This document shows, piece by piece, positions 1 to 64,000 of a stretch of 64,000 nt of DNA. Source of the stretch: an uncultured Candidatus Izemoplasmatales bacterium (GTDB taxonomy: Bacteria; Bacillota_I; Bacilli_A; Izemoplasmatales; Izemoplasmataceae); contig CAYNAA010000004.1 of assembly GCA_964395055.1 (NCBI GenBank), positions 1,830 through 65,829 of the forward strand, in the 5' to 3' direction. Position 1 is the stretch's first letter. Every line of letters begins with the position of its first letter. The position numbers and the translations under genes were made by a program. The notes under the pieces were generated by a model. The model was not told where the DNA came from. It ran no database searches and was given only the letters and a program-made list of their open reading frames with translations.

Positions 1-712
1 TAGGAGGATATAGAAAACCTCCTGGTATGTAGATAACATCATAAATGCTATATACACTTGGATCCATGGATTTCGGGATTGACCATTTGAAAATCCCGGG
101 CGATTGATAATCGTCATCGTCATCGATTAGCGCTGCATTGCCCTTTCCGGGCCATATGGGAATTTCAGGCAAAATAGCCATGGTGGCGTGCCATTCAATT
201 GGCAGAGCCATCATGGCGGTCCATGCAGATTCCTTTGGTGGGGCAATCCGGTTTATCTCTTCGGCCATTCCGCCGGATAGGATTTGAATTTTCTCCCAAG
301 TACGAAAGGATATCTCACCTCTTGCGGTAGGAATCTCAAGGACAATCATATTTCCCCCTTGATACAAGGTGTATCGGGTATTTCCGGTACAAGTACCATA
401 TATCAAAGTGACATCCCATGGACAGTATTCCCCCAAAGTGGGAGTTATGGCGATCCCATTTTCTATATTTGCAGCCCGTTCCCTTCGCCATTGTGCCACT
501 TGGGCATTCACCAATTCTTGCATTGTGGAAATATGCCTCACCTCATCTAACGGGACAACGGTCCCGTGCTTAAAGAAAGCACGGAGCCGCTCAAAAGCGA
601 TTGCCGCTTGTGTGAAGTCCCGATACTCGAAGATGTATTTCTTATCGTTGGCCACATACATGTTCACGTTTTCTTCTCTCATGTCTTCTGTCCTCATGTT
701 TTCTGTCCTCAT
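1..712 (-). CDS. hypothetical protein; C-terminal end lies beyond the left window edge
   Basis: Minus-strand frame is open from ATG 712 to base 1, with in-frame alternative starts at 696, 682 and 661. Begins MRTENMRTEDMREENVNMYVANDKKYIFEY. Missing from the ORF track because it runs off the window. Plus-strand ORFs 284-874 are its shadow frames. Confidence 0.55.
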   Translation of the reverse strand, partial: MRTENMRTEDMREENVNMYVANDKKYIFEYRDFTQAAIAFERLRAFFKHGTVVPLDEVRHISTMQELVNAQVAQWRRERAANIENGIAITPTLGEYCPWDVTLIYGTCTGNTRYTLYQGGNMIVLEIPTARGEISFRTWEKIQILSGGMAEEINRIAPPKESAWTAMMALPIEWHATMAILPEIPIWPGKGNAALIDDDDDYQSPGIFKWSIPKSMDPSVYSIYDVIYIPGGFLYPP

Positions 713-723
713 AGAATATTCTA
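712..723. repeat. TAGAATATTCTA palindrome, exact copy
   Basis: 12/12. Its TAG (723-721, minus strand) is the stop of ORF 721-858. It abuts ATG 712 of the next ORF. Confidence 0.9.
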
Positions 724-858
724 CGACACGTCGAATCCGCTATTGCGGAAAGCCTTTAACTCACTCCAAGTCAATGCCATTTTAACCTCTCCCGGATATG
801 GTAATCCGGGGGCGCCAATCCTGATCGTCCGCATCGCATGGTCAATCCATACCGTCAT
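721..858 (-). CDS. small hypothetical protein (45 aa)
   Basis: Hand translation: MTVWIDHAMRTIRIGAPGLPYPGEVKMALTWSELKAFRNSGFDVS. AGGAG (867-871) lies 8 nt before ATG 858. Below the 60-aa cutoff of the ORF track. Confidence 0.4.
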   Translation of the reverse strand: MTVWIDHAMRTIRIGAPGLPYPGEVKMALTWSELKAFRNSGFDVS

Positions 859-871
859 GATGTTTTCTCCT

Positions 872-883
872 TAGAATATTCTA
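872..883. repeat. TAGAATATTCTA palindrome, exact copy
   Basis: 12/12. On the minus strand it is fused to the SD as TAGAATATTCTAAGGAG, 13 nt before ATG 858. Confidence 0.9.
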
Positions 884-901
884 AGAGTCGTTATGACTCT
901 T
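883..901 (-). promoter_or_regulatory. leader stem-loop (7-bp stem, 5-nt loop)
   Basis: AAGAGTC-ATAAC-GACTCTT on the minus strand, between the predicted promoter at 914-943 and the palindrome/SD. Confidence 0.5.
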
Positions 902-913
902 AACTATGCTCCC

Positions 914-943
914 ATTATAACACAAAGACCGGTCTTGTGTCAA
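914..943 (-). promoter_or_regulatory. sigma70-type consensus promoter reading leftward
   Basis: Minus strand reads TTGACA (943-938), an 18-nt spacer, then TATAAT (919-914) preceded by TGT (extended -10). Confidence 0.7.
925..936. promoter_or_regulatory. putative operator, perfect palindrome AAGACCGGTCTT (in the promoter spacer)
   Basis: 12-bp perfect palindrome inside the -35/-10 spacer. An identical copy lies at 948-959. Confidence 0.55.
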
Positions 944-947
944 GCAT

Positions 948-959
948 AAGACCGGTCTT
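948..959. promoter_or_regulatory. putative operator, perfect palindrome AAGACCGGTCTT (upstream of -35)
   Basis: Identical to 925-936, with centres 23 bp apart. The two copies bracket the -35 hexamer. Confidence 0.55.
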
Positions 960-960
960 T

Positions 961-1034
961 ATTCCTACGCGGGCGTGGGCGCCTTTATTCCCCTACGCGG
1001 GCGTGATTCCTACGTGGGCGTGAGCGCCTTTATT
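961..1034. repeat. GC-rich direct repeats (CCTACG[C/T]GGGCGTG x3; 29-bp unit x2)
   Basis: 14-mers at 964-977, 992-1005 and 1009-1022. GCGCCTTTATT at 979-989 and 1024-1034. The 29-bp unit at 961-989 recurs at 1006-1034 with 2 mismatches. Confidence 0.8.
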
Positions 1035-1035
1035 G

Positions 1036-1047
1036 TAGAATATTCTA
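1036..1047. repeat. TAGAATATTCTA palindrome, exact copy
   Basis: 12/12. Non-coding, between the two repeat families upstream of the 914-943 promoter. Confidence 0.9.
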
Positions 1048-1056
1048 TCCCATACT

Positions 1057-1137
1057 TTTATAATCCGCCCGGATCAGTCCTAATTTATAATCCGCCCAGA
1101 TCAGTCCTAATTTATAATCCGCCCGAATCAGCCCAAT
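1057..1137. repeat. 27-bp direct tandem repeat x3
   Basis: TTTATAATCCGCCCGGATCAGTCCTAA at 1057-1083, 1084-1110 (1 mismatch) and 1111-1137 (more diverged). Confidence 0.85.
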
Positions 1138-1306
1138 CCAAGTTTTCTTACAACCCAAGTTCCCTTGCAATCCGCCTATAACTCAAGTTTTTCCGAAACG
1201 TTTGGAAATAACCTAAATGATGTTGATCTGGTCAACACCACATGTTTTCTTACATAAGCCATGGCCTCTTCACTGGTGAAAAAAGACTTTACCTTTATAT
1301 CAGCAT

Positions 1307-1336
1307 CCAATCATCACTTTTCCAATCATCACTTTT
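1307..1336. repeat. 15-bp tandem repeat x2 (CCAATCATCACTTTT)
   Basis: Copies at 1307-1321 and 1322-1336. A partial third copy runs into the stop codon of ORF 1341-1577. Confidence 0.7.
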
Positions 1337-1340
1337 TCAA

Positions 1341-1577
1341 TCATTCTGGAATCTCTTGCAATAAACCTGGGAAAACTTGAGTAACATATTCTTCATAAAG
1401 CCATTCCTTCAATTGATCTAGATTATCAAGATCAAATATCCCAGATTGACTCTCGTGTACCAAATGAACATACAATGCAATGGCAAAGAAATCTACTGTA
1501 TCTTCGCAAAAATGCGGATCATTTAGGTAGTATACGAAATCTTGGAAAAATTGTTCAGCATCGGTATGCATCAGCAT
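1341..1577 (-). CDS. hypothetical protein (78 aa)
   Basis: ATG 1577 is preceded by AGGAGG. The upstream ORF stops at 1571-1573, giving a compact coupled junction. Confidence 0.6.
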   Translation of the reverse strand: MLMHTDAEQFFQDFVYYLNDPHFCEDTVDFFAIALYVHLVHESQSGIFDLDNLDQLKEWLYEEYVTQVFPGLLQEIPE

Positions 1578-1846
1578 TGTCCTCCTTTATCTAAAGTGTT
1601 CTCATGATCTTTACAATATTGCCAATCCCCTGTCGCCGCGAGAGCTAAAGCTTTCGCAGCATACGATAATTCTCCTTTGCACAAGTATTCATGGATCACG
1701 TAATATAAAACATTACGTGGTGTAAATGTATGGACAGCAGATTTTCTTTCTGTACTCATACATTGAACAGCTTCATGACGATAGTTGAATATCATATTTG
1801 ATGCAATCACTCTTGTCCCTTTAGACATATGAGTAATGAAAAACAT
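1571..1846 (-). CDS. hypothetical protein (91 aa)
   Basis: ATG start with a purine-rich SD-like stretch upstream. Packed against its neighbours on the same strand. Confidence 0.55.
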   Translation of the reverse strand: MFFITHMSKGTRVIASNMIFNYRHEAVQCMSTERKSAVHTFTPRNVLYYVIHEYLCKGELSYAAKALALAATGDWQYCKDHENTLDKGGQC

Positions 1847-1849
1847 GCC

Positions 1850-2077
1850 TTACTTCCTATGAATCTGTAAAGATTTGTATGGGCCACGTTCCCCCATCTT
1901 TTCGACTTGCTCAAACCGAAAACGAGGAAACATAGAATTCAAGTAATTCTTGAGTGCCGCATCGGAACGACACCTACCACGGACATGCTTCAAAAACAAA
2001 ACAATTGTACGCATATCTTCTTCCGTTCGCGGATCTAATACTTCTTGCAAACGTTGCGCATCTTCAAATCGAATCAT
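1850..2077 (-). CDS. hypothetical protein (75 aa)
   Basis: ATG 2077 lies 23 nt downstream of palindrome 2101-2112, with AAAGGA in between. Confidence 0.55.
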   Translation of the reverse strand: MIRFEDAQRLQEVLDPRTEEDMRTIVLFLKHVRGRCRSDAALKNYLNSMFPRFRFEQVEKMGERGPYKSLQIHRK

Positions 2078-2100
2078 TGTTCTATCCTTTCTTTTCCTTT

Positions 2101-2112
2101 TAGAATATTCTA
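2101..2112. repeat. TAGAATATTCTA palindrome, exact copy
   Basis: 12/12. Its TAG (2112-2110, minus strand) is the stop codon of ORF 2110-2295. Confidence 0.9.
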
Positions 2113-2295
2113 ACCACGAAGTCGATCAATCTCTTTTCGTAAATTTCGATTTTCCGCCATCTCATCTGCCCACGCTTGGCGTAATTCCTCAATGCGGGCA
2201 TTTTGATATTGCAATTTCTTAACATAATCTTCATCAGGAAAAAAGGCCTCTAATACTTGTTCAATTTCCTTTAACAAGTGGCTTTTGTCCTTCAT
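2110..2295 (-). CDS. small coiled-coil protein, member of a 3-gene paralogue set
   Basis: 61 aa. Shares ENRNLR and RIEEL with ORF 2549-3109, and KEIDRLR with ORF 2335-2556. Confidence 0.5.
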   Translation of the reverse strand: MKDKSHLLKEIEQVLEAFFPDEDYVKKLQYQNARIEELRQAWADEMAENRNLRKEIDRLRG

Positions 2296-2334
2296 TTTCT
2301 TTCCTCTTCTTAGGTTTTTCTTAGGTCTTTTTTC

Positions 2335-2556
2335 TTAGGTCTTTTTCTTACGAAGCCGATCAATTTCTTTGTCCACCACATCCATAGCACCATGTAATGC
2401 TTCCCATTCCTTGGTTCCACACCATTCTGGGATCATTCGCCATGCTGCCCATGCCGCTGCTGTTTGCTTTATTATTTCACGCAGCCGTTCAATTTCTGCT
2501 ATGGCGCACTCGTGGTGTGCGCGCCAACATTCCTGATAATGGTTTTCATTATTCAT
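2335..2556 (-). CDS. small coiled-coil protein, paralogue set
   Basis: 73 aa. ECWRAHHECAIAEIERLRE parallels DCWRIYWKRAVAEVDRLRT of ORF 2549-3109. ATG 2556 follows AAGGA. Confidence 0.5.
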   Translation of the reverse strand: MNNENHYQECWRAHHECAIAEIERLREIIKQTAAAWAAWRMIPEWCGTKEWEALHGAMDVVDKEIDRLRKKKT

Positions 2557-3109
2557 CGTTTTGATCCTTTTTTCGGTTCAGCGTGGTTTTCAATTCCTCG
2601 ATACGGGAGTTGAAGTTCCCCCGCAGCCGCCGGACCTCATCCACCAACAACCCAAGAAGGTCGAGTAAAGCATCGTCAGTAGTATGAAGGTTATGGCTGT
2701 CTATTATGGGTCGCCAAGATTCGGATTGCGCCGCAATTACTTGGTGCACCAATGGTTCTATCACCGATTTTATGCTCTCACGTTCCGAGTCTAACCCTTT
2801 GGTCATAGCCACCCAGGCTTCATTGCACAGGTATTCTTCCCACAGGTATGTATACCCCGGATTGACAGCTACCTTATTGGGATTAGTGCCATGGCCATTG
2901 TAATACATGGTTTTGATTGCCTGCATCTTAATAGCGTTTCGCAAATTGCGATTTTCTGTTCGCAGCCGATCAACCTCCGCCACAGCGCGTTTCCAGTAAA
3001 TACGCCAACAATCTTCACTCATTGCTCTGGTCATCCTTTTCTCCGGTGTCATCCCACCGGCGCATATACATCCTCCATCCGAAATCCTACCGCTCACGTA
3101 TCGTTGCAT
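2549..3109 (-). CDS. coiled-coil protein, paralogue set (start probably ATG 3034)
   Basis: 186-aa maximal ORF. GGAG sits 6 nt before ATG 3034 (MTRAMSEDCW...). Lies in the GC-rich island. Confidence 0.5.
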   Translation of the reverse strand: MQRYVSGRISDGGCICAGGMTPEKRMTRAMSEDCWRIYWKRAVAEVDRLRTENRNLRNAIKMQAIKTMYYNGHGTNPNKVAVNPGYTYLWEEYLCNEAWVAMTKGLDSERESIKSVIEPLVHQVIAAQSESWRPIIDSHNLHTTDDALLDLLGLLVDEVRRLRGNFNSRIEELKTTLNRKKDQNDE

Positions 3110-3193
3110 ACTCCAGCCAGCGCACCTCGTTTCCTACCCGCACCGGTAGCCACAAAAACTTGCGCACGTCTCCGTAGTTGGGGATTGTCCACC

Positions 3194-3502
3194 TCATGAT
3201 TCGCCCTCCATGATTTCCTTCACGTTCTCATCTACCTTTGCCAACGCCTCGAGCAGCGCGAGTGTGGCAGACTGGGCACGACCGGTATAATAGGAATCTG
3301 TATAAGGCAAGTAAATGCTTGCACGACTCCGGATAATACGCTCAATATGCGGCTCCCCAGATATAAAATTCCAGAGCCATCCCAGCCACCATCCGTCCAC
3401 AGTAACCGTATCTATGCTTTTAGTGGGGTCCGGGGCGATGCACTGCCATCCAGTAAATTTCCAGCAACCACACTCACAAATCCCTACTTTACCCACGCCC
3501 AC
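3194..3502 (-). CDS. hypothetical protein (GC-rich island)
   Basis: GTG start with no clear SD. The translation looks protein-like, whereas the overlapping plus-strand ORFs are S/P/H-rich junk. Confidence 0.35.
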   Translation of the reverse strand: MGVGKVGICECGCWKFTGWQCIAPDPTKSIDTVTVDGWWLGWLWNFISGEPHIERIIRSRASIYLPYTDSYYTGRAQSATLALLEALAKVDENVKEIMEGES

Positions 3503-3553
3503 GGCGCGGCTTCGGGCGTCATACCCACCAGGTGGGCGAGTTCGGCTATCTGG

Positions 3554-3811
3554 TCAGCAGTCATTGTTCTGGCCCTCCATGGTTATTTTTTCTGGTTCCC
3601 ATACTGGGCAGTCCTTTCCGTCCCACGCCCAACACTCTAACCTCTTAGACGTGTCTAGTGCTGCGTGTATGTAGTTAACCTTCGTAAAGGCTGTAGGTAG
3701 TTGAATAGGGTAGGAGCAGGATGTTGTGCAGTCGCTCTTGCGAATGTGCCCATAGCGCCGCTTCATTGTTTCGCGATCCCACCACTTGCATGTACCGCAG
3801 CATTGTCTCAT
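3554..3811 (-). CDS. Cys-rich hypothetical protein (85 aa, GC-rich island)
   Basis: MRQCCGTCKWW... ATGA start/stop overlap with ORF 3808-4188. Confidence 0.5.
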   Translation of the reverse strand: MRQCCGTCKWWDRETMKRRYGHIRKSDCTTSCSYPIQLPTAFTKVNYIHAALDTSKRLECWAWDGKDCPVWEPEKITMEGQNNDC

Positions 3812-4188
3812 TCATCGTCTTTTTCCTTCTTTTCCTGCCACTCGGTATGCACCCCTGCTACCCAGGGCAGCACGTCCGCTAAATCGTGTCCCACACCAAC
3901 ACACAACTCTGTGTATTGTGCATGATCGAAATAGAAGCGCACACCAGCGGCGTCAAACGCCAGTTCGTCTCGGTTGGCCACACGCAGGCCCAACAATGCC
4001 GCGCGCAGCTCGAAAAACTCATGCACCAATGTAGCCACCACATGAGCCCACGGCTGATCCATGCCAATACACACACGGATGTACCGGCCATCATCCCTAG
4101 GAAACTCAAAGTCTCCACCAGCACCACCGCGTGGATAGACGCGGGTGTAGGCGCCATTCACGATCAGGCCCCGGTACCGTTTGCTCAT
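3808..4188 (-). CDS. hypothetical protein (126 aa, GC-rich island)
   Basis: ATGA overlaps at both ends (4185-4188 and 3808-3811) indicate a translationally coupled chain. Confidence 0.55.
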   Translation of the reverse strand: MSKRYRGLIVNGAYTRVYPRGGAGGDFEFPRDDGRYIRVCIGMDQPWAHVVATLVHEFFELRAALLGLRVANRDELAFDAAGVRFYFDHAQYTELCVGVGHDLADVLPWVAGVHTEWQEKKEKDDE

Positions 4189-4970
4189 GATGTTTTTCCC
4201 ATCCGTGCCTCAAGCGCACGGAGTGCCTGGCCGAATTCGTTGTCGTGCCCACAGATGGATGTGATGTGGATAAGTCTGACGTGACCGTAGCGAACTCCAT
4301 TTGGAGCAATTGCTAAATACCCACTTATGCCTATACGCCACCCCGTCGGCCACTCCGGCAGCGGCTCGGGTGGCGGGATAATGCCCATCTCACGCGCGCG
4401 GGCGAGAGCAGCGTGGGCCTCCCATTCTGTGGCGAAAATGCCCTGTAGGTATTCCACAGACATGCACACGTAGAGTTTTCCGTATGGGGTGAGCCAATAC
4501 TTCCCGTCCGTCACATCCCACAGCCCGTCGTCCCGCTCGACCACCTCCCACCCGTCATCGGGTTCGCCGTTCCGCTCGGCCTGCTCCGGCTCATGGTATT
4601 CAATCAGTGCAAGCAGCGCCTCGGCGGCGGTGGCAAACACGTCATTTTCCGAGCACACAGCGCTAGTTTTACCGTCATGGCACACATAGAGATCACTATT
4701 TGCTGGACTCCTGCCATTGGCAATTGCCCAACCACTGGGGTGTCCTCCGGCACGTCGTACCCGAAACACTCCAGACCTCTCGCGTGCATTTACGAGGTCG
4801 CAGAATTTTTCGATCATAGCATCCAGGCTTTGCAAGTCAAAGCAATGGGGTCCATGATGGAGCACCCAAAAATAGGCGCCTTTTGTGTCGCGATTGCCCT
4901 GCACCCCCGCCTGTCCACGCTCCATGTAGCGTATGAGCTTGTTCTCGTCTGCCTGTGCCAAGTTTTTCAT
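4185..4970 (-). CDS. hypothetical protein (261 aa, GC-rich island)
   Basis: Longest ORF of the island. ATG 4970 overlaps the stop of the 35-aa ORF 4967-5074. Confidence 0.6.
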   Translation of the reverse strand: MKNLAQADENKLIRYMERGQAGVQGNRDTKGAYFWVLHHGPHCFDLQSLDAMIEKFCDLVNARERSGVFRVRRAGGHPSGWAIANGRSPANSDLYVCHDGKTSAVCSENDVFATAAEALLALIEYHEPEQAERNGEPDDGWEVVERDDGLWDVTDGKYWLTPYGKLYVCMSVEYLQGIFATEWEAHAALARAREMGIIPPPEPLPEWPTGWRIGISGYLAIAPNGVRYGHVRLIHITSICGHDNEFGQALRALEARMGKTS

Positions 4971-5074
4971 GTCAGTACCTCCAATTGCCGCACCTGGATT
5001 TTGTCACGATTACCCAGAAACAGCATGTCTTCCGCCTGCCCACGCTCCATGTAGCGCAAAATTTTTAGCTCCAT
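4967..5074 (-). CDS. 35-aa ORF, truncated duplicate of the N-terminus of ORF 4185-4970
   Basis: MELKILRYMERGQAEDMLFLGNRDKIQVRQLEVLT compared with NKLIRYMERGQAGVQGNRD. The 25-nt repeat at 5032-5056 and 4907-4931 differs at 1 position. ATG 5074 lies 20 nt after palindrome 5095-5106. Confidence 0.35.
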   Translation of the reverse strand: MELKILRYMERGQAEDMLFLGNRDKIQVRQLEVLT

Positions 5075-5094
5075 AGCTGCCTTCTCTCCAAGGT

Positions 5095-5106
5095 TAGAAT
5101 ATTCTA
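5095..5106. repeat. TAGAATATTCTA palindrome, exact copy
   Basis: 12/12. Marks the right edge of the GC-rich island and lies downstream of the tRNA and its hairpin. Confidence 0.9.
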
Positions 5107-5121
5107 ACTTTTTTCTTTAAG

Positions 5122-5154
5122 GGTACTCCCTCCCTTTTAATGGGAGGGAGTACC
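5122..5154. other. 13-bp GC-rich stem-loop downstream of the tRNA
   Basis: GGTACTCCCTCCC, a 7-nt loop, then GGGAGGGAGTACC. No U-tract follows it on the transcribed (minus) strand. Confidence 0.7.
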
Positions 5155-5169
5155 GATCAATTAAAAAAG

Positions 5170-5256
5170 TGGTAGGCGAGGCGGGGATCGAACCCGCAAG
5201 CCCATACGGGCAAGGGATTTTAAGTCCCTCGTGTATTCCAATTCCACCACTCGCCC
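5170..5256 (-). tRNA. tRNA-Leu (anticodon UAA), class II, CCA encoded
   Basis: Hand-folded. Acceptor GGGCGAG/CTCGCCT. D-arm GTG..CAC with GG in the loop. Anticodon stem AGGGA/TCCCT with loop CTTAAAA. Long variable arm GCCC-GTAT-GGGC. T-arm GCGGG-TTCGATC-CCCGC. Discriminator A, then CCA. 87 nt. Confidence 0.9.
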
Positions 5257-5257
5257 T

Positions 5258-5269
5258 TAGAATATTCTA
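5258..5269. repeat. TAGAATATTCTA palindrome, exact copy
   Basis: 12/12. Ends 1 nt before the 5' end of the tRNA. Confidence 0.9.
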
Positions 5270-5340
5270 TTTTCTCGATATTAGTGCTAACAAAAAAAGC
5301 AGTAGCACAGCTCCTGTTAGCACATAGTTTAGAGCCTCCA

Positions 5341-6417
5341 TTACTCTGAGAGAATGTCATTCACCATCTCCCAAAAGCGATCTGGGTCCTTGTCCCGAGC
5401 TTCTTCAATACGAATAAGCTCATCTTCTAAATCTGGTAATTCTTCCTGAGCAACCTTGTCACCCAGAGCTGCATCTAATTGTCGTGCCAAGATTTGACTA
5501 CGACAAACATTTCGCGCACTTTTCAGTTTCTTTGGCCCCCATGTTTTTGGGGCTTTTTCTTTTCGTGGCTTGTCTTTGTCTGCTCTCTTCTGTTTCAACC
5601 ACTCTTCAGCTTCTTCTTCATTTTTGATACCATCGACTTCGATGGCTGTTGCAGATGTAAACTTGATTGCATCTTTATCGCCATCGCAGTATTGCTTAAA
5701 TTCTTCTTCAATGAGCGAATGCGCTGAAGCGATCCGCTTAAAATACTGCACTTTTCCACGCCATGTTTCCAAACGGGCTTGTTCAATGGTAGTTACCTTC
5801 TTCGATCCCACCATTGTGAACCCGTGCTTTCTCAATTCATCTAAACGAGCATCCAATGCCAGTTTGGCTCGCGAGCCTCCTAGCTTATAAAACAGGGGAG
5901 AAAGGATATTTGCGATCTCACCTTCAGTTCGATTCTGTCGGACATAGCGTTTCACAGCAAGATAGAGCTCAAACATATCGAGCTCTTCTTCACTGCCATG
6001 ATCCATCATAAGGCGCTGTCGCGTTGGCTCATCAAGATTCAAGACAAGACGATAGGGAACCTGTCCCTCGTAGTGCTTCTTGAAAAACTCTGGCTCGTTA
6101 TCCCGGAGCCACATCAAAGCTCGATGACGTAGAAAACCACAAATACCACGCGGCTTCGCATCATCTTTAGTGGTGTTCATATCCCCCACGATCAAGGGAG
6201 TGCGAATAAAACCATCAGCTTTGAGCTCTGCAATTTTTCGTGTCACTCGCTCATCATATTTGTCAGTGCGGCGAACATTCCACTTTGTAGAATAATCTAC
6301 ATCATCGAGATTGAAATAGTGAAGTTCCTTGTCAGTTTCGATTTCGATTTGTGTGTGCAACTCCGCCATTATTTCAGTGTCAGCATTTAATTCTTCTTGT
6401 ACATGCTCAGTGGTCAT
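5341..6417 (-). CDS. ParB/Srx-superfamily N-terminal domain protein (paralogue C)
   Basis: TPLIVGD...GICGFLRHRALMWL matches the ParB-box GxxRxxA pattern. Lysine/glutamate-rich C-terminus. Confidence 0.5.
   Translation of the reverse strand: MTTEHVQEELNADTEIMAELHTQIEIETDKELHYFNLDDVDYSTKWNVRRTDKYDERVTRKIAELKADGFIRTPLIVGDMNTTKDDAKPRGICGFLRHRALMWLRDNEPEFFKKHYEGQVPYRLVLNLDEPTRQRLMMDHGSEEELDMFELYLAVKRYVRQNRTEGEIANILSPLFYKLGGSRAKLALDARLDELRKHGFTMVGSKKVTTIEQARLETWRGKVQYFKRIASAHSLIEEEFKQYCDGDKDAIKFTSATAIEVDGIKNEEEAEEWLKQKRADKDKPRKEKAPKTWGPKKLKSARNVCRSQILARQLDAALGDKVAQEELPDLEDELIRIEEARDKDPDRFWEMVNDILSE
6288..6299. repeat. palindrome variant TAGAATAATCTA (11/12), inside a CDS
   Basis: One mismatch. 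It is the reverse complement of the variant at 6727-6738. Confidence 0.6.
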
Positions 6418-6440
6418 TTTTCGTTCCTCTTTTTTTTGCG

Positions 6441-6452
6441 TAGAATATTCTA
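6441..6452. repeat. TAGAATATTCTA palindrome, exact copy
   Basis: 12/12. Its TAG (6452-6450) is the stop of ORF 6450-6713. It lies 23 nt before ATG 6417. Confidence 0.9.
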
Positions 6453-6713
6453 CACGAACAGCCTTTCACCAATCACATCGAAAGTTAATGCCCGCGCATT
6501 AACGATATATATAGAACACATCCGCGCGGATGCGAGAATAGCATCGAATTCTTCTTGTGATTCTGGGATCACAGAAGCTCGCCTAAGTGGTTTTTCACTT
6601 AGGATCACTGGCAAATGATTCTTTTTTACCAGCCAATCAAAGGAAGGAGGATCATGAGATCTGATCCCGATACTCTTGATTTCGCATTGTCGCATGTTCA
6701 GTAAGTGTGCCAT
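6450..6713 (-). CDS. hypothetical protein (87 aa), first gene after the tandem promoters
   Basis: ATG 6713 lies 13 nt after palindrome variant 6727-6738, with AAAGGGA as SD. Confidence 0.55.
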   Translation of the reverse strand: MAHLLNMRQCEIKSIGIRSHDPPSFDWLVKKNHLPVILSEKPLRRASVIPESQEEFDAILASARMCSIYIVNARALTFDVIGERLFV

Positions 6714-6726
6714 CGTGTTTCCCTTT

Positions 6727-6738
6727 TAGATTATTCTA
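6727..6738. repeat. palindrome variant TAGATTATTCTA (11/12)
   Basis: Lies between the 14-bp repeat array and the SD of ORF 6450-6713. Confidence 0.7.
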
Positions 6739-6740
6739 CC

Positions 6741-6852
6741 TTTAGCACAAAGTCTTTAGCACAAAGTCTTTAGCACAAAGTCCTCAGCACAAAGTCTTTA
6801 GCATAAAGTCTTTAGCATAAAGTCTTTAGCACAAAGTCTTTAGCATAAAGTC
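6741..6852. repeat. 14-bp direct tandem repeat x8 (TTTAGCACAAAGTC and variants)
   Basis: Eight contiguous units in exact 14-bp register. Variants are C/T at unit position 8, and one unit starts CTC. Lies in the predicted transcribed leader. Confidence 0.9.
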
Positions 6853-6870
6853 TTTCGCCATCATATCTCT

Positions 6871-6900
6871 ATTATATCACAGAAGTAGGTTCAATGTCAA
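6871..6900 (-). promoter_or_regulatory. sigma70-type consensus promoter reading leftward
   Basis: Minus strand reads TTGACA (6900-6895), an 18-nt spacer, then TATAAT (6876-6871) preceded by TGA (extended -10). Confidence 0.7.
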
Positions 6901-6915
6901 GTCTTCCACTATTAT

Positions 6916-6945
6916 ATTATAGTAGTTTTTTTGATCGAAAGTTAA
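6916..6945 (-). promoter_or_regulatory. second promoter, -35 abutting the palindrome
   Basis: Minus strand reads TTAACT (6945-6940), an 18-nt spacer, then TATAAT (6921-6916). Shares the 16-mer AAAAACTACTATAATA with the promoter at 27112-27140. Confidence 0.5.
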
Positions 6946-6957
6946 TAGAATATTCTA
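6946..6957. repeat. TAGAATATTCTA palindrome, exact copy
   Basis: 12/12. Lies 3 nt after the TAA stop of ORF 6961-7845 and directly upstream of the -35 at 6940-6945. Confidence 0.9.
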
Positions 6958-6960
6958 AAA

Positions 6961-7845
6961 TTATGAATTGAGTACCCAATTAACCAAGTTACTATTATTT
7001 CGTAATATGTCTACTTGGCGTTGGGATTCTGCAAAAGAAAGTTCTGTGAAATAATGTTGAGATTGGATTGCTTCCCACATTCTACGCAAACGTGAACGTA
7101 GTTCCATTACTTTATCACTGCGCCCTTTTACCCGATGTGCAGCACAACGTAATTCACCTTTACTGAAAGCTAATTGTTCTACTCCCATAATCCAAGTTTC
7201 TGCTTTTTCTAATCCGATCATCATTGCATACATATATAATTGGTCACGCCATCTTCTATCTAAGTGCCCTCCCATATGAATCGGAATCCCATGATACTTG
7301 AGTGGAATGATGTCTTTATATGCCCCACGATCTCTCCCCTTTACCATCAATCTAATATAGTGTGGGGCTGGATGAGCAGTAGAACAAAAGCCATTAACCT
7401 TCCAATCATATACACAATTGATCCCGTCTTTAAGTATAAAGAATAGATCAGGTTTTCCACCAATAGGAACCCAAAAACCATCCTCAAAAACGATTTTCCC
7501 GTGGGCATCGAATTCATACATGATAGAATTCGCATGTTCTAGTTCTGTGAGCAATTTTCTTAAAGCGCCGGAATTTTTATACTCTTGAAAAACATATCGC
7601 ACATTTTCAAAAGCCCAATCTCTATTATGATGTTCAACTTGGGCCTCGAAAAGAATAGGAAACCATCCTTTTTTGCCAGAAATATGTGCAGCCAAATAGC
7701 TTTTAACATAGGCATCAAAAGCTGATCCAATTGCCATAGGGCGAGTTTGTCGTTGTCGGGGTAAATCCAAAATATATGTAAGAACAAATGACTTACGATC
7801 CTGCTCGAATTTTGAAAGCATTGTCGGACTAATTGCTCTAATCAT
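6961..7845 (-). CDS. PD-(D/E)XK nuclease (Cas4/RecB-like exonuclease fold)
   Basis: GGKPDLFFILKDGINCVYDWKVNG gives the PD...(D/E)xK motif. About 290 aa and adjacent to replication genes. Confidence 0.6.
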   Translation of the reverse strand: MIRAISPTMLSKFEQDRKSFVLTYILDLPRQRQTRPMAIGSAFDAYVKSYLAAHISGKKGWFPILFEAQVEHHNRDWAFENVRYVFQEYKNSGALRKLLTELEHANSIMYEFDAHGKIVFEDGFWVPIGGKPDLFFILKDGINCVYDWKVNGFCSTAHPAPHYIRLMVKGRDRGAYKDIIPLKYHGIPIHMGGHLDRRWRDQLYMYAMMIGLEKAETWIMGVEQLAFSKGELRCAAHRVKGRSDKVMELRSRLRRMWEAIQSQHYFTELSFAESQRQVDILRNNSNLVNWVLNS

Positions 7846-7967
7846 TTTTCATTCCTTGCTGCGGCAAAACAAACTAATGCCAACAATAAAAGTAATATAT
7901 ACTCAATTGGATCAGCTTGTCCTGTAACATAAAACTCAATCGCTTCTGTGAATTGCTCCCACATCAT
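7842..7967 (-). CDS. small membrane protein (41 aa)
   Basis: MMWEQFTEAIEFYVTGQADPIEYILLLLLALVCFAAARNEK. AGGAG sits before ATG 7967. The TGA overlaps ATG 7845 (ATGA). Confidence 0.4.
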   Translation of the reverse strand: MMWEQFTEAIEFYVTGQADPIEYILLLLLALVCFAAARNEK

Positions 7968-7977
7968 TCCTTCTCCT

Positions 7978-7989
7978 TAGAATACTCTA
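7978..7989. repeat. palindrome variant TAGAATACTCTA (11/12)
   Basis: Its minus-strand TAG (7989-7987) is the stop of ORF 7987-8163. It is fused to the SD as ...TTCTAAGGAG. Confidence 0.7.
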
Positions 7990-8163
7990 ATGTACAGGAC
8001 ATTCTACCTTGTTTTCATCAAAAACACGTAACTTATTACCCTCGACTTTGAAAATATATTTGGACATATACCCTCCCTTTGTTGCTTCATCGAAGTCTTT
8101 ATGATCTTCATGATAAAAATGCTCTTCGCCAAATTCATCAATATACATAACGATCTGCATCAT
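7987..8163 (-). CDS. small hypothetical protein (58 aa)
   Basis: MMQIVMYIDEFGEEHFYHEDHKDFDEATKGGYMSKYIFKVEGNKLRVFDENKVECPVH. AGGAGG sits before ATGATG at 8163. Below the ORF-track cutoff. Confidence 0.4.
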   Translation of the reverse strand: MMQIVMYIDEFGEEHFYHEDHKDFDEATKGGYMSKYIFKVEGNKLRVFDENKVECPVH

Positions 8164-8783
8164 TTTTCCTCCTTAGAATATTCTAATCCCTGTTGGAGTA
8201 CATCTCTTATTGCTTGTAAGTGTTCATCCTTAGCCTTAAAACACTTACGTTGATAAACCATATACTCTATAAGCATGGGTAATTCTGTTCGTATTTCTGC
8301 GATAAAACGAGCATTGTTCTCTTTATCTTTTAGAGGTAAACTTGTCACAGATCCAGAGACTACACCTCCTCTTTGTATATTCTTTCCGTAAGTAGTGTCA
8401 CATATTAAATGAGCCTTTGAGTTATTTTCTTTAACAACCCATGGTGCCCGTGTAGCTAGATCATTAAGGGCTTCCAAATACTTTACAACATTAAAACCTA
8501 GTGTCATCATATCTATAGCTAATTCTGTAATATAGCCATGGTTGTTAAAACAATTTTCAAAGAAAGCTAATTTATTTTTATGTGCCTCACATGAATATAG
8601 GATCAAAGTTGAATGGTTAGCAGTGGTTGTTCGTAGCATAAAATTTGAGCTTACTAAATCTACGGAATCAGGATGCTCAAAGGTAATAGTCAAAGCATGT
8701 GTTGTAGATTTCTTACAAACAATACATTCTCGTCCATAAGACTCCATTTTAACTAATGCAGCATGTCCTTCATAGTAAGTCAT
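8160..8783 (-). CDS. hypothetical protein (207 aa)
   Basis: ATGA overlap with the amidase gene at 8780-8783. Palindrome 8174-8185 is embedded in its last codons (LEYSK). Confidence 0.6.
   Translation of the reverse strand: MTYYEGHAALVKMESYGRECIVCKKSTTHALTITFEHPDSVDLVSSNFMLRTTTANHSTLILYSCEAHKNKLAFFENCFNNHGYITELAIDMMTLGFNVVKYLEALNDLATRAPWVVKENNSKAHLICDTTYGKNIQRGGVVSGSVTSLPLKDKENNARFIAEIRTELPMLIEYMVYQRKCFKAKDEHLQAIRDVLQQGLEYSKEEK
8174..8185. repeat. TAGAATATTCTA palindrome, exact copy
   Basis: 12/12. Read as L-E-Y-S in ORF 8160-8783. On the minus strand it is fused to AGGAGG, 10 nt before ATG 8163. Confidence 0.9.
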
Positions 8784-9364
8784 GGCTTAAACCTTTCAAT
8801 GCATCTCTCGATAGCTTGTTGTGTTTTAGGTCCATCGATCCCATCAATTATCCCTAAATAAAAAGCTTCAGCTTGTAAAAATGCTTGTAGTCGTTTTAAG
8901 GGTTCATCAGGAAAAGAATTGTTACGTGTAAAAGAATTACTAATCAGGGATCGAATTTCATCCATATTCACTTTTGCTCCGGGGCAAGTTTTAGCAGTAT
9001 GGTGCTTCTTATTTACATATTGATTGATCTCCCTATGCCCAATTACTTTAATCTCATAATCATCCAAACGATGATACAGTTCAACTATAGCATTCTTTTG
9101 CTCATCCGTAAAATCTGCAAGATCACCATGTCCAGAACAACATACCCCAATTCCTTTGCGATTTAAGCCTTTGGCATGTGCTCCGGGTTTACTAAGGGGT
9201 CGACCTTTTTCAATATCTCCATTCATTCGGATCACAAAATGATAGCCGATATCTGACCAACCACGTTCAAGATGCCATTGACGAATTTGTTCTACACTAC
9301 AATCTCCAGGTATATCATTAGGAGCAAATGCAGCTGTATGAATAACCAAAAATTTGAAGCTCAT
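8780..9364 (-). CDS. N-acetylmuramoyl-L-alanine amidase endolysin with C-terminal peptidoglycan-binding domain
   Basis: VIHTAA, GYHFVI and H..GLNRKGIGVC match the Amidase_2/PGRP pattern. The C-terminal LQAFLQAEAFYLGIIDGIDGPKTQQAI matches the PG_binding_1 pattern. Confidence 0.8.
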   Translation of the reverse strand: MSFKFLVIHTAAFAPNDIPGDCSVEQIRQWHLERGWSDIGYHFVIRMNGDIEKGRPLSKPGAHAKGLNRKGIGVCCSGHGDLADFTDEQKNAIVELYHRLDDYEIKVIGHREINQYVNKKHHTAKTCPGAKVNMDEIRSLISNSFTRNNSFPDEPLKRLQAFLQAEAFYLGIIDGIDGPKTQQAIERCIERFKP

Positions 9365-9365
9365 G

Positions 9366-9791
9366 TCAATAGTCCTTCTTTAGTTTCTTTTGAACCAAAG
9401 CATCGACTCGCAAATTTGCAGGAATTCCAGCATGTCCAGGAATCCAATTCCAGGTGATTTTATGTTTTCGGCTAAGTTGATCTAATTTGATCCACAAATC
9501 CTTATTTTTAATCTTCACTTTATGCCACCCTTTAGCTCGCCATCTAAAAATCCATTTTGTCATCCCTCTTTGTAGGTATTGTGAATCTGTGTAAAGATCA
9601 ACAGAGCAAGAAGTCTTCAGTTTCTTTAATGCCAAAATGGCGGCTTCAAGTTCCATCCTGTTATTAGTTGATCGTTTTCTAACAACAGTAAATTCTTTTT
9701 CAATATCTCGAAAAATTAAAAGGGCCGCCCCAGCCCCTTTCCCTGGATTAGGGCGGCACCCACCATCACAATATACTTGAACATGCTTCAT
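9366..9791 (-). CDS. ribonuclease HI
   Basis: YCDGG, TNNRMELEA, DSQY and PGHAGIPANLRVDAL give the DEDD catalytic pattern. ATG 9791 overlaps the ligase stop (ATGA). The ORF-track start at 9803 is a TTG. Confidence 0.85.
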   Translation of the reverse strand: MKHVQVYCDGGCRPNPGKGAGAALLIFRDIEKEFTVVRKRSTNNRMELEAAILALKKLKTSCSVDLYTDSQYLQRGMTKWIFRWRAKGWHKVKIKNKDLWIKLDQLSRKHKITWNWIPGHAGIPANLRVDALVQKKLKKDY

Positions 9792-10777
9792 GCACTTCTC
9801 CAATAACGGGCTTCTTTAGGTATCCCGCTATTAGTTAATTCTCGATATTTGAAAGTGATCTTTTGACCTCTTTCAAAATGTTTCAAAGGCATTTCATATT
9901 CTTCTTTTCCTTGTTTTGTTATTGCTTCATTTAGTTTAACTTCAGTGCATAACTCACGTTCTTGATTATTTAGACCAGAAACCTTTATATTTTTATCCCG
10001 CCAACGTACAATCAATGATCCAGCTCTGCCTAGATTACGTGAATCTTTGTCGGTTTGTCGTCCCCAAACAAAGCCAATTACTTCGCCTTCATCATCGAAG
10101 AATGGTTTGTATTTCATGATATTCCATGATCGACGTGGTTCCCATTCTCCAAATACTCTACGAAACATAACACCTTCATGGCCTTGCATCAGTATCTCAG
10201 GTAAAGTTTCGTTTTCAAACTTTTTCCAATTGTAGTCAAAAGGTGTTTGCTCAACGGCTTTGAATATCTCATTTTCTGGGGTGAGATGGGTACCTTTATC
10301 TAGTGCCCAAGGTAGATCTTTTTCAATAGCCAATCTTACCATATAATCTTTGATTTTGCGGTCAATCAACATCTGGCATGTTGGCGTCTTGATAATTCTG
10401 GTATTAAAAACTCTGAGCAAACCTGGAGCATCAAAAGCCATGAATCTGATATGCATCCATTCAGAATTGATGGGTTTATATTTTCTACAAGCACTCATTA
10501 CTTGCTGAAAATTTTGAACCCCTGCCCATAATTCACCATCTACGGGGACTTTAGGCAATTGATCCAACCACCAATCAGGGGCGAAAATAGGCTTAGCGTT
10601 AATGCTCCAAAGGCCAGTGGCTTTACGATCCAAACACCAAGGAACATCAGTTCTTCCTCGTGTTATACCACCATCCCAAAAAGCACGCATTCCATCGAAT
10701 TTGATTGACCATGTCCATTTACCATTAAGTCTACGGAGATCTAACTTTTGGGCTTTCATTAAAAAGAAAGTAGACAT
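9788..10777 (-). CDS. ATP-dependent DNA ligase
   Basis: KFDGMR (motif I, adenylated Lys), DGELW (III), EGVMFRR (IV) and KYKP (V). Confidence 0.85.
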   Translation of the reverse strand: MSTFFLMKAQKLDLRRLNGKWTWSIKFDGMRAFWDGGITRGRTDVPWCLDRKATGLWSINAKPIFAPDWWLDQLPKVPVDGELWAGVQNFQQVMSACRKYKPINSEWMHIRFMAFDAPGLLRVFNTRIIKTPTCQMLIDRKIKDYMVRLAIEKDLPWALDKGTHLTPENEIFKAVEQTPFDYNWKKFENETLPEILMQGHEGVMFRRVFGEWEPRRSWNIMKYKPFFDDEGEVIGFVWGRQTDKDSRNLGRAGSLIVRWRDKNIKVSGLNNQERELCTEVKLNEAITKQGKEEYEMPLKHFERGQKITFKYRELTNSGIPKEARYWRSA

Positions 10778-10788
10778 GTATGGTTTCC

Positions 10789-11103
10789 TTATTTACTTTT
10801 CTTTTTCTTTTCCACAATTACTTCTACGGCGTAGCATTGCTTTTTGCCACCACGAGATAACCATAATGGGTTCAAAGCAATAATCATTGATGGCTTAGCT
10901 TGCGGATGATGTATCGCTTTGGCATTGGGATATTTCTCTAAAAAAGTGATTAACTCCTTTAATGTTGAGGCAGTTTCAATATTATCTGCGGGCTTAATAA
11001 CCTTTTTACTTCGATCAATTTTGCCCAGATGTATGGATGCTGTGCCTTCTCGGCGGAGAAAAATTACAGCTTCCTTATTTACCTTTTTGACTTTAGCTAG
11101 CAT
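10789..11103 (-). CDS. hypothetical protein (104 aa from ATG 11103)
   Basis: The 30-aa N-terminal extension of the track ORF is lysine-rich and overlaps a better small ORF. AAGGGA sits 8 nt before ATG 11103. Confidence 0.45.
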   Translation of the reverse strand: MLAKVKKVNKEAVIFLRREGTASIHLGKIDRSKKVIKPADNIETASTLKELITFLEKYPNAKAIHHPQAKPSMIIALNPLWLSRGGKKQCYAVEVIVEKKKKSK

Positions 11104-11236
11104 TGTTTTTTTCCCTTTCTTCTGCTTGTTTTGCCAAATATGCTTGATAAGCTTTTTCGGCTTTCTCTTTGGTTGTGTACATACATGGCCCATTTCCTAT
11201 GCGCCATTTTCCGTTTGAACATTTTTCTACAGGCAT
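11093..11236 (-). CDS. small hypothetical protein (47 aa)
   Basis: MPVEKCSNGKWRIGNGPCMYTTKEKAEKAYQAYLAKQAEEREKNNAS. AGGAG sits 8 nt before ATG 11236. Confidence 0.45.
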   Translation of the reverse strand: MPVEKCSNGKWRIGNGPCMYTTKEKAEKAYQAYLAKQAEEREKNNAS

Positions 11237-11259
11237 CACTTTTCTCCTAAAAGTTTGGA

Positions 11260-11526
11260 TCAGCGGTCCATTGTATGAATATTGACAATACGTTTGTTAA
11301 TTTCTCTAAGATAATTTTTGGCCAAATCACTTTTAGGTAAACTAGAATATTCTAGCTCACAGTGTGAGAATCTATTCCCGAAAAAATAAGGAATAACTGC
11401 CACCGTGCCTTCTTCGTTTGTGAAGCCATCTAAAGTAAAATCACTAAGTGAAAGACTTTTTTCTTTCCCATCATTTATTGCTGCCCAAAAACGTGCAGTT
11501 AATTTTTGCCAAGATAATTCTTTCAT
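11260..11526 (-). CDS. hypothetical protein (88 aa)
   Basis: ATGA overlap with the upstream ORF at 11523-11526. Contains palindrome 11343-11354, read as ELEYSS. Confidence 0.55.
   Translation of the reverse strand: MKELSWQKLTARFWAAINDGKEKSLSLSDFTLDGFTNEEGTVAVIPYFFGNRFSHCELEYSSLPKSDLAKNYLREINKRIVNIHTMDR
11343..11354. repeat. TAGAATATTCTA palindrome, exact copy (14-bp CTAGAATATTCTAG)
   Basis: 12/12, extended to 14 bp. Lies inside a CDS. Confidence 0.9.
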
Positions 11527-11762
11527 AGATCCTCCGCATAAACGTAAGTAGCCATTTGATCAGCTAACCCAGGCCACATTGCTTTCATTTCATTAAAAGG
11601 TAAAAAGTTACCATGTTTCCGTACTTCCATCCATTCTTGTTCATGATTCACTCCAGGAACGACTCCAATATATACACAATATAGTTTGAGATCATCTTCA
11701 ATTACTGCAACCAACATAATTTGGTGATGATTAAATGCGGTATAATTAAATCTCTGAGTCAT
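11523..11762 (-). CDS. hypothetical protein (start ATG 11762; track start 11783 is TTG)
   Basis: MTQRFNYTAFNHHQ... Same-strand packing with neighbours. Confidence 0.5.
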   Translation of the reverse strand: MTQRFNYTAFNHHQIMLVAVIEDDLKLYCVYIGVVPGVNHEQEWMEVRKHGNFLPFNEMKAMWPGLADQMATYVYAEDL

Positions 11763-12003
11763 GATTATCAATCTCAGTAGCAATTAAAGCTGCGGCAACC
11801 ACAAGTTTTATTTTTCCCGATTGATGGCGTATAGTTTCAAATACATCTAAGGCTTCTTCTGTTTGCCAAGGCCAGTCTGAGCGAATATCACTCAATATAG
11901 CCATTGCTGCCATAGTTAATGTTCCCGGTGAATGGGTATCACTCGTTCCCGGTGAATGGGTATCACTCATTTGTGCTTTTGCGATCAGATCAACAGCTTT
12001 CAT
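11746..12003 (-). CDS. hypothetical protein with duplicated SDTHSPGT octapeptide
   Basis: An exact 24-bp tandem duplication at 11921-11968 encodes the repeat. Confidence 0.5.
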   Translation of the reverse strand: MKAVDLIAKAQMSDTHSPGTSDTHSPGTLTMAAMAILSDIRSDWPWQTEEALDVFETIRHQSGKIKLVVAAALIATEIDNHDSEI

Positions 12004-12045
12004 TGGATTATCCTTTTAGTTTCTGTGCTTGTTCACTCTGTAAAG

Positions 12046-12156
12046 TTACCAATGTTGGCCCAGGCGTTGGGGCAACACCCTGGTATTGACATAAAGATCA
12101 TATGCAGGCTCTAATGATTCACAATCACTAAGATGTCCTGTATCATCGCAATTCAT
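12046..12156 (-). CDS. possible 36-aa ORF
   Basis: ATG 12156 overlaps the TGA of ORF 12153-12479 (ATGA). MNCDDTGHLSDCESLEPAYDLYVNTRVLPQRLGQHW. No other support. Confidence 0.2.
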   Translation of the reverse strand: MNCDDTGHLSDCESLEPAYDLYVNTRVLPQRLGQHW

Positions 12157-12479
12157 TCAAATATACTTCTTGTGGATTGTCGAGTTCTTCGTAATTGACC
12201 TAATTCAAAATCAAGACCCATTTTTTCGATGTAATTTACATATCCATCTATTTCCGTTTCTACACTTAGTTTCCTATTACTTAGTTCTCTGCGAATTACC
12301 TTCCAGAGTAATGAGAAATGAATTAACACTTCCCATAAAGAAGCCGTAGATTTATGTTGTAGGCGCCATCTCTCAGCGCCACGAATTAATTGTTTGGCAA
12401 GATTTAACAAATGAGGATCTGATAATTCGTTGAATGGGGTTTCTATACCTTCATCATTTTGCCAATATATAGCTAACAT
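12153..12479 (-). CDS. hypothetical protein (108 aa)
   Basis: TAATG stop/start overlap with ORF 12479-12994. Confidence 0.55.
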   Translation of the reverse strand: MLAIYWQNDEGIETPFNELSDPHLLNLAKQLIRGAERWRLQHKSTASLWEVLIHFSLLWKVIRRELSNRKLSVETEIDGYVNYIEKMGLDFELGQLRRTRQSTRSIFE

Positions 12480-12994
12480 TATTCTTGCCTCGCTATGATC
12501 TTTAATCTATCAATGATGGAAAAATAAAGATATTCGTTGAAGTCGTTGGGAATTTCTGCATGATTCCATGGACGAGGCATAAGAATCGCAGTTTCTCCCC
12601 AAGCTTCACATTCTTCTTCACAATCATCGAGTAAGATCACGTTTTTTTCATCAAAGAAATTAACTTTAAGGGTTTCACAAAACATTAAAGGCATCCCCTT
12701 AAAGCGCTTCAATATCCAAGAAAACTTACCTCTGGCAGCTTCCATGTCTAAAAAACGAGTAATAAAGTAAACGCTATGTCCACTTACAAGACCAAGAATA
12801 CTCTTAAATTCTGGGGTTTCAGGGAGATTGGCCCAGAAATCTTGTGGCATTGCTTCAAAAGTATGGCCCGTAACTTTTAGCACATTATATTCACCTTTAG
12901 GCCAATTTTTTAGAATGTGCTCACATCTATGATAACGACAAAAAGCAGGAATTGTATCGCAAAGAACTCCGTCAAAATCTAATGCAATGTTCAT
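12479..12994 (-). CDS. HAD-superfamily 5'(3')-deoxyribonucleotidase-like phosphatase
   Basis: N-terminal LDFDGVLCDT gives the DxDGV nucleophile motif. ILLDDCEEE supplies the distal acidic motif. Confidence 0.65.
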   Translation of the reverse strand: MNIALDFDGVLCDTIPAFCRYHRCEHILKNWPKGEYNVLKVTGHTFEAMPQDFWANLPETPEFKSILGLVSGHSVYFITRFLDMEAARGKFSWILKRFKGMPLMFCETLKVNFFDEKNVILLDDCEEECEAWGETAILMPRPWNHAEIPNDFNEYLYFSIIDRLKIIARQE

Positions 12995-13008
12995 GAGTTT
13001 TTTCCTTA

Positions 13009-13034
13009 GCCGGGGGAGAAGATTCTCCCCCGGC
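13009..13034. other. GC-rich intergenic stem-loop (about 11-12 bp stem)
   Basis: GCCGGGGGAGAA / TTCTCCCCCGGC. No U-tract on the transcribed strand. Confidence 0.7.
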
Positions 13035-13038
13035 GCTA

Positions 13039-13050
13039 TAGAATATTCTA
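13039..13050. repeat. TAGAATATTCTA palindrome, exact copy
   Basis: 12/12. Its TAG (13050-13048) is the stop of ORF 13048-13257. Confidence 0.9.
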
Positions 13051-13257
13051 TTCGGAATCTTCTTTCTGCATTGGCGTAATATTTTGTGGAGCTGGAGGAT
13101 CAATGCCCTTTTCTTTAAGAGCATTCTCAAGCTCGGCATTACGTTGCATAAGAGATTGACAAATTTGTTGTCCTAAGCGTAATGCCTCTGCTTGTTCTGT
13201 TAGATGATCCACTTTTCGGCTAAAGGCAACATATGCCTCAGAGATCGTCAGTGGCAT
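13048..13257 (-). CDS. hypothetical coiled-coil protein (69 aa)
   Basis: ATG start, tightly packed after the helicase gene. Confidence 0.5.
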   Translation of the reverse strand: MPLTISEAYVAFSRKVDHLTEQAEALRLGQQICQSLMQRNAELENALKEKGIDPPAPQNITPMQKEDSE

Positions 13258-13259
13258 AA

Positions 13260-14657
13260 TTAAGTCTCCTGTACATAGTAGAGTTTTTTCATTGCCCGAG
13301 TAATGGCGATGTATTCTAAGTTATCCTCTTGAATCATCTGCCATTCTTTCGTGCATTTCGGATGTGGAAGAAGCTCGGGGTGGAGCAAAAAGACTCGATC
13401 AGTTTCTAAACCTTTACTTCGATGAATAGTGGCGCATACCACACCCTCCAAATTGTTGGAGAACAATTGCTCAATACCTTTTTCAATACCTTCTCGGCCA
13501 AAGGCTTCAAGCAATGCTCTCACAGTATCCACTTTATCACGAATTGCTACCAACCGAGCTTCATCTTTAATTCGCTCAGTCATTTGTTGCTCATACTCAT
13601 CGAGATCATCAACATGCTTTACCAGCTCCAATAAGCCTTCCCCTATTTCTCGACCTTTGACAATGGCTTTGCGTTGGTTACGGATAAGGGAAAGAGCGAA
13701 TTGAACAATAGGAGCAGTTGTACGGCATAAAACATAATCCCCCTCTTGAACAGTTTCTAAAAGATCCTCACGAGAAATACTCGTGACTTGACCTTCTTCA
13801 GCATCTTCAACTGATTCAATTTGAGGGACAATCCTTTTTGCCTCTTCAACAATGGCACGAGCACAACGGTAGCATATGCTCAACGGCAGAACATCTGCCG
13901 AAAAACGTGCAACGATATTATCAATGGCATCATGACTTGCGCCGCGAAAACCATAGATCGCTTGTCTTGTATCCCCTACAGCAATAACTCGTTTTGCAAC
14001 CCGATGAACCAAATCAATCTGTGCAGGGGATAAGTCTTGAGCTTCATCAACAAATACATAGTCATAGGGGGGCATTTTGAGATCATGATATATCGGAAGA
14101 AAAATCATATCATCAAAATCAATGACTTTCTTTTTCTGGATACCTAATTTATGTGTATTGATTGCATGTGAAATAAAACTTTCATCTTGACAATTAATAC
14201 CAAAATGATCGATAAGCCAATCAATTTCTCGAGGGCTTGGTTCAATGATATTATGGGCTTTGAAAAGGGCCACTAATTGAAGAGTAGCTGAACGAATCTT
14301 AAAGAGACGTTGTTTGGCCTCTTTATCATCCTTTGGGTTATCAAAAATATCGAACCAAAGAATATTTTGATTCTTGTTATTATTGACTTTAACCCAACCC
14401 AAGTTTTTTCGGATCATTCTAAATCCAAGAGAATGAAGTGTAGAGACTTCAACATGCTGGGGGGCACGTTGGCTTAGTTCCTCGGCAATATGCTTATTGA
14501 AGGCAATAAAAAGTGTTTTCTTATCTTTTGGTAAGAATTCCAAAGCCTTAACAATTGTGCTAGTTTTTCCTGAACCAGCCACCGCATTTATTACCGCATT
14601 ACCACAACCATTCTGGATGTATTCAAACACGGCTTTTTGATATCTATTTGGGATCAT
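13260..14657 (-). CDS. UvrD/Rep/PcrA-type SF1 DNA helicase
   Basis: AVAGSGKTS (Walker A), VFVDEAQDL (motif II), GDTRQAIYGFRGA (III), TIHRSKGLE (V/VI) and ITRAMKKL. Confidence 0.85.
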   Translation of the reverse strand: MIPNRYQKAVFEYIQNGCGNAVINAVAGSGKTSTIVKALEFLPKDKKTLFIAFNKHIAEELSQRAPQHVEVSTLHSLGFRMIRKNLGWVKVNNNKNQNILWFDIFDNPKDDKEAKQRLFKIRSATLQLVALFKAHNIIEPSPREIDWLIDHFGINCQDESFISHAINTHKLGIQKKKVIDFDDMIFLPIYHDLKMPPYDYVFVDEAQDLSPAQIDLVHRVAKRVIAVGDTRQAIYGFRGASHDAIDNIVARFSADVLPLSICYRCARAIVEEAKRIVPQIESVEDAEEGQVTSISREDLLETVQEGDYVLCRTTAPIVQFALSLIRNQRKAIVKGREIGEGLLELVKHVDDLDEYEQQMTERIKDEARLVAIRDKVDTVRALLEAFGREGIEKGIEQLFSNNLEGVVCATIHRSKGLETDRVFLLHPELLPHPKCTKEWQMIQEDNLEYIAITRAMKKLYYVQET

Positions 14658-15366
14658 TATTTTCTCCTAGTAAGTAGTTTATTCGATGTCGCATACGTTT
14701 TCTTTTGTTGTTAACAGTTACTTTTGTAACTCCAAGTTGTCTGCCAATTTCTTCATCCGTGTAGCCTTCTACTCTTTGAAGAATAATTCGTTTCTCTGTT
14801 TCTGTAAAAAGATCTGAATTCAAGACCTCTTGGTATAACATTGGAAAGGCATCATCTCTTTTTCCAATATATCCTGGATGATATCCCATCTTTTCGCTAT
14901 CGGCTTCATTTCTAGGAGTAAGATTTTCGATATGCTCAAATTCTTGAAACAAATCATTTAGGTCATACTCTTTTAATTTAATAATCAGCCATGCCGAATT
15001 TATTGGGGGTGCTACGACATGATCCTTTTTTATATATGTCTGAAGATAGCCCCAGATACTTTTATGTATATAGGCAGAAAAATTGTTATGTAGAGTCATT
15101 ACCTCGTTGTTAGCAACTTTTCTTGTGCAAATAATTAAATGCAGTAATCCTTGAGCGAATAAATCTTCAGCTTTGAATGGATGAAACACGCTCAACCTAG
15201 CAGCTATGGCGGCAACCAGTCGAATATGACCTTTAATTAATTCATCGATTGCCGCAGCGTCACCTTCCCTTGCTTTTTTTAAGTAATATTGTGTCTCATC
15301 TGCTGTCAGTGCTTTAGGGGGATTTTTAATTCCCCGAAATGACCTTCTCACTTCTTCTCTCCACAA
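14644..15366 (-). CDS. sigma-70 family (ECF-like) sigma factor
   Basis: A region-2-like helix (LIKGHIRLVAAIAARL) and a region-4 HTH (RIILQRVEGYTDEEIGRQLGVTKVTVNNKRKR). No ATG in the first ~90 codons. The track start is TTG. GTG 15351 follows GGAGAGAAGAA. Confidence 0.7.
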   Translation of the reverse strand: MWREEVRRSFRGIKNPPKALTADETQYYLKKAREGDAAAIDELIKGHIRLVAAIAARLSVFHPFKAEDLFAQGLLHLIICTRKVANNEVMTLHNNFSAYIHKSIWGYLQTYIKKDHVVAPPINSAWLIIKLKEYDLNDLFQEFEHIENLTPRNEADSEKMGYHPGYIGKRDDAFPMLYQEVLNSDLFTETEKRIILQRVEGYTDEEIGRQLGVTKVTVNNKRKRMRHRINYLLGENNDPK

Positions 15367-15790
15367 TCCAAAAGATTATTGGTTCCCCTAATTCAAGTGT
15401 CTCTTTCCCAGTTACTGGATCAATGAGTAAAACATTCTCATGATCCCAAGCAAAAGCATGTGCCGGTCCTGAAGCTTGTCGTACCAATACTCCTGAGTAA
15501 TTTCGCATATAATTCCAAATTCTTGCCTTAAAGTTAGGATGCTTTCCAATAGGAAGTAAATTACCTTCAAAGTCAAAAGCTTGTATGATTTCGGTAATAG
15601 AATATTCTATATTCAAAACTTCAATGATTTCTTGTATGTGAAAACACTGATACGGAAAATCCGTGATATATTTTTTATTTAACCCCGTGTGCCCGATATT
15701 ATATATAAGGTCATTGACATCCTTGTTTGTTACCATAGCAAAAGCCGTTGGCAAACATGCACTTATATTAGGTTGTTTCTGTGGTCTCAT
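15326..15790 (-). CDS. hypothetical protein, possible papain-like/C39-like cysteine peptidase
   Basis: N-terminal Q..NISACLPTAFAM (a Q...C pattern) and a later PAHAFAWD (His). Weak, by eye only. Confidence 0.35.
   Translation of the reverse strand: MRPQKQPNISACLPTAFAMVTNKDVNDLIYNIGHTGLNKKYITDFPYQCFHIQEIIEVLNIEYSITEIIQAFDFEGNLLPIGKHPNFKARIWNYMRNYSGVLVRQASGPAHAFAWDHENVLLIDPVTGKETLELGEPIIFWIVERRSEKVISGN
15598..15609. repeat. TAGAATATTCTA palindrome, exact copy (in CDS)
   Basis: 12/12. Read as I-E-Y-S-I. Confidence 0.9.
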
Positions 15791-16086
15791 GGTAAATCAA
15801 TTTCCTGTTTTATGGCGTCACTTAAACTAGAATAACCTCGTTTCTTTCCTTCTTCAGTTAAGAAAGTTTCTAATTCATCTAATTTTTGTCCGAGCATTTT
15901 TGCGAAAACATATGATCGCAATATCTCAGAATATAGGCTATCCTTAAAATTTGATGGACTATGCTTACCTGATCCATTGCATAAAGGACAAGTTTCAAAT
16001 TCCCATCTATATCGATCATAGCCATATGCCTTTGTTCTCATACGTATTGTGCCTTTACCGTTACAATAATAACATGTACTCATCAT
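15787..16086 (-). CDS. stand-alone DnaJ-type zinc-finger protein (99 aa)
   Basis: CYYCNGKG and CPLCNGSG give two CxxCxGxG motifs. ATGA overlaps with both neighbours. Confidence 0.6.
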   Translation of the reverse strand: MMSTCYYCNGKGTIRMRTKAYGYDRYRWEFETCPLCNGSGKHSPSNFKDSLYSEILRSYVFAKMLGQKLDELETFLTEEGKKRGYSSLSDAIKQEIDLP

Positions 16087-17000
16087 TTGTCTCCTTCACT
16101 GTTATCTCTATTATAACACATTTTCTCTTTTATGTCAAGAGTTACGGTTTCCGCAATCGAAAACAGTTTTGCTACAGGACCGTCATTTACGATAACGGTA
16201 TCCCATTCCGTAAAATTATCAAGAGCAGTATCTGGTACTGATGTAGAATATTCTATTCGTGGATTTTCTATCTTAAATAGCTTTCCTTTTTTCTTGTGTA
16301 TTGCTTTTGCTTCATCGGGAAACCTAACATCTGTAATAATTACAACATTAGCATTATGGGGTGTATTTAATAGATACGCTGTCCAAGTATTTTCCCAAAC
16401 TTGCTCACGTATCGCGGGCGTGCCCATTCGTATTAATGTTTCGCGTGCGGTCAGGCCCGTAGCAAGTGTTAAATCTTTATCTTGGGGCTTATATCTATAA
16501 TGCATCTCAGACCTAAATCCTGCCCAGCCATACAATCTATGACATATTTCATATAAAGGAGAAGCGAATGCAGTAATATGTGTAGTGAGACCAAGAGCAT
16601 TTAATTTTGCCGAAAGCACTAAAGCAAAAGTGTCTTTCCCTACTCCACTTTTATGCCCTAATCCAATGAAAAAAGGAATGAAGGGATAGATGACTTCTCT
16701 TTCTTTTATGGCTTTTTGATTAGTGACTTCTCTTTCTTTTGCGGCTTCTCTTTCTTTTGCGACTTCTCTTTCTTTTGCGACTTCTCTTTCTTTTGTGGCT
16801 TCTCTTTCTTTTGTGGCTTCTCTTTCTTTTTCACCAACACAACTACAAATAAGCAGTTTGCATTTATTGTAGTCCATAATTAAACCTTTTCCATGACATA
16901 AATTACAATTAAGATTTGCGTTAGGGTATTGGGGCATCTCCCCTGGATCAATACTAAAAATCAGCTGATCGTAATCTTGAGTTTCAAGCTCTCGCATCAT
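16083..17000 (-). CDS. deoxynucleoside monophosphate kinase with N-terminal zinc knuckle and KEREAT repeat linker
   Basis: CNLCHGKG. Six KERE(A/V)(A/T/V) hexapeptides. P-loop GLGHKSGVGKDT, the G..SGKDT type seen in phage dNMP kinases. Confidence 0.6.
   Translation of the reverse strand: MMRELETQDYDQLIFSIDPGEMPQYPNANLNCNLCHGKGLIMDYNKCKLLICSCVGEKEREATKEREATKEREVAKEREVAKEREAAKEREVTNQKAIKEREVIYPFIPFFIGLGHKSGVGKDTFALVLSAKLNALGLTTHITAFASPLYEICHRLYGWAGFRSEMHYRYKPQDKDLTLATGLTARETLIRMGTPAIREQVWENTWTAYLLNTPHNANVVIITDVRFPDEAKAIHKKKGKLFKIENPRIEYSTSVPDTALDNFTEWDTVIVNDGPVAKLFSIAETVTLDIKEKMCYNRDNSEGDK
16244..16255. repeat. TAGAATATTCTA palindrome, exact copy (in CDS)
   Basis: 12/12. Read as I-E-Y-S-T. A GATAAT lies 23 nt downstream on the minus strand. 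Confidence 0.9.
16722..16829 (-). repeat. 18-bp in-frame tandem repeat x6 (KEREAT linker)
   Basis: Residues 58-93 of ORF 16083-17000. A degenerate seventh unit follows. Confidence 0.85.
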
Positions 17001-17013
17001 GATGTGACTCCTT

Positions 17014-17060
17014 TACCAAAAGTTTTTACTAAGAGTTTTTACTAAGAGTTTTTACCAAAG
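17014..17060. repeat. 13-bp tandem repeat x~3.5 at a gene junction
   Basis: TACCAAAAGTTTT, TACTAAGAGTTTT, TACTAAGAGTTTT, TACCAAAGATCTC. The last unit contains the stop of ORF 17052-17945. Confidence 0.8.
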
Positions 17061-17945
17061 ATCTCCTATATCAAATATCTGCTTAAACCAAGACATAAAG
17101 CCGTCATCTTCTTCAGGATAATCCTTACCCCACATAGCATTTTCCAATGCTTTCTGAGCTTTTTTACCTTTTATACCTGAAGTAGGGTTGAATTCTGCTG
17201 CTTCTTGATCCCGAAAATCCCAATAATTATATGCTCTGAATCGTGGATGCTTTTTCACAACTCCCATATAGAAGTCATAAATCCATTGTGCCTGCCTTTC
17301 TTGAGTAAAATTAAATATCCCTGAAGGACAGCTATTTTCAGACAATTCAAAAGGTAAATCCGTAGCTTCTGCTAATTTATCAAGCCTTTTTAACATTGTA
17401 GTTGATGAAGGTAGCATACTTTCTTCTGCAAAAACATGTGCTTGAATACCAATACATTCAAATAAACCTTCATTAGCCTGAATGAATTCGATATATTGAT
17501 CCAACCAGTCACCAGTTAAGATACCATGAGTATTTAATCGACGATCCCATGAATCAGATTGAGCAGCTTGGAAAATTTCAATGACTTGTGCCATTGTAAC
17601 ATATTCTGGATATTTTTCGAGTGTTTGCAATGGTTCATTAAAAGGATCAACCACACTTACTTCAGCGGCCAAATGTGTTTTCACTTCATGAACACGTTGA
17701 AGACGCTGTTCATGGGTAGCTTGAAAATCAGGTAACCAGCTTTTGCTTTCACATCCTGGAATAAGGTAGATAATAGGATGTAATTGGACTTCTTGAAATC
17801 CTGCTAAAAGAATTTGTTGGATATGTTGTCTAAGTTCCAATACATTAGGCCACTTAAACCAATAACCCCCAACACTAAGCTGATTGAATCCCATTTTAAG
17901 AAAAGTGTCTTTCTCAAGATGACTATCAGTAATACCATTCTTCAT
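17052..17945 (-). CDS. putative glycoside hydrolase (clan GH-A TIM-barrel-like)
   Basis: VVDPFNEPL is a candidate acid/base NEP motif. IGIQAHV and FELSEN are candidate nucleophile-strand motifs. ATG 17945 overlaps the VRR-NUC stop (ATGA), so the upstream 38 codons of the track ORF are discounted. Confidence 0.4.
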   Translation of the reverse strand: MKNGITDSHLEKDTFLKMGFNQLSVGGYWFKWPNVLELRQHIQQILLAGFQEVQLHPIIYLIPGCESKSWLPDFQATHEQRLQRVHEVKTHLAAEVSVVDPFNEPLQTLEKYPEYVTMAQVIEIFQAAQSDSWDRRLNTHGILTGDWLDQYIEFIQANEGLFECIGIQAHVFAEESMLPSSTTMLKRLDKLAEATDLPFELSENSCPSGIFNFTQERQAQWIYDFYMGVVKKHPRFRAYNYWDFRDQEAAEFNPTSGIKGKKAQKALENAMWGKDYPEEDDGFMSWFKQIFDIGDLW

Positions 17946-18334
17946 GATTTTTTCCTTGTCTTTTCCTGCCTTGTTTTTGGGGAATACAAAAATGTGTGCC
18001 AATTCGGCTTCTTGAACAGTTTTTGATATTCCGCTAAAGTCGCGGCAGTAAGTACCCAAATTCCCTCGCCAGAAGCCGCAATGATCGGGAAATATTTCAA
18101 CTGTGCAGGGGTGAACGCAAAAGCTTGTAAATTCTTGACTTCAATCCATCTTGACCCATGAATATGGTGTAACGCATACAGATCAGGGAACCCTCTTTGA
18201 AACATATTCCCATGAGTTACCATAACCACCCAATCCCTGACAGAAAGAAACTTAATCAGGTTTTGTTGAATTGCGTGCTCTGGCCCCTTACCTTTTAATG
18301 ACTTTGGTGCATACACCTTTGACTTCACTCCCAT
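17942..18334 (-). CDS. VRR-NUC domain nuclease
   Basis: GFPDLYALHH...WIEVKNLQAFAFTPAQ gives the G-x-PD...E-V-K...Q pattern. Confidence 0.7.
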   Translation of the reverse strand: MGVKSKVYAPKSLKGKGPEHAIQQNLIKFLSVRDWVVMVTHGNMFQRGFPDLYALHHIHGSRWIEVKNLQAFAFTPAQLKYFPIIAASGEGIWVLTAATLAEYQKLFKKPNWHTFLYSPKTRQEKTRKKS

Positions 18335-18641
18335 AAGTCGCCTTGATTTTGCGGATCAAGTCTTCTCGATTTTCTCCTGCCAACCCTAAAAAAGTACCTA
18401 AATCACGTAATTCATAAAGTGTTAGTGTCTCTAATTTTTGTCGTTTATGCCATTTACGCCATTTCTTCAATACTCCTAAATTCTCAGCCATAATAAGACG
18501 AACAAGTTGTTTCTTAATTCCTGTAGAAGATTCATTATAGAATATTCTAAATTCAGCGGAATTAATTAATCTTTCAATTGCTCTGAGATTATTAATCCGG
18601 TCTTTAACACTTTTAATAATATCATTTATTTGTCCGCCCAT
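18288..18641 (-). CDS. hypothetical protein (117 aa)
   Basis: Same-strand packing. Contains palindrome 18538-18549. Confidence 0.5.
   Translation of the reverse strand: MGGQINDIIKSVKDRINNLRAIERLINSAEFRIFYNESSTGIKKQLVRLIMAENLGVLKKWRKWHKRQKLETLTLYELRDLGTFLGLAGENREDLIRKIKATYGSEVKGVCTKVIKR
18538..18549. repeat. TAGAATATTCTA palindrome, exact copy (in CDS)
   Basis: 12/12. Read as R-I-F-Y. Confidence 0.9.
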
Positions 18642-21007
18642 GAAGCTAGTCTCGTTTTCCAGTCAATCTCAAGTAAAGGCACAACAGAACGATACTCTTT
18701 AATAGTATCATCTACAGCTTGAGTTAATTCAGAGCGTTTTCCTGGCATAACGGGCACCATTACTTCATCATGAATATTTAAGGGGATAACGCACCAATCA
18801 GAATAACCATATGGCTGTAATTTCCAGCAATTACATTGTAATCCTTTTGTTATTTGAGCACCTGTTCCTTGAATTGGCATATTAATAGCAACTCTTGCCA
18901 CTTTATTAGCTATAGAAAATGCTGCCCCATATAAGGCAGATCGCGTGGCACCAATTAAAGTCTGGGAATCTTCTGATCTCACAACTGTACCTATTCTATT
19001 GGCCCATTCTTTAGGTGGATTGGTTGCCAATTCGTACAATGCTTCAATGACTTGGAATTCTAAAGTAAAATAACGAGTAAAGCCCAGCAATGTTGTCACG
19101 GTATCTTTATGTGGGCGCCATTTAATTTCTGTACGTTTACCTCCAGGTTGGTATAACGGACAATAATCTTCCATTGTTTTAGATCGTTTCTTGCCTACTT
19201 CAGGGTAAGCTCGTTCAAAGGAATTAATGCCTGCTCTTGCTTCATTTTGTTCAATACCTAAATTTTTCTTAAAAGCGTGTTCTGTACCCGCAAATAGCCA
19301 GGTAAAAAGTCCACTTTTAGAAATGGTATATAAATCAGGTACTTGTCCGTCTGTTAATCTAATCTGTTTGTAACTATACCCAGGAAAAATGTGAGTTCCA
19401 AAAATTGCATGGATCTTTTTCTTTTCTTTGCCAGTGTTATCACATTTTTGACAACCTACGCCATCACAATATACACAATCAACATAACTCGTTAATTCTT
19501 CTATCAATTCAGGATCATTGTAGACGGCAGCAGCAATGGTGACTTCAAACCCAGAAAAGTCACCGCCATCAAGATCCATATTTTCAAATGCCAACGGAAA
19601 AGCCTTACGAACATATTTCGCTTTCTTAATACCTTGCGCATTTAACCCGCCTGTTCCAGACATGCGACTACTTAAAGTGCCAATTACATTAAGGGCAGCA
19701 TGGAAACGACCTGCAATTAAGAATTTATCATAGACCTGGATTTCTTTTTCTGCATGGCGTGCTTCATATACGAGATGAGCACGATAAGATGCTTGACACT
19801 CCCACTTAATTTCCTTGAGTTTTTCGTGACGCTCTTTTACATCAAGCTTTGCTTTATCAATCTCTTTAATTTGCTCAGCCGCATTTTCATCCCAGTCCAT
19901 GATCTCTTTTAAGGCTTCTTTGTCTGTTGAATCAGGCATACCTAATGCTTCTTCTTCAGACATTACGGCACTTATCCAACGCATAACTGCACGTTGATCT
20001 GTAGGTATTTTACCTTTTATTTTAAGAGCATATTCTCGTAAATCTTTAATTAATTCTATATCAACTTTGAAACCTTTCCATCTAACAGCTCCAACCATAC
20101 ACGCCAATATTGAATCATTATCTCCAATTGGTGGATCATTGAAATGATGATATAAGGCTCTCGTATACACAACATCATTTTCAGCATACTTGCGAGCAGT
20201 TGGATGAAAACCCCAATAATCAATATGATCATCAATAAATTGAGGCCAAGCTCCTTTCCATTTTCCCTTGAAAAGTTTTTTTCTTTGACCTTTCCACTTA
20301 TCTAACTCTTGTAAAGCTAATGCAAAGGGCGCATACCCTAATTCCAAAGGATACTTATAATCAGGTAAAGCGATTTCTTTTAATAAAACGGGATCTTCCT
20401 CAAGATTTAAAGCATCCTTTGCTAATGCTTTAAGTGCTGATGAAGGTGAGAATTTAACATATAAATTCACAAACCCCGATTTTGGGTGCTCCTGAATCTT
20501 CCAAACGGATTTTCGGCGTTTATCTTTCTCAAACAAGATTGCCTTAAAGGGAAGTCTTCTATTTAATTCTTGCTGTAGAGTTTCTGCCATTGATTCAGGG
20601 ATTTTACGAATATAGATATTCTTTCGATCCATAAGATATTGGTATTTAGTTTTTCTGGCATGAAGCATTAAGTCAAAAGCTGAACGTGGTTTAATACATC
20701 CCCTATCTCGTGCATCAGGCTCACAATTTGCATATAACTCAGGATCAATGTATTTACAGGCATTTGGGTAGCGTTCCTGATATTCTAGCAAAGTTGTATA
20801 GGCTTGTGCAATATGGAACCAGTCGAATGCTAGATTAAAACCGATGACACAATTACCCGCAAACCAATCAATTAGATCAAGGGTTTCTTGAACAGGACGA
20901 CGCCAGACCTCATGGATAGATACCTCTCCTTCTTCTTCAGCATACTGTATAATTACAATGGGACCATGTAATCCACAAGTTTCAGTATCTAAGTAAATTT
21001 TTTTCAT
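18626..21007 (-). CDS. family A DNA polymerase with 3'-5' exonuclease domain and inserted zinc knuckle
   Basis: Exo motifs YLDTETCGL, GFNLAFDW and YAENDVVYT. Pol motif A DFSGFEV, motif B region KSGLFTWLFAG, motif C NIHDE. CVYCDGVGCQKCDNTG is inserted just after motif A. Confidence 0.9.
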   Translation of the reverse strand: MKKIYLDTETCGLHGPIVIIQYAEEEGEVSIHEVWRRPVQETLDLIDWFAGNCVIGFNLAFDWFHIAQAYTTLLEYQERYPNACKYIDPELYANCEPDARDRGCIKPRSAFDLMLHARKTKYQYLMDRKNIYIRKIPESMAETLQQELNRRLPFKAILFEKDKRRKSVWKIQEHPKSGFVNLYVKFSPSSALKALAKDALNLEEDPVLLKEIALPDYKYPLELGYAPFALALQELDKWKGQRKKLFKGKWKGAWPQFIDDHIDYWGFHPTARKYAENDVVYTRALYHHFNDPPIGDNDSILACMVGAVRWKGFKVDIELIKDLREYALKIKGKIPTDQRAVMRWISAVMSEEEALGMPDSTDKEALKEIMDWDENAAEQIKEIDKAKLDVKERHEKLKEIKWECQASYRAHLVYEARHAEKEIQVYDKFLIAGRFHAALNVIGTLSSRMSGTGGLNAQGIKKAKYVRKAFPLAFENMDLDGGDFSGFEVTIAAAVYNDPELIEELTSYVDCVYCDGVGCQKCDNTGKEKKKIHAIFGTHIFPGYSYKQIRLTDGQVPDLYTISKSGLFTWLFAGTEHAFKKNLGIEQNEARAGINSFERAYPEVGKKRSKTMEDYCPLYQPGGKRTEIKWRPHKDTVTTLLGFTRYFTLEFQVIEALYELATNPPKEWANRIGTVVRSEDSQTLIGATRSALYGAAFSIANKVARVAINMPIQGTGAQITKGLQCNCWKLQPYGYSDWCVIPLNIHDEVMVPVMPGKRSELTQAVDDTIKEYRSVVPLLEIDWKTRLASWADK

Positions 21008-21010
21008 AGC

Positions 21011-21883
21011 TTATCTACCTGGAATACTAAGTTCTCCCGCTTTGGGAATACCTTCTTTTCTAACTTCATATACTTTACCGATCTCTGAAAAATGTGTCTG
21101 TAAGTCAGTCATTAAATCTAAATCAGAGATGTTGCCAGCTGCCCAAGCAAGCATCCTAGTGTGTATACCACTATACCCTCCAGACTCAAAATAATGATCG
21201 ATAAGATTTTGGATTTCTTCGGCTGAACGTGCGCGTGAGATTTTTGCTCGACTTTTTCGTGTGGCAACACTATCAGGAACCTTTATTTTTATGGGTCCAC
21301 TATACCCTTTTAACCGTTTATCTTTAATAGCTCTAGCAAATGCAAAACGATCACGTCTATTCTTCATGGAATAAAGTTTTCGTATTTGCTCATTTGTAAG
21401 CATTTCATCTTCAGCCATTTGCTGAATTTCTGGTTCAAGCTCTAAAAGATAAAGTCTAGGTTGAACCCAACCCGTGCTTCTTCCAATTCTTTTTTCAATT
21501 TCTCCACGATCCAATCCCATTCTAACGAATTTTGAAAGGGCATTTGCCTCTTGCATAATTGTCAAATCATGACGATCAATATTTTCTTGGAGATTTACAA
21601 TTGCAGCATCGGTTTTACTCAACTCCTTTTCACTTAAAGTAAAAGGCATTTCCTTCCACTCAAGAATTTTCATACAGGCATAACACCTGGTATAACCAGC
21701 AACGAGATCATATTTTTCCTTGATCCCCTCATGTGGTTTTACCTTGCGAATCAACGGTAATTGGTGTAAGCCTTCTTGTTTGATGCTCTTTGCTAAATTG
21801 AGAGCATGTTCATGCCTGATTCGTCCACGATTATTCGCGTCCCAATCTATGTGGACTTCATCCCATTTAAGTTTTAACTCCAT
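21011..21883 (-). CDS. ParB-like protein with HTH (paralogue B)
   Basis: LPLIRKV...YDLVAGYTRCYA gives the GxxRxxA box, followed by an HTH-like IGRSTGWVQPRLYLLEL. Confidence 0.6.
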   Translation of the reverse strand: MELKLKWDEVHIDWDANNRGRIRHEHALNLAKSIKQEGLHQLPLIRKVKPHEGIKEKYDLVAGYTRCYACMKILEWKEMPFTLSEKELSKTDAAIVNLQENIDRHDLTIMQEANALSKFVRMGLDRGEIEKRIGRSTGWVQPRLYLLELEPEIQQMAEDEMLTNEQIRKLYSMKNRRDRFAFARAIKDKRLKGYSGPIKIKVPDSVATRKSRAKISRARSAEEIQNLIDHYFESGGYSGIHTRMLAWAAGNISDLDLMTDLQTHFSEIGKVYEVRKEGIPKAGELSIPGR

Positions 21884-21887
21884 GATC

Positions 21888-22253
21888 TTATTCCTCTATG
21901 AAGGGCACGTCCTCCCCCATAACCTCTTCATTGTTTGTACATGTATGTTCTTCAACACAAATCTCTCCACAAAATACTTCCCCGCAATCTTCGCAATAAA
22001 CTTCATCGCCAGGAGTAATAGCTTGATCACACCATGAGCAATCCATAATTGGTATCTCTCCTTCCTTAGCTTTCATCCTGTATATCTTTGCGATCACATC
22101 CTTATAGGCTTTCTCAAAACCTAATTTTTGAAAACGCTGACCGCCATCACCATTGATAATACAAAAAAGCTCAATTAATTTAGTTTCCAGATCTTTAGCC
22201 TTTGACTTACACTTAGCCTCATTTTGCTCCATTTGAATTAGTCTTTTATCCAT
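21888..22253 (-). CDS. hypothetical protein with C-terminal Cys-rich zinc-ribbon-like segment
   Basis: CSWCDQAITPGDEVYCEDCGEVFCGEICVEEHTC. Confidence 0.5.
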   Translation of the reverse strand: MDKRLIQMEQNEAKCKSKAKDLETKLIELFCIINGDGGQRFQKLGFEKAYKDVIAKIYRMKAKEGEIPIMDCSWCDQAITPGDEVYCEDCGEVFCGEICVEEHTCTNNEEVMGEDVPFIEE

Positions 22254-22256
22254 GAC

Positions 22257-22841
22257 TTAAAGCTCAACGAGTTTTTTGTACGCAGCGGCCGTCATTAGAC
22301 AATCACCACGAGCCGTATGAGCATCTTTAATCTCAATGCCTAAACCTTGACAAATCTTTCCAAGACTAATTCCCCCAAAGGGCAGGGTCATTTCATTGCG
22401 TTGTGCGCGGTCACAAAGATATAATGCAATACGCGCGACATCGCGAACCTGATAATGAAAAAAGGTGGAAATACAATTCGGCTGTTTGTTATCCCGATCA
22501 AGCCATGCCATAAGCATGGGTTTATCAAATGACCAATTTTGGGCAATTACATCCATGGTTTTACGGCCCGATGGAATAACATAATCCTTGTGCCATTTAA
22601 TAAAAGCTGCAATTGTCTCGGCCCGTGTTGGGGCTTGTTCTAATTCCTCTTTGGTTTTTCCATTAACCTTCAGAGCACGGGGATCCAAACGATCTGGAAA
22701 ATCAGGTTTTACATCTGTTTCAAAAGCCGGAATTTTCTCATTCACACTGAAATCTGGATTTAGAGGCAAAAGGCAAATGCCGATGGCCTCGTGGTAATAA
22801 GGCTGAAGACCTCCTGTTTCAACATCAGCGGCGACAATCAT
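22257..22841 (-). CDS. DnaQ-like DEDDh 3'-5' exonuclease
   Basis: MIVAADVETGGL (Exo I), NWSFDKPML (Exo II) and HTARGDCLMTA (Exo III, H-x4-D). GGAGG sits 9 nt before ATG 22841. Confidence 0.75.
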   Translation of the reverse strand: MIVAADVETGGLQPYYHEAIGICLLPLNPDFSVNEKIPAFETDVKPDFPDRLDPRALKVNGKTKEELEQAPTRAETIAAFIKWHKDYVIPSGRKTMDVIAQNWSFDKPMLMAWLDRDNKQPNCISTFFHYQVRDVARIALYLCDRAQRNEMTLPFGGISLGKICQGLGIEIKDAHTARGDCLMTAAAYKKLVEL

Positions 22842-24786
22842 GATCTGTTTCCTCCATAAACTTTTGTAATTCACCAAGAGACACACTTTGAAGTTCTCGT
22901 TTTTTCTTTAAGTTCTCACGCACATACTCATCTGTTTCCAAATGAATAATGTCAACAATAATAGCTCCTTTATTTTTATCCATCCCGATACGATGGATAC
23001 GTGCTTCAGATTGGATACGATCATCACCCGAGAAGGTATTGGAATAGTATACCAACATATATGATGCCGTTAGAGTTAGAGAAGTTTTTGCTGTAGCTGG
23101 ATGTGCAACGAAAGCAAGTTTCGGGATTTTTCTTTCTTTATCCTGAAAAGCTGTCAATGGATGAGTATTCAAGGGCACACTTGTTGACATCCCATATTTT
23201 GCAGATTTACACTCTTTAGTTCCATCAGCTCGAATAGTTTCCCATCCTGCTTTTTTACATATATCTATCACTCGATCAATCGATGCTGTAAAACCTGCAA
23301 AAACAACGATTCTTCCATTTTCTTCACACTCTTCCAATAATTCTCTAAGCGCTTCATCTTTAGGTGTGGGTACTCGTTTTGTTGTTCTTATCATCTTTGT
23401 GTGAACACCCGCACCATCACAATTTGGGCAAGTCACTTCATATTGTTCTCCTTCTCCTTCTTTGAATTCTATGGATTTACCTCTACCAAAACAACGATCA
23501 CACTGTGTAGTTTCATCACTAGGTTCTTCTTTATATTGAAAACCATCGCTCAATTCTCTTAAACGAGTAAGAGCTTGAATTGTTGTTGGTGAAGTTTTTG
23601 TTATCATTTTCGCGGCGCGTTTAATTGTAGGTTTTATTGGGCATTTCACAATGCGATAAATTATGTCTGGTAAATCAATACAATCCTTCTTGAATTGGAC
23701 TAAAACAAGCCCCCTTAAACGACGGTATAGCTTGTCAATTTCGTTTACGGATGGCTTGAAATGATGAAAGTCATCCGTAAGGCATGTCGATACTTTGGGA
23801 GCTAAGCCCGCTAAGCCTTCCTGAATTTCCTTTTTCTTATCTTCTAGTGACTTATTTCCCATGTGATTAGGGTGATCCTTATACTCACCACAAACCGCAC
23901 ATTTATTTTCATCATCCCACCATGTTATCAATTTCGGATACATACCACCTGCAAGTGATTGTTCCTTCTTAATTAAGGCAAGACAATTTTCCATTTTAAT
24001 GATGTTGCCTTCTTTAAGAAAACCTGGGCAAGCTATTTCCGCTTGCATCCACCAATCCTTAGGTGACTTAGGAGCGGGAGCACCAGAAGCCAAAATGATA
24101 TAAGGCTTCTCATGATCTTTTCTCATCCCATCAGTAAGATGTTTGGCACACTGTGACCGTTGACTTGCCGGTGTTTTCAAGTATTGGGCTTCATCGAAGA
24201 TAACCAAATCCGGTGCAGTACGACCTTCAGGCCAATCCATTACGAGTGATCGCATTTCCGAGTACGACAAAAAGATCGGCCAAACTTTTGCTTCCCATTC
24301 CGAAAACAACAATTTGATTTGTGTCAACGAAAAACGTGGGGCAACATACCATGCTAATTTTGGGCGCACATGCTCTAACACTTCAATGAATGCCAAGGTT
24401 TTACCTGTTCCCATTTCGGCTGCAACAATACATTCACGTCGAGTTAGCATATGTTGTATCATAACAACCTGATGGTCATATAATACACTACGATTAGGCT
24501 TTATGTCAAGAAGTTCCCTATCATAGCGATAATAGGGATCAGGAGCATCGGCATCAAGATATTGTAATGCCCACAAATTACGTGGAGTGCGGTTTACTTC
24601 CCAATGGGGAATTGGATCCCGTGAAAATTTTGCACCCTCCATCGCCCGTATTTCTTCTTTTAAGTTGTTCCATTCATCTGAATGATGCCAATTAAAATAA
24701 AGATAAATCTTTTTTGCATTTTCTTCTATTTGAATACGGAATTTAAGTTTGCCTGATTTAAAGTATTTTACTTGGTCTGCCACCAT
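22825..24786 (-). CDS. SNF2/DEAD-like SF2 helicase with inserted double zinc knuckle
   Basis: LYDHQ, AAEMGTGKT, VIFDEAQYLK and QSEARIHRIGM. CDRCFGRG...CPNCDGAG lies between the two RecA-like lobes. Confidence 0.85.
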   Translation of the reverse strand: MVADQVKYFKSGKLKFRIQIEENAKKIYLYFNWHHSDEWNNLKEEIRAMEGAKFSRDPIPHWEVNRTPRNLWALQYLDADAPDPYYRYDRELLDIKPNRSVLYDHQVVMIQHMLTRRECIVAAEMGTGKTLAFIEVLEHVRPKLAWYVAPRFSLTQIKLLFSEWEAKVWPIFLSYSEMRSLVMDWPEGRTAPDLVIFDEAQYLKTPASQRSQCAKHLTDGMRKDHEKPYIILASGAPAPKSPKDWWMQAEIACPGFLKEGNIIKMENCLALIKKEQSLAGGMYPKLITWWDDENKCAVCGEYKDHPNHMGNKSLEDKKKEIQEGLAGLAPKVSTCLTDDFHHFKPSVNEIDKLYRRLRGLVLVQFKKDCIDLPDIIYRIVKCPIKPTIKRAAKMITKTSPTTIQALTRLRELSDGFQYKEEPSDETTQCDRCFGRGKSIEFKEGEGEQYEVTCPNCDGAGVHTKMIRTTKRVPTPKDEALRELLEECEENGRIVVFAGFTASIDRVIDICKKAGWETIRADGTKECKSAKYGMSTSVPLNTHPLTAFQDKERKIPKLAFVAHPATAKTSLTLTASYMLVYYSNTFSGDDRIQSEARIHRIGMDKNKGAIIVDIIHLETDEYVRENLKKKRELQSVSLGELQKFMEETDHDCRR

Positions 24787-25208
24787 CGTAATACTCCTGT
24801 AGCTCTAAGTTGGTCTTCAACCTTCTTTAGCAAGATTTCTCCGCTTTTTTCCTTATTAGAATATTCTATGAGGGTTATCCAATCATAAATGGTTCCTGAT
24901 AGTATAGCTAAGGAAAAACCATACTTATCTGTATCCAAAATTGCAATATCAATCCCTGCAAATAAATCTTGCACCTCTTTTAGCATACTAAAAGGAAAAG
25001 TGCCCAAAAACAATAAGGGCGTCAATTTCGCTGCTTTTTTCTTTCCCAAATAATGTTTGAGAGTTATCGGTAAAGCTAGGAAATGATCTAAGTCAACCCC
25101 AAAATTCGCAGCTTCTTCTAAGACCCGTTCTTCCCTATTCCAATTAATGATATTTTCATAAGTAGCGGTTGCCATTGCAAAGGGTGTAATTTTTATGTCG
25201 AAAGTCAT
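24768..25208 (-). CDS. hypothetical protein (146 aa)
   Basis: Same-strand packing. Contains palindrome 24857-24868 (IEYSN), 70 nt before the SNF2 start. Confidence 0.5.
   Translation of the reverse strand: MTFDIKITPFAMATATYENIINWNREERVLEEAANFGVDLDHFLALPITLKHYLGKKKAAKLTPLLFLGTFPFSMLKEVQDLFAGIDIAILDTDKYGFSLAILSGTIYDWITLIEYSNKEKSGEILLKKVEDQLRATGVLRWWQTK
24857..24868. repeat. TAGAATATTCTA palindrome, exact copy (in CDS)
   Basis: 12/12. Confidence 0.9.
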
Positions 25209-25229
25209 TTGGCAACCTTTTTTTATTTT

Positions 25230-25266
25230 GTGGCGGACAGGCTAGGGAAGTTAGCCTGCCCGCCAC
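25230..25266. other. 15-bp intergenic stem-loop (1 mismatch)
   Basis: GTGGCGGACAGGCTA, a 7-nt loop, then TAGCCTGCCCGCCAC. An A-rich tract rather than a U-tract follows on the transcribed strand. Confidence 0.7.
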
Positions 25267-25289
25267 GCACGGGGGACAGAGAGAGAAGC

Positions 25290-26003
25290 TTAACGTTCCC
25301 GGGTTTCGGCAGTCGAATCAACCTCGACCGGTTCTTCATCATCCCAAGGTGCAGAGACTTCCTCGGTATTTTGGAAATTCTTGATCTGTTCTGTCATTTC
25401 CGCAATATCCGGGGGAACGGCAAACGGGGTTGTACAGGGCTTGACATTGAGTCCCCACCAACTATATTCATCATTGTCAATGGGATCAGATTTCAATGTT
25501 GCAGCCTTGCGCAAATAAGCAATCAACGTTGTCTTTGCAACACGACGAAGAGTAGGATTGTTGCAAAAGAAAGTCATGAACTTACCTGTTTCACCGTGGT
25601 AAAACAGAAATTCATAACCCCAGAAATAACCGCGTGTTTTGTCATTGGCACGCTTCTGAAACTCTTGAAACTTCTCCGACGTGTGGTCATACACAACATC
25701 GATCTTGCCAGTCTGGCGGTTCGAGAACATTGCTCGCGGTCGGAAGTCACAGATGAACACATCAATGGCTTCACCAAGATCATGAACGTCAGACTTTCCA
25801 TATTTCAAGGCAAGATGTCCCTGAGTAATGGAATGAGGCGGCTTGGCCAAAACTGAAGATGACTGGACTAAAGTGAGATAAGGTAGCCAATTAGCTTCAT
25901 CACCTAATTCTTCTACAATGCTAGTTGAATTGGCGGCAGGTAAAAGACTTGCCAGATCATCTTGAACTACTGGGACATTTGTTTCATCAACCATGGTAAT
26001 CAA
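25290..26003 (-). CDS. hypothetical protein, possibly an ssDNA-binding/annealing protein
   Basis: About 237 aa with an acidic C-terminal tail (PWDDEEPVEVD), positioned among replication genes. Guess from architecture only. Confidence 0.3.
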   Translation of the reverse strand: MITMVDETNVPVVQDDLASLLPAANSTSIVEELGDEANWLPYLTLVQSSSVLAKPPHSITQGHLALKYGKSDVHDLGEAIDVFICDFRPRAMFSNRQTGKIDVVYDHTSEKFQEFQKRANDKTRGYFWGYEFLFYHGETGKFMTFFCNNPTLRRVAKTTLIAYLRKAATLKSDPIDNDEYSWWGLNVKPCTTPFAVPPDIAEMTEQIKNFQNTEEVSAPWDDEEPVEVDSTAETRER

Positions 26004-26018
26004 TTCTCCAATTGTGGT

Positions 26019-26969
26019 TTATTGAGCATTTTCGACAAGGGCTTCAGATTCTTCAGCTTTCTTGGCTTCTTCTCGTTGACGACGCTCTTCAGCACGCTTT
26101 CTCTTTGCCTCTTGTTCCTGTTCCCACTTTTCACGCTCAATCTGCTCTGTTTTGGGATCAACCCGAAGAACCCAATCGATAGCGAGATCAAAAGCTTCAA
26201 CAGGCGTCATGTTGTCAGTGACAAGATCCGCGCGTGCCTTATGAGTTTCCTGTTCATCCAGAATATCCGTCTTAGAACGCACACGAGGAAGAAGTTTGAA
26301 TGTCTCAGCCCCGGCTTTCTTTCCGGCTCGCTGAGCAGTCTTGATCTGTTCAAGGCGTGCCTTTGCGGCTTCCACGAAAACTTCAGGAGACTGTTCACTT
26401 GCCCGCTTAACCCATTGAAGCTGTTCGTCTGCCGGAAGCTTCGCAAGCTGTTGAGCATTGGTAAGTGGAATATCACCATTGTCAACGCTTTCCTGAATTT
26501 CCGGTACCAACTTGGATAGATTCATACGGGCCGTGATCCAAGCGGGGGAAACATTCATTTCCTCGGCAAGCTGACTGATAGTTACATCATCATTCAGCGC
26601 CAAATAGTGCATGATCGCGCGACCATATTCCGCAGGCTTAGTCTTAATGTTATGCAGATTCGCTTGAATCTGAAGACTAAGTGTTTTGGATTCATCAGCA
26701 TCCAAAATTTGTGCCGGAATTGTATCATAATTCAACAATTCACAAATAGCCACACGCTGAAGGCCATCAATGAGGATGTAAATCTCTTCGCCGGTTTCCT
26801 CATCAATGGTCTCTCGAACGGTGATCGACTGTAAAACGCCTTCCTTTTCAATGGAACGCTTCAGAAATTCAAATTCCTCTGATTCAGTTTTGGCTTCTCG
26901 TAATGCCCTTTCACCTGCTTTGATTTTGCTTACTTGTACTTCTTCGATTCGTCCACGATTTGCTTCCAT
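26019..26969 (-). CDS. ParB-like protein with HTH (paralogue A)
   Basis: LQSITVRE...YILIDGLQRVAICELL gives the ParB box. HTH TISQLAEEMNVSPAWITARMNLSKL. K/E-rich C-terminus. Confidence 0.7.
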   Translation of the reverse strand: MEANRGRIEEVQVSKIKAGERALREAKTESEEFEFLKRSIEKEGVLQSITVRETIDEETGEEIYILIDGLQRVAICELLNYDTIPAQILDADESKTLSLQIQANLHNIKTKPAEYGRAIMHYLALNDDVTISQLAEEMNVSPAWITARMNLSKLVPEIQESVDNGDIPLTNAQQLAKLPADEQLQWVKRASEQSPEVFVEAAKARLEQIKTAQRAGKKAGAETFKLLPRVRSKTDILDEQETHKARADLVTDNMTPVEAFDLAIDWVLRVDPKTEQIEREKWEQEQEAKRKRAEERRQREEAKKAEESEALVENAQ

Positions 26970-27111
26970 GATCCTGTTTTCTCCTGGTTTGATAATAGAT
27001 CAGCTTTACCCGATCAGTAAGGGCTGGACTGATATTATTATCATTCTTCAATTAACACACAAGCCATTGTCAAATAAACGGGAATTGAAATGTACTCCCG
27101 CCGTCTATTTT

Positions 27112-27140
27112 ATTATAGTAGTTTTTCGGGAAAAAGTAAA
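27112..27140 (-). promoter_or_regulatory. leftward promoter of the divergent control region
   Basis: Minus strand reads TTTACT (27140-27135), a 17-nt spacer, then TATAAT (27117-27112). Shares AAAAACTACTATAATA with the promoter at 6916-6945. Confidence 0.5.
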
Positions 27141-27142
27141 GA

Positions 27143-27155
27143 TAGAATGATTCTA
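27143..27155. repeat. palindrome variant TAGAAT-G-ATTCTA (13 bp, arms intact)
   Basis: Both 6-bp arms are conserved, with one extra central base. Lies 2 nt upstream of the -35 at 27135-27140. Confidence 0.7.
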
Positions 27156-27160
27156 TGCTA

Positions 27161-27172
27161 CGCGCGCGCGCG
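27161..27172. repeat. (CG)6 alternating tract
   Basis: CGCGCGCGCGCG in an otherwise AT-rich intergenic region. Confidence 0.9.
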
Positions 27173-27278
27173 ATAAGAGAATAACGTCACCGAAAAATAG
27201 ATAGAAAAAGAACAGAATAAGTAGAGATATATAGAAAAGAAAAGAAAAAATTTTTATATAAAAGAGGGAATCTTCCGG

Positions 27279-27307
27279 TTGTCTATCTATTTGAAAACTG
27301 CTATAAT
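27279..27307 (+). promoter_or_regulatory. rightward promoter of the divergent control region
   Basis: TTGTCT (27279-27284), a 17-nt spacer, then TATAAT (27302-27307) preceded by TGC (extended -10). Confidence 0.55.
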
Positions 27308-27362
27308 AGAATAGAACATGTTGAACAAAACAGGCATGTTAGCTAAGCAATTGTCCCAAACC

Positions 27363-27386
27363 AGTGTACTATGGAGCTAGTACACT
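27363..27386 (+). promoter_or_regulatory. leader stem-loop (9-bp stem)
   Basis: AGTGTACTA-TGGAGC-TAGTACACT, between the promoter and the SD (GGAAAGGAG) of ORF 27419. Confidence 0.5.
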
Positions 27387-27418
27387 TCAAACCTTAACGG
27401 AAAGGAGTAGATCACTTT

Positions 27419-27622
27419 ATGTCTTGCAATGGTTGTTTTTATCTTGAATTAACCACTTGTAAATTACGGAGGAAAATGTTTTGTGGGGAATCACCTAAGC
27501 ATTTTGCTGAACGAATGCAGATCATTGTTGATTGGAACCGTAAGCATCATTGGCCACATAAGTTCGATCCAACTTATGTAAAAAATTGTACACAATTCCG
27601 TACCGCTATTCAGGAGAAATAA
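27419..27622 (+). CDS. hypothetical protein (67 aa)
   Basis: Strong SD. First gene of the rightward block. Confidence 0.5.
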   Translation: MSCNGCFYLELTTCKLRRKMFCGESPKHFAERMQIIVDWNRKHHWPHKFDPTYVKNCTQFRTAIQEK

Positions 27623-27625
27623 CTT

Positions 27626-30331
27626 ATGGAAGCCTTTTCTCAACAAACCGTCTCTGATCGACCTTTTAGAACACAGGCCATCAAGAAATTCTTAACTGAG
27701 AAATCTCAAAATAATTGTCCAGATCTTGTTGAGTTATATTCACATGACATGGAAGTTCAAGTTAATGTTGCTCAAGATTATGGGGTATTGAAGAGTCAAG
27801 AATACCGTGGCCCACAAAGCTTGTGTTACACAAATGATCTAGAAACTTGGTTTCCATTCCGTATTCCCAAAAATGCCAGTTCCGATCCTTCTTATACTGA
27901 TACCCCCATGTCTTATGATTTAGCTGAGCATGTTGAAAGTATTGGAATGACAGGTTGGAATTGGTTTGAAAAAAGAAGTATTTTTGTTGGGTATGACTTC
28001 GACTCAATTATTGGTCATCATGATGGCTTAACTCCAACGGAATTAGAAGAAGTTCGACAACGTGCAAGTGAAATTCCTTGGGTTACAGTTCGTAAGAGTA
28101 CTTCAGGTTCAGGTATTCATTTGTATGTCTTTCTTGATCTTGATATTACTGTTAATAATCATGATGAACATGCTGCCATTGCTAGAGCCGTACTTGGGAA
28201 AATGTCTCAGGCCGCAGGGTATAACTTTTATTCAAAATTGGATGTTTGTGGCCATGTTTTATGGTGTTACCATCGTAAAATGGAGGAAACAGATGGTTTA
28301 ACCTTATTAAAAAAAGGAATTAAACTCAAAGAAATTCCAAATAATTGGGCAGAACATATTAATGTTATTCGTAAACGTGCTACCCGCACATCATTACCAA
28401 TTAAAGGATCATCAGAAACGAAAGAAGCATTCAACAATATCATTTCTGAACGTAGGCAAGTTCATTTAGATGAAGGTCATCAGCGAATTATTAAAGAATT
28501 AGAGAAATATGGACGTTGTATGTGGGATGGAGATCGTCATTTATTGGTTACACACACTTATACATTAAAACAAGTACATGAATCATTGGTTCTTCGTGGT
28601 CCTTTTGATACCATTGCATCAGGATCATTACGGGGAGATGACCACAATTGTTTTTGTATACCTCTTCATGACGGGGCTTTTCTTATTTATCGTTTTGGGC
28701 AGATCGAAGAACATCATACATGGATGCAAGACCCAAGGGGTATCTCTTATTGTTATTACAATAGACATCCGAATTTACAAATCTTAGCAAAAGTGTATGA
28801 AGGAACGGAACGAGAAAAAGGTGGGTATATTTTTGAAAATGTTGAAACAGCATTACAGGTATTAAATGATCTTGGAACCCCAACAGATATAGATAAGAGT
28901 GTACATGGTCGACCTACAACACTAATAGAGACTAAGGATGGACGAATAAAAATTAAAATTCCCCGGCAAGATGCAGATCGACCAGATAAAATGAAATTTT
29001 GGGAAGCAGCGAAAGATAAAACTTGGACCCGTAGTTTTAGGCCAACCAAAAATGCCCCACCGGATTTATCCCCACGCCTTGTAGGAGATAAGGAAATTGT
29101 CAAACATATTGTAGATCATCATGGTAATGATGCAGGTTGGGTTATTTTTTCACATGGCCTATGGAATCAAGAACCATTGCAACATGTGAAATTATTACTT
29201 AAATCACATGGCTACAATTCGACTGAGATTGAGAAATTATTGGGAGAATCTATCAATAATTGCTGGACATTAGTTAATCGCCCCTTTGAACCAGAATATC
29301 CTGGTGATAGACAATGGAATAGAAATAGCCCACAATTCAAGTTTCAACCCTCTTTAACAGATGATCCAAAATATCCTCATTGGAAACTTATATTGGATCA
29401 TTGTGGTAAATCTTTAGATAATGCAGTTAGAGAAGATAGTTGGTGTAAAGATAATGGTTTATCTACAGGAGCAGATTATCTAAAATGCTGGATCGCCAAC
29501 TTATTTCAAAAACCCCTTCTTAGATTGCCTTATTTATTTTTATATGGTGAACAAAATACAGGTAAATCCATTTTGCACGAGGCATTGTCTTTACTTTTTG
29601 AGCCAGGATATTGTCGAGCTGATCTACCTTTAACAAATCCTAGTGGTTTTACAGGTGAATTAGCACATGCCATACTATGTGTGGTAGAAGAAACGGATCT
29701 TAATAATAACAGGATAGCTTATAATAGAATTAAGGATTGGGTAACGAGTTTGGAAATCGTAATTCATGCCAAAGGAAAAACACCTTATCAAATTCCTAAT
29801 GCCACACATTGGATACAATGTGCCAATAGACGTGATGCTTGTCCCATATTTCCCGGAGATACCAGAATAGTAGTTATGGAAGTAGATGCTCCTGATGAAT
29901 ATATACCTAAAGGCTTACTCTTAGAAAAATTAACTAAAGAAACGCCCGACTTCCTCTCTGAAGTAACCAAATTGCCTTTGCCTAAATCACCTGATCGTTT
30001 AGCTTTACCCCCCATTATTTCCGATCACAAAATGATTGCCATGCACGCTAATGCTACTTCTCTTGAATTATTTATTGAGGAATTTTGTTATGAAGTTCCT
30101 GGAGCTACCATTACCGTTAAAGAATTTTATGAACATTTCATTAATTCTTTGGAACCAACAGAAGCCATGCGGTGGCCTAAACGACGACTTGGTAAAGAAA
30201 TGCCTTCAAAATTCCCAAAGGGGAAGATGACAAATGGGGCTCAAATGGCCTTTGGAAATATTTCTTTTAGTCCTGGTAAAGCAACAGATAAACCTTTGTA
30301 TGTAAGCAATGATGGTTATTTAAGAAGATAA
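27626..30331 (+). CDS. bifunctional primase-polymerase / D5-like SF3 helicase
   Basis: AEP motifs VGYDFDS (DxD) and SGSGIHLYVF (sGxH). C-terminal Walker A GEQNTGKS and Walker B LCVVEE. Confidence 0.85.
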   Translation: MEAFSQQTVSDRPFRTQAIKKFLTEKSQNNCPDLVELYSHDMEVQVNVAQDYGVLKSQEYRGPQSLCYTNDLETWFPFRIPKNASSDPSYTDTPMSYDLAEHVESIGMTGWNWFEKRSIFVGYDFDSIIGHHDGLTPTELEEVRQRASEIPWVTVRKSTSGSGIHLYVFLDLDITVNNHDEHAAIARAVLGKMSQAAGYNFYSKLDVCGHVLWCYHRKMEETDGLTLLKKGIKLKEIPNNWAEHINVIRKRATRTSLPIKGSSETKEAFNNIISERRQVHLDEGHQRIIKELEKYGRCMWDGDRHLLVTHTYTLKQVHESLVLRGPFDTIASGSLRGDDHNCFCIPLHDGAFLIYRFGQIEEHHTWMQDPRGISYCYYNRHPNLQILAKVYEGTEREKGGYIFENVETALQVLNDLGTPTDIDKSVHGRPTTLIETKDGRIKIKIPRQDADRPDKMKFWEAAKDKTWTRSFRPTKNAPPDLSPRLVGDKEIVKHIVDHHGNDAGWVIFSHGLWNQEPLQHVKLLLKSHGYNSTEIEKLLGESINNCWTLVNRPFEPEYPGDRQWNRNSPQFKFQPSLTDDPKYPHWKLILDHCGKSLDNAVREDSWCKDNGLSTGADYLKCWIANLFQKPLLRLPYLFLYGEQNTGKSILHEALSLLFEPGYCRADLPLTNPSGFTGELAHAILCVVEETDLNNNRIAYNRIKDWVTSLEIVIHAKGKTPYQIPNATHWIQCANRRDACPIFPGDTRIVVMEVDAPDEYIPKGLLLEKLTKETPDFLSEVTKLPLPKSPDRLALPPIISDHKMIAMHANATSLELFIEEFCYEVPGATITVKEFYEHFINSLEPTEAMRWPKRRLGKEMPSKFPKGKMTNGAQMAFGNISFSPGKATDKPLYVSNDGYLRR

Positions 30332-30534
30332 CTCATTCTTAGAGAAAGGAAAGCTTAATGAGCAAGGTTATTTGGGTTTATTCCCCAGAAAAAGAAAATA
30401 TATTTTTTATTATAATGGGAAGGAAATTGGTTTTGAAGTTAATGTATTGATTTAGAAGAAATGGGTTTTGCTAAATTAATATGATAAGAGCAAGAAAAAA
30501 ACTTGAGGGCTTTAACAATAGAGGAAAAAGAACA

Positions 30535-30891
30535 ATGAAATTGATAAAGAGTGATAATGGGGCAGTAGTTTATTTGGAAGCAGAAGATCTTGCAGAAGGA
30601 AACCTGTTAAAAGGTTTTATGGCAACATCTGCTGCCAGAGAATGTCATTTAAGGATTGAAAAAGGAGTTGTTAGGTTATATGCTGAACATTTTCTAGGCA
30701 ACATTAATTTGATTGAATTAAATACTCATTATGAAATGTATCCTAATGATAAAGAAACAAGAGCCTTTATTATGGATGTAATGCAGCATGGGGGTGAGAT
30801 TGTTGGGACTTTACATCAAGATGGTGAAACATGTGAACCTTTTATAAAGTTCACAAAAAGAAACCCAAAGACAAGGAAACAAGAAGAATGA
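30535..30891 (+). CDS. hypothetical protein (118 aa from ATG 30535)
   Basis: GAGGAAAAAGAACA precedes ATG 30535. ATGA overlap with the methylase start. Confidence 0.5.
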   Translation: MKLIKSDNGAVVYLEAEDLAEGNLLKGFMATSAARECHLRIEKGVVRLYAEHFLGNINLIELNTHYEMYPNDKETRAFIMDVMQHGGEIVGTLHQDGETCEPFIKFTKRNPKTRKQEE

Positions 30892-31730
30892 TAACAGAAA
30901 AACAGCGTAAAATGGAGATTCTTTTGGGTTTAACATCTAGAACACAACGTTCTATGGCTCCGCCAATGAAATATCCTGGATCTAAGTATAATTCATTACC
31001 AGAAATTTTGCCAGAATTACCCTATACTTCAATGTATGTAGAAGTTTTTGGGGGTGCTGCAACGGTTTTATTAAATCGTGCTCCTGTTAATTTTGAAGTA
31101 TACAATGATCGTTTTTCGGGGATAGTGGCATTTTTTCGGGCTGTACGGGATTACCCTTTTGAATTGATAGCAAGAGTTGAATTAATGCTACATTCAAGAG
31201 AAGAATGGGAACGATGTCGTGCAACTTGGCATCAACCTAATATTGGTGTTGTAGAAAGAGCAGCTAGATGGTATTATATGACACGATATTCTGTTCTTGG
31301 AAGGGGAGATTCGTGGGCAAGAATTAGAAAACCTGGATTGCCAATAGCAAGTAGTATGAAGAAAAGACTTGATCTACTTCAACGAATTGCTGATCGTTTT
31401 GAAAAAGTACAAATTGAAAATTTGGATTGGCGCGAAATACTAAATGATTACGATCATCCACAAGCAGTATTTTATTTAGATCCCCCTTATCTTAATTCAA
31501 ATAGAGCTGGATACAAACAATCAATGACTGTTAAAGATCACAAAGAAATGATCAAACAAATAAGTGAAATGAAAGCATATGTAGTATTATCAGGGTATGA
31601 GAATGATATTTACAACGTTGATTTTTGGGATCGCAAGAAAACTTGGGCGCGTAAGGATAATGCTTCAGTGATACTAGGAGAAGGAATGGGCACACAATAT
31701 GAAGTATTGTGGATAAAGGAAGCGCGATGA
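30888..31730 (+). CDS. dam: DNA N6-adenine methyltransferase (Dam/D12 class)
   Basis: KYPGSKYN, VEVFGGAATV (FxGxG) and FYLDPPYL (the DPPY catalytic motif). Confidence 0.85.
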   Translation: MITEKQRKMEILLGLTSRTQRSMAPPMKYPGSKYNSLPEILPELPYTSMYVEVFGGAATVLLNRAPVNFEVYNDRFSGIVAFFRAVRDYPFELIARVELMLHSREEWERCRATWHQPNIGVVERAARWYYMTRYSVLGRGDSWARIRKPGLPIASSMKKRLDLLQRIADRFEKVQIENLDWREILNDYDHPQAVFYLDPPYLNSNRAGYKQSMTVKDHKEMIKQISEMKAYVVLSGYENDIYNVDFWDRKKTWARKDNASVILGEGMGTQYEVLWIKEAR

Positions 31731-32377
31731 AACACCTCAATAATCATATCCTATGTTCAATTGTTACACGTAAAAGCGGTTACGACCCTGTAATGAATGA
31801 ATTAGTAGAGTTTCTTATTTTACCTTTGGACTTAGGATTAAATCCTTCAAAGGATTTACCTTTTCATGGAGTTATAACTCCGCAATCTGAGGAAGGAAAA
31901 TTACGTAAAAATTATCGAGAATATCTTACGAAATATGGTTTACATCCTGATTTACTAATAACGACTTTTGAAAATTGGTATCAAAAGTTACAACTAAGAC
32001 ATAATAAGAGAATTATCCCTTTAGCATATAATTGGCCAGAACAATTGATTTTTCTTAGAAATTGGTTTGGGTATACCGCCGATGGCTTTCCACATATGTT
32101 TGACTTTTTTCACGAAAAAGAATACAGAGATCTATTTCCAGTAAGCCGTTATTGGAATGATTTATTATACATGAATGAGGAGTATACCCCTTTTACAAAA
32201 CTTGAATTTCTTCCAATTTGCTCAAAACTAGGAGTGCCGCACCCAAAAGATGCGACACTCTTATCTGAAGCAATAGCCTTAGCTAAAGCATATCAGAAAA
32301 TTTCAAATTTATCTATTCCTCCAGGGGTAACTCTAGATCTTCATTTTCCTGATCCAATTGACTACGAAGAATCATGA
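31727..32377 (+). CDS. catalytically degenerate paralogue of the DEDDh exonuclease
   Basis: Collinear with ORF 22257-22841, but DVETGG becomes IVTRKSG, NWSFD becomes NWPEQ, and HTARGD becomes KDATLLSE. ATG 31727 overlaps the Dam stop (ATGA) and follows AAGGAAG. Confidence 0.45.
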   Translation: MKHLNNHILCSIVTRKSGYDPVMNELVEFLILPLDLGLNPSKDLPFHGVITPQSEEGKLRKNYREYLTKYGLHPDLLITTFENWYQKLQLRHNKRIIPLAYNWPEQLIFLRNWFGYTADGFPHMFDFFHEKEYRDLFPVSRYWNDLLYMNEEYTPFTKLEFLPICSKLGVPHPKDATLLSEAIALAKAYQKISNLSIPPGVTLDLHFPDPIDYEES

Positions 32378-32624
32378 GATCTTTCAAACGGGCACGAAGA
32401 GTTTGAATTCGTTCAAGCTTTCGTGCCCGTTCGTCTTCACTTATATCTTCGTTTTTCATTGACCAAAGATCATAAGAATTTTCAGCCACAACAACTGTAA
32501 AGTATGTTGTTGTAATTAGCCGATCAATATCAACTTCTCGTGTTATTTCTGGTCGAGGGGTAAAGGCACACCCACAAGCCAGAATAACCATAAAAGGAAA
32601 AGTAATGAAAAAGTTTTTTCGCAT
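32313..32624 (-). CDS. lipoprotein, putative o-spanin
   Basis: MRKNFFITFPFMVILAC|GC gives a signal peptide plus a lipobox-like ILAC, then the Pro-containing TPRPE. Lies immediately downstream of a TM/coiled-coil gene. The track start at 32663 is TTG. ATG 32624 follows AAAGGAA. Confidence 0.45.
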   Translation of the reverse strand: MRKNFFITFPFMVILACGCAFTPRPEITREVDIDRLITTTYFTVVVAENSYDLWSMKNEDISEDERARKLERIQTLRARLKDLMILRSQLDQENEDLELPLEE

Positions 32625-32628
32625 TAGC

Positions 32629-32961
32629 CTATTCCTTTTTGAGTTGATGGACTGCGTTTTCAATCATTAGATCTATATATTCGTCACTTAGCTTACGTTG
32701 TAGTTTAATTCCCCTGGCTTCGGCATATTCTTTTGCTTTCGCTTTGGCTTTTTCACGCATTTCGGCGGCTTCTTTGTTTGTAAGTTTTCGATTTTCTGCT
32801 TTTTTATTTTCGACATAGCGCCTGTTCACCCAAATTACGGCTTCCTTAATGATTTCAAAAATCCATTTATGTTTGAATTGTTGATACCATTTCATTCCAG
32901 GAATAAATCCCAGAATAAGAAGGATAATAGGGACAACAAGTTCAAGAATTTCTATGACCAT
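32629..32961 (-). CDS. type-II membrane coiled-coil protein, putative i-spanin (or holin-like)
   Basis: From ATG 32961 (TAATG overlap with ORF 32961-35546): MVIEILELVVPIILLILGFIPG (TM helix), then a charged helical region. Confidence 0.4.
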   Translation of the reverse strand: MVIEILELVVPIILLILGFIPGMKWYQQFKHKWIFEIIKEAVIWVNRRYVENKKAENRKLTNKEAAEMREKAKAKAKEYAEARGIKLQRKLSDEYIDLMIENAVHQLKKE

Positions 32962-35546
32962 TATTCTTCTCCTATTTTCGTGTTGGTAATAACCGTGATC
33001 TCTACGGACCAATCCGTAGGATTTAAGGTTATTTCTTCAATTCTCCCCTTTACCCCGTTAGGCAAATTTCCGCCAACTTTACCCCAATCAGGATGTACAA
33101 TTAAAGGTAAACCTTCATTTTCCAAGAAAGTTAGGGGTAATTGATAATCTAATAAAAGATAATCATTTGGCAGTAAATAACGATCATTAGTTAAGAAAAC
33201 ATCTAAAAAGGTTTTGAAAGTTACCTTTTGCCAGACATTTGCATAATAATTTAACCACCAATATAAAATAACGTTATATCCTCTTGGATCTGCATCATCA
33301 ACAGTACTGATCCAGTTAGCTAGATTATAAGGATCTGCTCCGAAAGTATTAAGTTGATCCAATTTTCGGTTGGTAACGATTTCAATATTTTCTACGAGTT
33401 CGTCATGTTTGTCTATTGAAGCTTGATCTCGTAGAATAATTTGTCCTTTTGTCCAGGAACCTCTACATTTGAAAATATTTTTTACATCTCCCACATCTGA
33501 ATAAGAAATAGTCAGTGTTGATTGTTCTGTGTTGCCCTCATTTATTACTCTTTTTGCCGTGTTTTCAGCCAAAAGATCAACAAGGATTGCTTGATTATTG
33601 TATAATTGAATAGCTTTTCCATGTTCAAAAGCCAAATTCGCTAACCATGTTTTTACTTCTTGACTTTCTTGTACACATATATTTATAGGGCGGTGTTTTG
33701 TTAGATTAGGGTTAATTGTGAAAGTATTATCGGTGTATAACTCTATGATTTTTTGAAAAACTTTTTCATCGGTATCATATTCATTTATTGCTGAAACAAC
33801 TAATTCAATATTGTCGACATCTTGAAACATAGCTAAAGGTGCTAAGATAATAAAAGTAACTTCTCTTGGAAGATAAGGACATTCATCAGGCGAGAAATGA
33901 TTAACCATATCCAATAAAGCTTCAGGAACAACCTCATTAGTTGTACCATAACTAACAATAAAAGTATGCCCATCTTCTTCAGAAAAACTATATTTAATTA
34001 CATTATAATCTGTTAATGGATTTAATGGATATAGCTGACCTTCATGTTTGATATAGGCATGATTGATAGAAGTATCAACATCAAGAGTCACAGGAAATAA
34101 TAAAGTTGGCCACCAATTTACTAAAGATATTTCTGCACCTTGTTTCAAGGCAATACTTAAATGTTTTTCTCCGGTTACAGGATTTGGTTCATACTTTCTT
34201 TTATGCTTATCGGCACGTTGTGATTTAATGGTTGCTGTTTCATATGGGTCCTGTGTTCCTGGCTTAAAAAGTTTATTATTAATGACTAATTCAATAAAAG
34301 TAACAGAATATCCTGATAAGGAAAATTCTTTTTCTTCTTCATCCATAATCTCATCTAACCACAGCACTAAACCATTTTGATCAACGACTTTGGCCCATAA
34401 CGTGATCCAATTTGCTTCATACTCATCATTCATATTAACACTGGTACTTACGGCATGAAAGCGTATAAACTTGTCTTTTAACCAGGGTTGCCCGCCAGCA
34501 TGATATTCTTCAATTGGAAAAGGAACTGTTATTGTTGTGGAAGATTCTAAGTCACCATGAATATTAAATGTAGAAGAAGGAGTAAAGGAACCATAGCCCA
34601 ACATTGTTATGATATTTGGGTAGTAATTTTGGTTATCTTCTTCATAGGCCAGTTGTGTTTCAAATTGCGGCGGGGACCACGCTACAATATTATTATATAA
34701 AGGAATATTAAAATCAATGGCTTTAAAGATAGGGCCAGCTCCGAAATCTTGAAAATATCCATATGCCCTAATTGACCCGCCTTCAATTTGTATATCTACT
34801 TCTTGATTTCCTTCATAATTTCCACCATAAAAACTTTTCGGAGGGAGACGATCATAATCCTCAGGATCAATTGCAAAATCGGTACATGTATCTGTTTTCG
34901 CTCTAAGATATACCGTTTCTCCCGTGAAATCCAAATAAGAAAATTCTGGAGGATAAGCCCCATCTTTATTTGGCATGATCCAAACGAAATTCTGTATTAA
35001 TCTTGTTGAAGGTTTATTAATAACTGGCCCTAATGATGCATAAGTTACATTTCCAAAAATATGTGGCCATGGTTTATTGGCGAGATTAAGTTGTAAATAC
35101 ATATGCTCTTCAAAACTAGGTTGAAAACCAAATTGACGATATTCAATATTTGAAACAATATCAATATTTAAGCTACGATCTTCTTCTTTCCAATCTATGG
35201 GACTTTTTGCTTTACCTGTCATAATTGTTCTTTGAATATATTTGGTATGGGATTCTCGAATTAACAATATAATATTAAATTTTAAGGTATACAGATCAGT
35301 ATGTTCCAACATATATTTAAATTGTCCCGTGAAATCATTAAAAATAATACTTACAGAACCTACACTACCAAAACCATCAACTTCCGTAGTTTGTGAAAAA
35401 GGTCCGACTTGAGAAATTGTTCCTTGAATATCTACATTTAAGGGATTTAATTTTTTAGGAATTTCTTGCATAGCGTGATATTCTTTTGATCCATCAGGAT
35501 AAAGAATTTCAACAACAATAATCGGCTCAATCCCGGTTTTTCTCAT
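32961..35546 (-). CDS. tail/baseplate structural protein (861 aa)
   Basis: Last large gene of the virion block, coupled by start/stop overlaps. No enzymatic motif recognised. Confidence 0.45.
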   Translation of the reverse strand: MRKTGIEPIIVVEILYPDGSKEYHAMQEIPKKLNPLNVDIQGTISQVGPFSQTTEVDGFGSVGSVSIIFNDFTGQFKYMLEHTDLYTLKFNIILLIRESHTKYIQRTIMTGKAKSPIDWKEEDRSLNIDIVSNIEYRQFGFQPSFEEHMYLQLNLANKPWPHIFGNVTYASLGPVINKPSTRLIQNFVWIMPNKDGAYPPEFSYLDFTGETVYLRAKTDTCTDFAIDPEDYDRLPPKSFYGGNYEGNQEVDIQIEGGSIRAYGYFQDFGAGPIFKAIDFNIPLYNNIVAWSPPQFETQLAYEEDNQNYYPNIITMLGYGSFTPSSTFNIHGDLESSTTITVPFPIEEYHAGGQPWLKDKFIRFHAVSTSVNMNDEYEANWITLWAKVVDQNGLVLWLDEIMDEEEKEFSLSGYSVTFIELVINNKLFKPGTQDPYETATIKSQRADKHKRKYEPNPVTGEKHLSIALKQGAEISLVNWWPTLLFPVTLDVDTSINHAYIKHEGQLYPLNPLTDYNVIKYSFSEEDGHTFIVSYGTTNEVVPEALLDMVNHFSPDECPYLPREVTFIILAPLAMFQDVDNIELVVSAINEYDTDEKVFQKIIELYTDNTFTINPNLTKHRPINICVQESQEVKTWLANLAFEHGKAIQLYNNQAILVDLLAENTAKRVINEGNTEQSTLTISYSDVGDVKNIFKCRGSWTKGQIILRDQASIDKHDELVENIEIVTNRKLDQLNTFGADPYNLANWISTVDDADPRGYNVILYWWLNYYANVWQKVTFKTFLDVFLTNDRYLLPNDYLLLDYQLPLTFLENEGLPLIVHPDWGKVGGNLPNGVKGRIEEITLNPTDWSVEITVITNTKIGEE

Positions 35547-36043
35547 GGCTCGCTCCTAATGATCATCAGATTAATCGTTATTGTTGAATATTCATCTTCA
35601 ACTTCTTCTTTACCCCTCATTCCTGCGGCTCGTTCATTTGAAGTTAATACAATGTCTTCATCTAAAAAGATTACTGCATGTTTCTTATTATCAGGATCTT
35701 TATAGCCAAGAATTTTTCCTTCTGCCGATCTAACAAAATGTTCTAAGGCTAATTTTCGTTCATTTCTGATTCCATCAAAGTTTAACGCTAAAGTATAAGT
35801 TGCTGCACCTAAACGATCGGTGTTGATATATGAACGAATCTGTCCATTCATTGATCGTTTTGTAGTAATTTCAACAGATTTTGATATATCTGTGACCCAA
35901 TCTGGATTTCTTAATTTTATTGCATCTCTGAGAAAAGTAGAATAATCTAAATTCGCATCATTCCAATTTTCCATATCATATGGGGGATCCGCTATTAAAG
36001 GTGGAGTATTAACAGTTAGCCCCGGAAACCATAACCAGATCAT
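35543..36043 (-). CDS. tail structural protein (166 aa)
   Basis: Position and ATGA coupling within the tail module. Confidence 0.4.
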   Translation of the reverse strand: MIWLWFPGLTVNTPPLIADPPYDMENWNDANLDYSTFLRDAIKLRNPDWVTDISKSVEITTKRSMNGQIRSYINTDRLGAATYTLALNFDGIRNERKLALEHFVRSAEGKILGYKDPDNKKHAVIFLDEDIVLTSNERAAGMRGKEEVEDEYSTITINLMIIRSEP

Positions 36044-36462
36044 GAGATTTTCATTCTCCCTTCTGGATAGATTGTATCAACGATTTCAAAGTCAAATTGA
36101 ATTGTCATTTTACAATTATCCAATTCACCCAAAATTAGGTTTTTAGCAATTCCAATATATCGAGTACCATCTTTTAAGATTAAAATAGACATATATCCAG
36201 CGAAATATTTGAAAGCATCTTTTACTTGCTTTAACATGTTAGTGGCAGGGAGATCACCTTCCTTTGGAATATTATTAAAGGTAACTGTCCATTCTTGATC
36301 CGTTTGTCGATAAGAAGCAACAACTAAATCTTTAAAAATCTTTGATTTATTTGTCAATCGCTTACTATCCCCAAAATCCAAGAAAGGTAATTTTATTGAT
36401 AATGTCCCTATTCGCCATTCTATGAAATTAGGTTCTTCCCATAAGAAAGGATCAAAATACAT
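36040..36462 (-). CDS. tail structural protein (140 aa)
   Basis: Position and coupling within the tail module. Confidence 0.4.
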   Translation of the reverse strand: MYFDPFLWEEPNFIEWRIGTLSIKLPFLDFGDSKRLTNKSKIFKDLVVASYRQTDQEWTVTFNNIPKEGDLPATNMLKQVKDAFKYFAGYMSILILKDGTRYIGIAKNLILGELDNCKMTIQFDFEIVDTIYPEGRMKIS

Positions 36463-36465
36463 TAT

Positions 36466-38442
36466 TCAAGCCTCCAATGGTGAGTGATTATAATCGAGCA
36501 TTGAGATATATTCTACTTGTTTTACGGAAGGAGCCCTAATATCAAGTAGCGCACGTAATGCTTTGTCTTGTTCAGAAATTAATGCAAAAGCTTCAGCAAA
36601 GCTATCTCCGCCATGGGGCCAATCAAACCACTCATTCACGTCTTTATTAACATAATATGGGGGTGAGTACCAATAGTGTGCAGCTTTATCTGTTGCCCAA
36701 CTGAAATGAGCATTTAGCTTATCCCGTCGTTTTTTCAATTGTAAAATTTTATTCCAAATCACTTTACGATCCAGTTCTTTAATTCGATTCCACAGCCGCA
36801 ATTTACCTACAAAAACATGGGGATCATAATAAGCATAAGTAGCAGTATAGTTATCTTTACCTGACCATATTGGTAAACGAGTTCCTTCCTGAATATCCGC
36901 AGGCAAAGGAGCCATCAAATTTAGATTATCATAGTTTACATTCTTCACAAAGATTGGAATTCCCCTATTATCATCAGGATCAAGCCATCCAAAAATAAAT
37001 AATTCTAAATTCTCTACATTAGCAGAAAAACGATAACAATTTTCGCCAATCCAGTACCCTCGAGCATTTCTCATTTCTGAAGCATCAAGATCTTCTTGCA
37101 AAGGTGGATCAATTTTTATCCAATTTGGATTTTGGGTGCGTGTTTCACTAATTTCAATAATTCGATAAATTGTACGATGTGATTCAAAAACAACAAAATC
37201 ACCTACTCTTGTGCCACGCAATCCTGAATGATATCGTTGACCTACAGGTAAAGAAACAGAAGGATTCCATAAATCAATCTTGGTACTACCTTTTGTAGGA
37301 GCATAATTATTGTAACCTTCAACTTGTTCATGGCCATCATAATTAGCTCTTATAGGAAGTTCTGTTGCCCCCATAAAACCACCATATAATGATCCAGGTT
37401 GTAAACTCCAACCAAAAGAGGGATAATGATCAGGTAGATAACGCCAATCTTCTGTTGTATTTACGCAAACACCATATCCTAGACAAGGAATAGGGTAAGG
37501 TTCCCCCAATGTAAGTGTTGCACTTAATCCTTGAGGCCATTCTCCACCTGCGATATCTGAATAACCTGTAACAGGAACATTAACTGATTCCCATGGACCT
37601 GTCAACCACATATGATTGGTAAACCCCCAAGGTTTATTTGGTTGGTCATTTATTGTAGGTATTCCGCTTCTTGATCCTGGTCTTCCTGAACTTCCATCAT
37701 CTGTATCAATCATGACTTTACCGTTGGCATTAATTTTTGTTTCCATTAAACTATCTGGGATTACTTTACATTTAATTGAAGTATCTCCTTTGCTTGCTGC
37801 TTCAGTAATAATAAAGCCAATGCGTTCGGGATGGGTAGCAGTGATACCTTGTTTTTCCTCAGCTCGTTGTATATGAATTCCAGGTGTACCTTCTTTAAGG
37901 GGCTGAATGCCAATTTTATGCACATCATAGCCGAAAGATTTATATCCTTCTTTCGTGGCTTCCTGAGCACAAAACATTCCTCTAGTATCATAGACTATAT
38001 CCCCAGAATTTATTTCATATAATTGTGGGCCTTGATCTATATCTTGACAAGTTTTCGTATTTAATTCTAAAAGTAAAGGATTCCATACAGCATAACATAA
38101 TTCAAATGCTGTTTGGTAGTAATCTCCTAACCCACCACCAATATCTTGTAAGAGAGTATTATCCCATTCTTCTGGTCCTTTGTAAATAAGATCAGCTACT
38201 GCTCTTAAAGCCTTTAGACTTAATTCAGAGATATCTGTGGCTTTAAATGTGATATTATTCCCACAATAAGGTAACCTAACCCAACGATCTGGATCTCCTT
38301 TTTGTCCTAACCAATACGGGTAGCTATGTCGAAGAAAAAAGTCTCCAACTTTTCTGACGTAAGCAATAGCAGGAGGAGCTACCTTAATTTCTTCAAGGTC
38401 AGCTTCCAAAAGAACTTCAAAAAATGGGATGTCAGTCTTCAT
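36466..38442 (-). CDS. tail structural protein (658 aa from ATG 38442)
   Basis: GGAG sits 8 nt before ATG 38442. The N-terminus (VAPPAIAYVRKVGDFFLR) is paralogous to that of ORF 38432-39913. The upstream 77 codons of the track ORF overlap the preceding gene. Confidence 0.45.
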   Translation of the reverse strand: MKTDIPFFEVLLEADLEEIKVAPPAIAYVRKVGDFFLRHSYPYWLGQKGDPDRWVRLPYCGNNITFKATDISELSLKALRAVADLIYKGPEEWDNTLLQDIGGGLGDYYQTAFELCYAVWNPLLLELNTKTCQDIDQGPQLYEINSGDIVYDTRGMFCAQEATKEGYKSFGYDVHKIGIQPLKEGTPGIHIQRAEEKQGITATHPERIGFIITEAASKGDTSIKCKVIPDSLMETKINANGKVMIDTDDGSSGRPGSRSGIPTINDQPNKPWGFTNHMWLTGPWESVNVPVTGYSDIAGGEWPQGLSATLTLGEPYPIPCLGYGVCVNTTEDWRYLPDHYPSFGWSLQPGSLYGGFMGATELPIRANYDGHEQVEGYNNYAPTKGSTKIDLWNPSVSLPVGQRYHSGLRGTRVGDFVVFESHRTIYRIIEISETRTQNPNWIKIDPPLQEDLDASEMRNARGYWIGENCYRFSANVENLELFIFGWLDPDDNRGIPIFVKNVNYDNLNLMAPLPADIQEGTRLPIWSGKDNYTATYAYYDPHVFVGKLRLWNRIKELDRKVIWNKILQLKKRRDKLNAHFSWATDKAAHYWYSPPYYVNKDVNEWFDWPHGGDSFAEAFALISEQDKALRALLDIRAPSVKQVEYISMLDYNHSPLEA

Positions 38443-39913
38443 AAAGTAGCTCCGCAGGGTATAAGTTGCGTGACCAATCTTCCCATTCAATGTCATATTC
38501 TCCACTGAATTTTGGAAGTCTTTGCTTATAAGCTTGACTGCTATTTGTAAGATTGCATAAAAAGAGATTATGAAAAGTAAAATACTGAGCGAGTTCATTA
38601 AAATGGTTTGTATCATTAATTGGTAAGATTCTTGTAAGATCAGCAAAAGGAAGATAAATGACCATAACTTCACTTTTATCAGAATGATCTTTTTTTAAGG
38701 GTTCATCAAACTCAAAATGTTCATCATCTTGGGCTTTTAAACTATACTCTTCATCTTCAATAATTATATAGCAATTACCTTGGAAAATATTAGGTAAACC
38801 AGAAATAGAAATTGTTCCTGTATAATCTTTAGAATATTCTCCCTCTAACACACCAAAGAAAGGTGATAAAATTTGATACCAGGTTTGATCTAATTCATTA
38901 TAAGCAAGATCTCCAGGTATACATTTTTTACTCAAATATAGTCTTAGTAAATCACTTTCCGATTTTATGGAATGTATTTTTCTTGTAAAACGGGCGGGGG
39001 CATCCGCGCCCGCAATACTAAGATAATCCCAAGTTTGTTGCTTGTGCCCTTCACATAAGTCTAAAATTTCACAACTTACAATATACCATTCCCGTACTTC
39101 AATCTTAAATTCCGTGCCTTCTTCTATTGTTTGATCTAATTTCTGATTAATGAAGACTTTTGTTGTGGGTTGGCCTAAAGGTTTCCAAATACTATTAAAT
39201 CGAGAATCATCATAAGCTGGATGATCGGAATATTCATCACCTAAATTTTTACAATTGACGGTCTGATTTTCTTCATCAAATTCACAAGGATATCCACCAT
39301 CAGGATGCGGATCTTCTGTTCGACTATTCGGGTAATGTTCTAAGATCCAATATTCTTTATTATTAATGATCAACTTTGCACAGGAACCATAAGCCCCAAA
39401 AGCATCTTCTTGAAGAGGAATATTGCGACTAGAAAAAACTTTATCTGGTATTTCAATTTCAAGTCCATCTACATGAATAATTCGATCACTATTGCCATGA
39501 CTTTTTGCAATTGTTCCATATAAATTTTGAGTTCTGAATATAAAATCACCAGGATTAAGATTTTCAATTTCTGTATTATCTTCTGATCCGTAATGATGTC
39601 CAAATATTCCTTCTAACTCACCCATTCCTCTTGCTGTAGCTAAAGTATTAATGTAGTCTGGGTAATAGTCAAGATTCCATCCATTTAACCACTGTGTGTG
39701 TATCACATGAATTGGACGATCAAATTCTGGACTTGAAACATCCATATTATGCCAACCATTGCCTATACCACTATAATAAGGGGTATCAACAAAGTCTTTA
39801 ACATAGGCAAATTTTAGATAATAATTTCCATCCTCACGGCAATAAGCCATAGCCGGTGGTGCAATAGGGGAAGATCTTAACTCATCTCGTGTGGCAACTG
39901 AATGAATTATCAT
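38432..39913 (-). CDS. tail structural protein (493 aa from ATG 39913)
   Basis: ATGA overlap with ORF 39910-41253. N-terminus IAPPAMAYCREDGNYYLK. Confidence 0.45.
   Translation of the reverse strand: MIIHSVATRDELRSSPIAPPAMAYCREDGNYYLKFAYVKDFVDTPYYSGIGNGWHNMDVSSPEFDRPIHVIHTQWLNGWNLDYYPDYINTLATARGMGELEGIFGHHYGSEDNTEIENLNPGDFIFRTQNLYGTIAKSHGNSDRIIHVDGLEIEIPDKVFSSRNIPLQEDAFGAYGSCAKLIINNKEYWILEHYPNSRTEDPHPDGGYPCEFDEENQTVNCKNLGDEYSDHPAYDDSRFNSIWKPLGQPTTKVFINQKLDQTIEEGTEFKIEVREWYIVSCEILDLCEGHKQQTWDYLSIAGADAPARFTRKIHSIKSESDLLRLYLSKKCIPGDLAYNELDQTWYQILSPFFGVLEGEYSKDYTGTISISGLPNIFQGNCYIIIEDEEYSLKAQDDEHFEFDEPLKKDHSDKSEVMVIYLPFADLTRILPINDTNHFNELAQYFTFHNLFLCNLTNSSQAYKQRLPKFSGEYDIEWEDWSRNLYPAELLYED
38830..38841. 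repeat. palindrome variant TAGAATATTCTC (11/12), in CDS
   Basis: Read as G-E-Y-S-K. Confidence 0.5.
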
Positions 39914-41253
39914 TTTCGTCCCTTTTTGTGCATGTGGTACATTACTGTTTTTCCAGAGTTTGCTAAGAACTTTAAATACCAACGATGATTAATATTGGCA
40001 AAACATTCTTTGATTTTACTTGTATTTATTGTTGAGTGACATGTTGGAAAACAAACTCCACCTCCCACTAACCATTGATGATCTTGTCTTCTATATTGTA
40101 ATCTTCGGGCTGTAAATTCTTCAGGAGTTAAATAACCTTGAACAGTTGGTTCTTCACAATCCGTCACAAAGGTTTTTTCAGCATAGGGAACAGGATATCC
40201 CCAATTCCAGCTATAAATATCAGCATAAACTGCGGGCGATAAAGGTTTAATTATATGGAATTTTAAAGGTCGTAATGACCAAGTAGTCGCAGGTAAAGGT
40301 ATTTCTAATTCTTCATCAGGAATATCAGCAGCATCTTGATCTTGTTTTGTATAAAATGCAAATAATAAACCTGGAGTTAGATCTTCTAAAGGAGGGTCTA
40401 TATAGGCTTTATATTTTCTCCATGTTTCACCATTTTCTTCCCAATCTTCCTGAATAACTATTCGCCTTACATTATGTTCAGTTATATTTATAACTTCATC
40501 GATATCATTTTTTTCAACCAAAATTATATCATAAGGAGGATTTAATAGTTCTGGCCATTTTGAAGGATGCTCAATATCTTCTTCTTCTTCAACCCACCCA
40601 TCAACATCTTTAGCTAAAAGGTTGATGTAAAGAATTATATTACCTGTTGTTTCAGCTATTTCAACACTATTTTGAATGATATAATCTTCATATTGTTCAT
40701 CGCTAATAAAAAGTGGAAGTTCATAGTCAATATATTCATCTACAGGACGTTCATAAAAACCAAAATATTTTGGCCCTTCAACATTAAGTATAAAACCTGG
40801 AGTAATAGTTAAAATATCTTCTTCAATATCGATCACTTTTACTTTATGAGTATCAGGAATGGGATCAGTAATTCTTAAATTACCTTCAGAATCTCGAACA
40901 ATAAGATATAAATAAAATGGTGTTTCAGAAGGAAAACACTGTAAAGCTTTTTTATCTACTCGATAATGAGTATCATCAATGACTTCTTTAATTATTGCAA
41001 AGTCAGCTAGGGCCGTTGTTGTATAATAAAATTCAGGTTGACTTTCCTTTAGCTCTCCATCTTCATATCTAACAGGATAAGATCGTTTACCTGGAGAATT
41101 ACGTGGCCCATAAGTTGCATAATATAGGTTTTGTGTTCTATCATATAACCAAACTGGTCCCCTCTCCCCATTTACCATTTCAGGATACCAAGAAGGGAGA
41201 CCAGTTTTTTCTCTAAAAATTAGAGATTTAGCTTCCGGCTGTGTCGAAGGCAT
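39910..41253 (-). CDS. tail structural protein (start uncertain, ATG 41253 preferred)
   Basis: The first 38 codons of the track ORF overlap the well-formed 98-aa ORF in another frame. MPSTQPEAK starts at 41253. Confidence 0.4.
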   Translation of the reverse strand: MPSTQPEAKSLIFREKTGLPSWYPEMVNGERGPVWLYDRTQNLYYATYGPRNSPGKRSYPVRYEDGELKESQPEFYYTTTALADFAIIKEVIDDTHYRVDKKALQCFPSETPFYLYLIVRDSEGNLRITDPIPDTHKVKVIDIEEDILTITPGFILNVEGPKYFGFYERPVDEYIDYELPLFISDEQYEDYIIQNSVEIAETTGNIILYINLLAKDVDGWVEEEEDIEHPSKWPELLNPPYDIILVEKNDIDEVINITEHNVRRIVIQEDWEENGETWRKYKAYIDPPLEDLTPGLLFAFYTKQDQDAADIPDEELEIPLPATTWSLRPLKFHIIKPLSPAVYADIYSWNWGYPVPYAEKTFVTDCEEPTVQGYLTPEEFTARRLQYRRQDHQWLVGGGVCFPTCHSTINTSKIKECFANINHRWYLKFLANSGKTVMYHMHKKGRK

Positions 41254-41524
41254 CGTAAAAAGCATCCATTTTACTATAAACTGTAGGATCAGGCATGTCC
41301 GCAGTATCCTCACGGATACTTGATAAAAATTCTGGAGGAATATCATCTCCTTGCCAATTTTCAACATAACTTTTCGTATTTTTGTATTTCAATACTTCTT
41401 GTCTCGCAGCTCTTAATGCATCAGAAATCGTGTTCAATTTTTGTAGCATAACTTCAGGATCAGCATCAATTATGGCCTCAACCCAGTCAGTTTTAGCTGA
41501 ACCAATCTGTGGATAAGTTTTCAT
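41228..41524 (-). CDS. virion-module protein with N-terminal YPQIG tag (98 aa)
   Basis: MKTYPQIGSAKTDW... Confidence 0.45.
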   Translation of the reverse strand: MKTYPQIGSAKTDWVEAIIDADPEVMLQKLNTISDALRAARQEVLKYKNTKSYVENWQGDDIPPEFLSSIREDTADMPDPTVYSKMDAFYDAFDTAGS

Positions 41525-41772
41525 CGTCCTTGTCTCCCGGGGGTAGGATTAACTTTTTCTGTTGCCTGGAAAGTGTCCACTGCTCTTTGAAAGGCTTGAT
41601 TTGTTCTTTGAATATCTAATTTATTTATAATCCCTTGTTTTTGATTAGGTGTAAGTTCAGCGAGCATACCTCTAATAATTCTTGTTTCTTGTAATTTACT
41701 TTTCAGTTTACGTAATTCATTTTCCAAATCCTCAATATCCTGTAACAATTTTTCACTATTTTCAATGCGCAT
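41521..41772 (-). CDS. coiled-coil protein (83 aa)
   Basis: Heptad-like LQDIEDLENELRKLKSKLQE. ATGA coupling. Confidence 0.45.
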   Translation of the reverse strand: MRIENSEKLLQDIEDLENELRKLKSKLQETRIIRGMLAELTPNQKQGIINKLDIQRTNQAFQRAVDTFQATEKVNPTPGRQGR

Positions 41773-41784
41773 GATCAGTGATCC

Positions 41785-44700
41785 TTATGCGGGTTGAATC
41801 CTTATGCCAAACAATTTGACATCATCCGTAAGATCATCACGAGTACATTTTAATCTAAAGATAAAGAATGGTCCATCTCCTTCTGGAGTAAAAGTATATT
41901 CTTTCTTCTCATAACCAAAAGTATTCCCATCAGATGTTGCTATCGCTGTTTCATCAGTTGGCCAATAAGTTTCAGCTTGAGAGGGAAAACCATCGGTAGG
42001 ATTTAATGCTTTTGCTCCGAAGTTCCAAAATAACCTTTCATCCTCAGATCCCCCATGCCAAAAGATTGTGAGTTTAAGTACGCCCCCTGCATATTCATCA
42101 GGTGGTGCAAAAGTCCACACATAGTATTCATCATCTGTTTCAGTAAGTTCTAAATGAGGGGCAACAAAATTCTTAAAAATATCAACTGGTCCATAGTTCA
42201 TTTCACCTAAGCGTCCTGCTTCTTGGGGAGCAAACCAATGTGACCATAATTTATTAACTGCTCCTACTCCGCCTTCAATAGTACCAGTAATCGTTGTTGT
42301 ACCATCTAAATTAACCCTATCATTGAAGTTAGTCTCATTTTCAACTTCAATTGGTCCACTTGCTGAATGTATAGGGGCACCAATTGTAATAATACTATCA
42401 GTTATCGATGTATTTCCAATTTCCAAATTCGGTAAAGAGAAAGACCCAACGGTAAGTGTTCCGTCAATATTTACATCTCCTGCAAAGATAGAAGTAACAC
42501 CTGTCCCTAATACTCGAATTTTTTCATCAGTTACAATTGTACCTTTTGCTTTTATCTCACCATTTTCATAAAGAGTTGCACCAGAATCCGCATATCCACT
42601 GCCGACTTGAATTTCATCGAAGGCAAATAATCCACCTGTATCATTGATGATAGAGCCACTTACAGTTAAATCACCTGCAATTTTGAGATCACCATTTGTA
42701 TAAATTGTAACTCCACCGTCATCGAAACCCTCAGTATTTCCTATGGGATTTATTTTAAGGTCGGTTTCACTTATAAAATCAAGATCACCAGTAAATGTTA
42801 AACTACCATAAAATTCACTAACTCCTTCCATCGTAAATTTAAGTTGATCAACACCATAATCAGATAACTTTAATTGATTATCATCACTGATCCGATAAGT
42901 TAATTCCCCTATATCTGGGTAATATCTAAGCCAATGGCCCTCTCCGCTGGTAATATATATATTATCTGGCTCTAATGTAATAGTATCACCAATAGTTAAA
43001 GTATTATTAACAGTCATGGTATCAACATTTTGATCTGCTGTACCACCTCCAATAATACTTCCATCGATCTCTAAATCTCCTGCGATTTTAATCTTTGTAT
43101 TTCCATCATCTGATATCGTTATACCGCTATTATTATATCCACCCAGAAAATGAACACTATTGGCAAAGTATACATGCCCAGCAAAATTACTATCTGTCCC
43201 CGAGTTAGTTTGATTTAATTTATCAAAAGTTATTTTTCCTACTCCACCTGTTTTTTCAATTATTACTAAACCATCGCCAATACTTAAATAATTAGCAATA
43301 TATACAGTCCAATTAAAGTCACTTCGATCATTGAATGTGGCTGTTCCATCTATTTCCAAATTCCCCGAAACATCTACTTCAAATTGGTTAGAATCTCCGA
43401 CTTGAAGAGTATCAAATACTCCTGTTGATCCACCTCCCCCTGAATTAATTGTCCCATCAACTGTTAAATCACCGCTAATTTGAATATTTCCATCCGCTGA
43501 AATTGATACCCCACCGCCAGTATAACCATAGTCACTTCCATCTTTACCAAGATCAATTCGAGCAGTATTAGATGGTAGAATAATATCTCCATTGTTGTAT
43601 CCTGTTATCCCTGCACTTGTGCCTACGATAACAGCACCGCCGCTAGGAGTATCCCCAGCAGAATCTGATCCAACATTTATTCTAGTAAGAGCACCAATTA
43701 AATCGTCAGTATGGATTCGTCCAGCAGATATAATTCGTCCGTCTTCATAAAGATCTGATCCACCATCGTCATAACCTCCACCAACAGTTAAGCTAGTGAA
43801 AGCATTACTGGGATTACTTGGATCAATTTCTGTGCCATTAAGAATTAATGATCCGTCTATAACTACGTCACCAGCATCTGTCATAGTAATATTACTACCA
43901 ATAGTTAATTGCGTATCTGTATGAATATTATTATTGGTTTGGAATAAGCCATTTGTTGATATCGTTGCACCGGCGCCGCCACCATATCCTCCACCAACAG
44001 CCAAACTTTCTACTGCACTTACATCTCCCCCATCCCAACCAATAATATCACCACCAATCTCAAGATCACCAGTTAATACTATTGTTCCGTCACTCTTAAT
44101 AATTACGCCAGTAGTTGTGTGGTCTCCTGCTTCAAGATTACCATCGGTTTGTACATTACCACCTGGAGTAACAGTTAAACCTGTATCACCATAACCTCCA
44201 TATAATAGGATATTAGTATTATTTGCTTCAAGATACTCCCCGCCAAGAATATTACCATCAGTGCTTAAATCTCCATTTCCATCTATTGTTAATCCTGTAT
44301 CACCATAACCCCCTCCAATAATAATACTATCAAACTCATTCCCGCCAGTTCCACTTCCACCATTAATAGTTCCATCGACAGTTAAATCACCTGCAATTTT
44401 TAGATCACCATTGGCTAAGATAGATACCCCTCCTTCATCATACCCATAGGAAGAATAATCTAGAATCCCGCCTATATGAATATCTTTCTTAAAGATACTA
44501 CGATCAGGTAAGAAAGTAAACCAATTACTTAAAGTATCATCAACAGTATAAAAACGAATTTCATGGACATCACTAGCTTCTGATCCTGGCGCATTATTAA
44601 AAGATATTTCTCCATTGATTCTTGACCCATCATATTTATGTGTAATTTCAGCATTATCATGTAAAAACCATATATGACAATTTCCACTTGCTCCTGTTTC

Positions 44701-47700
44701 ATGATCAATTCTTAAACCTTTATCCGTTACAAGATAACCATCAGTTTCTACACCATATGCACCTATCGTTGCTCCACCAATTCCACCATGATATCCCCAA
44801 GCTGCATGTATATCTGCACGTGCCCAAATTTCACCACCAACTTCTAATTTACTATTACTAGGAGTGTATTGCATCCCTTTGCCAGATACAGGGGAAGATT
44901 CTTCTTCATCATCATACCACTTATTTGTACCATAAAAATAGGTGTGATCTTTGAAAGAAGCAGTTCCTTCAATAATCAAATTACCATCTGCTTCAATGTC
45001 TCCAAGATGAGAAATTGTTACTCCTGTATCACCATAACCTCCGCCTACAGACAAACTATCAAAGGCACCTGTTTCTGCAATTGTTGTAGTGTGTGTGAAA
45101 GAAATCCAATTGGCCCCATCCCAGCCTTGCCAATCACCTTCTTGTAATAAAGTAACTTCGTCATCAACTTCTACATCTTGGAATAAGGCTGGGGAAATTT
45201 CTATTTCCCATAAACCTCCACCTAGATCACTAGAAGAAATTATTTGATATTTTGTAGGATCATCTTCAATTAATAATCTTGGTTCATCTACTTGTGTTTC
45301 AACGATTTCTACGGGGCCGTTCTTGATATAAATAGTTGTACTGTCAACAGGAAGAGAAGTATTAATTTGGGCTTTCACTGCACCCGTGTATCTCATTATC
45401 CCGCAAAAACGTTCATCAATATCATCGTTACCTATTCCAAGATATCCTCGTCCATAAAGAGTATTAATAATTAAATTATCTCTAATATTGAGACTACCAT
45501 TAACCAAAACATCTTGATTAAGGGAAATATGATGATGGTTAAATTCAGCTATATCAAAGCTACCCACAACTAATTGGTCAATAAATCCAATAGAAGGACA
45601 ATAAAACATATCATAAGCATTCAATACCCCATTAACTGAAATTGCTTCAGCACTGATAGCCTTATTAACAGTAATAGTATCTTGGCTAAAGTTAATGATT
45701 TTTTCTGGTTCAGCTTCAGGAGTCAAATAATAATTTAATTCTAATTCTTCTATATTGAGAGTTAATCCCCAAGCGGGAGCCGTTTCTTGACTAGAATCAC
45801 CTAGACGTAATTCCGTAGATAATTCGAGATATTGCCCACGAAGACCAGTATCTTCTATATAAGATAAATATTCCGTAGAATAAAAAGAATTTGTATCTGC
45901 GCTAAAGAATACCGCGGGCTGTTCATGAGAAGGATCAATTAAATTTCTTCCCATGGTAATATCCCACCATTGCTCAGTATCGTCAGATAAAGCTTGCTGA
46001 TAAGCTTTTAATCGATCAGACTCAAACTGAATTGCACCTAAATCATCTGCACCCCAAATTCCTGATAATTTTATTCCTGTTGAAGATGTTATATCATCTG
46101 CACTTAATGATCCACCTATTGAAGAATTATTAGCAACATTTAAATTATTGGATATATGTACCGTATTTGCACACCAAAGTTCAACATCAATCCATATACC
46201 ATCTCCATCAAGAGTTAAATGATCTGTTGCTACCCAATTATCCCCATCACTATATAAGAATTTTCCTGTGTGACTATCAGGATTTTGAAATGGTAAATGT
46301 CCAGTTAATGACACCCAACCAATATTCTCAATATATGCCTCATAATCATTTTGGTTATATCGTAGTTGACCCCCAGCAGCAATAGGTGGAGAAGACAGAT
46401 CTTCATAAGCCTTTAATTCAAAGACTTCATTGACAATGACTTTATCGTCTTGTAAATTTAGTACATTAGTAGGAAGCCATGCTTCAGAAGTAGCATCCCA
46501 ATGAGTTAATTGTCCATCTGTTGTACCTAAAGCAATATCTGTTTCTGTCTCGCCAATAATAATCCAATCAGTGCCATTTGGAGAGAATTTAAGATTAGTC
46601 CCATCGAAATAGAGTCGACCAACAGCAGCTCCAAATCCGGGACTAGTTTGTGCATTTAAATCAAGATATTGCTCCATTTCAATATTTTGTACAGAAAGTA
46701 ACTCAGTGTCAAAATCAAAAGTTAATAGATTTGTATTTCGATACTTACCACCCTCATAGTCAGGATCATAAATTACTGTTGATCCTTTTATTGGGGATTC
46801 TTCATTATTCCATATAGCTTGGCCATGGAAGCCTGCGGTAAATGATACCCATTGATAACCATCCCAACCTTCCCAGTCACCTCGGGATACGTTGCCAGGA
46901 GTTGAATAACGAATAGCACCAACAGGAATATATGGTCCGCCAGCTACATGACCTATACGAATATAACTACCGAATAATGCTTCTTCTGCACAGTATAAAC
47001 GGCTTGTATCTATTGAACCCGTGCCTAAAACTAGATCGCCCTCTTCAATAAAGACACTATCATTTAATACATCTACTCTACCAGCTATGATAACATCATT
47101 ATTTGCCTTTAATAAATCTCCAATTTCAACTTCACCATTTAATAAAGATTTACCCTGGTTAACTAATGGATGGGCAGGAATTGCTGATTCTGATCCAGTT
47201 TTAACACTTGATCCAGCGTCAACAGCTTCAGTTAATCCTGCATTAAGATGTAAAGTATCTGTTGGATCACCCTCAGCATTAGCTAAAATATACCAGTTAT
47301 CTGAAATTTTTACAGACATTCCTGCAGATAATTGTGAATCGAAATTCGTTACCTCTATTATAGTATCACCTGGATTATGGTCATTTACTGTCATCCCTGT
47401 TTCAGAAACTGTTCCTGGAAGTTCTGTACCTTCTCCAAATTCTGCTGTATCATACCCTAAACCTAAATGATAAGCAAATACCCCCCTCGTTTGCAGTAGC
47501 AATCCACCAGGTAATCCTTGTTCACTTTTGCTACGTATCTCAAAGCCATTAAAAATGAGATCATCGCCTTCATCTTGAGGCATTCGATAATGAATTTCAA
47601 AAATCTCTGATCTATCTGTTATCCCACCGGTACCCCGATCTTCTTCATCCGTTTTTATATGCCAGCCTTGACCTGTAGGTTTTTCATCATCATCATTTAC

Positions 47701-50700
47701 GCTGCCTAAAACTAGGTGTAACATTGTTGTTACTAAGCTATTACTAATATTTTCACCATATTCAGGATTAACTAATAACTCAGTAGTATTATACCACCAA
47801 TCTCCTTCTCGTTTTAGCATTTGACCAGTATATAATGGTAATTCTTCTCGAATAGGTGAAGTCAAGAAGGCCCATTCAGGACCATCTTCACGATCCACAC
47901 AAGCATAGAAATGATGATTTTCAGGATGATAGAATATTCTACCAGGGATTCTAGCAGGTCCATTTGCACCAATTAATGGGTCAACTTCAGCGTAACTTAA
48001 CCAAGGAGTAGCATCTCCAATAATAAGATCACCTGCACTTAGAGTCCGATCAACATCCAAATCTCCAGTAATAATAGTATCTTTATCAAGGGTAATTGAA
48101 TAATCTAAAAATGCTACATCGTGATATGTTTCCCAGTATGTCCCATTATAATATAAAATATCTCCCCGTTTTAACCAAGGATCACCTGATTCACGAGGTA
48201 ATACGCTTAAATGCCCTGTAAAGGATACCCAACCAATATCTTCTATAAATCCCTCAAAATCATTTTGGTTATATCGAATTTGCCCTGGTGTAGCAATAGG
48301 TCGAGGTAAAATTCCTTGTACTGTAATAATGGTATTGTCATTTACAGCTTCAACTAAACTTGGATCAATTTCAATAGCCGTGGTTATTGATCCATCATTT
48401 GTTACATCTATAATAGTATAAACTGTATCATCACCATAAAATTTGATTTCTTGATCTACGCTAAGAGTTTCTCCAAAACCATCTACAGCAATATTTGTAG
48501 CACCAATTTCATACCCACCAGTTTTATTAACTCTTCCCTGTGCATAAAAATCTTCATACTTTCCAATTTCAAGTAAGCGTAATTGTGTTTTTACACCATC
48601 ACTAATTAAAGAAGAATTGACGACCCAATCTGAGGCACCATTCCATCGTAATGTAGATCCCGAGATAGTACTAGATGGTAAGGATGGGCCGCTGTATGAT
48701 CCTGATAATTGAGTCCAAACACCAACATCTGTACAACCTTCAAATCGAGCAGTATCAGCATTGTATCGAATAGCTCCTAATACAGCTGCCGTAGAAGAAT
48801 TAGATGCGAGTTTGATGACACCAGTATTAGTTGTCTCAACGGAAGTATTCTTTAACCACTGCGATCCATCCCACCATAATATAGATCCATATGGATCAGA
48901 ATATTCACCATCTGCTAAAGATAAAGTAAAAGATCGCCAAACCGGACCACCTGGTGTATGGATACATCCCTGAAAATCCCCATTATATCGAATCATTCCA
49001 GGTGTATCCTCTATACCATCTAATTCCTCACCAATTTGGATAGTATGCTCAAAAGTGGCATTAGCTTCTACTAAAAGATCATTTTGAATATATTGATCTC
49101 CGTAAATACTTATCTTAACACGAGTGTCGTAAAAATCAATTGTTGTATTATCAGCAATAGCTTCAGTTAAACCATCTTTAATATAAATTTCGTCAGTTGG
49201 AACTCCATTTGCTTCAGTAATTTTATACCAATGATCTCCAATTTTTGCTTGACTTTCTGCTTCAATGATTTCTGTGCATCCAGTAATGGTAATAGCCGTA
49301 TCTACGCCATCCCCAATTTCATAATCTCCATCTACATTTGCCGAAATGATCGGGGTTTGATTAATTTCCTCTAATTGCCACCGTGTAAATTCTAAATTAG
49401 TTAAAATCGATAATCCAGCTACATCAGCTCTTAAATTAAAAAGCATCCCTTCATCTTGTAAATCAATTCTTGTCGTATTAAAAATACTACCCCCATCTCC
49501 ACCTTCACCTAGGAAATCAAAATTCGTCACAGTTAGAGTATTAATTATTGCTTCATGAATTTCAATATAGTTAGTTTCATTGGTACCAGTAATATACCCA
49601 TTTTCTCCTAAGTCGATTTTATTTGGATTTATTGTTCCAATACTAAATGAATCAGAGGCTGCATCTAAAATTATAGTTGTATCACCTGCAGTTAATTCTA
49701 ATGTTTGTGCAGCGATGGTGGTTGTATGAAGTTTGTTTGATGCGATCCAAAGAATATCACTCTCTTCCCATACAACACTACCTTCTCCATCATTTGTGGC
49801 CACCATGAAGTAACCAGGATTAGAAGGAGTAGGTACAGCAGCAGAAATAGGCCAACTATTCCATGATTCCCCATCATTCCATTGTAGTTCACTTAAAGTA
49901 TCATTCCATTTAATTGTTCCAGCTAATCCCGCACCCTCACCGATTTTGATTTCTGGAGTGTTCAGCTTTGAATCTTGAAAAGTTAGATCAGATCCAGCGG
50001 AAACCCAGACACCATCTGCATACATCAATGCGCCATCAACATCAGCACTAGGTAATCTTTGTTCCGGGATAGTATTGGTTAAAGAAACACGAATATATTC
50101 ATCACCATGTCGTAGAATTGCTTGAATATCATTATTTACATACTCAATTAAGCCACCTTGTAAAGGTGTAGAAGGATCTTTTTCCCCAATAACAATTGCA
50201 TTTTCAATTTTAACAACAGTAGGCTCAATAAGTAATTGTGTATTTGCTTGCCAATCTCCATCTTTATAATGAATACTTGCATATTGCGTACCTGCGTCTG
50301 CAAAAGTTACAGTATCCCCACCTAAAGTTTTCCATTCTCCTGCGATATATGCACGAAGTCCTAATGCTTCATCATAATATATTTGTCCATTATCTTCAGT
50401 AGGAACAGTTTCTGTAGGTACTAATCGTAATTGATTTGCTTCTATATTTCCTATGAAAGTGGTATCTTCAAAAAAGGTGTTTTCTAAGTGTGAGGTAAAA
50501 GTTGAATAGGAAATAGTAACCCCATTCATATTGAAACTGATATTACCACTTTCTAAGATGATTGCACTTGTTCCCGCTAATTCAATTACACCTAAATCTC
50601 GATCAAATCTATCATCCGCTGCAATTAATATATTCTCTTGAGATCTTAATTCTAAAGATCGACTCCATATATTTAAAGCTTGTTGGGTTGTTGGAATTTC

Positions 50701-52044
50701 TGAAATTTCAACAAAAGTAGTAGTTGCATCGATTTGTGCAGTAAGTTCCTGATCTAAAACGATAGACAAGATAGTTTCATTATCTGTATCATAGTTAATT
50801 GCTTCTATAGTATATTCTGTAGCATGATTATCAAATTTAATTGTAGTCTTTGTTAGATCAGAAACAGATACATTAATTGCAGTATCATGTCCAATACTAT
50901 ATGTATCTGAAACCGTTCCAGAATTTAAGAAGGGCACCGCCAACCCAACAATAAAACTAGTGGCACCTAAGCTTGTTTCAGCCTGAAGAATATTTAAATC
51001 CGGACTTAATGTGGTAATATCTCCCCCTAAATGTATTTGATTGAGATGTATTTGTCCCTCTAATCTTAGATCATTAGTCAAATAAACTTCTGACTCATTA
51101 AGTCGTAACTCATTATTACCAAAATTTAATAATAATTGGGTATTAGATAAATTAATATTACCCGTATAAGCTAAAGTCGTAGGATCAGTATAATATAAGA
51201 AATCTCCAGTAGAAGCACCAGCAGGTGGCGACCATTCTCCATTTTCACCTAATGCAAAATTATGCCATTCAGAGCCATCATAACCTAAAAATTGTCCTTC
51301 TTCAAATTTCACCATTCCTGCAGAATCAGAATCATCATTTTGAGGGCCAATAATTAATTGATTATCTAGCGTTAAAGTTTTAATATGTAAATGATCGGGA
51401 TGCTGAAAATCTTGCATTTCTTTTACAGCATCCTGTAATTCCTCTAAATTAATAAAGCCAAACAATAATAATGCTTTTTCGCTATCAGTATGAGCACGTT
51501 CAGCTGAGACTATTTCACCAGAAGAATTTTCCCAGTGTCTTCCGATAACTCGTCCCTCTGTATTATCATTGATATCCTCAAGTAAAGGCGGATCAATAGT
51601 TAAATCATTACCATCAATTTCAGTAATTCTATATAATTGTGGGTTATTTCCTAAACGAAAGTACTCAAAAGTTAAGAGCTCAGAAGCATCATCAACCGTT
51701 AATGTTGTTGCATTTGTTAAATGATTACCATCAACAACGATTTCTTTTATTTCAGTGTAGGTATAATAATTATCCCAATCTCGGACAACAGTAAATTGAT
51801 CATTATCTGATTCACTTTGAGCATAACATAAAACTCTTTCCGCATTTCTTAAATCAAATAACGTGTATCCTTCTGTTAATGTTAAAACAAATGGAAGAGT
51901 TGGTATCTCAGCATCTGCCATACCTTCTGCCAAAACGATTTCTGTCTGCCCAATTTCAAGTCGTCCAGTAGGAAATAGAACTGGATCAGAAAAATCTAAT
52001 GAGCTTTCTTTATAATTTCCTAAATTCAAGAACCCCATGATCAA
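41785..52044 (-). CDS. giant repeat-rich fibre-like virion protein (3419 aa)
   Basis: Single uninterrupted 10.26-kb ORF directly after the tape measure gene. Contains many internal repeats (GxIRYN...W..F and GGGYGDTG...DGN types) and a distinct C-terminal ~170 aa. Confidence 0.6.
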   Translation of the reverse strand: MIMGFLNLGNYKESSLDFSDPVLFPTGRLEIGQTEIVLAEGMADAEIPTLPFVLTLTEGYTLFDLRNAERVLCYAQSESDNDQFTVVRDWDNYYTYTEIKEIVVDGNHLTNATTLTVDDASELLTFEYFRLGNNPQLYRITEIDGNDLTIDPPLLEDINDNTEGRVIGRHWENSSGEIVSAERAHTDSEKALLLFGFINLEELQDAVKEMQDFQHPDHLHIKTLTLDNQLIIGPQNDDSDSAGMVKFEEGQFLGYDGSEWHNFALGENGEWSPPAGASTGDFLYYTDPTTLAYTGNINLSNTQLLLNFGNNELRLNESEVYLTNDLRLEGQIHLNQIHLGGDITTLSPDLNILQAETSLGATSFIVGLAVPFLNSGTVSDTYSIGHDTAINVSVSDLTKTTIKFDNHATEYTIEAINYDTDNETILSIVLDQELTAQIDATTTFVEISEIPTTQQALNIWSRSLELRSQENILIAADDRFDRDLGVIELAGTSAIILESGNISFNMNGVTISYSTFTSHLENTFFEDTTFIGNIEANQLRLVPTETVPTEDNGQIYYDEALGLRAYIAGEWKTLGGDTVTFADAGTQYASIHYKDGDWQANTQLLIEPTVVKIENAIVIGEKDPSTPLQGGLIEYVNNDIQAILRHGDEYIRVSLTNTIPEQRLPSADVDGALMYADGVWVSAGSDLTFQDSKLNTPEIKIGEGAGLAGTIKWNDTLSELQWNDGESWNSWPISAAVPTPSNPGYFMVATNDGEGSVVWEESDILWIASNKLHTTTIAAQTLELTAGDTTIILDAASDSFSIGTINPNKIDLGENGYITGTNETNYIEIHEAIINTLTVTNFDFLGEGGDGGSIFNTTRIDLQDEGMLFNLRADVAGLSILTNLEFTRWQLEEINQTPIISANVDGDYEIGDGVDTAITITGCTEIIEAESQAKIGDHWYKITEANGVPTDEIYIKDGLTEAIADNTTIDFYDTRVKISIYGDQYIQNDLLVEANATFEHTIQIGEELDGIEDTPGMIRYNGDFQGCIHTPGGPVWRSFTLSLADGEYSDPYGSILWWDGSQWLKNTSVETTNTGVIKLASNSSTAAVLGAIRYNADTARFEGCTDVGVWTQLSGSYSGPSLPSSTISGSTLRWNGASDWVVNSSLISDGVKTQLRLLEIGKYEDFYAQGRVNKTGGYEIGATNIAVDGFGETLSVDQEIKFYGDDTVYTIIDVTNDGSITTAIEIDPSLVEAVNDNTIITVQGILPRPIATPGQIRYNQNDFEGFIEDIGWVSFTGHLSVLPRESGDPWLKRGDILYYNGTYWETYHDVAFLDYSITLDKDTIITGDLDVDRTLSAGDLIIGDATPWLSYAEVDPLIGANGPARIPGRIFYHPENHHFYACVDREDGPEWAFLTSPIREELPLYTGQMLKREGDWWYNTTELLVNPEYGENISNSLVTTMLHLVLGSVNDDDEKPTGQGWHIKTDEEDRGTGGITDRSEIFEIHYRMPQDEGDDLIFNGFEIRSKSEQGLPGGLLLQTRGVFAYHLGLGYDTAEFGEGTELPGTVSETGMTVNDHNPGDTIIEVTNFDSQLSAGMSVKISDNWYILANAEGDPTDTLHLNAGLTEAVDAGSSVKTGSESAIPAHPLVNQGKSLLNGEVEIGDLLKANNDVIIAGRVDVLNDSVFIEEGDLVLGTGSIDTSRLYCAEEALFGSYIRIGHVAGGPYIPVGAIRYSTPGNVSRGDWEGWDGYQWVSFTAGFHGQAIWNNEESPIKGSTVIYDPDYEGGKYRNTNLLTFDFDTELLSVQNIEMEQYLDLNAQTSPGFGAAVGRLYFDGTNLKFSPNGTDWIIIGETETDIALGTTDGQLTHWDATSEAWLPTNVLNLQDDKVIVNEVFELKAYEDLSSPPIAAGGQLRYNQNDYEAYIENIGWVSLTGHLPFQNPDSHTGKFLYSDGDNWVATDHLTLDGDGIWIDVELWCANTVHISNNLNVANNSSIGGSLSADDITSSTGIKLSGIWGADDLGAIQFESDRLKAYQQALSDDTEQWWDITMGRNLIDPSHEQPAVFFSADTNSFYSTEYLSYIEDTGLRGQYLELSTELRLGDSSQETAPAWGLTLNIEELELNYYLTPEAEPEKIINFSQDTITVNKAISAEAISVNGVLNAYDMFYCPSIGFIDQLVVGSFDIAEFNHHHISLNQDVLVNGSLNIRDNLIINTLYGRGYLGIGNDDIDERFCGIMRYTGAVKAQINTSLPVDSTTIYIKNGPVEIVETQVDEPRLLIEDDPTKYQIISSSDLGGGLWEIEISPALFQDVEVDDEVTLLQEGDWQGWDGANWISFTHTTTIAETGAFDSLSVGGGYGDTGVTISHLGDIEADGNLIIEGTASFKDHTYFYGTNKWYDDEEESSPVSGKGMQYTPSNSKLEVGGEIWARADIHAAWGYHGGIGGATIGAYGVETDGYLVTDKGLRIDHETGASGNCHIWFLHDNAEITHKYDGSRINGEISFNNAPGSEASDVHEIRFYTVDDTLSNWFTFLPDRSIFKKDIHIGGILDYSSYGYDEGGVSILANGDLKIAGDLTVDGTINGGSGTGGNEFDSIIIGGGYGDTGLTIDGNGDLSTDGNILGGEYLEANNTNILLYGGYGDTGLTVTPGGNVQTDGNLEAGDHTTTGVIIKSDGTIVLTGDLEIGGDIIGWDGGDVSAVESLAVGGGYGGGAGATISTNGLFQTNNNIHTDTQLTIGSNITMTDAGDVVIDGSLILNGTEIDPSNPSNAFTSLTVGGGYDDGGSDLYEDGRIISAGRIHTDDLIGALTRINVGSDSAGDTPSGGAVIVGTSAGITGYNNGDIILPSNTARIDLGKDGSDYGYTGGGVSISADGNIQISGDLTVDGTINSGGGGSTGVFDTLQVGDSNQFEVDVSGNLEIDGTATFNDRSDFNWTVYIANYLSIGDGLVIIEKTGGVGKITFDKLNQTNSGTDSNFAGHVYFANSVHFLGGYNNSGITISDDGNTKIKIAGDLEIDGSIIGGGTADQNVDTMTVNNTLTIGDTITLEPDNIYITSGEGHWLRYYPDIGELTYRISDDNQLKLSDYGVDQLKFTMEGVSEFYGSLTFTGDLDFISETDLKINPIGNTEGFDDGGVTIYTNGDLKIAGDLTVSGSIINDTGGLFAFDEIQVGSGYADSGATLYENGEIKAKGTIVTDEKIRVLGTGVTSIFAGDVNIDGTLTVGSFSLPNLEIGNTSITDSIITIGAPIHSASGPIEVENETNFNDRVNLDGTTTITGTIEGGVGAVNKLWSHWFAPQEAGRLGEMNYGPVDIFKNFVAPHLELTETDDEYYVWTFAPPDEYAGGVLKLTIFWHGGSEDERLFWNFGAKALNPTDGFPSQAETYWPTDETAIATSDGNTFGYEKKEYTFTPEGDGPFFIFRLKCTRDDLTDDVKLFGIRIQPA
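47930..47941. repeat. TAGAATATTCTA palindrome, exact copy (in the giant CDS)
   Basis: 12/12. Read as R-I-F-Y. The only exact copy in the virion block. Confidence 0.9.
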
Positions 52045-55000
52045 TTCCTTATTCGGGCAGTGCCACGATGTTGTTCACGATTAATGGCAGTGATAAGACG
52101 ACGCGCATCAATGCTTTCTGATCCACTGCTTCTCAGACTAGCAGTTGTATTAAAATTATAGTTATTAGTAACAGGGCCACCATTTGCTTGATGTCGGGGA
52201 GGAACAAAACCACCTCGCTGTCCAAATAATGTATGATAAAGCCAGTCTACAGGTTCTGCTAACACGCTTGCTCCTATTAAAGATGGCATAATATTTGATC
52301 CACTTCCAGCTATTGACGCAAGTAATGGAGCAACTCCTGTGCCTCCTGTTCCTAACAAATATGCTATAGTTGCTCCAGCAATACCTGTTGCTCCAGCAAT
52401 ACCTGTCCCCCACATTGCTCCAGTCTGTGCTTTATCTACTCCCTTGAAATATCTATGTCTGCTTTCTAATGCAGCACGATCTTTTTCTTCTATTAAACTA
52501 AGTACAGGTTGATATCCTGGTGTTTGTTTGTATGCACTTAAACCTATATCTTTTCCATGTACTGGTTGTTGTAATTCATGATATTGTACTTCTGCTTTTA
52601 AGTTATTAATAAAACGTTGATATTCTTCTTCATATTTTTTAATTTTATCTTCAGGATCGCCACTCGGGTAAATTGTTTTTCCATCATGTACAATCTTAGG
52701 GTGACGCTGTTTTCTATAATTTTCAACTAATGAATTTTTTAATTCGTCAAACTGTTGAAAATCAATTATGGGAGTTATTTTTTGACCTTCTAACCCAAAA
52801 TATTTTATATATGCTGCCCATTCTTTTTCCCATTTTTCTCTTTCTCTAGGGTCTGAAACTTGTCCACCCTTAGCATAATATCCAGTATTTATACGTTGTA
52901 ATAATCCTCCATGCCGTTGAGCAGCTTCTTTATTTACAATAAATTCTCCTGGAGTCAACCAAGCAGGAACTGTGTCTGTTCCTCTTGGAGATCCCGGATG
53001 TCCGCCTAATGACATATAGGCAGTTTTTACTGCTTCTTCACGCCGTTCTAAATCTATTCCTTTATCTATATTTTTAAGAATATCAACAATTTCATTTGTT
53101 CCTGAATTAATTGCACCTAACTCTTTTAGGCGTTCATAATGAAATTTAATTTCTTGTCCTGGATCTGTAGCTGGACCTGTAACATTTCTCCAATCCACAT
53201 TTGTTAATAAGTTATTTACACGTTCAACAAAAGCATATGCGTTTTCACTTCCTTCTTTAGTCAAATGAGTTAAGCTATCTGCTGACTCAACCCAGGATTT
53301 TTGAAGCTTTGCTATTTGTCTTCTAACCTCTAGATCTTCTTCTGGTGACAATACCCCACCAGCTTCATCGATAATTGTTTTTATTTCTTGTATTATGCTA
53401 CTTCTTTCAGTAATTAATCCCTTCTCAGTTGTTGCTAATCCTTGAGGTAATTCTTGTATAAATCTTTGAAATGCTTGATTTGCATCAGCTAATTGTGCTA
53501 TTTCACCAGGAGCACGTGGATCAGTACTTAGCAATCTCAATAAATCTGTTTGAGCATAAATTGCTTGAGTTTGTTGATCTGAAGCAGCAGCATCATCTAA
53601 AGCTGCTCCTTCTACTACTTCTAAAGCATTTGCAGCATTTAATTGTTGTGTTAGAATTCTCTCACCATATCCTGAACCAAAGACTTCTTTAAAAAGTTTT
53701 TGTTGGGAAGTTGGTAATCCAATTAAGATAGCATTACGCATATCTTTCCAAGTTGTTACTCCTTCTTTAAATTGTTTTTGTAGAAATTCAGATAATTTTT
53801 CAAAACGATCAATATACTTTTCCCAATAATCTGTTTGTTTCTGTACTTTAAATAAAGCATCAAAATCCATTTGTCCCGGACTTATTCCACGTTCTTGGGC
53901 TAATCCTCTAACAATATTATCTAGAGTAGAACCAATAAGTTGTCTTTCAGCTAAAAGACGATGATAAATTTGATCTGACCATTGTTTTGGATCAATACCT
54001 AAACCTTTAATAATATTTCTTGCTTCATCTATTTTTCCTCTATCTTGTCTTAATCTAAATGCTTTTTCAATTTCAAATATGATTTCATCAAATTTTCCTA
54101 TTGTTTCTTGCCCAAAGCTTAAAACTCTATTTAAATGTTCATCACCAATTTTGGCACTTTGTGCATAAGCTTTTGGAAGTTGATCTATAAGGTGTCTAAC
54201 ATATTGCAATCTCACCTGGGATTCATCTAAAGTTGACCCTGCATATTTTAAGGATAATTCTTTACGTCGATCTAAACTTTCTTCAATATATTGAGAAACG
54301 ATTTTGCTTGTATCTGCTGTTAATTGAAGCCGTTTATTTAATTGATCTAAATGTTCTTCCCATAAATTACTTTGATCGCGTAATTCTTGCTTTAAAGTTT
54401 CTGTTTGTTTTTCATAAAATTGCGTGATTTTGCTTCCATAATCTTTTGTTTGTTTCACTTGTTCATTATAATTAGTTTCCACTGCTTTCGACATATTTTT
54501 TAAGTTCGTTTCAAAATCTGCCCCAAATATTTCTTCTATATCTCCTTTAATAGCTTTCTGTTTTTCTTGAAAATCCCATAATGTTTTTGTTAAAGTTACA
54601 AATAATGTAAGTAATGCTACCAATTTTCCTTTTCTTAATCCCGTCATCAACGTTTTATGATCTGCTAAAGGTACACCCTTTATAGGAATACCGCCTAAGA
54701 GACCTTTTACACCTGCTCCTGCAGCTGATGTGATTCCTGCGGCAACCAATGTTGCAGCAGTAGGTGCAGCTTGAACAGCAGCCTCAGATAAATCTGATCC
54801 AGGTGTAATAACCTCAAACCCCCCAATTTTAACCCCTTTATCTAGCTTATCATCTAACCATGCAAATAGATCTACCATTTCTTTACCAATTTCAATAAAG
54901 AAATTGCGGATTTTGTTCATTTCACTTGTAAATTTTTCCCCTGGGCCTTCAAAAATTAATCGTTGTGCTTCTAAATAACTCTCTAAAGCATTTTCCATTT

Positions 55001-58000
55001 TCGCAGTGTCTTCAGCTATTTGTTCCTTATTTTGTGTGAGTGTTGCCCCACCAATAATTGCACGGATATCTCGTAAATCTTCTGCTAATTCTCCTAATTG
55101 ACCCCTATTAGATTCATATAATTTATCCAATACCCCAGTTAAACCATATACTTGAATAGCTGCACGTCCAGAAGATACACCCCATTCTTTAAATAAACGC
55201 TCTAATCCAGGAGTAGGTTTAGCCAATTTATTTAATACATTAATTAAGAAAGTACTTGCCCGCTGAAATTTGACACCACTAATCGTTAAAGTTGCTAAAG
55301 CAGAATTAGTTTCTGCCAGACTTAAACCAGCTTGACTAGCTAATGCTCCTACACGGCCAAATTGGTTTGCCATATCTTCAACACGAACACGACCTAGTTC
55401 AACAGTCTTAAATAATTGTGCTGCTATTAATTCAGCATTAGCCACATTAATATTGAATGAATTAACAGCAGAGGTTAAAAGATTAACCGCATCTGTTAGA
55501 TCAGACTTTGTAGCTTTAGCAAAAGGAGCAACTATTTCAGCAAAGTCTACTGCTGCTTGTCCCGCTGCCACTTGATTAGAAGTGATCTGATAAATAGCTT
55601 CCGAAATATCTTCTTGTGCTAGATTATAAGCTTGGGAAATTTGATGAACAGCATCCCCCCATTCCTCAAGTGTTTTCTGGTTTTGCTGACTAATAGTTTG
55701 AATTTCAGCTAAGCTACGATATAATTCAACGGAAGTTGTAAAAGCCTTTTCTAATTCTGTTGTTATTCCATAGAAAATATGTGTTAGCGCGCGTGCAAAG
55801 ACTAAGCGCTTAAAGTTTTCAATACTGAGCATTAATTCTTTACCGCTATGTGAAAACTTAGACATAGATTGGCTAGTTCTATTTAATTTTTGAGCTAACT
55901 CAGGGAATTGGCGAATCACATTTGTATTTCCTTCTTTTATCTTCTTGATGGTTTCTCGAAATTCACTTGCAGGCCGTCCTGTTTTTGCGAAAGCTTTAGC
56001 TAATTCTTGGCTTTGCACAACCGCATCAATCTTCATTCCTCCACTTAAATGGATACCTCGTGCTCTTTGTTCTTCTTTTAGAAATTGATCTAACTGTCCT
56101 GATTGTTGTAATTCTCCTGCTACACGTTTCTGTCTAGCTTCTTCTACCTCTTGTTTTTGCTCCTTGTTAATCCGCCCAATTAATTGTTTTTTTCTTGAGA
56201 TCTCTTTATTGATTCGCTCATGTTCACGTCTCTCCATATCTAGTAAACGATTATATTCTTTCCAAGATTTCTTATATTTTTCGGCAGCCCTAGCTCTAAT
56301 ATTAGCATCTTTATTTTTAAATTGTTCTAAGATTTCAGTTGAACTTACATCAGCTGTTCCGGCTTCTTTACCTACAGTTGCTGCTAAACGATTTTTCTGT
56401 AATTCAAAATCTGTTTGATATCGTTGATTTGATCGACGTAAATCTTGCATCCATTGCTGTTGATCATATTCTGTTTTAGGAATTTGTATACCACTTTTGA
56501 ACCCAGATATCTTTTGTTGAGCAGCTTGTTGTTGTCGTTCAATACGTTGACGTTTTAATGCTTCAGTTACTTGATTAGCTAAATTTAATTCTTGTTTTTG
56601 TGCTTGCAGTAAAGCCTTATATACTCTGGGTGCTTCTTCTGATAATTTTTCAGTGTCATTAACTAATCCTTGTAATACTTCCTCACTTAAATGGGTATTT
56701 TCTCGTGCAAAACGTTTAAATTCATCTTCAAAATGATTTAATGCTTGATTAGCCTCAATAATAGATTCTTTACCAGCTAGATCAGTTTTCTCAGGCCGAA
56801 TACTTTTAATTCCCGCGGCCTCACGACGTGCAATATTTTGCCCACGCTTCTCTGCTTCTTGCTGAGCAATTCGGGTACGTTCTTGTTCTATCTCTCTTTG
56901 TAATCGAGCATATATTTGAGCGACATCCCCATATTTCTCACGCGCTACAGATAATTTCTTTGGATCTGTTTCTCCTAATTCCAACATTATTTGCTTGGGA
57001 GCTGTACCAGTTCTTTGAGCAGCTCCAATCAAACGCCTTTTTAAATCTCGTTTTAACGTTTCTGATCTAGTTTGTACTTCTTTATTTGCTGTATCAAAAG
57101 CATCTTTGACTTGGGCGATTACTGCGTTACCCGCTGCCGTCCCTGTTGCTTTATTGATTTGTGTTTCATATTTTTCAATTAAACCTTTGGCGCGGGTGCC
57201 AGCTTGAGTAATTTCTTGGTTTATTTGATTACGCTGTTCACGTAAAGTTAATATTTCTTTTTCTATTCCAGCTAAAGTCGTTTGTTGTCTTGCTAATGCT
57301 CCTTTGTCATCTACTTTTTCACCTGTTTCAGGATCAATTTCCTTAGTTTTTTGGCGACTTACTTGTTCATATCGCCCTGTTACATCCTGTAATTTTTGAT
57401 CTAATTTATCTAGTTGCCGTTCACGATTACGGATTAATTTTTCTTCATTTTTAATAGCTTCTTGTGTTTGTTGGATTCCTGCTGAAGGTGCTTTACTTGT
57501 ATAAGTTGCCTCTCTCTCTTTTCGTAGTCGGGTTAATTCAGCTCTTAATTCCTTGGAAGTTTTAATTTGACCTTCAATAGCCCGTCGTTCACGCTCATAA
57601 ATACGAGTTGCTGCCGATTTATTTGTTAATTGTTCATGAGCTTTTGCAGCTTTTTCTTCAGCTCTTACATATTCCAGTAGTGTTTGGCCTGTTTTTGCAT
57701 ATTCTTCTCTTAATTTGGCAATTTTTCCGGGATCAGTTAAACCTAGAGTTTTACTTTTACTCTGTTCAGTAATCCTATTATATTGGCCTACTTCTTTTCG
57801 TAAACGACTTAGTTCATTTCTTGCGCTTTGTAATTGAGCTATATGTTTTTGTAATCCACCAGTCTGGCTAAAAATTTTTTCACTCTGTGTGAAATGATCG
57901 ATTAGGGCTTTTTGTTCAGCGTCAGTTTGTTCTGATTGACGAGCAAGACGAACAAGGGCATTCGTCATTTGATTAACAGAGCTGATATAAGACTGTGCAT

Positions 58001-58031
58001 CAAGCCCTATTCTTGAAGTATGATCAGCCAA
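52041..58031 (-). CDS. tail tape measure protein (1996 aa)
   Basis: Very long, mostly coiled-coil, with hydrophobic/Gly-rich segments. Contains the TDTVPAWLTPGEFIVNKEAAQRHGGLLQRIN motif common in tape measure proteins. Follows the chaperone pair. Confidence 0.85.
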   Translation of the reverse strand: MADHTSRIGLDAQSYISSVNQMTNALVRLARQSEQTDAEQKALIDHFTQSEKIFSQTGGLQKHIAQLQSARNELSRLRKEVGQYNRITEQSKSKTLGLTDPGKIAKLREEYAKTGQTLLEYVRAEEKAAKAHEQLTNKSAATRIYERERRAIEGQIKTSKELRAELTRLRKEREATYTSKAPSAGIQQTQEAIKNEEKLIRNRERQLDKLDQKLQDVTGRYEQVSRQKTKEIDPETGEKVDDKGALARQQTTLAGIEKEILTLREQRNQINQEITQAGTRAKGLIEKYETQINKATGTAAGNAVIAQVKDAFDTANKEVQTRSETLKRDLKRRLIGAAQRTGTAPKQIMLELGETDPKKLSVAREKYGDVAQIYARLQREIEQERTRIAQQEAEKRGQNIARREAAGIKSIRPEKTDLAGKESIIEANQALNHFEDEFKRFARENTHLSEEVLQGLVNDTEKLSEEAPRVYKALLQAQKQELNLANQVTEALKRQRIERQQQAAQQKISGFKSGIQIPKTEYDQQQWMQDLRRSNQRYQTDFELQKNRLAATVGKEAGTADVSSTEILEQFKNKDANIRARAAEKYKKSWKEYNRLLDMERREHERINKEISRKKQLIGRINKEQKQEVEEARQKRVAGELQQSGQLDQFLKEEQRARGIHLSGGMKIDAVVQSQELAKAFAKTGRPASEFRETIKKIKEGNTNVIRQFPELAQKLNRTSQSMSKFSHSGKELMLSIENFKRLVFARALTHIFYGITTELEKAFTTSVELYRSLAEIQTISQQNQKTLEEWGDAVHQISQAYNLAQEDISEAIYQITSNQVAAGQAAVDFAEIVAPFAKATKSDLTDAVNLLTSAVNSFNINVANAELIAAQLFKTVELGRVRVEDMANQFGRVGALASQAGLSLAETNSALATLTISGVKFQRASTFLINVLNKLAKPTPGLERLFKEWGVSSGRAAIQVYGLTGVLDKLYESNRGQLGELAEDLRDIRAIIGGATLTQNKEQIAEDTAKMENALESYLEAQRLIFEGPGEKFTSEMNKIRNFFIEIGKEMVDLFAWLDDKLDKGVKIGGFEVITPGSDLSEAAVQAAPTAATLVAAGITSAAGAGVKGLLGGIPIKGVPLADHKTLMTGLRKGKLVALLTLFVTLTKTLWDFQEKQKAIKGDIEEIFGADFETNLKNMSKAVETNYNEQVKQTKDYGSKITQFYEKQTETLKQELRDQSNLWEEHLDQLNKRLQLTADTSKIVSQYIEESLDRRKELSLKYAGSTLDESQVRLQYVRHLIDQLPKAYAQSAKIGDEHLNRVLSFGQETIGKFDEIIFEIEKAFRLRQDRGKIDEARNIIKGLGIDPKQWSDQIYHRLLAERQLIGSTLDNIVRGLAQERGISPGQMDFDALFKVQKQTDYWEKYIDRFEKLSEFLQKQFKEGVTTWKDMRNAILIGLPTSQQKLFKEVFGSGYGERILTQQLNAANALEVVEGAALDDAAASDQQTQAIYAQTDLLRLLSTDPRAPGEIAQLADANQAFQRFIQELPQGLATTEKGLITERSSIIQEIKTIIDEAGGVLSPEEDLEVRRQIAKLQKSWVESADSLTHLTKEGSENAYAFVERVNNLLTNVDWRNVTGPATDPGQEIKFHYERLKELGAINSGTNEIVDILKNIDKGIDLERREEAVKTAYMSLGGHPGSPRGTDTVPAWLTPGEFIVNKEAAQRHGGLLQRINTGYYAKGGQVSDPREREKWEKEWAAYIKYFGLEGQKITPIIDFQQFDELKNSLVENYRKQRHPKIVHDGKTIYPSGDPEDKIKKYEEEYQRFINNLKAEVQYHELQQPVHGKDIGLSAYKQTPGYQPVLSLIEEKDRAALESRHRYFKGVDKAQTGAMWGTGIAGATGIAGATIAYLLGTGGTGVAPLLASIAGSGSNIMPSLIGASVLAEPVDWLYHTLFGQRGGFVPPRHQANGGPVTNNYNFNTTASLRSSGSESIDARRLITAINREQHRGTARIRN

Positions 58032-58812
58032 AACTTCTTATCCTTCCGAAATGTGTGGCAAAATGTCCACGTATAGTCTTTTTCACTTCAGGTAGTGTTG
58101 TAACATCTGATTGAAAAATACTATCTGCATAAAGAATTGCTAAATTTGATATTCCACCAAATAGGTAATCTGCAATTCTTTCTAATTCAGATAGGCTTGC
58201 TTCCATAACTCTCCAAGGTTCATTTTGATGAATACTGGTAACTCCTGCATTATATTTTTCCCAGTATTCTGAAATTAGAGAAAAGAATAATGAAAATTTC
58301 GCTGATGCTTGATTTCCTGTTGGAGTGTATTTTAACATATACATTGGATCTAATCCTTCATCCATGGCAGCTATTTCAAAAGATTTTTGTCGAGAATCTT
58401 CTAATTCAAAGTCACCTAAAACATCTTCTCTACGTGAAACAACTATTGTGTTTGCACTCCATTGATAACTGCCTAAATAAGCTAAAGGAGTATCTCCTGG
58501 CTCAACGTAGCCTTCATCCTTTTTTGCAGCCGTTTCCTCCATGGGAATCCGGCTTGCATAATCCGCAGCTAAACCTAAACTATTTAATTCTAGATCAATC
58601 TCCATTACTGCTTGCTTAACAGCTCTACGAGTTCTTCCTGTTAAAACCGGTATTCTTAAAGCCACATCAACTAAATAATGTGCGCCCACAGTTAAAAATG
58701 CCATTTTTAGTTCATCACGAATCGCTCTTTCAATGACTGTACCCACATTACCTTTGGTATAAACCGTATTTAACTCTTTGCCTAATACTTTAAAAGTTCC
58801 AAGGAACTGCAT
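58024..58812 (-). CDS. hypothetical protein inserted between the tail chaperone and the tape measure
   Basis: 262 aa. Its stop overlaps the tape measure start. Confidence 0.45.
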   Translation of the reverse strand: MQFLGTFKVLGKELNTVYTKGNVGTVIERAIRDELKMAFLTVGAHYLVDVALRIPVLTGRTRRAVKQAVMEIDLELNSLGLAADYASRIPMEETAAKKDEGYVEPGDTPLAYLGSYQWSANTIVVSRREDVLGDFELEDSRQKSFEIAAMDEGLDPMYMLKYTPTGNQASAKFSLFFSLISEYWEKYNAGVTSIHQNEPWRVMEASLSELERIADYLFGGISNLAILYADSIFQSDVTTLPEVKKTIRGHFATHFGRIRSFG

Positions 58813-59547
58813 TTTCTGCTTCCTCGTAATCGATTAACTCACTAAATGCAATCATGTGTGCTTGCGTCACAGCTGAGCATTCATCCCAAGTATCTTCAAC
58901 TCCAGGAGGTCTCACATTAAGTCTCCAACAGCTTTTCCAAATCGCAAACAACATTGTTCGGCCTTTTGGAGTAACTGGATTAGTTACTCTGATCGGCTCA
59001 TAGCTAAAAAATTATCACGTGCCTCTTGAATTACTGCATCACTTAAACTATTCACCCGCATAGTCTCAGACAAAATACGAGTTAATTGTGCCTCAACAAA
59101 ACCATTCAACTCACGTAATTCATCACGCCAATTAGCAAACGTTTCTGGGTCTTTTAGATCAACTTTTTCCCATTCGATTGGTTCTCGTTCAATAGTATTT
59201 TTTATTTTCGTAGGAGAAAGAAGTGGAGTTGTTTCAGTATCAATATAATCGGGATTCTCGACCTCAACTTCTTTCTCAAGACCTACTTCTTTAAGGCTAT
59301 TTAGAACAATCCAATCTGTAAATTTTTCAGAATGAGCAGACAATAATTCTTGATATCGTTTATTGTCAGTTAGAGGATGCTCATTTCCTGGAGCACCCCC
59401 TACTGGTGCTTTAGGGGGTGGACAAACTTGATCGAAATCTGCATAAGAAGCAACAGGTCGAAAGATTAAATACAATGTTCCCTCCGGCGTTTGAATAGGT
59501 AACACCGATTCATTGTTGCTTTGAATTCTTATACCTTTGATCTTCAT
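58790..59547 (-). CDS. tail assembly chaperone frameshift product (GT-like)
   Basis: After a -1 slip at T_TTT_TTA, the -1 frame stays open for 70 codons (SYEPIRVTNPVTPKGRTMLFAIW...AVPWNF). This fills the otherwise non-coding gap 58813-58983. Confidence 0.55.
58984..59547 (-). CDS. tail assembly chaperone (G-like)
   Basis: Lies between the tube gene and the tape measure. A slippery heptamer sits 6 codons before its stop. Confidence 0.65.
   Translation of the reverse strand: MKIKGIRIQSNNESVLPIQTPEGTLYLIFRPVASYADFDQVCPPPKAPVGGAPGNEHPLTDNKRYQELLSAHSEKFTDWIVLNSLKEVGLEKEVEVENPDYIDTETTPLLSPTKIKNTIEREPIEWEKVDLKDPETFANWRDELRELNGFVEAQLTRILSETMRVNSLSDAVIQEARDNFLAMSRSE
59005..59011 (-). other. programmed -1 ribosomal frameshift site (T_TTT_TTA)
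   Basis: Zero frame reads AAT TTT TTA, a canonical X_XXY_YYZ heptamer in the correct register. Confidence 0.6.
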
Positions 59548-59573
59548 ACTAAAATTCTCCCGCCAAGTTTTTA

Positions 59574-60257
59574 TTAGATTTCTTCTCGTGGATCATCCGG
59601 CCAAAAAGCTGCATCATTAAGATCAAGAGGCTCAGCATCCACAGCTTTAACATAACCAAAGCTGCCACCTGAACCGCCACTTGCATCAATACGTTTTGGA
59701 ATTGGTCGAAGGACATGACACTTACCACTTACGTCAATTGTACCTCCATTAATATCCACATTGATGCTATCAGTACGGAAATAACGGAAAAGCGTTGCTT
59801 CACCATGTGCAGAAGTGTTAGGACAATCCATAGCCGGATTATTATGTAATTCTAATTCGGCCGCATATGGGGGGCAACCATAAGTAGCTAACCAATTTTC
59901 AACAGCGCCAACGAAAATTGGATTTGCATCTGGGTCACCAAAATCATGTCCATCAAGAATTTCATGGACAGTATAATTTTCGTCACCGTTTGTCTTTGTG
60001 AAGGTAAATTTACCCTGGAAAGAAACTTCTAAAGGCGCTTCATCGCCTTTACGAACATCATCAAGAACACCTCGATCAAGCATATATTCTTGATTCTTGG
60101 TCATGTTCCAGGTGAAATTACCTTCACCAAACTTGAGTCCCAAATAGGTATCACAACGATCACCCGGAGCATATACTCCTGAAGCTTTTGTCTTCAGAAA
60201 GAGTACATGATTTTTTAGGGTAGTTTGTGTACCTTTTTGCTGTGAATTTGCCATCAC
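59574..60257 (-). CDS. major tail (tube) protein
   Basis: 227 aa, immediately upstream of the G/GT chaperone pair, which is the canonical siphovirus order. Confidence 0.55.
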   Translation of the reverse strand: MMANSQQKGTQTTLKNHVLFLKTKASGVYAPGDRCDTYLGLKFGEGNFTWNMTKNQEYMLDRGVLDDVRKGDEAPLEVSFQGKFTFTKTNGDENYTVHEILDGHDFGDPDANPIFVGAVENWLATYGCPPYAAELELHNNPAMDCPNTSAHGEATLFRYFRTDSINVDINGGTIDVSGKCHVLRPIPKRIDASGGSGGSFGYVKAVDAEPLDLNDAAFWPDDPREEI

Positions 60258-60265
60258 TTTTTCTC

Positions 60266-60709
60266 CTATTGCTCAATAACAAGGCTTAAATCAGTTTCTA
60301 TTGTTCCCATTTCAAGGGGGACAGAAGCTCGAACAACTCCTCGGTATTTGTTTTTGACCGCAATACCTTGTAGGCATTGTCCAAATTCCAAAACAGGGAT
60401 AGCTTTCCGTGCAGCCGCCATAAAGACGCCTGCAATTTCTGAGTAACGATAAATATTGTGGTTCTTTTCAGATATTTCTAGGAAAAGATCAATTCTTGCT
60501 TGTAACAATGCGCGAATATCTCTTCCTTCTTCCTGAAAGAAAGGCCCAAAAGTCTTTATCTCTACTCGTTCGTCTTCTGATTCAATTGGATTACGCTGTC
60601 CTTCAAATCGAGCTTCAAGATCAATTGACTCAGCGGCCCGAGTGAAGTGAACATTCACAGCCTGTATGAGCCATTTAATCCATTGATCTTGTGTATCAAA
60701 TGCACCCAT
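60266..60709 (-). CDS. head-tail joining / tail terminator-like protein
   Basis: Size and position only. Confidence 0.35.
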   Translation of the reverse strand: MGAFDTQDQWIKWLIQAVNVHFTRAAESIDLEARFEGQRNPIESEDERVEIKTFGPFFQEEGRDIRALLQARIDLFLEISEKNHNIYRYSEIAGVFMAAARKAIPVLEFGQCLQGIAVKNKYRGVVRASVPLEMGTIETDLSLVIEQ

Positions 60710-60715
60710 AGCAGT

Positions 60716-61105
60716 TTACTCTTTCCTAAAAGCCAAGTTTTTGACTTTCAGTTCATAGATACCTTCATCACGAATATCTTGGGCATCCTCTACTCTAAAA
60801 GTATGCCCAGCTACAGTTAAATCTGATCCAATTAATTTATCTAAATCTTCACATACATGGGCATCTATTAAAATAATGCTTCCTCCTTGAGCAAACCAAT
60901 TGCCATAATTAAAGTCACTGTTTCGCATATTGGCTGCGTATGCAGAAGAAAATGTGATCGGAAGAAGAACGACTCTCTCAATTTCTTTTTCCTCTACATC
61001 GAGTTCTTCCATACCAGAAACAGGATTAATCCTAGAATCTTTAACAATAGAAGATATCCCTAATTCTCCATACTCACGTAACAGCCAATATACGAAATCA
61101 GTCAT
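60716..61105 (-). CDS. head-tail connector/adaptor-like protein
   Basis: Size and position only. Confidence 0.35.
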   Translation of the reverse strand: MTDFVYWLLREYGELGISSIVKDSRINPVSGMEELDVEEKEIERVVLLPITFSSAYAANMRNSDFNYGNWFAQGGSIILIDAHVCEDLDKLIGSDLTVAGHTFRVEDAQDIRDEGIYELKVKNLAFRKE

Positions 61106-61367
61106 TTTTATGTTTCTCCCATAAGCAAGGACGTAAGCTTAATGCTTCCAATGCTTCTGTGTTATGTCTTAAAGCATCTACAACTTGTGTTATATTGTTC
61201 ATTAGGTGTGTCCTAATAAATACTTCATACTCTGAAAGTTTTGCTGATAATTGTTCTTCTCTCTTGAAATCACGATATATAAAGAATATTATAACTAAAG
61301 CCAATGGGCCGGCTTCAGTAATTATTTTTTCCCAAAAAGCCGGTTCCATCTTTACCTCCTTACCCAA
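61098..61367 (-). CDS. single-pass membrane/coiled-coil protein inside the head module
   Basis: AGPLALVIIFFIY forms a hydrophobic helix, followed by a helical charged region. Confidence 0.45.
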   Translation of the reverse strand: MGKEVKMEPAFWEKIITEAGPLALVIIFFIYRDFKREEQLSAKLSEYEVFIRTHLMNNITQVVDALRHNTEALEALSLRPCLWEKHKND

Positions 61368-61797
61368 TACGGAATGCTTCGATCAAAATATCTTCATCTA
61401 ATGCATCGCCATCCCAATTAAAATAAATCTTGGAATCAGCGAATTCATAATTCATAGAAAAGGGGCCAAGGATTACTGTTTCACCAGCAGCGATATCAAT
61501 AGTAGGTTCTACCACTTCAATTTCGACCCCATCTTCCTTGATAACAGCAGACATTTCTGGTGTTACCGTGATACTATCAGTATCATCGGTATTCATGATC
61601 GCAATAACAAGTTTATTACGAATATTGACTAAGAAATTACCGTTTGTCTTGTCAATATTCTGTGGGTTATCATCAAGAAGATGAATGCCACTTGTAGAAT
61701 TCATCTTCTTATGTTCAGAACCCTCAGGTCCAGTTTTTGCGATTTCAACTTCATCGCCCGTAGGTTCATAACCACCAATCTGTGGATACCATTTCAT
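61360..61797 (-). CDS. virion protein with N-terminal YPQIG tag (possible capsid decoration)
   Basis: MKWYPQIGGYEPTG... Immediately downstream of the capsid gene. Confidence 0.4.
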   Translation of the reverse strand: MKWYPQIGGYEPTGDEVEIAKTGPEGSEHKKMNSTSGIHLLDDNPQNIDKTNGNFLVNIRNKLVIAIMNTDDTDSITVTPEMSAVIKEDGVEIEVVEPTIDIAAGETVILGPFSMNYEFADSKIYFNWDGDALDEDILIEAFRIG

Positions 61798-61808
61798 GAT
61801 TTTCTTCC

Positions 61809-63191
61809 TTATGAGATGAAGATGCCGCCATAGCGACGATCAAGGGTTTTTACTGCACAAAGGGTGTCAAGAGTTACGATATCTCGCATCTTCATCATAT
61901 CATAACCAAAGGTAACACGCAGTGCAATTCCATTCATAACCGCAATGCCTGAACGAACACTTTCACTTGGCGGCGCTAAGGGGCGATTCACAAAGGTAAT
62001 TGCATCTTGGATGAATGCGGGATTGTAATTGCCACGCGGGAAAAGGGCGACAGTGGCTCCATGTGCAACAGCATTATCCAAGGGACGATTCAGGAGCATA
62101 CGATTATTACTTGTATCAACTGCCATAATCGTATACACAACATCGGAATTACCAAAAGATACACCCTGGCCAATCTTCGGGTGCGGATCAATACCATCAT
62201 ATTGAATCTCATCACCATACTGGAAAGCATACGTGCCGCCAGAAGGATGATTAATTGTTCCGGTATCCCAAACTTCAACTGCATCATCATCAGCCACAGC
62301 CTTGTGAAGTCCGGGACTAATTGTGATTTCAGTACATGGATCACCAGATGCTCCGGTAATGCGATAAGGAATACCATTAATCAGGCACCACGAACCATTA
62401 GTAAGTGCCCCACCAAAAGTATCAACAGTTAAAGTGGTAGAGCCAGTGGCATAACCATCACCATTATTAATTGCACCACTCGATGTACTTTGTCCAGCAG
62501 AAATCTCTGCTACCTGGCTGCCTTCATTAACATTGAAACTCCGAAGACGCCCAAGTAAGCCATTTTGAATGGCTCCAACCGCTGCCGCATTATTGAGTTT
62601 ATCAGCTTCAACAAACCGATCAACATCTAGCAACAGTTTATCGGTAGCAGGACCAACAATGAGCTGTCGCCCATTATTAGGAATATTGCGACGCTGGAAA
62701 TGTTCGCGCAGATCAAGCATTGCTGCATCGGCATTCCCTGAAGTCAATCCTACTGATCCTGCAACCTGGCTATGGAATTGATAAGTCTCACCAAGGAGAA
62801 CTTGATCGATACCTCCAGAAAGTGCATCTGCTGCTTTCACTATGAATTTTTCACGGAGATTTGAAAAAGTAGAACGCTTATCCGCATCATCCAAATAGAA
62901 TGAAACGTGTAAATGTTGGTTCAGCCGAATCGTATCTCCGCTTGTCGTGGCATCTTGCAATACGATGTCTTCATCTTTGAATTTGCGTTTCGTTGCAAAA
63001 CTGCCAGTACGGTTTAAATTAACAACATCACCTGCATTGGCGAAATATTGCTCATAATCCCGGTTTACCATCGGAAGCACTACGAGCTTTGCTGTCATTT
63101 CTCGTAAAGTTTCCATGGCCCACCATTCAGGGATCAAAGCAGCAAAGTCATTTGCACCAATCTGGGGGTATGTTTTTTGATTAACGTTCAT
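61809..63191 (-). CDS. major capsid protein with an internal two-module insertion
   Basis: 460 aa, directly after the scaffold-like coiled-coil gene. N-terminal MNVNQKTYPQIG. Residues ~230-375 carry two copies of the module also found in the giant fibre. Confidence 0.65.
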   Translation of the reverse strand: MNVNQKTYPQIGANDFAALIPEWWAMETLREMTAKLVVLPMVNRDYEQYFANAGDVVNLNRTGSFATKRKFKDEDIVLQDATTSGDTIRLNQHLHVSFYLDDADKRSTFSNLREKFIVKAADALSGGIDQVLLGETYQFHSQVAGSVGLTSGNADAAMLDLREHFQRRNIPNNGRQLIVGPATDKLLLDVDRFVEADKLNNAAAVGAIQNGLLGRLRSFNVNEGSQVAEISAGQSTSSGAINNGDGYATGSTTLTVDTFGGALTNGSWCLINGIPYRITGASGDPCTEITISPGLHKAVADDDAVEVWDTGTINHPSGGTYAFQYGDEIQYDGIDPHPKIGQGVSFGNSDVVYTIMAVDTSNNRMLLNRPLDNAVAHGATVALFPRGNYNPAFIQDAITFVNRPLAPPSESVRSGIAVMNGIALRVTFGYDMMKMRDIVTLDTLCAVKTLDRRYGGIFIS

Positions 63192-63192
63192 C

Positions 63193-64000
63193 TCAGCCTC
63201 CTACGAGCTTCTTATTGTTTTCACGCCACTTTTCATACAGAGCTGGATCAGAAAATACTTCTTCTGGCGGCATTCCGTTTTCACTCGATCCACCCTTCCC
63301 ATAGAAGGTTTGAAGTCCTACCCCTCCTGTTTCATCGCTTTTGAAAAGATTTCCAAAACGTTCAGGAAGCTCACGCATACGTTTCACTGCGGCTTTGATA
63401 GGTAGTTTCTTGGTTACAGGGTTGCCTTCTTCGTCGACATCCTGAAAGGTCGCCACTGCTTCAAATTGTCCCTTAATCGGTTTACCATCGTCATCGAGTT
63501 TCGGGACAAGTTCAGCATTCATCCTAATAAGACCATACATTTGTTCATAAGAGACTGCATTATTCTCTTCACAAGCGCCTCTGATCTCATTAGCAATACG
63601 TTCCTCATGCCAAAGTGATTGAATTTCATCACGTTCAGCCGCGAGTTTTTTGGTTTCGGTATCAAGTTTCTTTTTTAATTGAGTTACTTCTGTTGTTAAC
63701 TGTTCTTCTTTGGTTTGACTCTGAGATTTTAAGGCATTAATTCGCTGCTCTAATTCTTCTTTCATCTGCTCACTTGTACTTTTATCAGCTCTTAAATTTT
63801 CTAATTGCTGGATTAATTCACTATTTTTTGCATTGGCTTTTTTACGTGCTTCCCCTACTTCATAACTAAATTGATCTTGGGTTAAAAGACGATTACCTTC
63901 AGGGTCTTTGTAAAATACCCGGCCCTTGTCGTCCTTTTCTGCAGTAATAGTAATTTTGCTGGCGCCTTTTTCTCCACCTTCTTCTCCACCTTCATCTTCA
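63193..64000 (-). CDS. scaffolding-like coiled-coil protein; N-terminal end beyond the right window edge
   Basis: The frame of track ORF 63193-63765 stays open upstream to base 64000 (...EDEGGEEGGEKGASKITITAEKDDKGRVFYKDPEG...). Heptad-rich and located before the capsid gene. Confidence 0.55.
   Translation of the reverse strand, partial: EDEGGEEGGEKGASKITITAEKDDKGRVFYKDPEGNRLLTQDQFSYEVGEARKKANAKNSELIQQLENLRADKSTSEQMKEELEQRINALKSQSQTKEEQLTTEVTQLKKKLDTETKKLAAERDEIQSLWHEERIANEIRGACEENNAVSYEQMYGLIRMNAELVPKLDDDGKPIKGQFEAVATFQDVDEEGNPVTKKLPIKAAVKRMRELPERFGNLFKSDETGGVGLQTFYGKGGSSENGMPPEEVFSDPALYEKWRENNKKLVGG

Follow-up and report, generated by a model that had tools for sequence, protein, structure and literature searches.

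The 64,000 bp stretch of DNA analysed here (the window), which is most of a siphophage genome of ~72.7 kb, encodes three ParB/Srx-fold proteins that are not a partition system. ParB-A (26019..26969, minus strand, 316 aa) and ParB-B (21011..21883, minus strand, 290 aa, immediately upstream of PolA) are orphan ParB-like proteins, and ParB-C (5341..6417, minus strand, 358 aa) is a divergent member of the fold that lies outside the Pfam families. The original prediction placed three ParB/Srx-family reading frames at these positions, and all three are indeed there and of this fold. It is suggested, tentatively, that these ParA-less proteins bind sites in the manner of KorB, VirB or Noc, timing transcription and/or organising the phage DNA. 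Using the HTH, dimers of the three would pick out short DNA sites specific to the phage and occupy them or spread from them, possibly under the control of a nucleotide in the N-domain, and in this way early and middle transcription would be timed and/or the replicating phage DNA organised. ParB-C would be made early from a consensus σ70 promoter, and the obvious candidate site would be a dispersed 12 bp palindrome, TAGAATATTCTA.

ParB-A and ParB-B are genuine ParB_N plus HTH_ParB proteins. ParB-A matches ParB_N (6.9e-9) and HTH_ParB (2.3e-7) in Pfam, scores 60.1 bits with TIGR00180, above the cut-off of 58.45, and has Noc (7ol9, 5e-9) as its top PDB sequence match; ParB-B matches HTH_ParB (8e-11) and ParB_N (1e-6), with Spo0J (1vz0, 5e-13) as its top PDB match. 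The HTH that had been recognised in these two proteins is of ParB type, and it is complete in both, aligning along its whole length with Noc and Spo0J, with the recognition-helix framework S..W...R kept in both families. The ParB-A family has the signature ALR ... IDGL(H/Q)R ... Q..AN.H..ETKP and the C-terminal tail of ParB-A is charged (Lys/Glu/Arg), while in ParB-B box III, ENIDRHDL, is intact, the C-terminal motif LAWAAGxI is conserved, and box II is GYTR here and GHRR in most of the family. The two proteins share 27% identity over 143 aa (E 9e-9).

No similarity between ParB-C and either ParB-A or ParB-B is found by BLASTP, and ParB-C has no sequence matches in Pfam, PHROGs, NCBIfam, PADLOC, or PDB. 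Its invariant motifs are N.R, GF.R..A, and DHGSEE. Structure prediction, which had been proposed as a check, gave an AlphaFold2 model from 14 homologues (pLDDT 84.8) with top Foldseek matches to KorB (8qa9, E 1e-4), Spo0J, Caulobacter ParB, PadC, and sulfiredoxin, and with matches in BFVD to phage ParB/Spo0J-like proteins. Alignment of the ParB-C family with the ParB-B family by hhalign (78% probability, E 1.7e-5) places boxes I-III in register, with GFLRHRA on GYTRCYA. The predicted structure and the profile-profile match indicate that the fold of ParB-C is that of a divergent ParB. The term paralogues, as first applied to the set, is nonetheless loose, since ParB-A and ParB-B are two separate, anciently diverged families and ParB-C is related to them at the fold or profile level only.

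The KGGxGK[ST] motif is missing from all six frames of the 64 kb window, and a Pfam search with the 43 larger ORFs gave no partition-ATPase match (ORFs of 3,419 aa and 1,996 aa were checked against PHROGs only), which bears out the claim that neither ParA nor ParM is encoded here. The ParA-binding motif LG[KR]GL is absent from ParB-A, ParB-B, and ParB-C, a C-terminal dimerisation domain was not detected in the three proteins, and Bacillus-type parS or NBS sequences are not above chance in the window. In all three the Arg pair of the GERR motif is reduced to a single Arg (GLQR in ParB-A, GYTR in ParB-B, GFLR in ParB-C), and CTPase activity is not therefore to be assumed. ParB-A is also without ENxxR and ParB-C has DHG at that place, with His for the Asn of box III. 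The nucleotide bound cannot be predicted from the sequence of a ParB fold (PMC12704722). The GxxRxxA segments from which the three proteins were originally recognised are present as quoted, except that DGLQRVA of ParB-A is one residue shorter, GxxRxA; the bare motif G..R..A is not diagnostic, since of the window's 80 open frames that are 100 aa or longer it is present in 7.

The order primase-helicase | ParB-A, p237, SNF2, ParB-B, PolA is found in ~57 of 62 related IMG/VR contigs of 47–130 kb, where ParB-A orthologues lie upstream of ParB-B, and also in loci L004 and L006. ParB-A and ParB-B are thus conserved core genes of a large clade of uncultured phages; ParB-C is rarer and is located in an early operon. 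Being fixed in the replication operon, ParB-A and ParB-B probably act on the phage's own DNA. The literature searched contained no description of a phage replisome operon with two or three orphan parB genes as fixed members. The phage, which appears to be virulent, encodes PolA, the primase-helicase, SNF2 and UvrD helicases, a ligase, and a sigma factor. Adjoining ParB-A is p237 (25290..26003, minus strand), an acidic-tailed protein that probably has an OB fold and binds ssDNA. It has 779 representative homologues, is present in 56 of the 62 related loci with ParB-A its neighbour every time, and has a model (pLDDT 87) with weak Foldseek matches to BRCA2-OB, RPA, PRD1 P12, and SsbA (E 0.07–0.3). 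An SNF2/DEAD-type helicase (22825..24786, minus strand; 60/62 loci) lies between ParB-A and ParB-B, the family A DNA polymerase PolA (18626..21007, minus strand; 55/62) is directly downstream of ParB-B, and the primase-helicase (DUF5906; 27626..30331, plus strand; 51/62) is divergent from ParB-A.

The divergent intergenic region between primase-helicase and ParB-A (26970..27625) contains mirrored TATAAT promoters (leftward -10 at 27113–27118, rightward -10 at 27303–27308), a (CG)n run, and an A-rich repeated stretch, and is possibly a replication origin. ParB-A is the first gene of the leftward operon behind the promoter at 27112, as had been proposed, and a 13 bp variant of the palindrome, TAGAATGATTCTA (27143–27155), lies one base upstream of the inferred leftward -35. 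In related phages, locus-specific repeats gather in this same intergenic region.

The palindrome TAGAATATTCTA is present in 16 exact copies and 5 with one mismatch in the window, where ~0.5 would be expected by chance even with one mismatch allowed, and is a genuine, strongly non-random cis element. All but one of the exact copies (at 712, 872, 1036, 2101, 5095, 5258, 6441, 6946, 8174, 11343, 13039, 15598, 16244, 18538, and 24857) are within 712..24868, which comprises the early and replication regions, and the sixteenth is at 47930. About 10 of the 16 are at gene boundaries, before a Shine-Dalgarno sequence and start codon, before tRNA-Leu, or abutting a -35, with the majority just 5' of ribosome-binding sites and not near mapped promoters.

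In the control region of the ParB-C operon (6727..6957, minus strand) the first element in transcription order is a palindrome (6946–6957) next to the -35 of a TTAACT-18-TATAAT promoter (6945–6916), which, with that before ParB-A, confirms the placement of some palindromes beside -35 boxes. This is followed by a consensus σ70 promoter, TTGACA-18-TGnTATAAT (6900–6871), by an array of 8.3 x 14 bp, AAAGACTTTRTGCT (6740–6855), and lastly by the palindrome variant TAGAATAATCTA (6727–6738). ParB-C does indeed follow the promoters at 6871–6945, with an 87 aa ORF (6450–6713) between the array and the gene and an exact palindrome (6441..6452) 23 nt upstream of its ATG. A second consensus σ70 promoter (943–914, minus strand, within 914..959) is bracketed by the two copies of AAGACCGGTCTT in the window (925–936 and 948–959), a palindrome that has an AAGAC half-site in common with the 14 bp array unit. 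Tandem arrays are directly upstream of ParB-C-family genes in three phages, with 8 x 14 bp in the window, 25 x 21 bp in L074, and 2.6 x 18 bp in L010.

The closest relatives carry diverged palindromes with the same geometry, CAGAATSATTCTG in 16 copies in L077, CAGAAWWTTCTG in 23 in L010, and GTAGCAATTGCTAC in 10 in L073, which points to a phage-encoded dimeric reader with drifting specificity. The co-occurrence of palindrome and ParB-C is partly built in, because these loci were all found through ParB-C, and it is confounded by shared ancestry. Such palindromes are absent from the contigs bearing ParB-C of the other subgroup. Elsewhere in the clade, the stretch immediately upstream of ParB-A is where locus-specific palindromes gather, with 6 in 230 bp in L021 and the same tendency in L055 and L057. 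Many members with ParB-A and ParB-B have no dispersed palindrome in the 20 kb sampled, so that the conserved job of these two proteins does not need one.

The best candidates for the reader of the palindrome are ParB-C or ParB-A. ParB-B is the least likely, since its recognition helix is nearly constant across relatives bearing different palindromes. The phage sigma factor (14644..15366, minus strand; SigF/SigG/ECF-like, with homologues in related loci) is a rival candidate as a reader of phage-specific promoter elements, and it and small proteins are equally available for this role. A phage-specific promoter or an RNA-level signal with another reader, such as this sigma factor, would be compatible with the hairpin-palindrome-SD geometry too. 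A σ70 -10 box is ruled out by the half-site TAGCAA in L073. We infer that a ParB-fold protein would bind the palindrome, perhaps in a nucleotide-dependent manner and with a regulatory outcome. The proposal of a KorB-like regulator is plausible. The palindrome is indeed dispersed and non-random, but a partner resembling KorA was not identified, and the match to the Pfam KorB domain falls short of the threshold (ParB-B, E 0.029).

It is also conceivable, if rather unlikely, that ParB-A and ParB-B are replication or DNA-organisation factors, not transcription regulators, with some other factor reading the palindrome. Loading close to an origin, which would lie in the divergent region between primase and ParB-A, they would act as DNA-bound platforms or clamps, for replisome assembly or positioning, compaction or compartmentalisation of phage DNA, or recruitment of host SMC. 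Their location in the replisome operon by the SSB-like protein, SNF2, and PolA in ~57 contigs argues for this, as do the concentration of locus-specific repeats in the primase | ParB-A intergenic region, the lack of dispersed palindromes in many clade members, and the near-constant recognition helix of ParB-B, as expected of a conserved structural or replication site. The clade-wide motif AATCAAATC, which occurs in 30 of 63 loci, frequently in inverted pairs, and is concentrated in the primase | ParB-A gap, is likewise supportive, but is absent from the window itself; the origin is only putative, ParB-C is left unexplained, and no phage replisome is known to need a ParB. It is improbable that the ParB-fold proteins serve DNA-modifying enzymes as accessory or targeting subunits that depend on a nucleotide, despite the precedents of DpdB with DpdA, DndB, fusions of ParB to methyltransferases, which are common among phages (PMC12704722), and the ParB-like activators of phage thymine dioxygenases, the 5mYOX enzymes (PMC13229309). 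The phage does encode a D12 adenine methyltransferase (30888–31730), words containing GATC are in strong excess in the window and in relatives, a relative with two methyltransferases has TAGAATC 44 times in 21 kb, and DGLQR of ParB-A resembles the DGQHR and DUF262 motifs (weak Pfam match to GmrSD_N, E 0.084). However, nearly all of the 62 related loci have ParB-A and ParB-B but only 21 have the methyltransferase, Tet/JBP, DpdA, and Dnd proteins were not detected among the scanned ORFs, and the 5mYOX-associated ParBs have no DNA-binding domain (PMC13229309), whereas ParB-A and ParB-B have the full ParB HTH.

Partition of the phage as an episome by one ParB, most plausibly ParB-C, with the help of the host's ParA/Soj or of a ParA gene beyond the window, is quite improbable. 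The tandem array upstream of ParB-C would then act as the centromere, and the arrays in three phages do resemble plasmid centromeres, the plasmid-prophage N15 has four separate inverted-repeat SopB sites (PMC7205306), and ~8.7 kb of the phage genome lies beyond the window edges. Integrase, repressor, and ParA were not detected in the 64 kb window, however, the N-terminal ParA-activating motif is missing from the proteins, the replisome gene content is of virulent type, consensus early promoters drive ParB-C, and the protein was not detected in the 185,579 species-representative genomes searched. It is very improbable that all three are ParB-nuclease-type enzymes, for host DNA degradation or anti-defence for example, with no sequence-specific regulation. 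The ParB/Srx N-domain is found in nuclease-annotated proteins, some PHROG matches are to a "ParB-like partition nuclease", and the nucleotide-binding motifs are degenerate; yet none of the three is fused to a catalytic nuclease domain, HNH or other, PADLOC gives no matches, and ParB-A and ParB-B keep the complete HTH, with its alignment to Noc and Spo0J, and the recognition-helix framework.

Site binding by ParA-less ParB-fold proteins, the reading preferred here, has several counterparts. The stoperators of cluster A mycobacteriophages (L5 gp71) and the start-associated sequences of cluster K are 13 bp sites that recur tens of times across the early operons, in the short gaps between genes and just ahead of the gene starts. 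The palindrome is similar in copy number and in placement upstream of gene starts, but those sites are asymmetric and are read by a temperate-phage immunity repressor, not a ParB, whereas here there is a perfect dyad in a virulent-looking phage. The thymine-dioxygenase ParB activators (PMC13229309) and the DpdB/DndB NTPases share a ParA-less ParB fold found with DNA-metabolism enzymes, although the activators have no DNA-binding domain and are beside a 5mYOX gene, while the HTH is complete in ParB-A and ParB-B and an enzyme of that kind was not found here. With the orphan ParB-like proteins of mobile elements and phages (PMC12704722), Noc, and VirB, the proteins have in common the absence of a parAB operon and of a ParA-binding motif and location on a mobile element. 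Noc and Spo0J are the best sequence matches of ParB-A and ParB-B, but Noc depends on NBS sites and on a helix at its N-terminus that targets it to the membrane, and here no NBS was found and TIGR04285 (Noc) scores are far under the cut-off. In phage N15 the SopB sites are dispersed and affect phage gene expression. N15 SopB and P1 ParB are phage-encoded ParB-family HTH proteins reading scattered palindromes (PMC7205306), as is proposed here, but both belong to plasmid-prophages with a cognate ParA (SopA or ParA), there is no sign of a plasmid state here, and there are 4 sites as against at least 16.

KorB of the IncP plasmid RK2 is a ParB-family CTP-dependent sliding clamp and global repressor (8qa8/8qa9; PMC11790492). 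It works on a plasmid with ParA (IncC) and the co-repressor KorA. Here the replicon is a virulent-type phage, neither partner was identified, and the threshold of the Pfam KorB domain is not reached. R117 and N146 are needed for its CTP-dependent long-range silencing, where the phage proteins have a single Arg and ParB-C has His in place of the box III Asn, and the palindromes here are mostly just 5' of ribosome-binding sites. The ParB N-domain and HTH are nevertheless shared, KorB is the best structural match of ParB-C and a weaker sequence match of ParB-A and ParB-B, and the 12–14 bp perfect dyad is similar in length to KorB OB, Noc NBS, and parS-type sites (PMC11790492). As with KorB, there is a short perfect palindrome at many dispersed sites, some of which, at 6946 and 27143 in this phage, abut a -35.

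The three open reading frames of the original prediction are present with their quoted peptides: ParB-A at 26019-26969 (316 aa), ParB-B at 21011-21883 (290 aa) and ParB-C at 5341-6417 (358 aa), all on the minus strand. G..R..A occurs in 7 of the 80 long open frames of the window, so the bare motif is worthless as evidence. The identification of ParB-A and ParB-B as ParB proteins with a helix-turn-helix (HTH) is borne out by Pfam, in which the ParB_N domain (PF02195) scores 36.1 bits in ParB-A and 29.1 bits in ParB-B (gathering cut-off 26.3) and is followed by the ParB-type HTH (PF17762) at 31.3 and 42.4 bits, respectively (cut-off 22.6). Over these two domains both proteins align to Noc, Spo0J and ParB, and more weakly to KorB; ParB-A passes TIGR00180, and the two are homologous to each other (27% identity, E 9e-9). 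The Noc model TIGR04285 is reached by neither (61 bits for ParB-A and 82 bits for ParB-B, cut-off 315). The KorB DNA-binding domain PF08535 stays below threshold in ParB-B (14.8 bits, cut-off 22.3) and has no match in ParB-A or ParB-C, while GmrSD_N (PF03235), of the DGQHR/DUF262 branch, gives ParB-A only E 0.084 and 13.4 bits against a cut-off of 33.2. A PADLOC search gave no matches. The C-terminal thirds of ParB-A and ParB-B, where a dimerisation domain would close the clamp, have no Pfam match; each family has a conserved C-terminal motif of its own, W..D with a charged tail in ParB-A and LAWAAGxI in ParB-B.

Both genes lie within a conserved replisome operon. Scanning IMG/VR with an alignment of the ParB-B family identified 62 loci, on contigs of 47-130 kb, and their genes were counted by local HMM and phmmer searches of six-frame ORFs. 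A ParB-A family gene is found 4-8 kb upstream on the same strand in 57/62 loci, a 237-aa protein adjoining it in 56, an SNF2 helicase in 60, a family A DNA polymerase (PolA) directly downstream of ParB-B in 55, and a primase-helicase divergent from ParB-A in 51; the gene tables for two relatives from metagenomes repeat the order of the operon. With the gene order kept in about 57 of the 62 loci, ParB-A and ParB-B are not part of an accidental trio of paralogues; they are two anciently separate families fixed in the replisome operon. The 237-aa protein (25290-26003), always adjacent to ParB-A, has 779 representative homologues (E <= 1e-3) in a family without annotation, and an acidic C-terminal tail ending R.R. 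Its model, built with homologues from the representatives library, has a pLDDT of 87 and weak matches to OB-fold single-stranded DNA binders (E 0.07-0.3), and a profile search of the PDB and a PHROG search were both empty; it is probably a phage SSB of an unrecognised family, to judge from these weak matches. The divergent intergenic region between ParB-A and the primase contains an alternating CG run of about 12 bp at 27160-27172, with CGCGCGCG 25 sd above expectation, adjoined by an A-rich, repeat-containing stretch at 27190-27265, and it is possible that together these form an origin or unwinding element.

The identical proteins are also known from a 72,688-bp contig, so the window represents most of a phage genome. 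In 1-27 kb and 32-64 kb almost every gene is on the minus strand. Family searches place PolA at 18626-21007, an RNase T-type exonuclease at 22257-22886, the SNF2/DEAD helicase at 22825-24786 and a DUF5906 primase-helicase at 27626-30331 (plus strand), with an ATP-dependent ligase at 9788-10777, a UvrD helicase at 13260-14657, a PD-(D/E)XK nuclease at 6961-7845 and a D12 adenine methyltransferase at 30888-31730. The sigma factor at 14644-15366 is nearest to the SigF/SigG/SigK sporulation sigmas and to ECF, and has homologues in many related contigs. The structural genes include a P22-type coat protein (61809-63191), a scaffold-like protein with a weak match under the Pfam cut-off (63193-63765) and, at 41785-58031, a 1,996-aa tape-measure protein followed by an overlapping ORF of 3,419 aa. 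The latter is almost without family matches and is exceptionally large for a tail or host-recognition protein of a 73-kb phage. That it is the virion RNA polymerase of an N4-like phage is ruled out by the adjacent 1,996-aa ORF being a tape-measure protein, which makes the phage siphovirus-like. The scanned ORFs of the window include no integrase, repressor, ParA or ParM, and from its gene content the phage looks virulent. The type of sigma factor, the strong AAGGAG ribosome sites and best matches to Noc and Spo0J suggest a Firmicute host.

There was no megablast match for 10 kb against INPHARED phages or PLSDB plasmids, and no tblastn match for PolA against phages at 1e-5. ParB-A found only distant ParB-like genes by tblastn (<=31% identity) and was not found in the 185,579 species genomes scanned. 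The ORF at 16083-17000, weakly dNMP-kinase-like, contains an 18/36-bp tandem repeat (16691-16830; 5.8 x 18 bp, 96% matches) that encodes a repeated peptide. GATC-containing words are strongly enriched in the window (TGATCC 103 against 46 expected, TGATCG 68 against 28), as was noted also for L002, L006 and L004, and the D12 methyltransferase of the window is Dam-like. In L004, which has two D12 methyltransferases, 21 kb contain 44 copies of TAGAATC where about 5 would be expected; they are spread over the two strands and lie within genes. A PurZ-like adenylosuccinate-synthetase homologue in two relatives carrying ParB-C (L002, 15604-16896; L075, 5024-6247) is a hint of possible 2-aminoadenine (Z) genomes in part of the group; no PurZ-like gene was seen in the window.

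In the case of ParB-C, sequence searches of Pfam, PHROGs, NCBIfam, PADLOC and the PDB gave no match, BLASTP revealed no similarity to ParB-A or ParB-B, a profile search of the PDB with the family gave chance matches only, and hhalign against the ParB-A family gave none. The 13 homologues share the invariant motifs N.R, GF.R..A and DHGSEE. Among PDB structures, the AlphaFold2 model (pLDDT 84.8) matches KorB (8qa9, E 1e-4), Spo0J, Caulobacter ParB, PadC and sulfiredoxin; its matches in BFVD are ParB/Spo0J-like models from phages. With KorB and Spo0J, Foldseek aligns 220-262 columns, enough to cover the N-domain and the DNA-binding domain; no HTH was detected in ParB-C at the sequence level. Independently of the structure model, hhalign joins the ParB-C family to the ParB-B family (78% probability, E 1.7e-5), with NVRR/NCRG, GFLRHRA/GYTRCYA and DHGSEEELD/ENLxRKDLN in register. 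As predicted fold and alignment agree, the original guess about ParB-C proves correct, down to where box II, one of the nucleotide-pocket motifs, is placed, and on this modelling ParB-C is a member of the ParB/Srx superfamily. It is much rarer than the other two: besides the window, only nine contigs were found to have it, and in every case it is in the early region, in synteny with the genes for the PD-(D/E)XK nuclease, UvrD and sigma. The family has two subgroups, whose helix region reads ILSPLFYxL in one and ARLYYRL or similar in the other.

The absence of ParA and ParM that had been noted for the window holds. There is no deviant Walker A motif KGGxGK[ST] in its six frames, no match to ParA, CbiA or AAA_31 in its scanned ORFs, and no ParA in the gene tables of related loci; the ParA-activating motif (L/F/I)G(K/R)G(L/F/I), as defined in PMC12704722, is absent from ParB-A, ParB-B and ParB-C. 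The 16-bp Bacillus-type parS (TGTTNCACGTGAAACA, <=3 mismatches) has 3 matches against 1.6 expected, which is not above chance, and Noc-binding sites are likewise at chance level in the window. The nucleotide pockets of the three proteins, as read from the alignment to Spo0J and Noc, are compared with the canonical GERRxRA of box II and ENxxR/ENLQR of box III. ParB-A has GLQR (GLQRVA) and ANLHN, with IDGL(H/Q)R throughout its family; ParB-B has GYTR (GYTRCYA), where most members of its family have GHRR, and an intact ENIDR; ParB-C has GFLR (GFLRHRA) and DHGSE, which are invariant across its family. None has the full canonical set of CTP-pocket motifs: the superfamily-defining Arg is kept in all three while the Glu and the first Arg are lost. 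KorB needs R117 and N146 to close its clamp and to silence over long distances in a CTP-dependent manner (PMC11790492). ParB-fold homologues may bind CTP, ATP or GTP, and neither sequence nor AlphaFold3 predicts which (PMC12704722), so that CTPase activity can be neither asserted nor excluded from sequence. No KorA-like clamp-locking partner was recognised among the scanned ORFs.

The predicted short palindromic operator-like site, in many dispersed copies of which some are at core promoters, is there, as far as the DNA side goes. The 12-bp TAGAATATTCTA has 16 exact and 5 one-mismatch copies in the window against 0.5 expected; the early and replication genes, at 0.7-25 kb, contain 15 of the exact copies, and the remaining one is in the structural half. 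Read along the coding strand, copies at 872, 2101, 6441 (before ParB-C) and 8174, and variants at 6727 and 7978, are 10-24 nt before a ribosome-binding site (SD) and ATG; those at 712 and 5095 precede very short ORFs, and that at 13039 precedes a hairpin, SD and ATG. At 6946-6957 the palindrome abuts the -35 of a sigma-70-like promoter, and a 13-bp variant, TAGAATGATTCTA, at 27143-27155 is one base upstream of the -35 position of the leftward promoter driving ParB-A. Six copies are within ORFs. ParB-C is the second gene of an operon in which a palindrome, two promoters, an 8.3 x 14-bp array (AAAGACTTTRTGCT), a palindrome variant, an 87-aa ORF and a further palindrome precede it, one of the promoters being a 12/12 consensus with TG. 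Another 12/12 promoter (943-914) is flanked on both sides by AAGACCGGTCTT dyads, at 925 and 948, which have the half-site AAGAC in common with the unit of the 14-bp array. Just upstream of this promoter and of the palindrome at 1036, on the coding strand, is a 2.8 x 27-bp direct repeat, TTTATAATCCGCCCGGATCAGTCCTAA (1057-1131). Tandem arrays of centromere- or iteron-like appearance are present immediately upstream of ParB-C family genes in three phages, the window (6740-6855, 8 x 14 bp), L074 (1-535, 25 x 21 bp) and L010 (9745-9791, 2.6 x 18 bp).

The palindrome belongs to a diversifying family, and dyads of different sequence are present in the nearest relatives of the window: CAGAATSATTCTG, i.e. 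CAGAAT(G/C)ATTCTG, with 16 copies in 4.75 kb of L077, CAGAAWWTTCTG with 23 copies in 16 kb of L010, and GTAGCAATTGCTAC with 10 copies in 9.9 kb of L073. Their geometry is like that in the window, usually a terminator-like hairpin, the dyad, then SD and ATG, or else the dyad beside the -35 of a consensus promoter; at L077:1218 a longer hairpin is centred on the dyad. Perfect dyads that drift in sequence between relatives point to a dimeric reader encoded by the phage. That the palindrome is a sigma-70 -10 box (TAGAAT) might be considered, given the many copies directly before SD and ATG and a tRNA-Leu(UAA) gene (5170-5256, minus strand) whose 5' end lies 1 nt after the exact palindrome at 5258-5269, an end that would coincide with the dyad if the latter marks a site of transcription start or processing. 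As a general explanation this is ruled out, there being no conserved -35 and the relatives' versions (TAGCAA, GATTCC, AGTTA) not being -10-like; the half-site of L073 is incompatible with a sigma-70 -10, and with it the simplest alternative falls away.

The window, L077, L010 and L073 all have a ParB-C of the ILSPLFYxL subgroup, and there are no such dyads in the four contigs with a ParB-C of the other subgroup. These relatives were reached through ParB-C, and common descent accounts for the association no less well than function. More distant members of the clade, the uncultured phages that share the operon with ParB-A and ParB-B, have other locus-specific dyads (e.g. TGATTCCGGAATCA, AGTTAnTAACT, GATTAnTAATC and CTCTAnTAGAG), which tend to cluster just upstream of ParB-A, with 6 copies within 230 bp in L021; in many phages with both genes no dispersed dyad was found in the 20 kb sampled. 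The recognition helix of ParB-B, SRGWVQ[VI]R, hardly changes between loci whose dyads differ widely. That of ParB-A is more variable, and among about 60 loci has no clean covariation with the locus-specific palindromes or with AATCAAATC, a clade-wide non-palindromic motif. ParB-C and ParB-A are the candidates for reading the palindrome and ParB-B is unlikely; other candidate readers are the sigma factor encoded by the phage and the small ORFs without annotation, of which there are dozens. That the palindrome is tied to a ParB at all is plausible, if somewhat doubtful.

On the preferred reading, ParB-A, ParB-B and ParB-C are ParA-less, site-specific DNA binders of the ParB type that act on the phage's own genome and are not partition proteins; the likeliest mode for them, put forward tentatively, is a regulatory one like that of KorB, VirB or Noc. 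The main rival, possible but with appreciably less in its favour, is a role for ParB-A and ParB-B in replication or DNA organisation at the divergent primase/ParB-A region. This would fit their fixed place in the replisome operon, the conserved recognition helix of ParB-B and the occurrence of AATCAAATC in 30/63 related loci (L004, L015, L022, L030 and L047 among them), where it is often found as inverted pairs in that intergenic region and recurs near the sigma gene; the motif is, however, missing from the window. Rather unlikely is a version in which the ParB-C or ParB-A family has co-diversified with a 12-14-bp dyad, such that in a virulent phage a ParA-less ParB would gate transcription gene by gene and the conserved ParB-B would couple this to the replisome. 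Each dyad would here stand between a terminator-like hairpin and a ribosome-binding site, punctuating the early and middle genes; the gate would be KorB or a stoperator recast as a clamp or roadblock, and the coupling may be likened to the T4 sliding clamp that joins replication and late transcription.

That the proteins are accessory subunits of DNA-modifying enzymes (compare PMC13229309) is improbable, as ParB-A and ParB-B have an HTH and no dioxygenase was detected among the scanned ORFs. Partition of an episome through a ParA of the host, with the 14-bp array as the centromere, is slightly more improbable still; the ParA-activating motif is lacking from all three proteins. The least probable is a nuclease function. 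The identities are solid and the comparative pattern is intriguing; the function proposed is a hypothesis.

To our knowledge, almost nothing is known of the many orphan ParB copies in phages. The phages described here would provide a concrete and widespread case, with two ParB genes inside the replisome operon of a large uncultured clade, to which one sub-lineage adds a third ParB-fold family and a rapidly diversifying genome-wide palindrome. The dual-ParB operon across such a clade appears to be new, as does a ParB-fold family, that of ParB-C, which is invisible to current sequence models, and so does the possible pairing of one such ParB with a fast-evolving genome-wide dyad in a phage of virulent type; no description of any of these was found in the literature searched, which is a weak negative. 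If none of the three proteins reads the palindrome, the dual-ParB module and the palindromic 'punctuation' each remain conserved features to explain. If one of them does, a virulent phage would for the first time be seen to have a KorB-like global circuit, and there would be a natural system for the evolution of ParB-type DNA specificity.

Orphan ParB-fold proteins on phages and mobile elements are already a known kind (PMC12704722), and KorB is a known model of a ParB-type global regulator (PMC11790492). The ParB activators associated with 5mYOX have no DNA-binding domain and an adjacent Tet/JBP-type dioxygenase (PMC13229309), unlike ParB-A and ParB-B, which have an HTH and whose neighbours are an OB-fold protein, a helicase, an exonuclease and a polymerase. 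With KorB, VirB and Noc, it is clear that nucleotide switches of the ParB fold do more than segregate DNA.

Follow-up and report, generated by a model that had tools for sequence, protein, structure and literature searches.

A unique array of eight 14-bp direct repeats as a candidate protein-binding control site in the predicted leader of a phage operon encoding a ParB/KorB-like protein

Introduction

Homogeneous short tandem repeats beside plasmid and phage promoters are mostly protein-binding iterons, as exemplified by R1 parC, the omega heptads of pSM19035 and tubC. In type Ib and type II partition systems, these repeats serve both as operator and as centromere for the operon from which the binding protein is made, and R1 parC/ParR, pSK41 parC (type II), the pSM19035 omega heptads and TP228 parH-ParG (type Ib) all harbor their tandem short repeats at the operon promoter. 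Direct repeats beside the own operon, each of them containing an inverted repeat, are also found in sopC of the F plasmid (12 x 43 bp).

ParB-family proteins of D. radiodurans are reported to bind direct-repeat arrays upstream of their own operons, which comprise 11 x 18 bp, 8 x 18 bp and 3 x 14 bp (PMC7671480). RK2 KorB is a CTP-dependent clamp and repressor of the ParB family that acts on 13-bp OB operators (PMC11790492). Phages commonly encode orphan ParB-like proteins without a ParA, and what these proteins do is open (PMC12704722).

Here, a stretch of 64,000 nucleotides of phage DNA (referred to as the window) was analyzed, in which a sequence-only reading had pointed out a repeat array between a promoter and a small gene that is followed by a ParB-like gene. 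The array was found to be genuine and unique, and it is most plausibly a candidate protein-binding control site.

Results

The eight 14-bp direct repeats described by the sequence-only reading were borne out by Tandem Repeats Finder and by a pattern search. The units (GACTTTRTGCTAAA) are arranged head-to-tail on the minus strand at 6741-6852, and Tandem Repeats Finder reported a row from 6740 to 6855 with a period of 14, 8.3 copies, 93% matches, 0 indels and a score of 197, which is the top score in the whole window. When up to two mismatches to GACTTTRTGCTAAA were allowed, the eight abutting minus-strand units and one further, chance-level match were detected in 64 kb; at least nine matches were found in 0 of 100 dinucleotide shuffles. 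With up to three mismatches, 52 stray single units were counted outside the array, against ~46 expected for the whole window, and dispersed copies of the unit were dismissed. Its high regularity and its uniqueness in 64 kb make the array look like one cis site and not like a dispersed signal. Its pattern was not found in viral and genome contig collections, and no near match among phage records provided a close relative for copy-number comparison. An identical 8-unit array was present in a separate Logan assembly (run SRR11308339), which is uninformative on copy-number stability, as it was possibly built from the same reads as the deposited genome.

Every unit contains an imperfect 13-bp palindrome, CTTTR-TGC-TAAAG (CTTTA-TGC-TAAAG in the A-variant), which has the size of the KorB operator. 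At the R position, units 1-8 carry A G A A G G G G. Unit 5 (6783-6796) is the G unit that harbors two additional A-to-G changes (GCTGAG), and a degenerate partial unit (GCGAAA) is located upstream of unit 1. It had been suggested that TTTAGC, at the start of each plus-strand unit, is the half-site of the KorB operator. The 6-mer is indeed shared and present in 7/8 plus-strand units, but the link to KorB was not supported: no site within three mismatches of TTTAGCSGCTAAA was found inside the array, such sites were not enriched in the window, and TTTA and TAAA are 3 nt apart in the array versus 5 nt in OB. Other 6-mers that the array has in common with the P1 operator (AAAGAC in AAAGACCGGTCTTT) or with the half-site of a dispersed palindrome (see below) were at chance level after multiple comparisons and were discarded.

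The consensus promoter that had been proposed ahead of the array was confirmed on the minus strand at 6871-6900. It is a perfect sigma-70/sigma-A-type promoter, TTGACA-18-TATAAT with an extended -10 TG (GTGATATAAT), which agrees with the consensus at 12/12 positions, carries TG upstream of the -10 and is one of three promoters of this kind in the window. The array begins 19 nt downstream of it. From the position of the -10, which ends at 6871, transcription is expected to start near A6864, and the array would accordingly occupy ~+12 to +123. A second, weaker promoter-like site (TTAACT-18-TATAAT, 10/12) is located at 6916-6945 on the same strand. The 19 nt past the -10 of this site (6917-6899) and of the main promoter (6866-6848) are 79% alike, which suggests a local duplication.

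Further short tandem duplications were identified at 17012-17055 (13 bp x 3.4), 2307-2350 (14 bp x 3.5), 1306-1344 (15 bp x 2.6), 1057-1131 (27 bp x 2.8) and 11921-11968 (24 bp x 2), and each of the first three lies between a stop codon and the following SD. Since several such short intergenic duplications exist in the same genome, the expansion of the array may be mutational, and slippage could have turned a 14-bp intergenic segment into a neutral or nearly neutral minisatellite with no dedicated function. The extra duplication between 6917-6899 and 6866-6848 and the absence of the array from all relatives and collections are in line with this idea. Furthermore, the unit resembles the extended -10 regions of the phage group (CTTTGTGCTAtaat in L011, TTTTGTGCTAtaat in L021, TTTATGCTAtaat in L001), so that the array could be a by-product of a promoter-region duplication. 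However, its eight copies are far above the 2-3.5 copies of the other arrays of this genome, and from the three point differences among the units we infer that it persisted for some time without collapse. An array placed at +12 relative to a perfect promoter and inside an early operon's leader is also unlikely to be without consequence. A minisatellite is on balance an unlikely explanation.

On its downstream side, the array runs to within 2 nt (GG) of a variant palindrome at 6727-6738 (minus strand TAGAATAATCTA, 6738-6727), which differs from the canonical TAGAATATTCTA by one mismatch. It is followed by an SD-like AAAGGGA (6720-6726, minus strand), located 6 nt ahead of the ATG at 6713 of the 87-aa ORF (6450-6713, minus strand), exactly in the order that had been described before. 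No terminator-like site was detected between the array and the 87-aa ORF. Canonical copies of the palindrome are located at 6946-6957, directly past the stop of a 294-aa PD-(D/E)XK-like gene, where the palindrome abuts the -35 of the weaker promoter-like site, and at 6441-6452, where the palindrome overlaps the stop of the 87-aa ORF, 23 nt ahead of the ATG of the second gene, which encodes a 358-aa protein (5341-6417, minus strand). A tRNA-Leu(UAA) gene (5170-5256, minus strand) lies 2 nt downstream of another copy at 5258-5269; in the relative L003, tRNA-Leu(UAA) likewise follows the gene homologous to the 358-aa gene.

These palindromes are gene-start signals across the early region, which are clade-specific and vary in their central spacing inside one phage. 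In related phages, small palindromes with 5-8-bp arms and centres of 0 to 4 nt are found just upstream of SDs, and some copies carry copy-specific stem extensions, i.e. they are hairpin-like. The dispersed palindrome as a target of the 358-aa protein was unsupported, given that the palindromes are hairpin-like gene-start signals differing by clade.

The 87-aa protein is an orphan. It has no homologues but itself and no matches in Pfam, PHROG, NCBIfam or PADLOC, and kinship with the small proteins at the equivalent position in relatives was not found. Structure prediction, which had been proposed as a check for an RHH or other DNA-binding fold, was uninformative, as the single-sequence AF2 model has a pLDDT of 48; it is without a clear beta-alpha-alpha pattern.

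For the 358-aa protein, the AF2 model (pLDDT 84.8) has a ParB/KorB-like fold with a ParB/Srx-type N-domain, a helical, putative DNA-binding region and C-terminal helices. Its best structural matches in the PDB were RK2 KorB (8qa9/8qa8), Spo0J (1vz0) and Caulobacter ParB (7bm8); these and PadC were matched with a Foldseek probability of 1.00. The matches span the N-domain plus the DNA-binding region, and the top matches in BFVD were phage ParB/Spo0J-like models, likewise at a probability of 1.00. At the sequence level, the protein itself matched neither Pfam nor PDB, tblastn against phages gave no match, and hhalign against the two canonical ParBs of the window yielded a probability of ~1% or less. 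Pfam ParB_N was matched by 13/62 sampled remote HMM homologues. The earlier designation as a ParB-like paralogue can therefore be kept as far as the predicted fold is concerned, at which level the protein being ParB-like holds (AF2/Foldseek, ParB_N in remote homologues), but not as a sequence paralogue (hhalign, Pfam). Box II reads GFLRxxA versus GxRRxxA in the consensus of the wider family and GERR in KorB. All 14 of 14 close homologues share GF(L/V)RxxA; in place of the first Arg, 13 of them have Leu and one has Val.

No ParA-type Walker A was found in any ORF of at least 50 aa in the 64-kb window (8.7 kb of the genome lie outside), the operon genes and the downstream ORFs had no Pfam match, and the small neighbours of the 358-aa gene matched no family, so that neither a ParA/IncC nor a KorA partner was found in the window. 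No parS site within three mismatches was present in the window either. Of the proposed analogy to type Ib/II centromeres, the layout was retained, including a copy number (7-10) similar to the eight units seen here, whereas the defining partners were not found: a ParM/ParA motor was not detected by a Walker A search of the window and Pfam searches of the operon and the downstream ORFs, and the low-confidence model of the 87-aa orphan yielded no recognizable RHH adaptor. The array also differs from those of type Ib/II systems in that it lies wholly downstream of the promoter and consists of 14-bp units with internal dyad symmetry. Since no ParA is encoded in the window, a role in segregation is unsupported.

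A comparison of repeat copy number across related phages had been proposed; the array was missing in every examined relative that carries the ParB-like gene. The ParB-like protein family consequently needs no such array. At least five relatives keep a strong sigma-70-type promoter ahead of the homologous gene, which makes the operon a strongly driven one and a plausible target of feedback. In L006/L007, a 21-bp x 25 array upstream of the homologue was considered as a second leader array and rejected, because it is coding: it varies at codon positions 1 and 3, almost never at 2, and encodes heptad repeats in an ORF overlapping the next start. The contigs of L009/L010 and L013/L014 end 110-125 nt upstream of the gene, with a hint of repeats there.

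An N4-like phage, whose hairpin promoters would serve a virion RNA polymerase, was considered in view of a 3419-aa ORF and rejected as well. The 1996-aa neighbour of this ORF is a tape-measure protein and the ORF itself has a weak tail-protein match only, which identifies a siphovirus; the phage appears to be lytic.

Since the predicted start of the perfect promoter lies upstream of the array, its quasi-palindromic units would be transcribed, and an RNA-level role was evaluated. The units could pair into one long bulged hairpin or into shifting registers, and such a leader structure would act on the 5' end of the early mRNA. Conceivable functions are RNase III-type processing, protection of the 5' side against 5'-exonuclease, or the presentation of up to eight weak hairpins (5-bp stem, UGC loop) to an RNA-binding protein. 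By itself, the array folds to -30.5 kcal/mol and the 165-nt leader to -37.8 kcal/mol (z = -2.8), a value that was reached by 2/200 shuffles. On the other side, single-unit hairpins are unstable at ~0 kcal/mol, with a pairing probability that reaches at most 0.31 in one unit and stays below 0.01 in the others, the centroid structure is almost unpaired and no match to Rfam or known RNA families was found. The three variable positions are all A/G on the sense strand, so that A-U or G-U pairing in the unit hairpin is kept, but wobble-compatible substitutions are expected by chance with P ~0.1-0.2 (enumeration). The uniqueness of the array also means that no covarying homologues exist for an RNA structure. 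Two features of the relatives favor it: their palindromes upstream of SDs behave hairpin-like, and L013/L014 carry in the same leader three tandem hairpin-type palindromes with compensatory arm changes. The use of variable-loop hairpin-like palindromes as expression signals in this phage group raises the prior of an RNA-level role. The lambda N leader and the early RNase III sites of T7 likewise feature a long imperfect leader hairpin on an early transcript of the host polymerase; here, the predicted hairpin differs from them in being built from direct-repeat quasi-palindromic units with regular bulges. Taken together, we consider an RNA-level leader element doubtful, yet worth serious consideration.

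The leader also contains an ATG at the predicted start (6862-6864, minus strand, 7 nt past the -10), which could serve as a leaderless start of a 12-codon ORF (MMAKDFMLKTLC, then stop). It opens a chain of overlapping mini-ORFs (6731-6864, minus strand) that continues with six MLKTLC and one MLRTLC and ends with MLKVE, each closed by a stop codon. In this chain, which was confirmed mechanically, each RTG start lies 1 nt ahead of the previous stop (RTGCTAA; RTGCTGA at unit 5), and the last stop (6733-6731) is located inside the variant palindrome, 17 nt ahead of the 87-aa ORF. A transcript that begins with the A of this ATG (6864) could thereby support termination-reinitiation along the mini-ORFs, with the repeat number setting either ribosome delivery downstream or the lifetime and stability of the mRNA. 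In favor of such a relay, it is the T-to-A change of the variant palindrome that makes the in-frame stop of the last mini-ORF, and in unit 5, TAA becomes TGA (still a stop), CTA becomes CTG (still Leu), MLRTLC is read from this unit and GAGGA is created 4 nt ahead of the next GTG. In L011, an ATG is likewise found 7 nt past the -10, and the TGA of its 8-codon ORF overlaps the ATG of the first gene. Nevertheless, any 14-nt unit with RTG and TAA so spaced yields such ORFs automatically, the SD-like motif occurs in unit 5 alone, and silent transitions (6/14 possible versus 2/3 observed, P ~0.4 by enumeration) are unremarkable. We know of no precedent or described system in which a relay of mini-ORFs sets ribosome delivery by repeat number, and we regard this explanation as very unlikely. 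The substitution pattern was also considered as evidence for either RNA hairpins or mini-ORFs and was rejected as such, since it fits both and is not beyond chance (enumeration).

Replication was considered as a further function, with the repeats as transcription-activated origin iterons bound by a phage initiator. The iteron-like layout beside an AT-rich promoter region would agree with this, and the phage codes for a 901-aa DUF5906-containing protein (primase-helicase), a possible initiator, and for its own DNA polymerase. However, a 14-bp period without spacers is atypical for origin iterons, the replication genes are 12-20 kb away with no initiator gene adjacent, the array is missing at the syntenic locus of relatives and composition skew gave no signal, which makes an origin here highly improbable.

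In its order of promoter, transcribed tandem repeats and protein gene, the locus is reminiscent of type III toxin-antitoxin loci (toxIN, abiQ/antiQ) and of pseudo-ToxI of phages. Together with the strong promoter, this order would be compatible with a decoy or sponge RNA that titrates a host RNA-binding protein or a toxin, as ToxI, pseudo-ToxI or CsrB-type sponges do. In contrast to the 34-45 nt units of known type III antitoxins, which form pseudoknotted RNAs, the unit here is 14 nt long, no terminator intervenes between array and ORF, neither operon protein matches ToxN/AbiQ or any PADLOC model, and a GGA-type motif is lacking in all units except unit 5. A decoy RNA is, in our view, very unlikely.

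Discussion

Our preferred explanation, to which we assign a probability of about 0.35, is that the repeats serve as DNA iterons or operators located in the initially transcribed region, with the ParB-like protein or another factor as their binder. What the sequence and the models establish are the array, its uniqueness, the promoter and the ParB/KorB-like fold, whereas we infer where transcription starts, that a protein binds, which one it is and what this does to regulation. The array would be a cis-acting DNA element of eight abutting protein-binding iterons, each of them one imperfect 13-bp palindrome, placed at ~+12 to +123 relative to a host-RNA-polymerase promoter of the strongest kind in this phage. 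A sequence-specific DNA-binding protein would coat it, the prime candidate being the ParB/KorB-like protein encoded by the operon's second gene, with the 87-aa product or a host factor as other options. Once bound, it would stop or slow elongation from the promoter, resulting in autoregulation of the early operon. If the binder were of the ParB type, the array could double as the sole nucleation or loading site on the phage genome.

Two properties of the array count against an operator. Palindromes that abut every 14 bp would be expected to give overlapping footprints for ParB-type dimers, and the changes in unit 5 weaken the DNA dyad.

In comparison with RK2, the 358-aa model has KorB as its top structural match, and a regulatory rather than a purely segregational role is proposed for the protein. 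The locus differs from RK2 in that eight abutting copies are gathered at one locus whereas OB sites are dispersed. The array also resembles sopC and the cisII/cisMP arrays of D. radiodurans, whose 18-bp and 14-bp direct repeats are bound by ParB2/ParB3 (PMC7671480), in that HTH-type ParB proteins bind those arrays. These systems differ from it by their ParA partners, their function in replicon maintenance and their longer or spaced units, and sopC in addition by its location downstream of the operon. A KorB-like clamp that, in an apparently lytic phage, is loaded at a single compact 8-site array and silences its own early operon would be a reading less exotic than the mini-ORF relay, but still new.

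Orphan proteins that have the ParB-CTPase fold occur widely in phages, and little is known of the DNA they target or of their roles (PMC12704722). At the locus described here, a divergent KorB-like protein is paired with a candidate binding array that is unique and compact and whose regulatory position is defined. Should the protein fail to bind, the array would offer a clean case in which to test how tandem repeats in a 5' leader act at the level of RNA or translation. Should it bind, the phage would exemplify ParB-type gene control that lacks a partition ATPase and features very densely packed sites.

Organization of the repeat locus

On the minus strand, the locus follows the stop (6961) of a 294-aa PD-(D/E)XK-like gene, whose synteny with the ParB-like gene extends to the relatives L001 and L003. 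It runs through a canonical palindrome copy at 6957-6946 (TAGAATATTCTA, a sequence dispersed over the phage), a promoter-like site of lesser strength (10/12, 6945..6916) and a perfect promoter (TTGACA-18-TATAAT, 6900..6871) whose -10 is extended by TG. A unique spacer of 18 nt (AGAGATATGATGGCGAAA) separates this promoter from the array of eight head-to-tail 14-bp units GACTTTRTGCTAAA (6852-6741). Directly past the array, GG leads into a palindrome variant with one mismatch (6738-6727), after which an SD-like AAAGGGA precedes the ATG that opens an 87-aa ORF (6713-6450). A canonical palindrome overlaps the stop codon of this ORF and is followed by the SD of the ParB/KorB-like 358-aa ORF (6417-5341), a further palindrome and tRNA-Leu(UAA) (5256-5170). 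A tRNA-Leu(UAA) is also found 3' of the ParB-like gene in the distant relative L003 (6805-6887).

The sequence-only reading had described eight direct repeats between a promoter and a small ORF. This was confirmed by Tandem Repeats Finder (period 14, 8.3 copies, 93% matches, 0 indels), which gave the array the top score of the window, and by a whole-window search in which the unit did not recur beyond chance elsewhere in the 64 kb. A separate assembly of run SRR11308339, possibly built from the same reads, shows the same eight units. Each unit contains an imperfect 13-bp palindrome, CTTTR-TGC-TAAAG, with perfect 5-bp arms in the A-variant and one G·T position in the G-variant; unit 5, the most divergent, reads CTTTG-TGC-TGAGG.

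Promoters and the origin of the repeats

The minus strand carries all three promoters of the window that match at 12/12 positions and have TG: 943..914, 6900..6871 and 16138..16110, the last inside the 3' end of a dNMP-kinase-like ORF. With spacers of 17/18 they follow TTGACA-17/18-TGnTATAAT, share the downstream sequence TATAAT(A/G)G(A/G)G and presumably serve the host polymerase as early promoters. Judged from spacing only, transcription at the array would start near A6864. The perfect palindrome AAGACCGGTCTT flanks promoter 943..914 as two copies (914-975, minus strand), located upstream of the -35 and within the spacer, respectively, which is a classic repressor-operator layout. Upstream of it, a complex repeat region (953-1137) combines two copies of a 45-bp unit (953-1034), a copy of the dispersed palindrome and 2.8 copies of a 27-bp unit (1057-1137); it may serve in regulation or as an origin.

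Consensus promoters were also detected upstream of the homologue of the 358-aa gene, or of its small upstream genes, in L001 (TTGACATAAGC...TGCTATAAT), L003 (two), L011 (one), L020 (two, with TTGACT) and L021 (one). Since these relatives have an equivalent promoter, the comparison identifies the promoter as a conserved trait of the early operon, whereas the array is not conserved.

The unit itself resembles the extended -10 regions of promoters in this phage group: over 10 nt its CTTTGTGCTA equals the sequence of L011, its TTTATGCTA matches that of L001, and that of L021, TTTTGTGCTA, is similar. The only polymorphic base of the unit falls on the R of the TRTG motif of these promoters. The array may thus have originated by duplication of promoter-proximal sequence, and a further local duplication lies nearby (6917-6899 / 6866-6848). 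Short tandem duplications occur elsewhere at 17012-17055 (13 bp x 3.4), 2307-2350 (14 bp x 3.5) and 1306-1344 (15 bp x 2.6), all three placed after the stop codon of one gene and ahead of the following SD, with units that include the stop codon, and at 1057-1131 and 11921-11968 (the latter 24 bp x 2). Because of these, slippage is suggested to be frequent in intergenic spacers of this genome; that the array is a neutral slippage product ranks third among the readings and is rather unlikely.

Coding repeats were observed as well: 18-bp / 36-bp repeats for KEREV/A-type hexapeptides in the N-terminal part of a dNMP-kinase-like 305-aa ORF (16691-16830) and, beside the ParB-like gene of relatives, a 21-bp x 25 array coding [SR]G[ND]C[ST]xL heptads (L006, 1-616) and a 15-bp x 15 array read as pentapeptide-like (L019, 5404-5635).

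Proteins encoded downstream of the array

No sequence match for the 358-aa protein was obtained in Pfam, PHROG, NCBIfam, PADLOC or PDB, and only 14 close homologues were present among 5.8 billion clusters. The AF2 model built on these was good (pLDDT 84.8). Its best PDB matches, spanning 150-260 aligned columns, were RK2 KorB (8qa9, 8qa8), T. thermophilus Spo0J (1vz0), C. crescentus ParB (7bm8) and PadC, and the closest viral structures were phage ParB/Spo0J-like proteins. An exhaustive HMM search yielded 197 remote homologues, and 13 of 62 sampled matched Pfam ParB_N; GxRRxxA is present in the consensus of the wider family, the close clade having GFLRxxA and one member GFVR. Fold matches, ParB_N and this motif together support a ParB-like protein at the level of the predicted fold and by transitive sequence evidence. 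Its designation as a paralogue was not upheld, as profile similarity to the two canonical ParBs of the window (21011-21883 and 26019-26969, minus strand; ParB_N and HTH_ParB, best NCBIfam match Noc) was absent; any CTPase activity would be putative. With these two, the phage has three ParB-fold proteins, the 358-aa one by predicted fold. A canonical parS was not found in the window. In two lineages of relatives (L009/L010 and L013/L014), independent assemblies share a break 110-125 nt 5' of the ParB-like gene, which may mark a repeat or genome end.

For the 87-aa protein no homologue at all was found, nor any similarity to small proteins at the equivalent position in relatives. The RHH or other DNA-binding fold considered for it gained no support from a single-sequence prediction, which was uninformative (pLDDT 48). 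The ORF is probably a real gene, since its palindrome-SD-ATG context resembles that of other phage genes.

Dispersed palindromes and the leader as RNA

Exact copies of TAGAATATTCTA lie at 712-723, 872-883, 1036-1047, 2101-2112, 5095-5106, 5258-5269, 6441-6452, 6946-6957, 8174-8185, 11343-11354, 13039-13050, 15598-15609, 16244-16255, 18538-18549, 24857-24868 and 47930-47941. Including five 1-mismatch copies there are 21 sites versus 0.5 expected, 18 of them within 700-25000; about half precede a start codon by 10-23 nt and directly adjoin the SD on its 5' side, and one abuts the tRNA-Leu 5' end. Such palindromes are group-wide and mostly just 5' of SDs, with clade-specific sequence (GTAGCAATTGCTAC in L001, GGTAGTAGCTACTACC in L021, CAGAATGATTCTG in L013/14, CAGAATATTCTG in L019, GAGAAGCGGCTTCTC in L020 and TTGTAA-N2-3-TTACAA in L003/L009). 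Their variable central spacing and the stem extensions particular to some copies are more in keeping with hairpins than with fixed dimer operators and suggest a hairpin-type expression or processing signal. In L013/L014, the leader of the homologous gene carries hairpin-type palindromes, three in tandem and with compensatory changes in their arms, the sole partial parallel to the array.

The hairpin-like palindromes raise the prior for RNA-level function of leaders in these phages, and a structured RNA leader is the second-ranked reading, possible though tentative. The whole array can form one long hairpin with regular bulges (-30.5 kcal/mol), and a single unit is unstable (about 0 kcal/mol); for the 165-nt leader z is -2.8, yet its centroid is almost unpaired. 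A translational role would be another reading: the predicted start, A6864, is the first base of an ATG that opens a chain of a 12-codon ORF, seven overlapping six-codon ORFs and one five-codon ORF, the last stop being made by the same base that turns the palindrome into the variant. In L011, an ATG 7 nt past the -10 begins an 8-codon ORF overlapping the start of the first gene. The three variable positions of the units, all A/G on the sense strand, preserve wobble pairing and leave the chain intact (ATG/GTG starts, TTA/TTG and CTA/CTG Leu, TAA/TGA stops), but neither pattern exceeds chance (P about 0.1-0.4, enumeration of all possible transitions). A translational relay would be novel but is improbable, and the RNA sponge proposed earlier, a decoy RNA, is the least credible reading.

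Phage and host context

The window encodes a 1996-aa tape-measure protein and is a siphovirus without close cultured relative; its coat-protein matches are weak, and phage records held no near or protein-level match for the array locus. The tape-measure gene and a following 3419-aa ORF, whose sole match, to a distal-tail protein, is weak (41785-58031, minus strand), are unusually large tail genes given a genome size of about 72.7 kb. A Bacillota host is suggested by Noc-like ParBs, strong SDs of the AGGAGG type, TRTG-type promoters and a SigF/G-like sigma factor. This phage-encoded sporulation sigma F/G-like factor (14644-15366, minus strand) also hints at a phage-specific promoter class. Downstream of tRNA-Leu, a GC-rich island (about 3000-5000, 53-57% GC vs about 37% for the genome) was probably horizontally acquired; its 261-aa, 126-aa and smaller ORFs gave no family match.

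A candidate iteron array

Assignment of the array to the type Ib/II centromeres (parC/ParR) fails on the NTPase partner, no ParA-type protein being encoded in the window, and the 87-aa protein is at most a putative adaptor. The link drawn to KorB through a shared half-site did not hold either, as the array differs from KorB operators in operator sequence and in partners. Iterons of a replication origin are a similarly remote prospect to the relay. The top-ranked reading, to which we give a probability of about one in three, is a protein-bound DNA iteron/operator array. This reading draws on how such arrays generally behave in phages and plasmids, on the dyad symmetry of the 13-bp unit, on its location at +12 relative to a perfect promoter and on the presence in the operon of the KorB/ParB-like gene. 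As a precedent, ParB proteins are reported to bind arrays of direct repeats that precede their own operon (PMC7671480), and action in the manner of an autoregulatory iteron array remains the best working model. If functional, the locus would be a variation on a known arrangement, a compact iteron array coupled to a ParB/KorB-like phage protein that is orphan and divergent, and the array offers a ready-made candidate target for probing the role of orphan phage ParB-fold proteins (PMC12704722).

Follow-up and report, generated by a model that had tools for sequence, protein, structure and literature searches.

In DnaJ, a pair of CxxCxGxG motifs and the accompanying β-hairpin make up one Zn(Cys)4 centre, and DnaJ-type fingers such as zinc centre II of DnaJ, Anti-TRAP, BSD2 and Hep1/Zim17 serve as protein-protein interaction modules. 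Lineage-specific inserts at the thumb tip of family A DNA polymerases (PolA), namely the thioredoxin-binding domain of T7 gp5 and insert 1 of Pol theta, modulate the binding of DNA or of partners, and the RING of Rad5/HLTF sits in the inter-lobe insertion region of Snf2 enzymes. A phage polymerase with DnaJ-type knuckles has been on record since HMO-2011, to our knowledge with no functional test to date. The HMO-2011-type phages encode an atypical PolA whose central domain is a partial DnaJ, an insert for which no function has been shown (PMC9038755, PMC6918029). Stand-alone proteins with two CXXCXGXG motifs have been described in Acinetobacter phage Loki (gp45) and Bacillus phage Riggi (PMC5313236, PMC3853051), and Flaus et al. 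(2006; cited in PMC4565979) place a family-specific insertion region of Snf2 proteins between their RecA-like lobes.

CxxCxGxG motifs in the replication module

A six-frame scan of the 64-kb stretch of DNA analysed here (the window) found exactly six copies of CxxCxGxG, all on the minus strand and all confined to four ORFs, which encode a 99-aa protein, a dNMP kinase, a PolA and a Snf2-like protein, the same four that the preliminary description had named (Table 1). Amino-acid composition predicts 0.013 copies, so that the observed number is an approximately 450-fold excess over chance. Within-protein shuffles (n = 1,000) averaged 0.009 copies and never gave more than 1, and xGxG is present in 6 of the 16 CxxC of the called genes, against 0.075 expected. 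Each of the four proteins has two repeats, the pair of the kinase consisting of one CxxCxGxG and a CxC.

The four genes, whose products are otherwise unrelated, form a single co-directional replication and nucleotide module, and no DNA similarity was found among the four knuckle-coding segments. Knuckle residues besides Cys and Gly are unconserved, and the motif itself is kept across relatives that span a GC content of 37% to 63%. In the stretches fetched from the two closest relatives examined, exact motifs occur in the polymerase and the helicase only; a stand-alone exact-motif protein and a knuckled kinase are absent from these stretches. Against Pfam DnaJ_CXXCXGXG (PF00684; cut-off 32.7 bits), the scores are 23.7 bits for the 99-aa protein and 20.5 bits for the helicase, and the window polymerase and kinase give no match. 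The best PDB sequence matches of the window knuckles are the DnaJ cysteine-rich domain 1exk, which is not significant, and Anti-TRAP 3lcz; for the 99-aa protein neither of the two is significant.

Table 1. Features of the four knuckle proteins, with coordinates in the window
Feature	Coordinates	Strand	Basis
99-aa orphan: putative N-terminal Zn knuckle pair and C-terminal tail	15787..16086	-	ORF, motif scan
99-aa protein, knuckle module: CYYCNGKG, 20-aa linker, CPLCNGSG	15967..16074	-	Motif scan
dNMP kinase with unique 100-aa N-terminal extension	16083..17000	-	PHROG 139
Kinase, charged KEREA(T/V/A) repeat linker from knuckle to kinase domain	16701..16832	-	Tandem Repeats Finder, sequence
Kinase, N-terminal Cys cluster CNLCHGKG-x11-C-x4-C-x-C	16839..16907	-	Motif scan
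Family A DNA polymerase with 3'-5' exonuclease domain	18626..21007	-	Pfam, AF2, Foldseek, alignment
Polymerase, His533 of invariant 'KIH', 7 residues beyond the knuckle	19409..19411	-	Alignment
Polymerase, putative zinc knuckle CVYCDGVGCQKCDNTG, aa 511-526, hot spot 'site 2'	19430..19477	-	Motif scan, AF2, alignment
Snf2-family ATPase or helicase	22825..24786	-	Pfam, AF2, Foldseek
Helicase, predicted two-stranded β-arm, aa 416-471, knuckle at tip	23374..23541	-	AF2, alignment
Helicase, knuckle CDRCFGRG-x16-CPNCDGAG, aa 429-460	23407-23502	-	Motif scan
Helicase, second conserved zinc site (putative), C296, C299, H308, H341, lobe 1 insertion	23764..23901	-	Alignment

The helicase knuckle

The AF2 model of the helicase (mean pLDDT 88) comprises two RecA-like lobes with Snf2-type protrusions, and the Walker A and B motifs read AEMGTGKT and FDEAQ. 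The top 50 Foldseek matches in the PDB are all Snf2 ATPases (E 1e-15 to 1e-18), among them Ino80, CSB, Mot1, Rad54, Rad5 and ZorD, with Ino80, CSB and Rad54 at about 1e-18; the best PDB match by sequence is Fft3. Against Pfam SNF2-rel_dom (cut-off 24.9) the window helicase scores 21.6 bits, and its homologues P0139 and P0169 exceed the cut-off with 28.4 and 26.2 bits.

The two motifs of the knuckle, starting at aa 429 and 453, follow the 'LRELSDGFQY' helix and precede lobe 2. In the AlphaFold model a β-arm between the ATPase lobes bears the knuckle on its tip, with predicted strands at 416-428, 437-441, 448-452 and 461-471 (pLDDT 74-91). In an alignment of 37 sequences with 43-62% identity to the window helicase, C429, C432, C453 and C456 are invariant. 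More broadly, 173 of 181 members of the helicase family carry at least two CxxC at the arm, with a freely variable spacing of 13-118 aa, and the exact motif occupies the same site in 54 of 74 related IMG/VR helicases; the helicase p34 of Vibrio phage phiVC8 is without a knuckle.

A separate observation on this protein, unreported in the preliminary description, concerns a putative CCHH site that would staple another insertion, in lobe 1: its cysteines C296 and C299 are invariant, and at least 90% of the sequences retain H308 and H341.

The polymerase knuckle and its turnover

The window polymerase matches Pfam PF00476 with 61.9 bits (cut-off 34.3). Its predicted fold (AF2 mean pLDDT 90) retrieves Bst, Klenow, G20c and T7 polymerases in Foldseek at E 1e-12 to 1e-13, Bst and Klenow at about 1e-13, and the catalytic or key residues D483, E488, K564, H746 and D747 are invariant in alignment A1. 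A tblastn search of the full protein against 50,697 phage records gave no match at 1e-5.

The knuckle begins 22 residues after motif A (GGDFSGFEV, aa 481-489), where CVYCDGVG at aa 511 adjoins CQKCDNTG at aa 519, a relaxed copy (N for G) that is outside the six exact motifs. It is placed in the fingers loop with helices 499-506 and 532-540 on either side, the ten-residue blocks of aa 501-530 having pLDDT values of 92, 90 and 89. AF2 models confident hairpin or arm geometry in both the polymerase and the helicase. In a profile alignment the knuckle corresponds to a clean gap in phage G20c Pol I (7r0k). H533 aligns with the last residue of Klenow 'DIH' and of G20c Pol I 'DLH', and we take it to be the counterpart of Klenow H734 and T7 H506. 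In the T7, Klentaq and Klenow structures this His binds the dNTP phosphates, and the fingers loop in question connects the moving helices with the static part of the fingers.

The polymerase family, which numbers about 1,900 homologues in the databases and is represented on 241 IMG/VR contigs, and of which relatives are found within Planctomycetota genome assemblies, takes up insertions at two hot spots: the thumb (site 1) and the fingers loop just ahead of the dNTP-binding His (site 2). The exact motif lies at the same sites in 62 of 80 related IMG/VR polymerases. Among 190 sequences, 69 have knuckles at both sites, 64 at site 1 only, 44 at site 2 only and 13 at neither, such that 93% carry at least one knuckle and 7% none, and about 40% lack the knuckle at site 2; occupation of one site is negatively associated with occupation of the other (odds ratio 0.32, p = 0.001, without phylogenetic correction). 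By Fitch parsimony on a neighbour-joining tree, site 1 has undergone no fewer than 16 gains or losses and site 2 no fewer than 28. The site 2 loop holds no insert, one knuckle, or nested or double knuckles, and the segment from motif A to KIH ranges from 20 residues without an insert to 95 residues; the natural knuckle-less form reads 'LxSGKKIH'. Cysteines per site number mostly 0, 4 or 8, and in some cases 3, 5 or 6. Many homologues have two exact CxxCxGxG, and some, such as P0014, P0021 and P0085, have four nested repeats; the homologue P0062 passes the PF00684 cut-off with 33.0 bits. The window polymerase itself has a knuckle at the fingers site only and a helical hairpin at the thumb site, so that different structures occupy the same position across the family. 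At six loci whose polymerase has no knuckle, the helicase knuckle is present.

The polymerase and helicase knuckles are old features of a large uncultured phage clade and have probably been kept by selection.

The dNMP kinase and the 99-aa protein

The kinase matches PHROG 139 (3.8e-29) over aa 103-298, with the P-loop GHKSGVGKDT, and scores 21.8 bits against Pfam DNMK (PF21448; cut-off 27.1). Its 20 homologues are 178-252 aa long; in 18 of them a P-loop can be recognised, 7-14 residues from the start of the protein, and a CxxC occurs in none of the 20. The ATG at 17000 has an AAGGAG Shine-Dalgarno sequence upstream, and the ORF contains no internal start codon ahead of the P-loop. C32, with which CNLCHGKG begins, C35, C47, C52 and C54 could form a single Zn(Cys)4 site. 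The charged linker that follows derives from an 18-bp tandem repeat present in 5.8 copies (16727-16830, 96% matches; Tandem Repeats Finder) and may be a single α-helix acting as a spacer.

In the 99-aa protein, the two motifs start at aa 5 and 33. An exhaustive HMMER search of 1.84 billion representatives retrieved only the protein itself and proteins matching aa 3-44 alone, and detected no homologue of the C-terminal 55 residues; no relationship to lambda Q or Anti-TRAP was detected beyond the motif. Reading by eye, we noticed that its knuckle resembles the tandem knuckle arrays of cellular proteins with an HNH-like N-terminal motif. The 99-aa protein, like the N-terminal knuckle and charged spacer of the kinase, is lineage-specific and probably a recent addition.

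These results confirm what the preliminary description observed and bear out part of its interpretation. The identities that it had assigned to the PolA, the Snf2 protein and the dNMP kinase hold (61.9 bits to PF00476, Foldseek E of about 1e-18 and 3.8e-29 to PHROG 139, respectively), its placement of the motifs after motif A and between the helicase lobes is correct, and compared with ordinary PolA and Snf2 proteins the motif is indeed a graft, as indicated by the gap in G20c Pol I and by the knuckle-less p34. It had further proposed lineage-specific insertions and named the same insertions in unrelated phages as contrary evidence. The kinase knuckle and the 99-aa protein are lineage-specific, whereas the polymerase and helicase knuckles are not genome-specific and recur at the same sites in many relatives; this is in part the contrary evidence that it had named, although the relatives are related rather than unrelated phages.

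Interpretation of the knuckles

We give slightly better than an even chance to the explanation that the knuckles are self-contained Zn(Cys)4 mini-domains, plugged in at tolerant loops as rigid protrusions that serve each enzyme separately. The CxxCxGxG pair would adopt the topology of one DnaJ cysteine-rich zinc centre in as few as 16 residues, and its four cysteines would pinch the ends of the inserted segment together, so that the segment would jut as a rigid hairpin from a solvent-exposed loop and leave the host fold undisturbed. Tetrahedral Zn(II) on four cysteines is suggested by the invariant cysteines, by their counts of mostly 0, 4 or 8 and by the confident AF2 hairpins. Within the phage clade, the module would have come and gone repeatedly, and been duplicated and expanded, at a small set of tolerant positions: the PolA thumb, the PolA fingers loop before the dNTP-binding His, and the Snf2 inter-lobe region, a classical insertion region. 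The polymerase and helicase knuckles would each most likely be the stiff protrusion of their own enzyme, touching DNA or a neighbouring domain, similar to other PolA thumb inserts and Snf2 protrusions; their geometry relative to DNA is deduced by aligning the sequences and consulting the textbook structures of PolA and Snf2 enzymes. That the four proteins function independently is suggested by the retention of the helicase knuckle where the polymerase has none, by the restriction of exact motifs to polymerase and helicase in the two closest relatives, and by the kinase homologues without the extension, the orphan status of the 99-aa protein and the lack of DNA similarity among the segments.

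The alternative originally proposed, a shared docking interface in which the knuckles bind each other or a common partner and thereby organise the replisome and a local supply of dNTPs, seems to us unlikely, although several observations speak for it. The four genes share one co-directional module, the helicase cysteines are invariant, the polymerase knuckle lies close to the dNTP-binding His, and known DnaJ-like fingers make protein contacts, which favours docking over independent plug-ins. Furthermore, the retention of at least one knuckle in 93% of the polymerases, together with the negative association of the sites, hints at a position-tolerant requirement, which a partner handle would fit better than a local DNA contact, and the kinase knuckle ends a charged spacer of about 45 aa, an arrangement typical of tethering modules that likewise argues against the plug-in reading. 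On the other hand, the stretches fetched from the two closest relatives contain neither an exact-motif stand-alone protein nor a knuckled kinase, and all 20 kinase homologues are without the knuckle, so that neither can be the conserved partner; the polymerase knuckle shifts in site, copy number and linker; the knuckle surface is not conserved beyond Cys and Gly; and the helicase knuckle stays where that of the polymerase is gone. Nothing supports one common partner for the four knuckles. A 'velcro' replication factory, in which the knuckle of the kinase, on a charged helical spacer of about 6 nm, would tether that enzyme to the polymerase knuckle at the mouth of the dNTP pocket, with the Snf2 motor and the 99-aa protein held likewise, is decidedly improbable.

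It is also improbable that a partial cysteine-rich module mimics DnaJ and recruits or locks host Hsp70 (DnaK) onto phage replication proteins. Phage lambda needs DnaK and DnaJ. The PF00684 matches, weak in the window and just above the cut-off in P0062, agree with this idea, which has been raised in the HMO-2011 literature (PMC9038755). Against it, the window scores remain under the curated cut-off, and each protein would have a single zinc centre. Moreover, the Pfam scan of ten module proteins, including all four knuckle proteins, reported no J domain, the part of DnaJ that stimulates DnaK.

We regard as very improbable that the Cys4 centres are redox or zinc switches which, like the zinc centre of Hsp33, would respond to oxidation or to the availability of metal and so adjust how active the polymerase or helicase is: every site offers four oxidisable cysteines and the polymerase knuckle adjoins the dNTP-binding His, in the loop between the moving and static parts of the fingers, but about 40% of the family can dispense with the site 2 knuckle, and a tuned allosteric switch would not be expected to vary in position as this knuckle does. 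Chance, composition bias or a mobile-element remnant (intein or HNH endonuclease), the last suggested by the likeness of the 99-aa knuckle to the arrays of HNH-like proteins, is effectively refuted by the motif excess, the invariance of the helicase cysteines and the conservation of the motif over a wide range of GC content. The 16-aa polymerase insert, for which an intein or nuclease is too large, and the absence of DNA similarity among the copies also speak against it.

The preliminary description knew of no replisome organised in this way, which is inaccurate for the polymerase, given the HMO-2011-type polymerase with its partial DnaJ domain (PMC9038755). What is added here to that known knuckle is a second, very large uncultured PolA clade, a new site beside the nucleotide-binding His and an invariant site in the partner Snf2 motor. 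With its 0, 1 or 2 knuckles at two sites, the polymerase family is a natural series that could be used to study the effects of a minimal zinc module on processivity, fidelity and partner binding. Plug-in knuckles would be a cheap route for a phage to give a large enzyme a folded protrusion; docking, if true, would matter for the old problem of how dNTPs are channelled to replisomes, and the tethered factory would amount to direct nucleotide channelling into the phage replisome.

Comparison with known systems

The closest counterpart is the HMO-2011-type polymerase, likewise a phage family A enzyme with a 3'-5' exonuclease domain and two CXXCXGXG inserted, conserved group-wide; the two motifs within the DNAP are found in the window polymerase as CVYCDGVG and the relaxed CQKCDNTG. 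Nevertheless, the window polymerase belongs to a separate PolA clade (BLASTP against HMO-2011 gp12: 26% identity over 119 aa, E = 1e-4). Membership in the HMO-2011 type is defined by at least 25% identity across at least 80% of the length (PMC9038755), and the window polymerase falls short, as only these 119 aa align. The motifs of gp12 (aa 294 and 319) precede the polymerase core, the knuckle lying in the thumb at aa 294-326 before the 'STSKTNLELLE' helix, a third site, whereas the window knuckle follows motif A and is thus within the polymerase domain. The literature classes the HMO-2011 phages, of about 55 kb, as marine podoviruses; they have a DnaB helicase and no Snf2 helicase, and in the first 30 kb of HMO-2011, which include the replication module, the motif occurs in the polymerase alone.

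The part of the thumb that bears the T7 gp5 and Pol theta inserts is also where site 1 of the polymerase family and the knuckle of HMO-2011 are found, in contrast to the window knuckle in the fingers loop before the dNTP-binding His. We know of no processivity factor for the window polymerase. The window helicase resembles Rad5/Rad16/HLTF, with their RING, and Ino80/Swr1, with their spacer, in that a module is inserted between the RecA-like lobes, but its insert is a minimal Cys4 knuckle on a β-arm instead of a C3HC4 RING with E3 ligase function, and it is a phage protein of about 650 aa in which no other accessory domains were recognised. The 99-aa protein is short and has two CXXCXGXG, like Loki gp45, the Riggi protein and Bacillus subtilis Anti-TRAP, and differs from them by its C-terminal 55 residues.

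With the DnaJ cysteine-rich domain the window proteins share the CxxCxGxG signature and the arrangement of two motifs around a β-hairpin. PF00684 requires four repeats, and the window proteins, with two or fewer and scores under the cut-off, are not members; nor are they DnaJ/Hsp40 co-chaperones, as they lack a J domain with the HPD motif, the G/F region and the C-terminal substrate-binding domains, and the module sits in enzymes. Each window protein has one putative zinc centre instead of the two of DnaJ, and it is the four nested motifs of some polymerase homologues that reproduce the two-centre DnaJ topology.

Distribution of the zinc knuckles

A six-frame scan of the 64,000 bases of the window recovers CxxCxGxG exactly six times, always on the minus strand and always inside one of four ORFs, those for the 99-aa protein, the dNMP kinase, the family A (PolA) DNA polymerase and the Snf2 helicase, and the preliminary description of a motif common to these four proteins is thereby borne out. 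The called genes comprise 20,572 residues, whose composition predicts 0.013 such motifs; moreover, 1,000 within-protein shuffles yielded 0.009 on average and never more than one, which excludes a chance origin of the six. Similarly, xGxG follows 6 of the 16 CxxC of the window, against 0.075 expected. Recent intragenomic copying of the knuckles can be rejected, because the four coding segments lack DNA similarity and have only chance words of 7-10 nt in common, and an intein or HNH remnant is rejected by size, the insert being 16 aa long and devoid of a nuclease motif. Furthermore, relatives with a GC content as low as 37% or as high as 63% retain the knuckles.

Features of the window discussed in the text
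Feature	Position	Strand	Remarks
High-GC segment	1900-6400		GC 0.43-0.51 vs ~0.36 elsewhere
tRNA-Leu(TAA)	5170-5256		within the high-GC segment
99-aa ORF	15787-16086	-	two CxxCxGxG
305-aa kinase ORF	16083-17000	-	one CxxCxGxG, aa 32
Kinase linker repeat	16727-16830		18-bp tandem repeat, 5.8 copies, 96% identity
13-bp tandem repeat	17012-17055		TTTACTAAGAGTT, 3.4 copies
793-aa polymerase	18626-21007	-	one CxxCxGxG, aa 511, directly abutted by relaxed copy CQKCDNTG
Polymerase thumb site	19880-19960		aa ~372-398
ParB-like gene	21011-21883		adjoins polymerase
121-aa protein	21888-22253		nine cysteines (CSWCDQ…CEDCGEVFCGEICVEEHTC)
653-aa helicase	22825-24786	-	two CxxCxGxG, aa 429 and 453
Second helicase zinc site (putative)	23764-23901		aa 296-341; CxxC…H…H
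ParB-like gene	26019-26969		
Giant ORF	41785-52044		3,419 aa

The phage and its relatives

The window phage looks like a siphovirus: it encodes a 1,996-aa tape-measure protein, and its major head protein matches PHROG 283. At 1e-5, PHROG yields no match for the giant ORF that adjoins the tape-measure gene. The high-GC segment with its tRNA gene may be mobile or host-derived, or an attachment region.

No cultured relative was detected among 50,697 phage records searched by megablast and tblastn with the region and the full polymerase, and the C-terminal half of the polymerase retrieved from phage records only weak PolA matches, from Thermus, Enterococcus and crAss-like phages. The protein database holds ~1,900 polymerase homologues, and IMG/VR 241 related contigs. 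Of the 121 motif-bearing genes in 80 IMG/VR loci, 116 encode the polymerase or the helicase, and in the two closest relatives examined, one of which comes from a freshwater metagenome, the exact motifs occur in these two proteins only, within the stretches fetched. Polymerase relatives are also found in metagenome-assembled genomes, at loci on Planctomycetota contigs of 0.19-4.2 Mb assigned to Thermoguttaceae, Pirellulales, Planctomycetia and Planctomycetaceae (L091, L094, L096, L099 and L105). Several of these contigs are of megabase scale, including a 4.2-Mb Thermoguttaceae chromosome and a 2.6-Mb Pirellulales contig, which suggests that the polymerase clade includes temperate phages or prophages of this phylum.

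Two ParB-like genes lie on either side of the helicase-polymerase block, and the one adjoining the polymerase is kept in 75 of the 80 related loci and so belongs to the core no less than the helicase. Between this gene and the exonuclease gene is encoded the nine-cysteine 121-aa protein, which has only a weak FYVE-like match and is a putative zinc finger of a different kind in the same module.

The polymerase and its two insertion sites

The window polymerase is a complete family A enzyme (Pfam PF00476, 61.9 bits against a cut-off of 34.3) with intact exonuclease and polymerase motifs, in which D7, E9, D62, D278, D483, K564, H746 and D747 are invariant in an alignment of 32 sequences; its AF2 model (mean pLDDT 90) matches the Bst, Klenow, G20c and T7 polymerases. 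Knuckles occupy two hot spots in this family, one in the thumb and one in the fingers, and that of the window polymerase is at the fingers site.

In the family alignment, the fingers site extends from 'L..L', 22 residues past motif A, to the invariant 'KIH', and takes four forms, namely no insert ('LxSGKKIH', like Klenow 'EGKDIH'), one knuckle whose linker counts anywhere from zero to dozens of residues, two nested knuckles in the four-motif DnaJ arrangement, and plainer CxxC…CxxC ribbons. The profile alignment leaves the solved G20c Pol I with a clean gap opposite the knuckle of the window polymerase ('LLNQGR-----DLHAY') and pairs His533 with the His of 'DLH', so that His533 corresponds to Klenow H734 and T7 H506. 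The latter residues contact the phosphates of the incoming nucleotide. The alignment thus puts the knuckle in the fingers loop, directly ahead of the nucleotide-binding helix.

The thumb hot spot lies, in the homologues, between 'STKKVILEEIAKW' and 'HPAA.RA..VLDAR'. In the AF2 model of the window polymerase this site lacks a knuckle and forms a charged helical hairpin of ~40 aa; the enzyme shares this hairpin with about a dozen of its closest relatives, and many other relatives have a zinc knuckle there. The hairpin is an alternative filling of the knuckle site.

Among 190 non-identical polymerases, both sites bear a knuckle in 69, the thumb only in 64, the fingers only in 44 and neither in 13 (7%), with cysteine counts per site that are mostly 0, 4 or 8 and in some cases 3, 5 or 6. 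On a quick neighbour-joining tree, on which the Fisher test is also based, the parsimony minimum is 16 changes for the thumb site and 28 for the fingers site, and the knuckle-less state arises about ten times, only as small tip clusters. Either-or use of the two sites (odds ratio 0.32) is suggestive only, as this test ignores phylogeny.

The helicase arm and a second zinc site

By its predicted fold, the window helicase is a true Snf2-family ATPase: the AF2 model (pLDDT 88) finds its best PDB matches in Ino80, CSB, Mot1, Rad54, Rad5 and ZorD, with E values of 1e-15 to 1e-18, and the protein itself falls slightly short of the Pfam SNF2 threshold. At least two CxxC are present just after the 'LRELSDGFQY' helix in 173 of 181 distinct sequences, drawn from 74 syntenic helicases of the IMG/VR loci and 120 database homologues, and are separated by 13-118 residues (median 34). 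C429, C432, C453 and C456 are invariant among 37 aligned sequences with 43-62% identity to the window protein, and the knuckle positions besides Cys and Gly vary. In the model, two long strands (416-428 and 461-471) form an arm with the putative zinc site at its tip, placed between the last lobe-1 helix and lobe 2. The same region holds a RING finger in Rad5/HLTF and a spacer in Ino80/Swr1. This location is the family-specific insertion region of Snf2 ATPases, in the terms in which PMC4565979 cites Flaus et al. (2006).

Additionally, the helicase family has a second conserved putative zinc site, absent from the preliminary description, which consists of C296, C299, H308 and H341 in a lobe-1 insertion; the segment between the histidines is variable and modelled with low confidence.

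Two young grafts: the kinase extension and the 99-aa protein

The kinase matches phage dNMP kinases over aa 103-298 (PHROG 139, 3.8e-29). All 20 database homologues are 178-252 aa long, in the 18 whose P-loop is recognisable the protein begins 7-14 residues ahead of it, and no CxxC occurs in any of them; one IMG/VR relative has a short 'CRYCKGT' prefix. The ATG at 17000 has a strong AAGGAG Shine-Dalgarno sequence ahead of it, and in-frame start codons are missing near the P-loop; therefore, the 100-residue extension is translated with the kinase, and a mis-called N-terminus is rejected. The 13-bp repeat in the short intergenic gap just upstream of this ribosome-binding site may be a regulatory element.

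The extension comprises a cysteine cluster (C32, C35, C47, C52 and C54) followed by a charged KEREA(T/V/A) linker up to the catalytic domain. The 96% identity of the 18-bp repeat that encodes this linker makes it look like a recent expansion, and the linker itself looks like a single-alpha-helix spacer. A half-site, with a zinc common to two subunits as in the RNase E zinc link, appears superfluous, because C52-x-C54 could complete the putative site.

The 99-aa protein is an orphan: among 1.84 billion representatives, searched exhaustively, the only hits were the protein itself and proteins that match the knuckle half alone. The two best-scoring of the latter (database homologues P0262 and P0263) are cellular proteins of ~500 aa, with an HNH-like motif in the N-terminal region and arrays of five to seven tandem knuckle pairs 'CPLCxGSGEHN…CPVCxGxG'. 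The kinase and 99-aa knuckles are young and lineage-specific; those of the polymerase and helicase, which had been expected to be lineage-specific insertions, are family-wide in the alignments.

Functional implications

Two large enzymes repeatedly bear a minimal four-cysteine unit at a small number of surface sites, where it is confidently predicted to form a hairpin or arm. Selection maintains this unit, as the helicase cysteines are invariant and at least one polymerase knuckle is present in 93% of the family, and it has been gained, lost, doubled and expanded many times without a conserved surface. We somewhat favor the view that the knuckles are zinc-stapled rigid protrusions: each unit would bind one zinc and act as a staple that turns the inserted loop into a rigid protrusion, which would serve the enzyme that carries it, as PolA thumb inserts and Snf2 protrusions do.

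It had been proposed instead that the knuckles provide a shared docking or assembly interface among the proteins that bear them. DnaJ-like fingers elsewhere are protein-contact modules, the architecture of the kinase is tether-like, and the weak either-or use of the polymerase sites, phylogeny being ignored, points in the same direction. However, the proposed partners are missing from relatives, the helicase knuckle is present at six loci with a knuckle-less polymerase, and Cys and Gly are the sole conserved residues, so that we consider such an interface improbable. Recruitment of DnaK is very unlikely, given that a Pfam scan of ten module proteins detected no J domain, and a redox or zinc switch even more so.

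Comparison with known systems

HMO-2011-type marine phages are recognized partly by an 'atypical DNAP' that contains, between its exonuclease and polymerase domains, a partial DnaJ central domain with two CXXCXGXG motifs (PMC9038755, PMC6918029). Those of HMO-2011 gp12 fall in the thumb, at aa 294 and 319, and the similarity of this protein to the window polymerase is marginal (E = 1e-4 over 119 aa); therefore, this is a parallel case in another PolA clade and at a third site. Stand-alone proteins with two motifs are on record for phages Loki and Riggi (PMC5313236, PMC3853051). The earlier assertion that no described replisome is organized this way thus fails for the polymerase, given the HMO-2011 DNAP (PMC9038755); for Snf2 and the kinase, no description of a knuckle was found in the literature on phage Snf2 and zinc ribbons or on DnaJ and polymerase insertions. 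YuA gp02, a distant cultured homologue of the helicase, has its CxxC…CxxC just upstream of the 'LRELSDGFQY' helix and not after it, and phiVC8 p34 lacks this element, unlike the window helicase. Pfam PF27659.1, precomputed on a few polymerase and a few helicase homologues (P0067, P0114, P0139 and P0169), may be a recently curated family that already describes the zinc module. Compared with these systems, what is new here is the different PolA clade and site, the conserved Snf2 site and the two young grafts.
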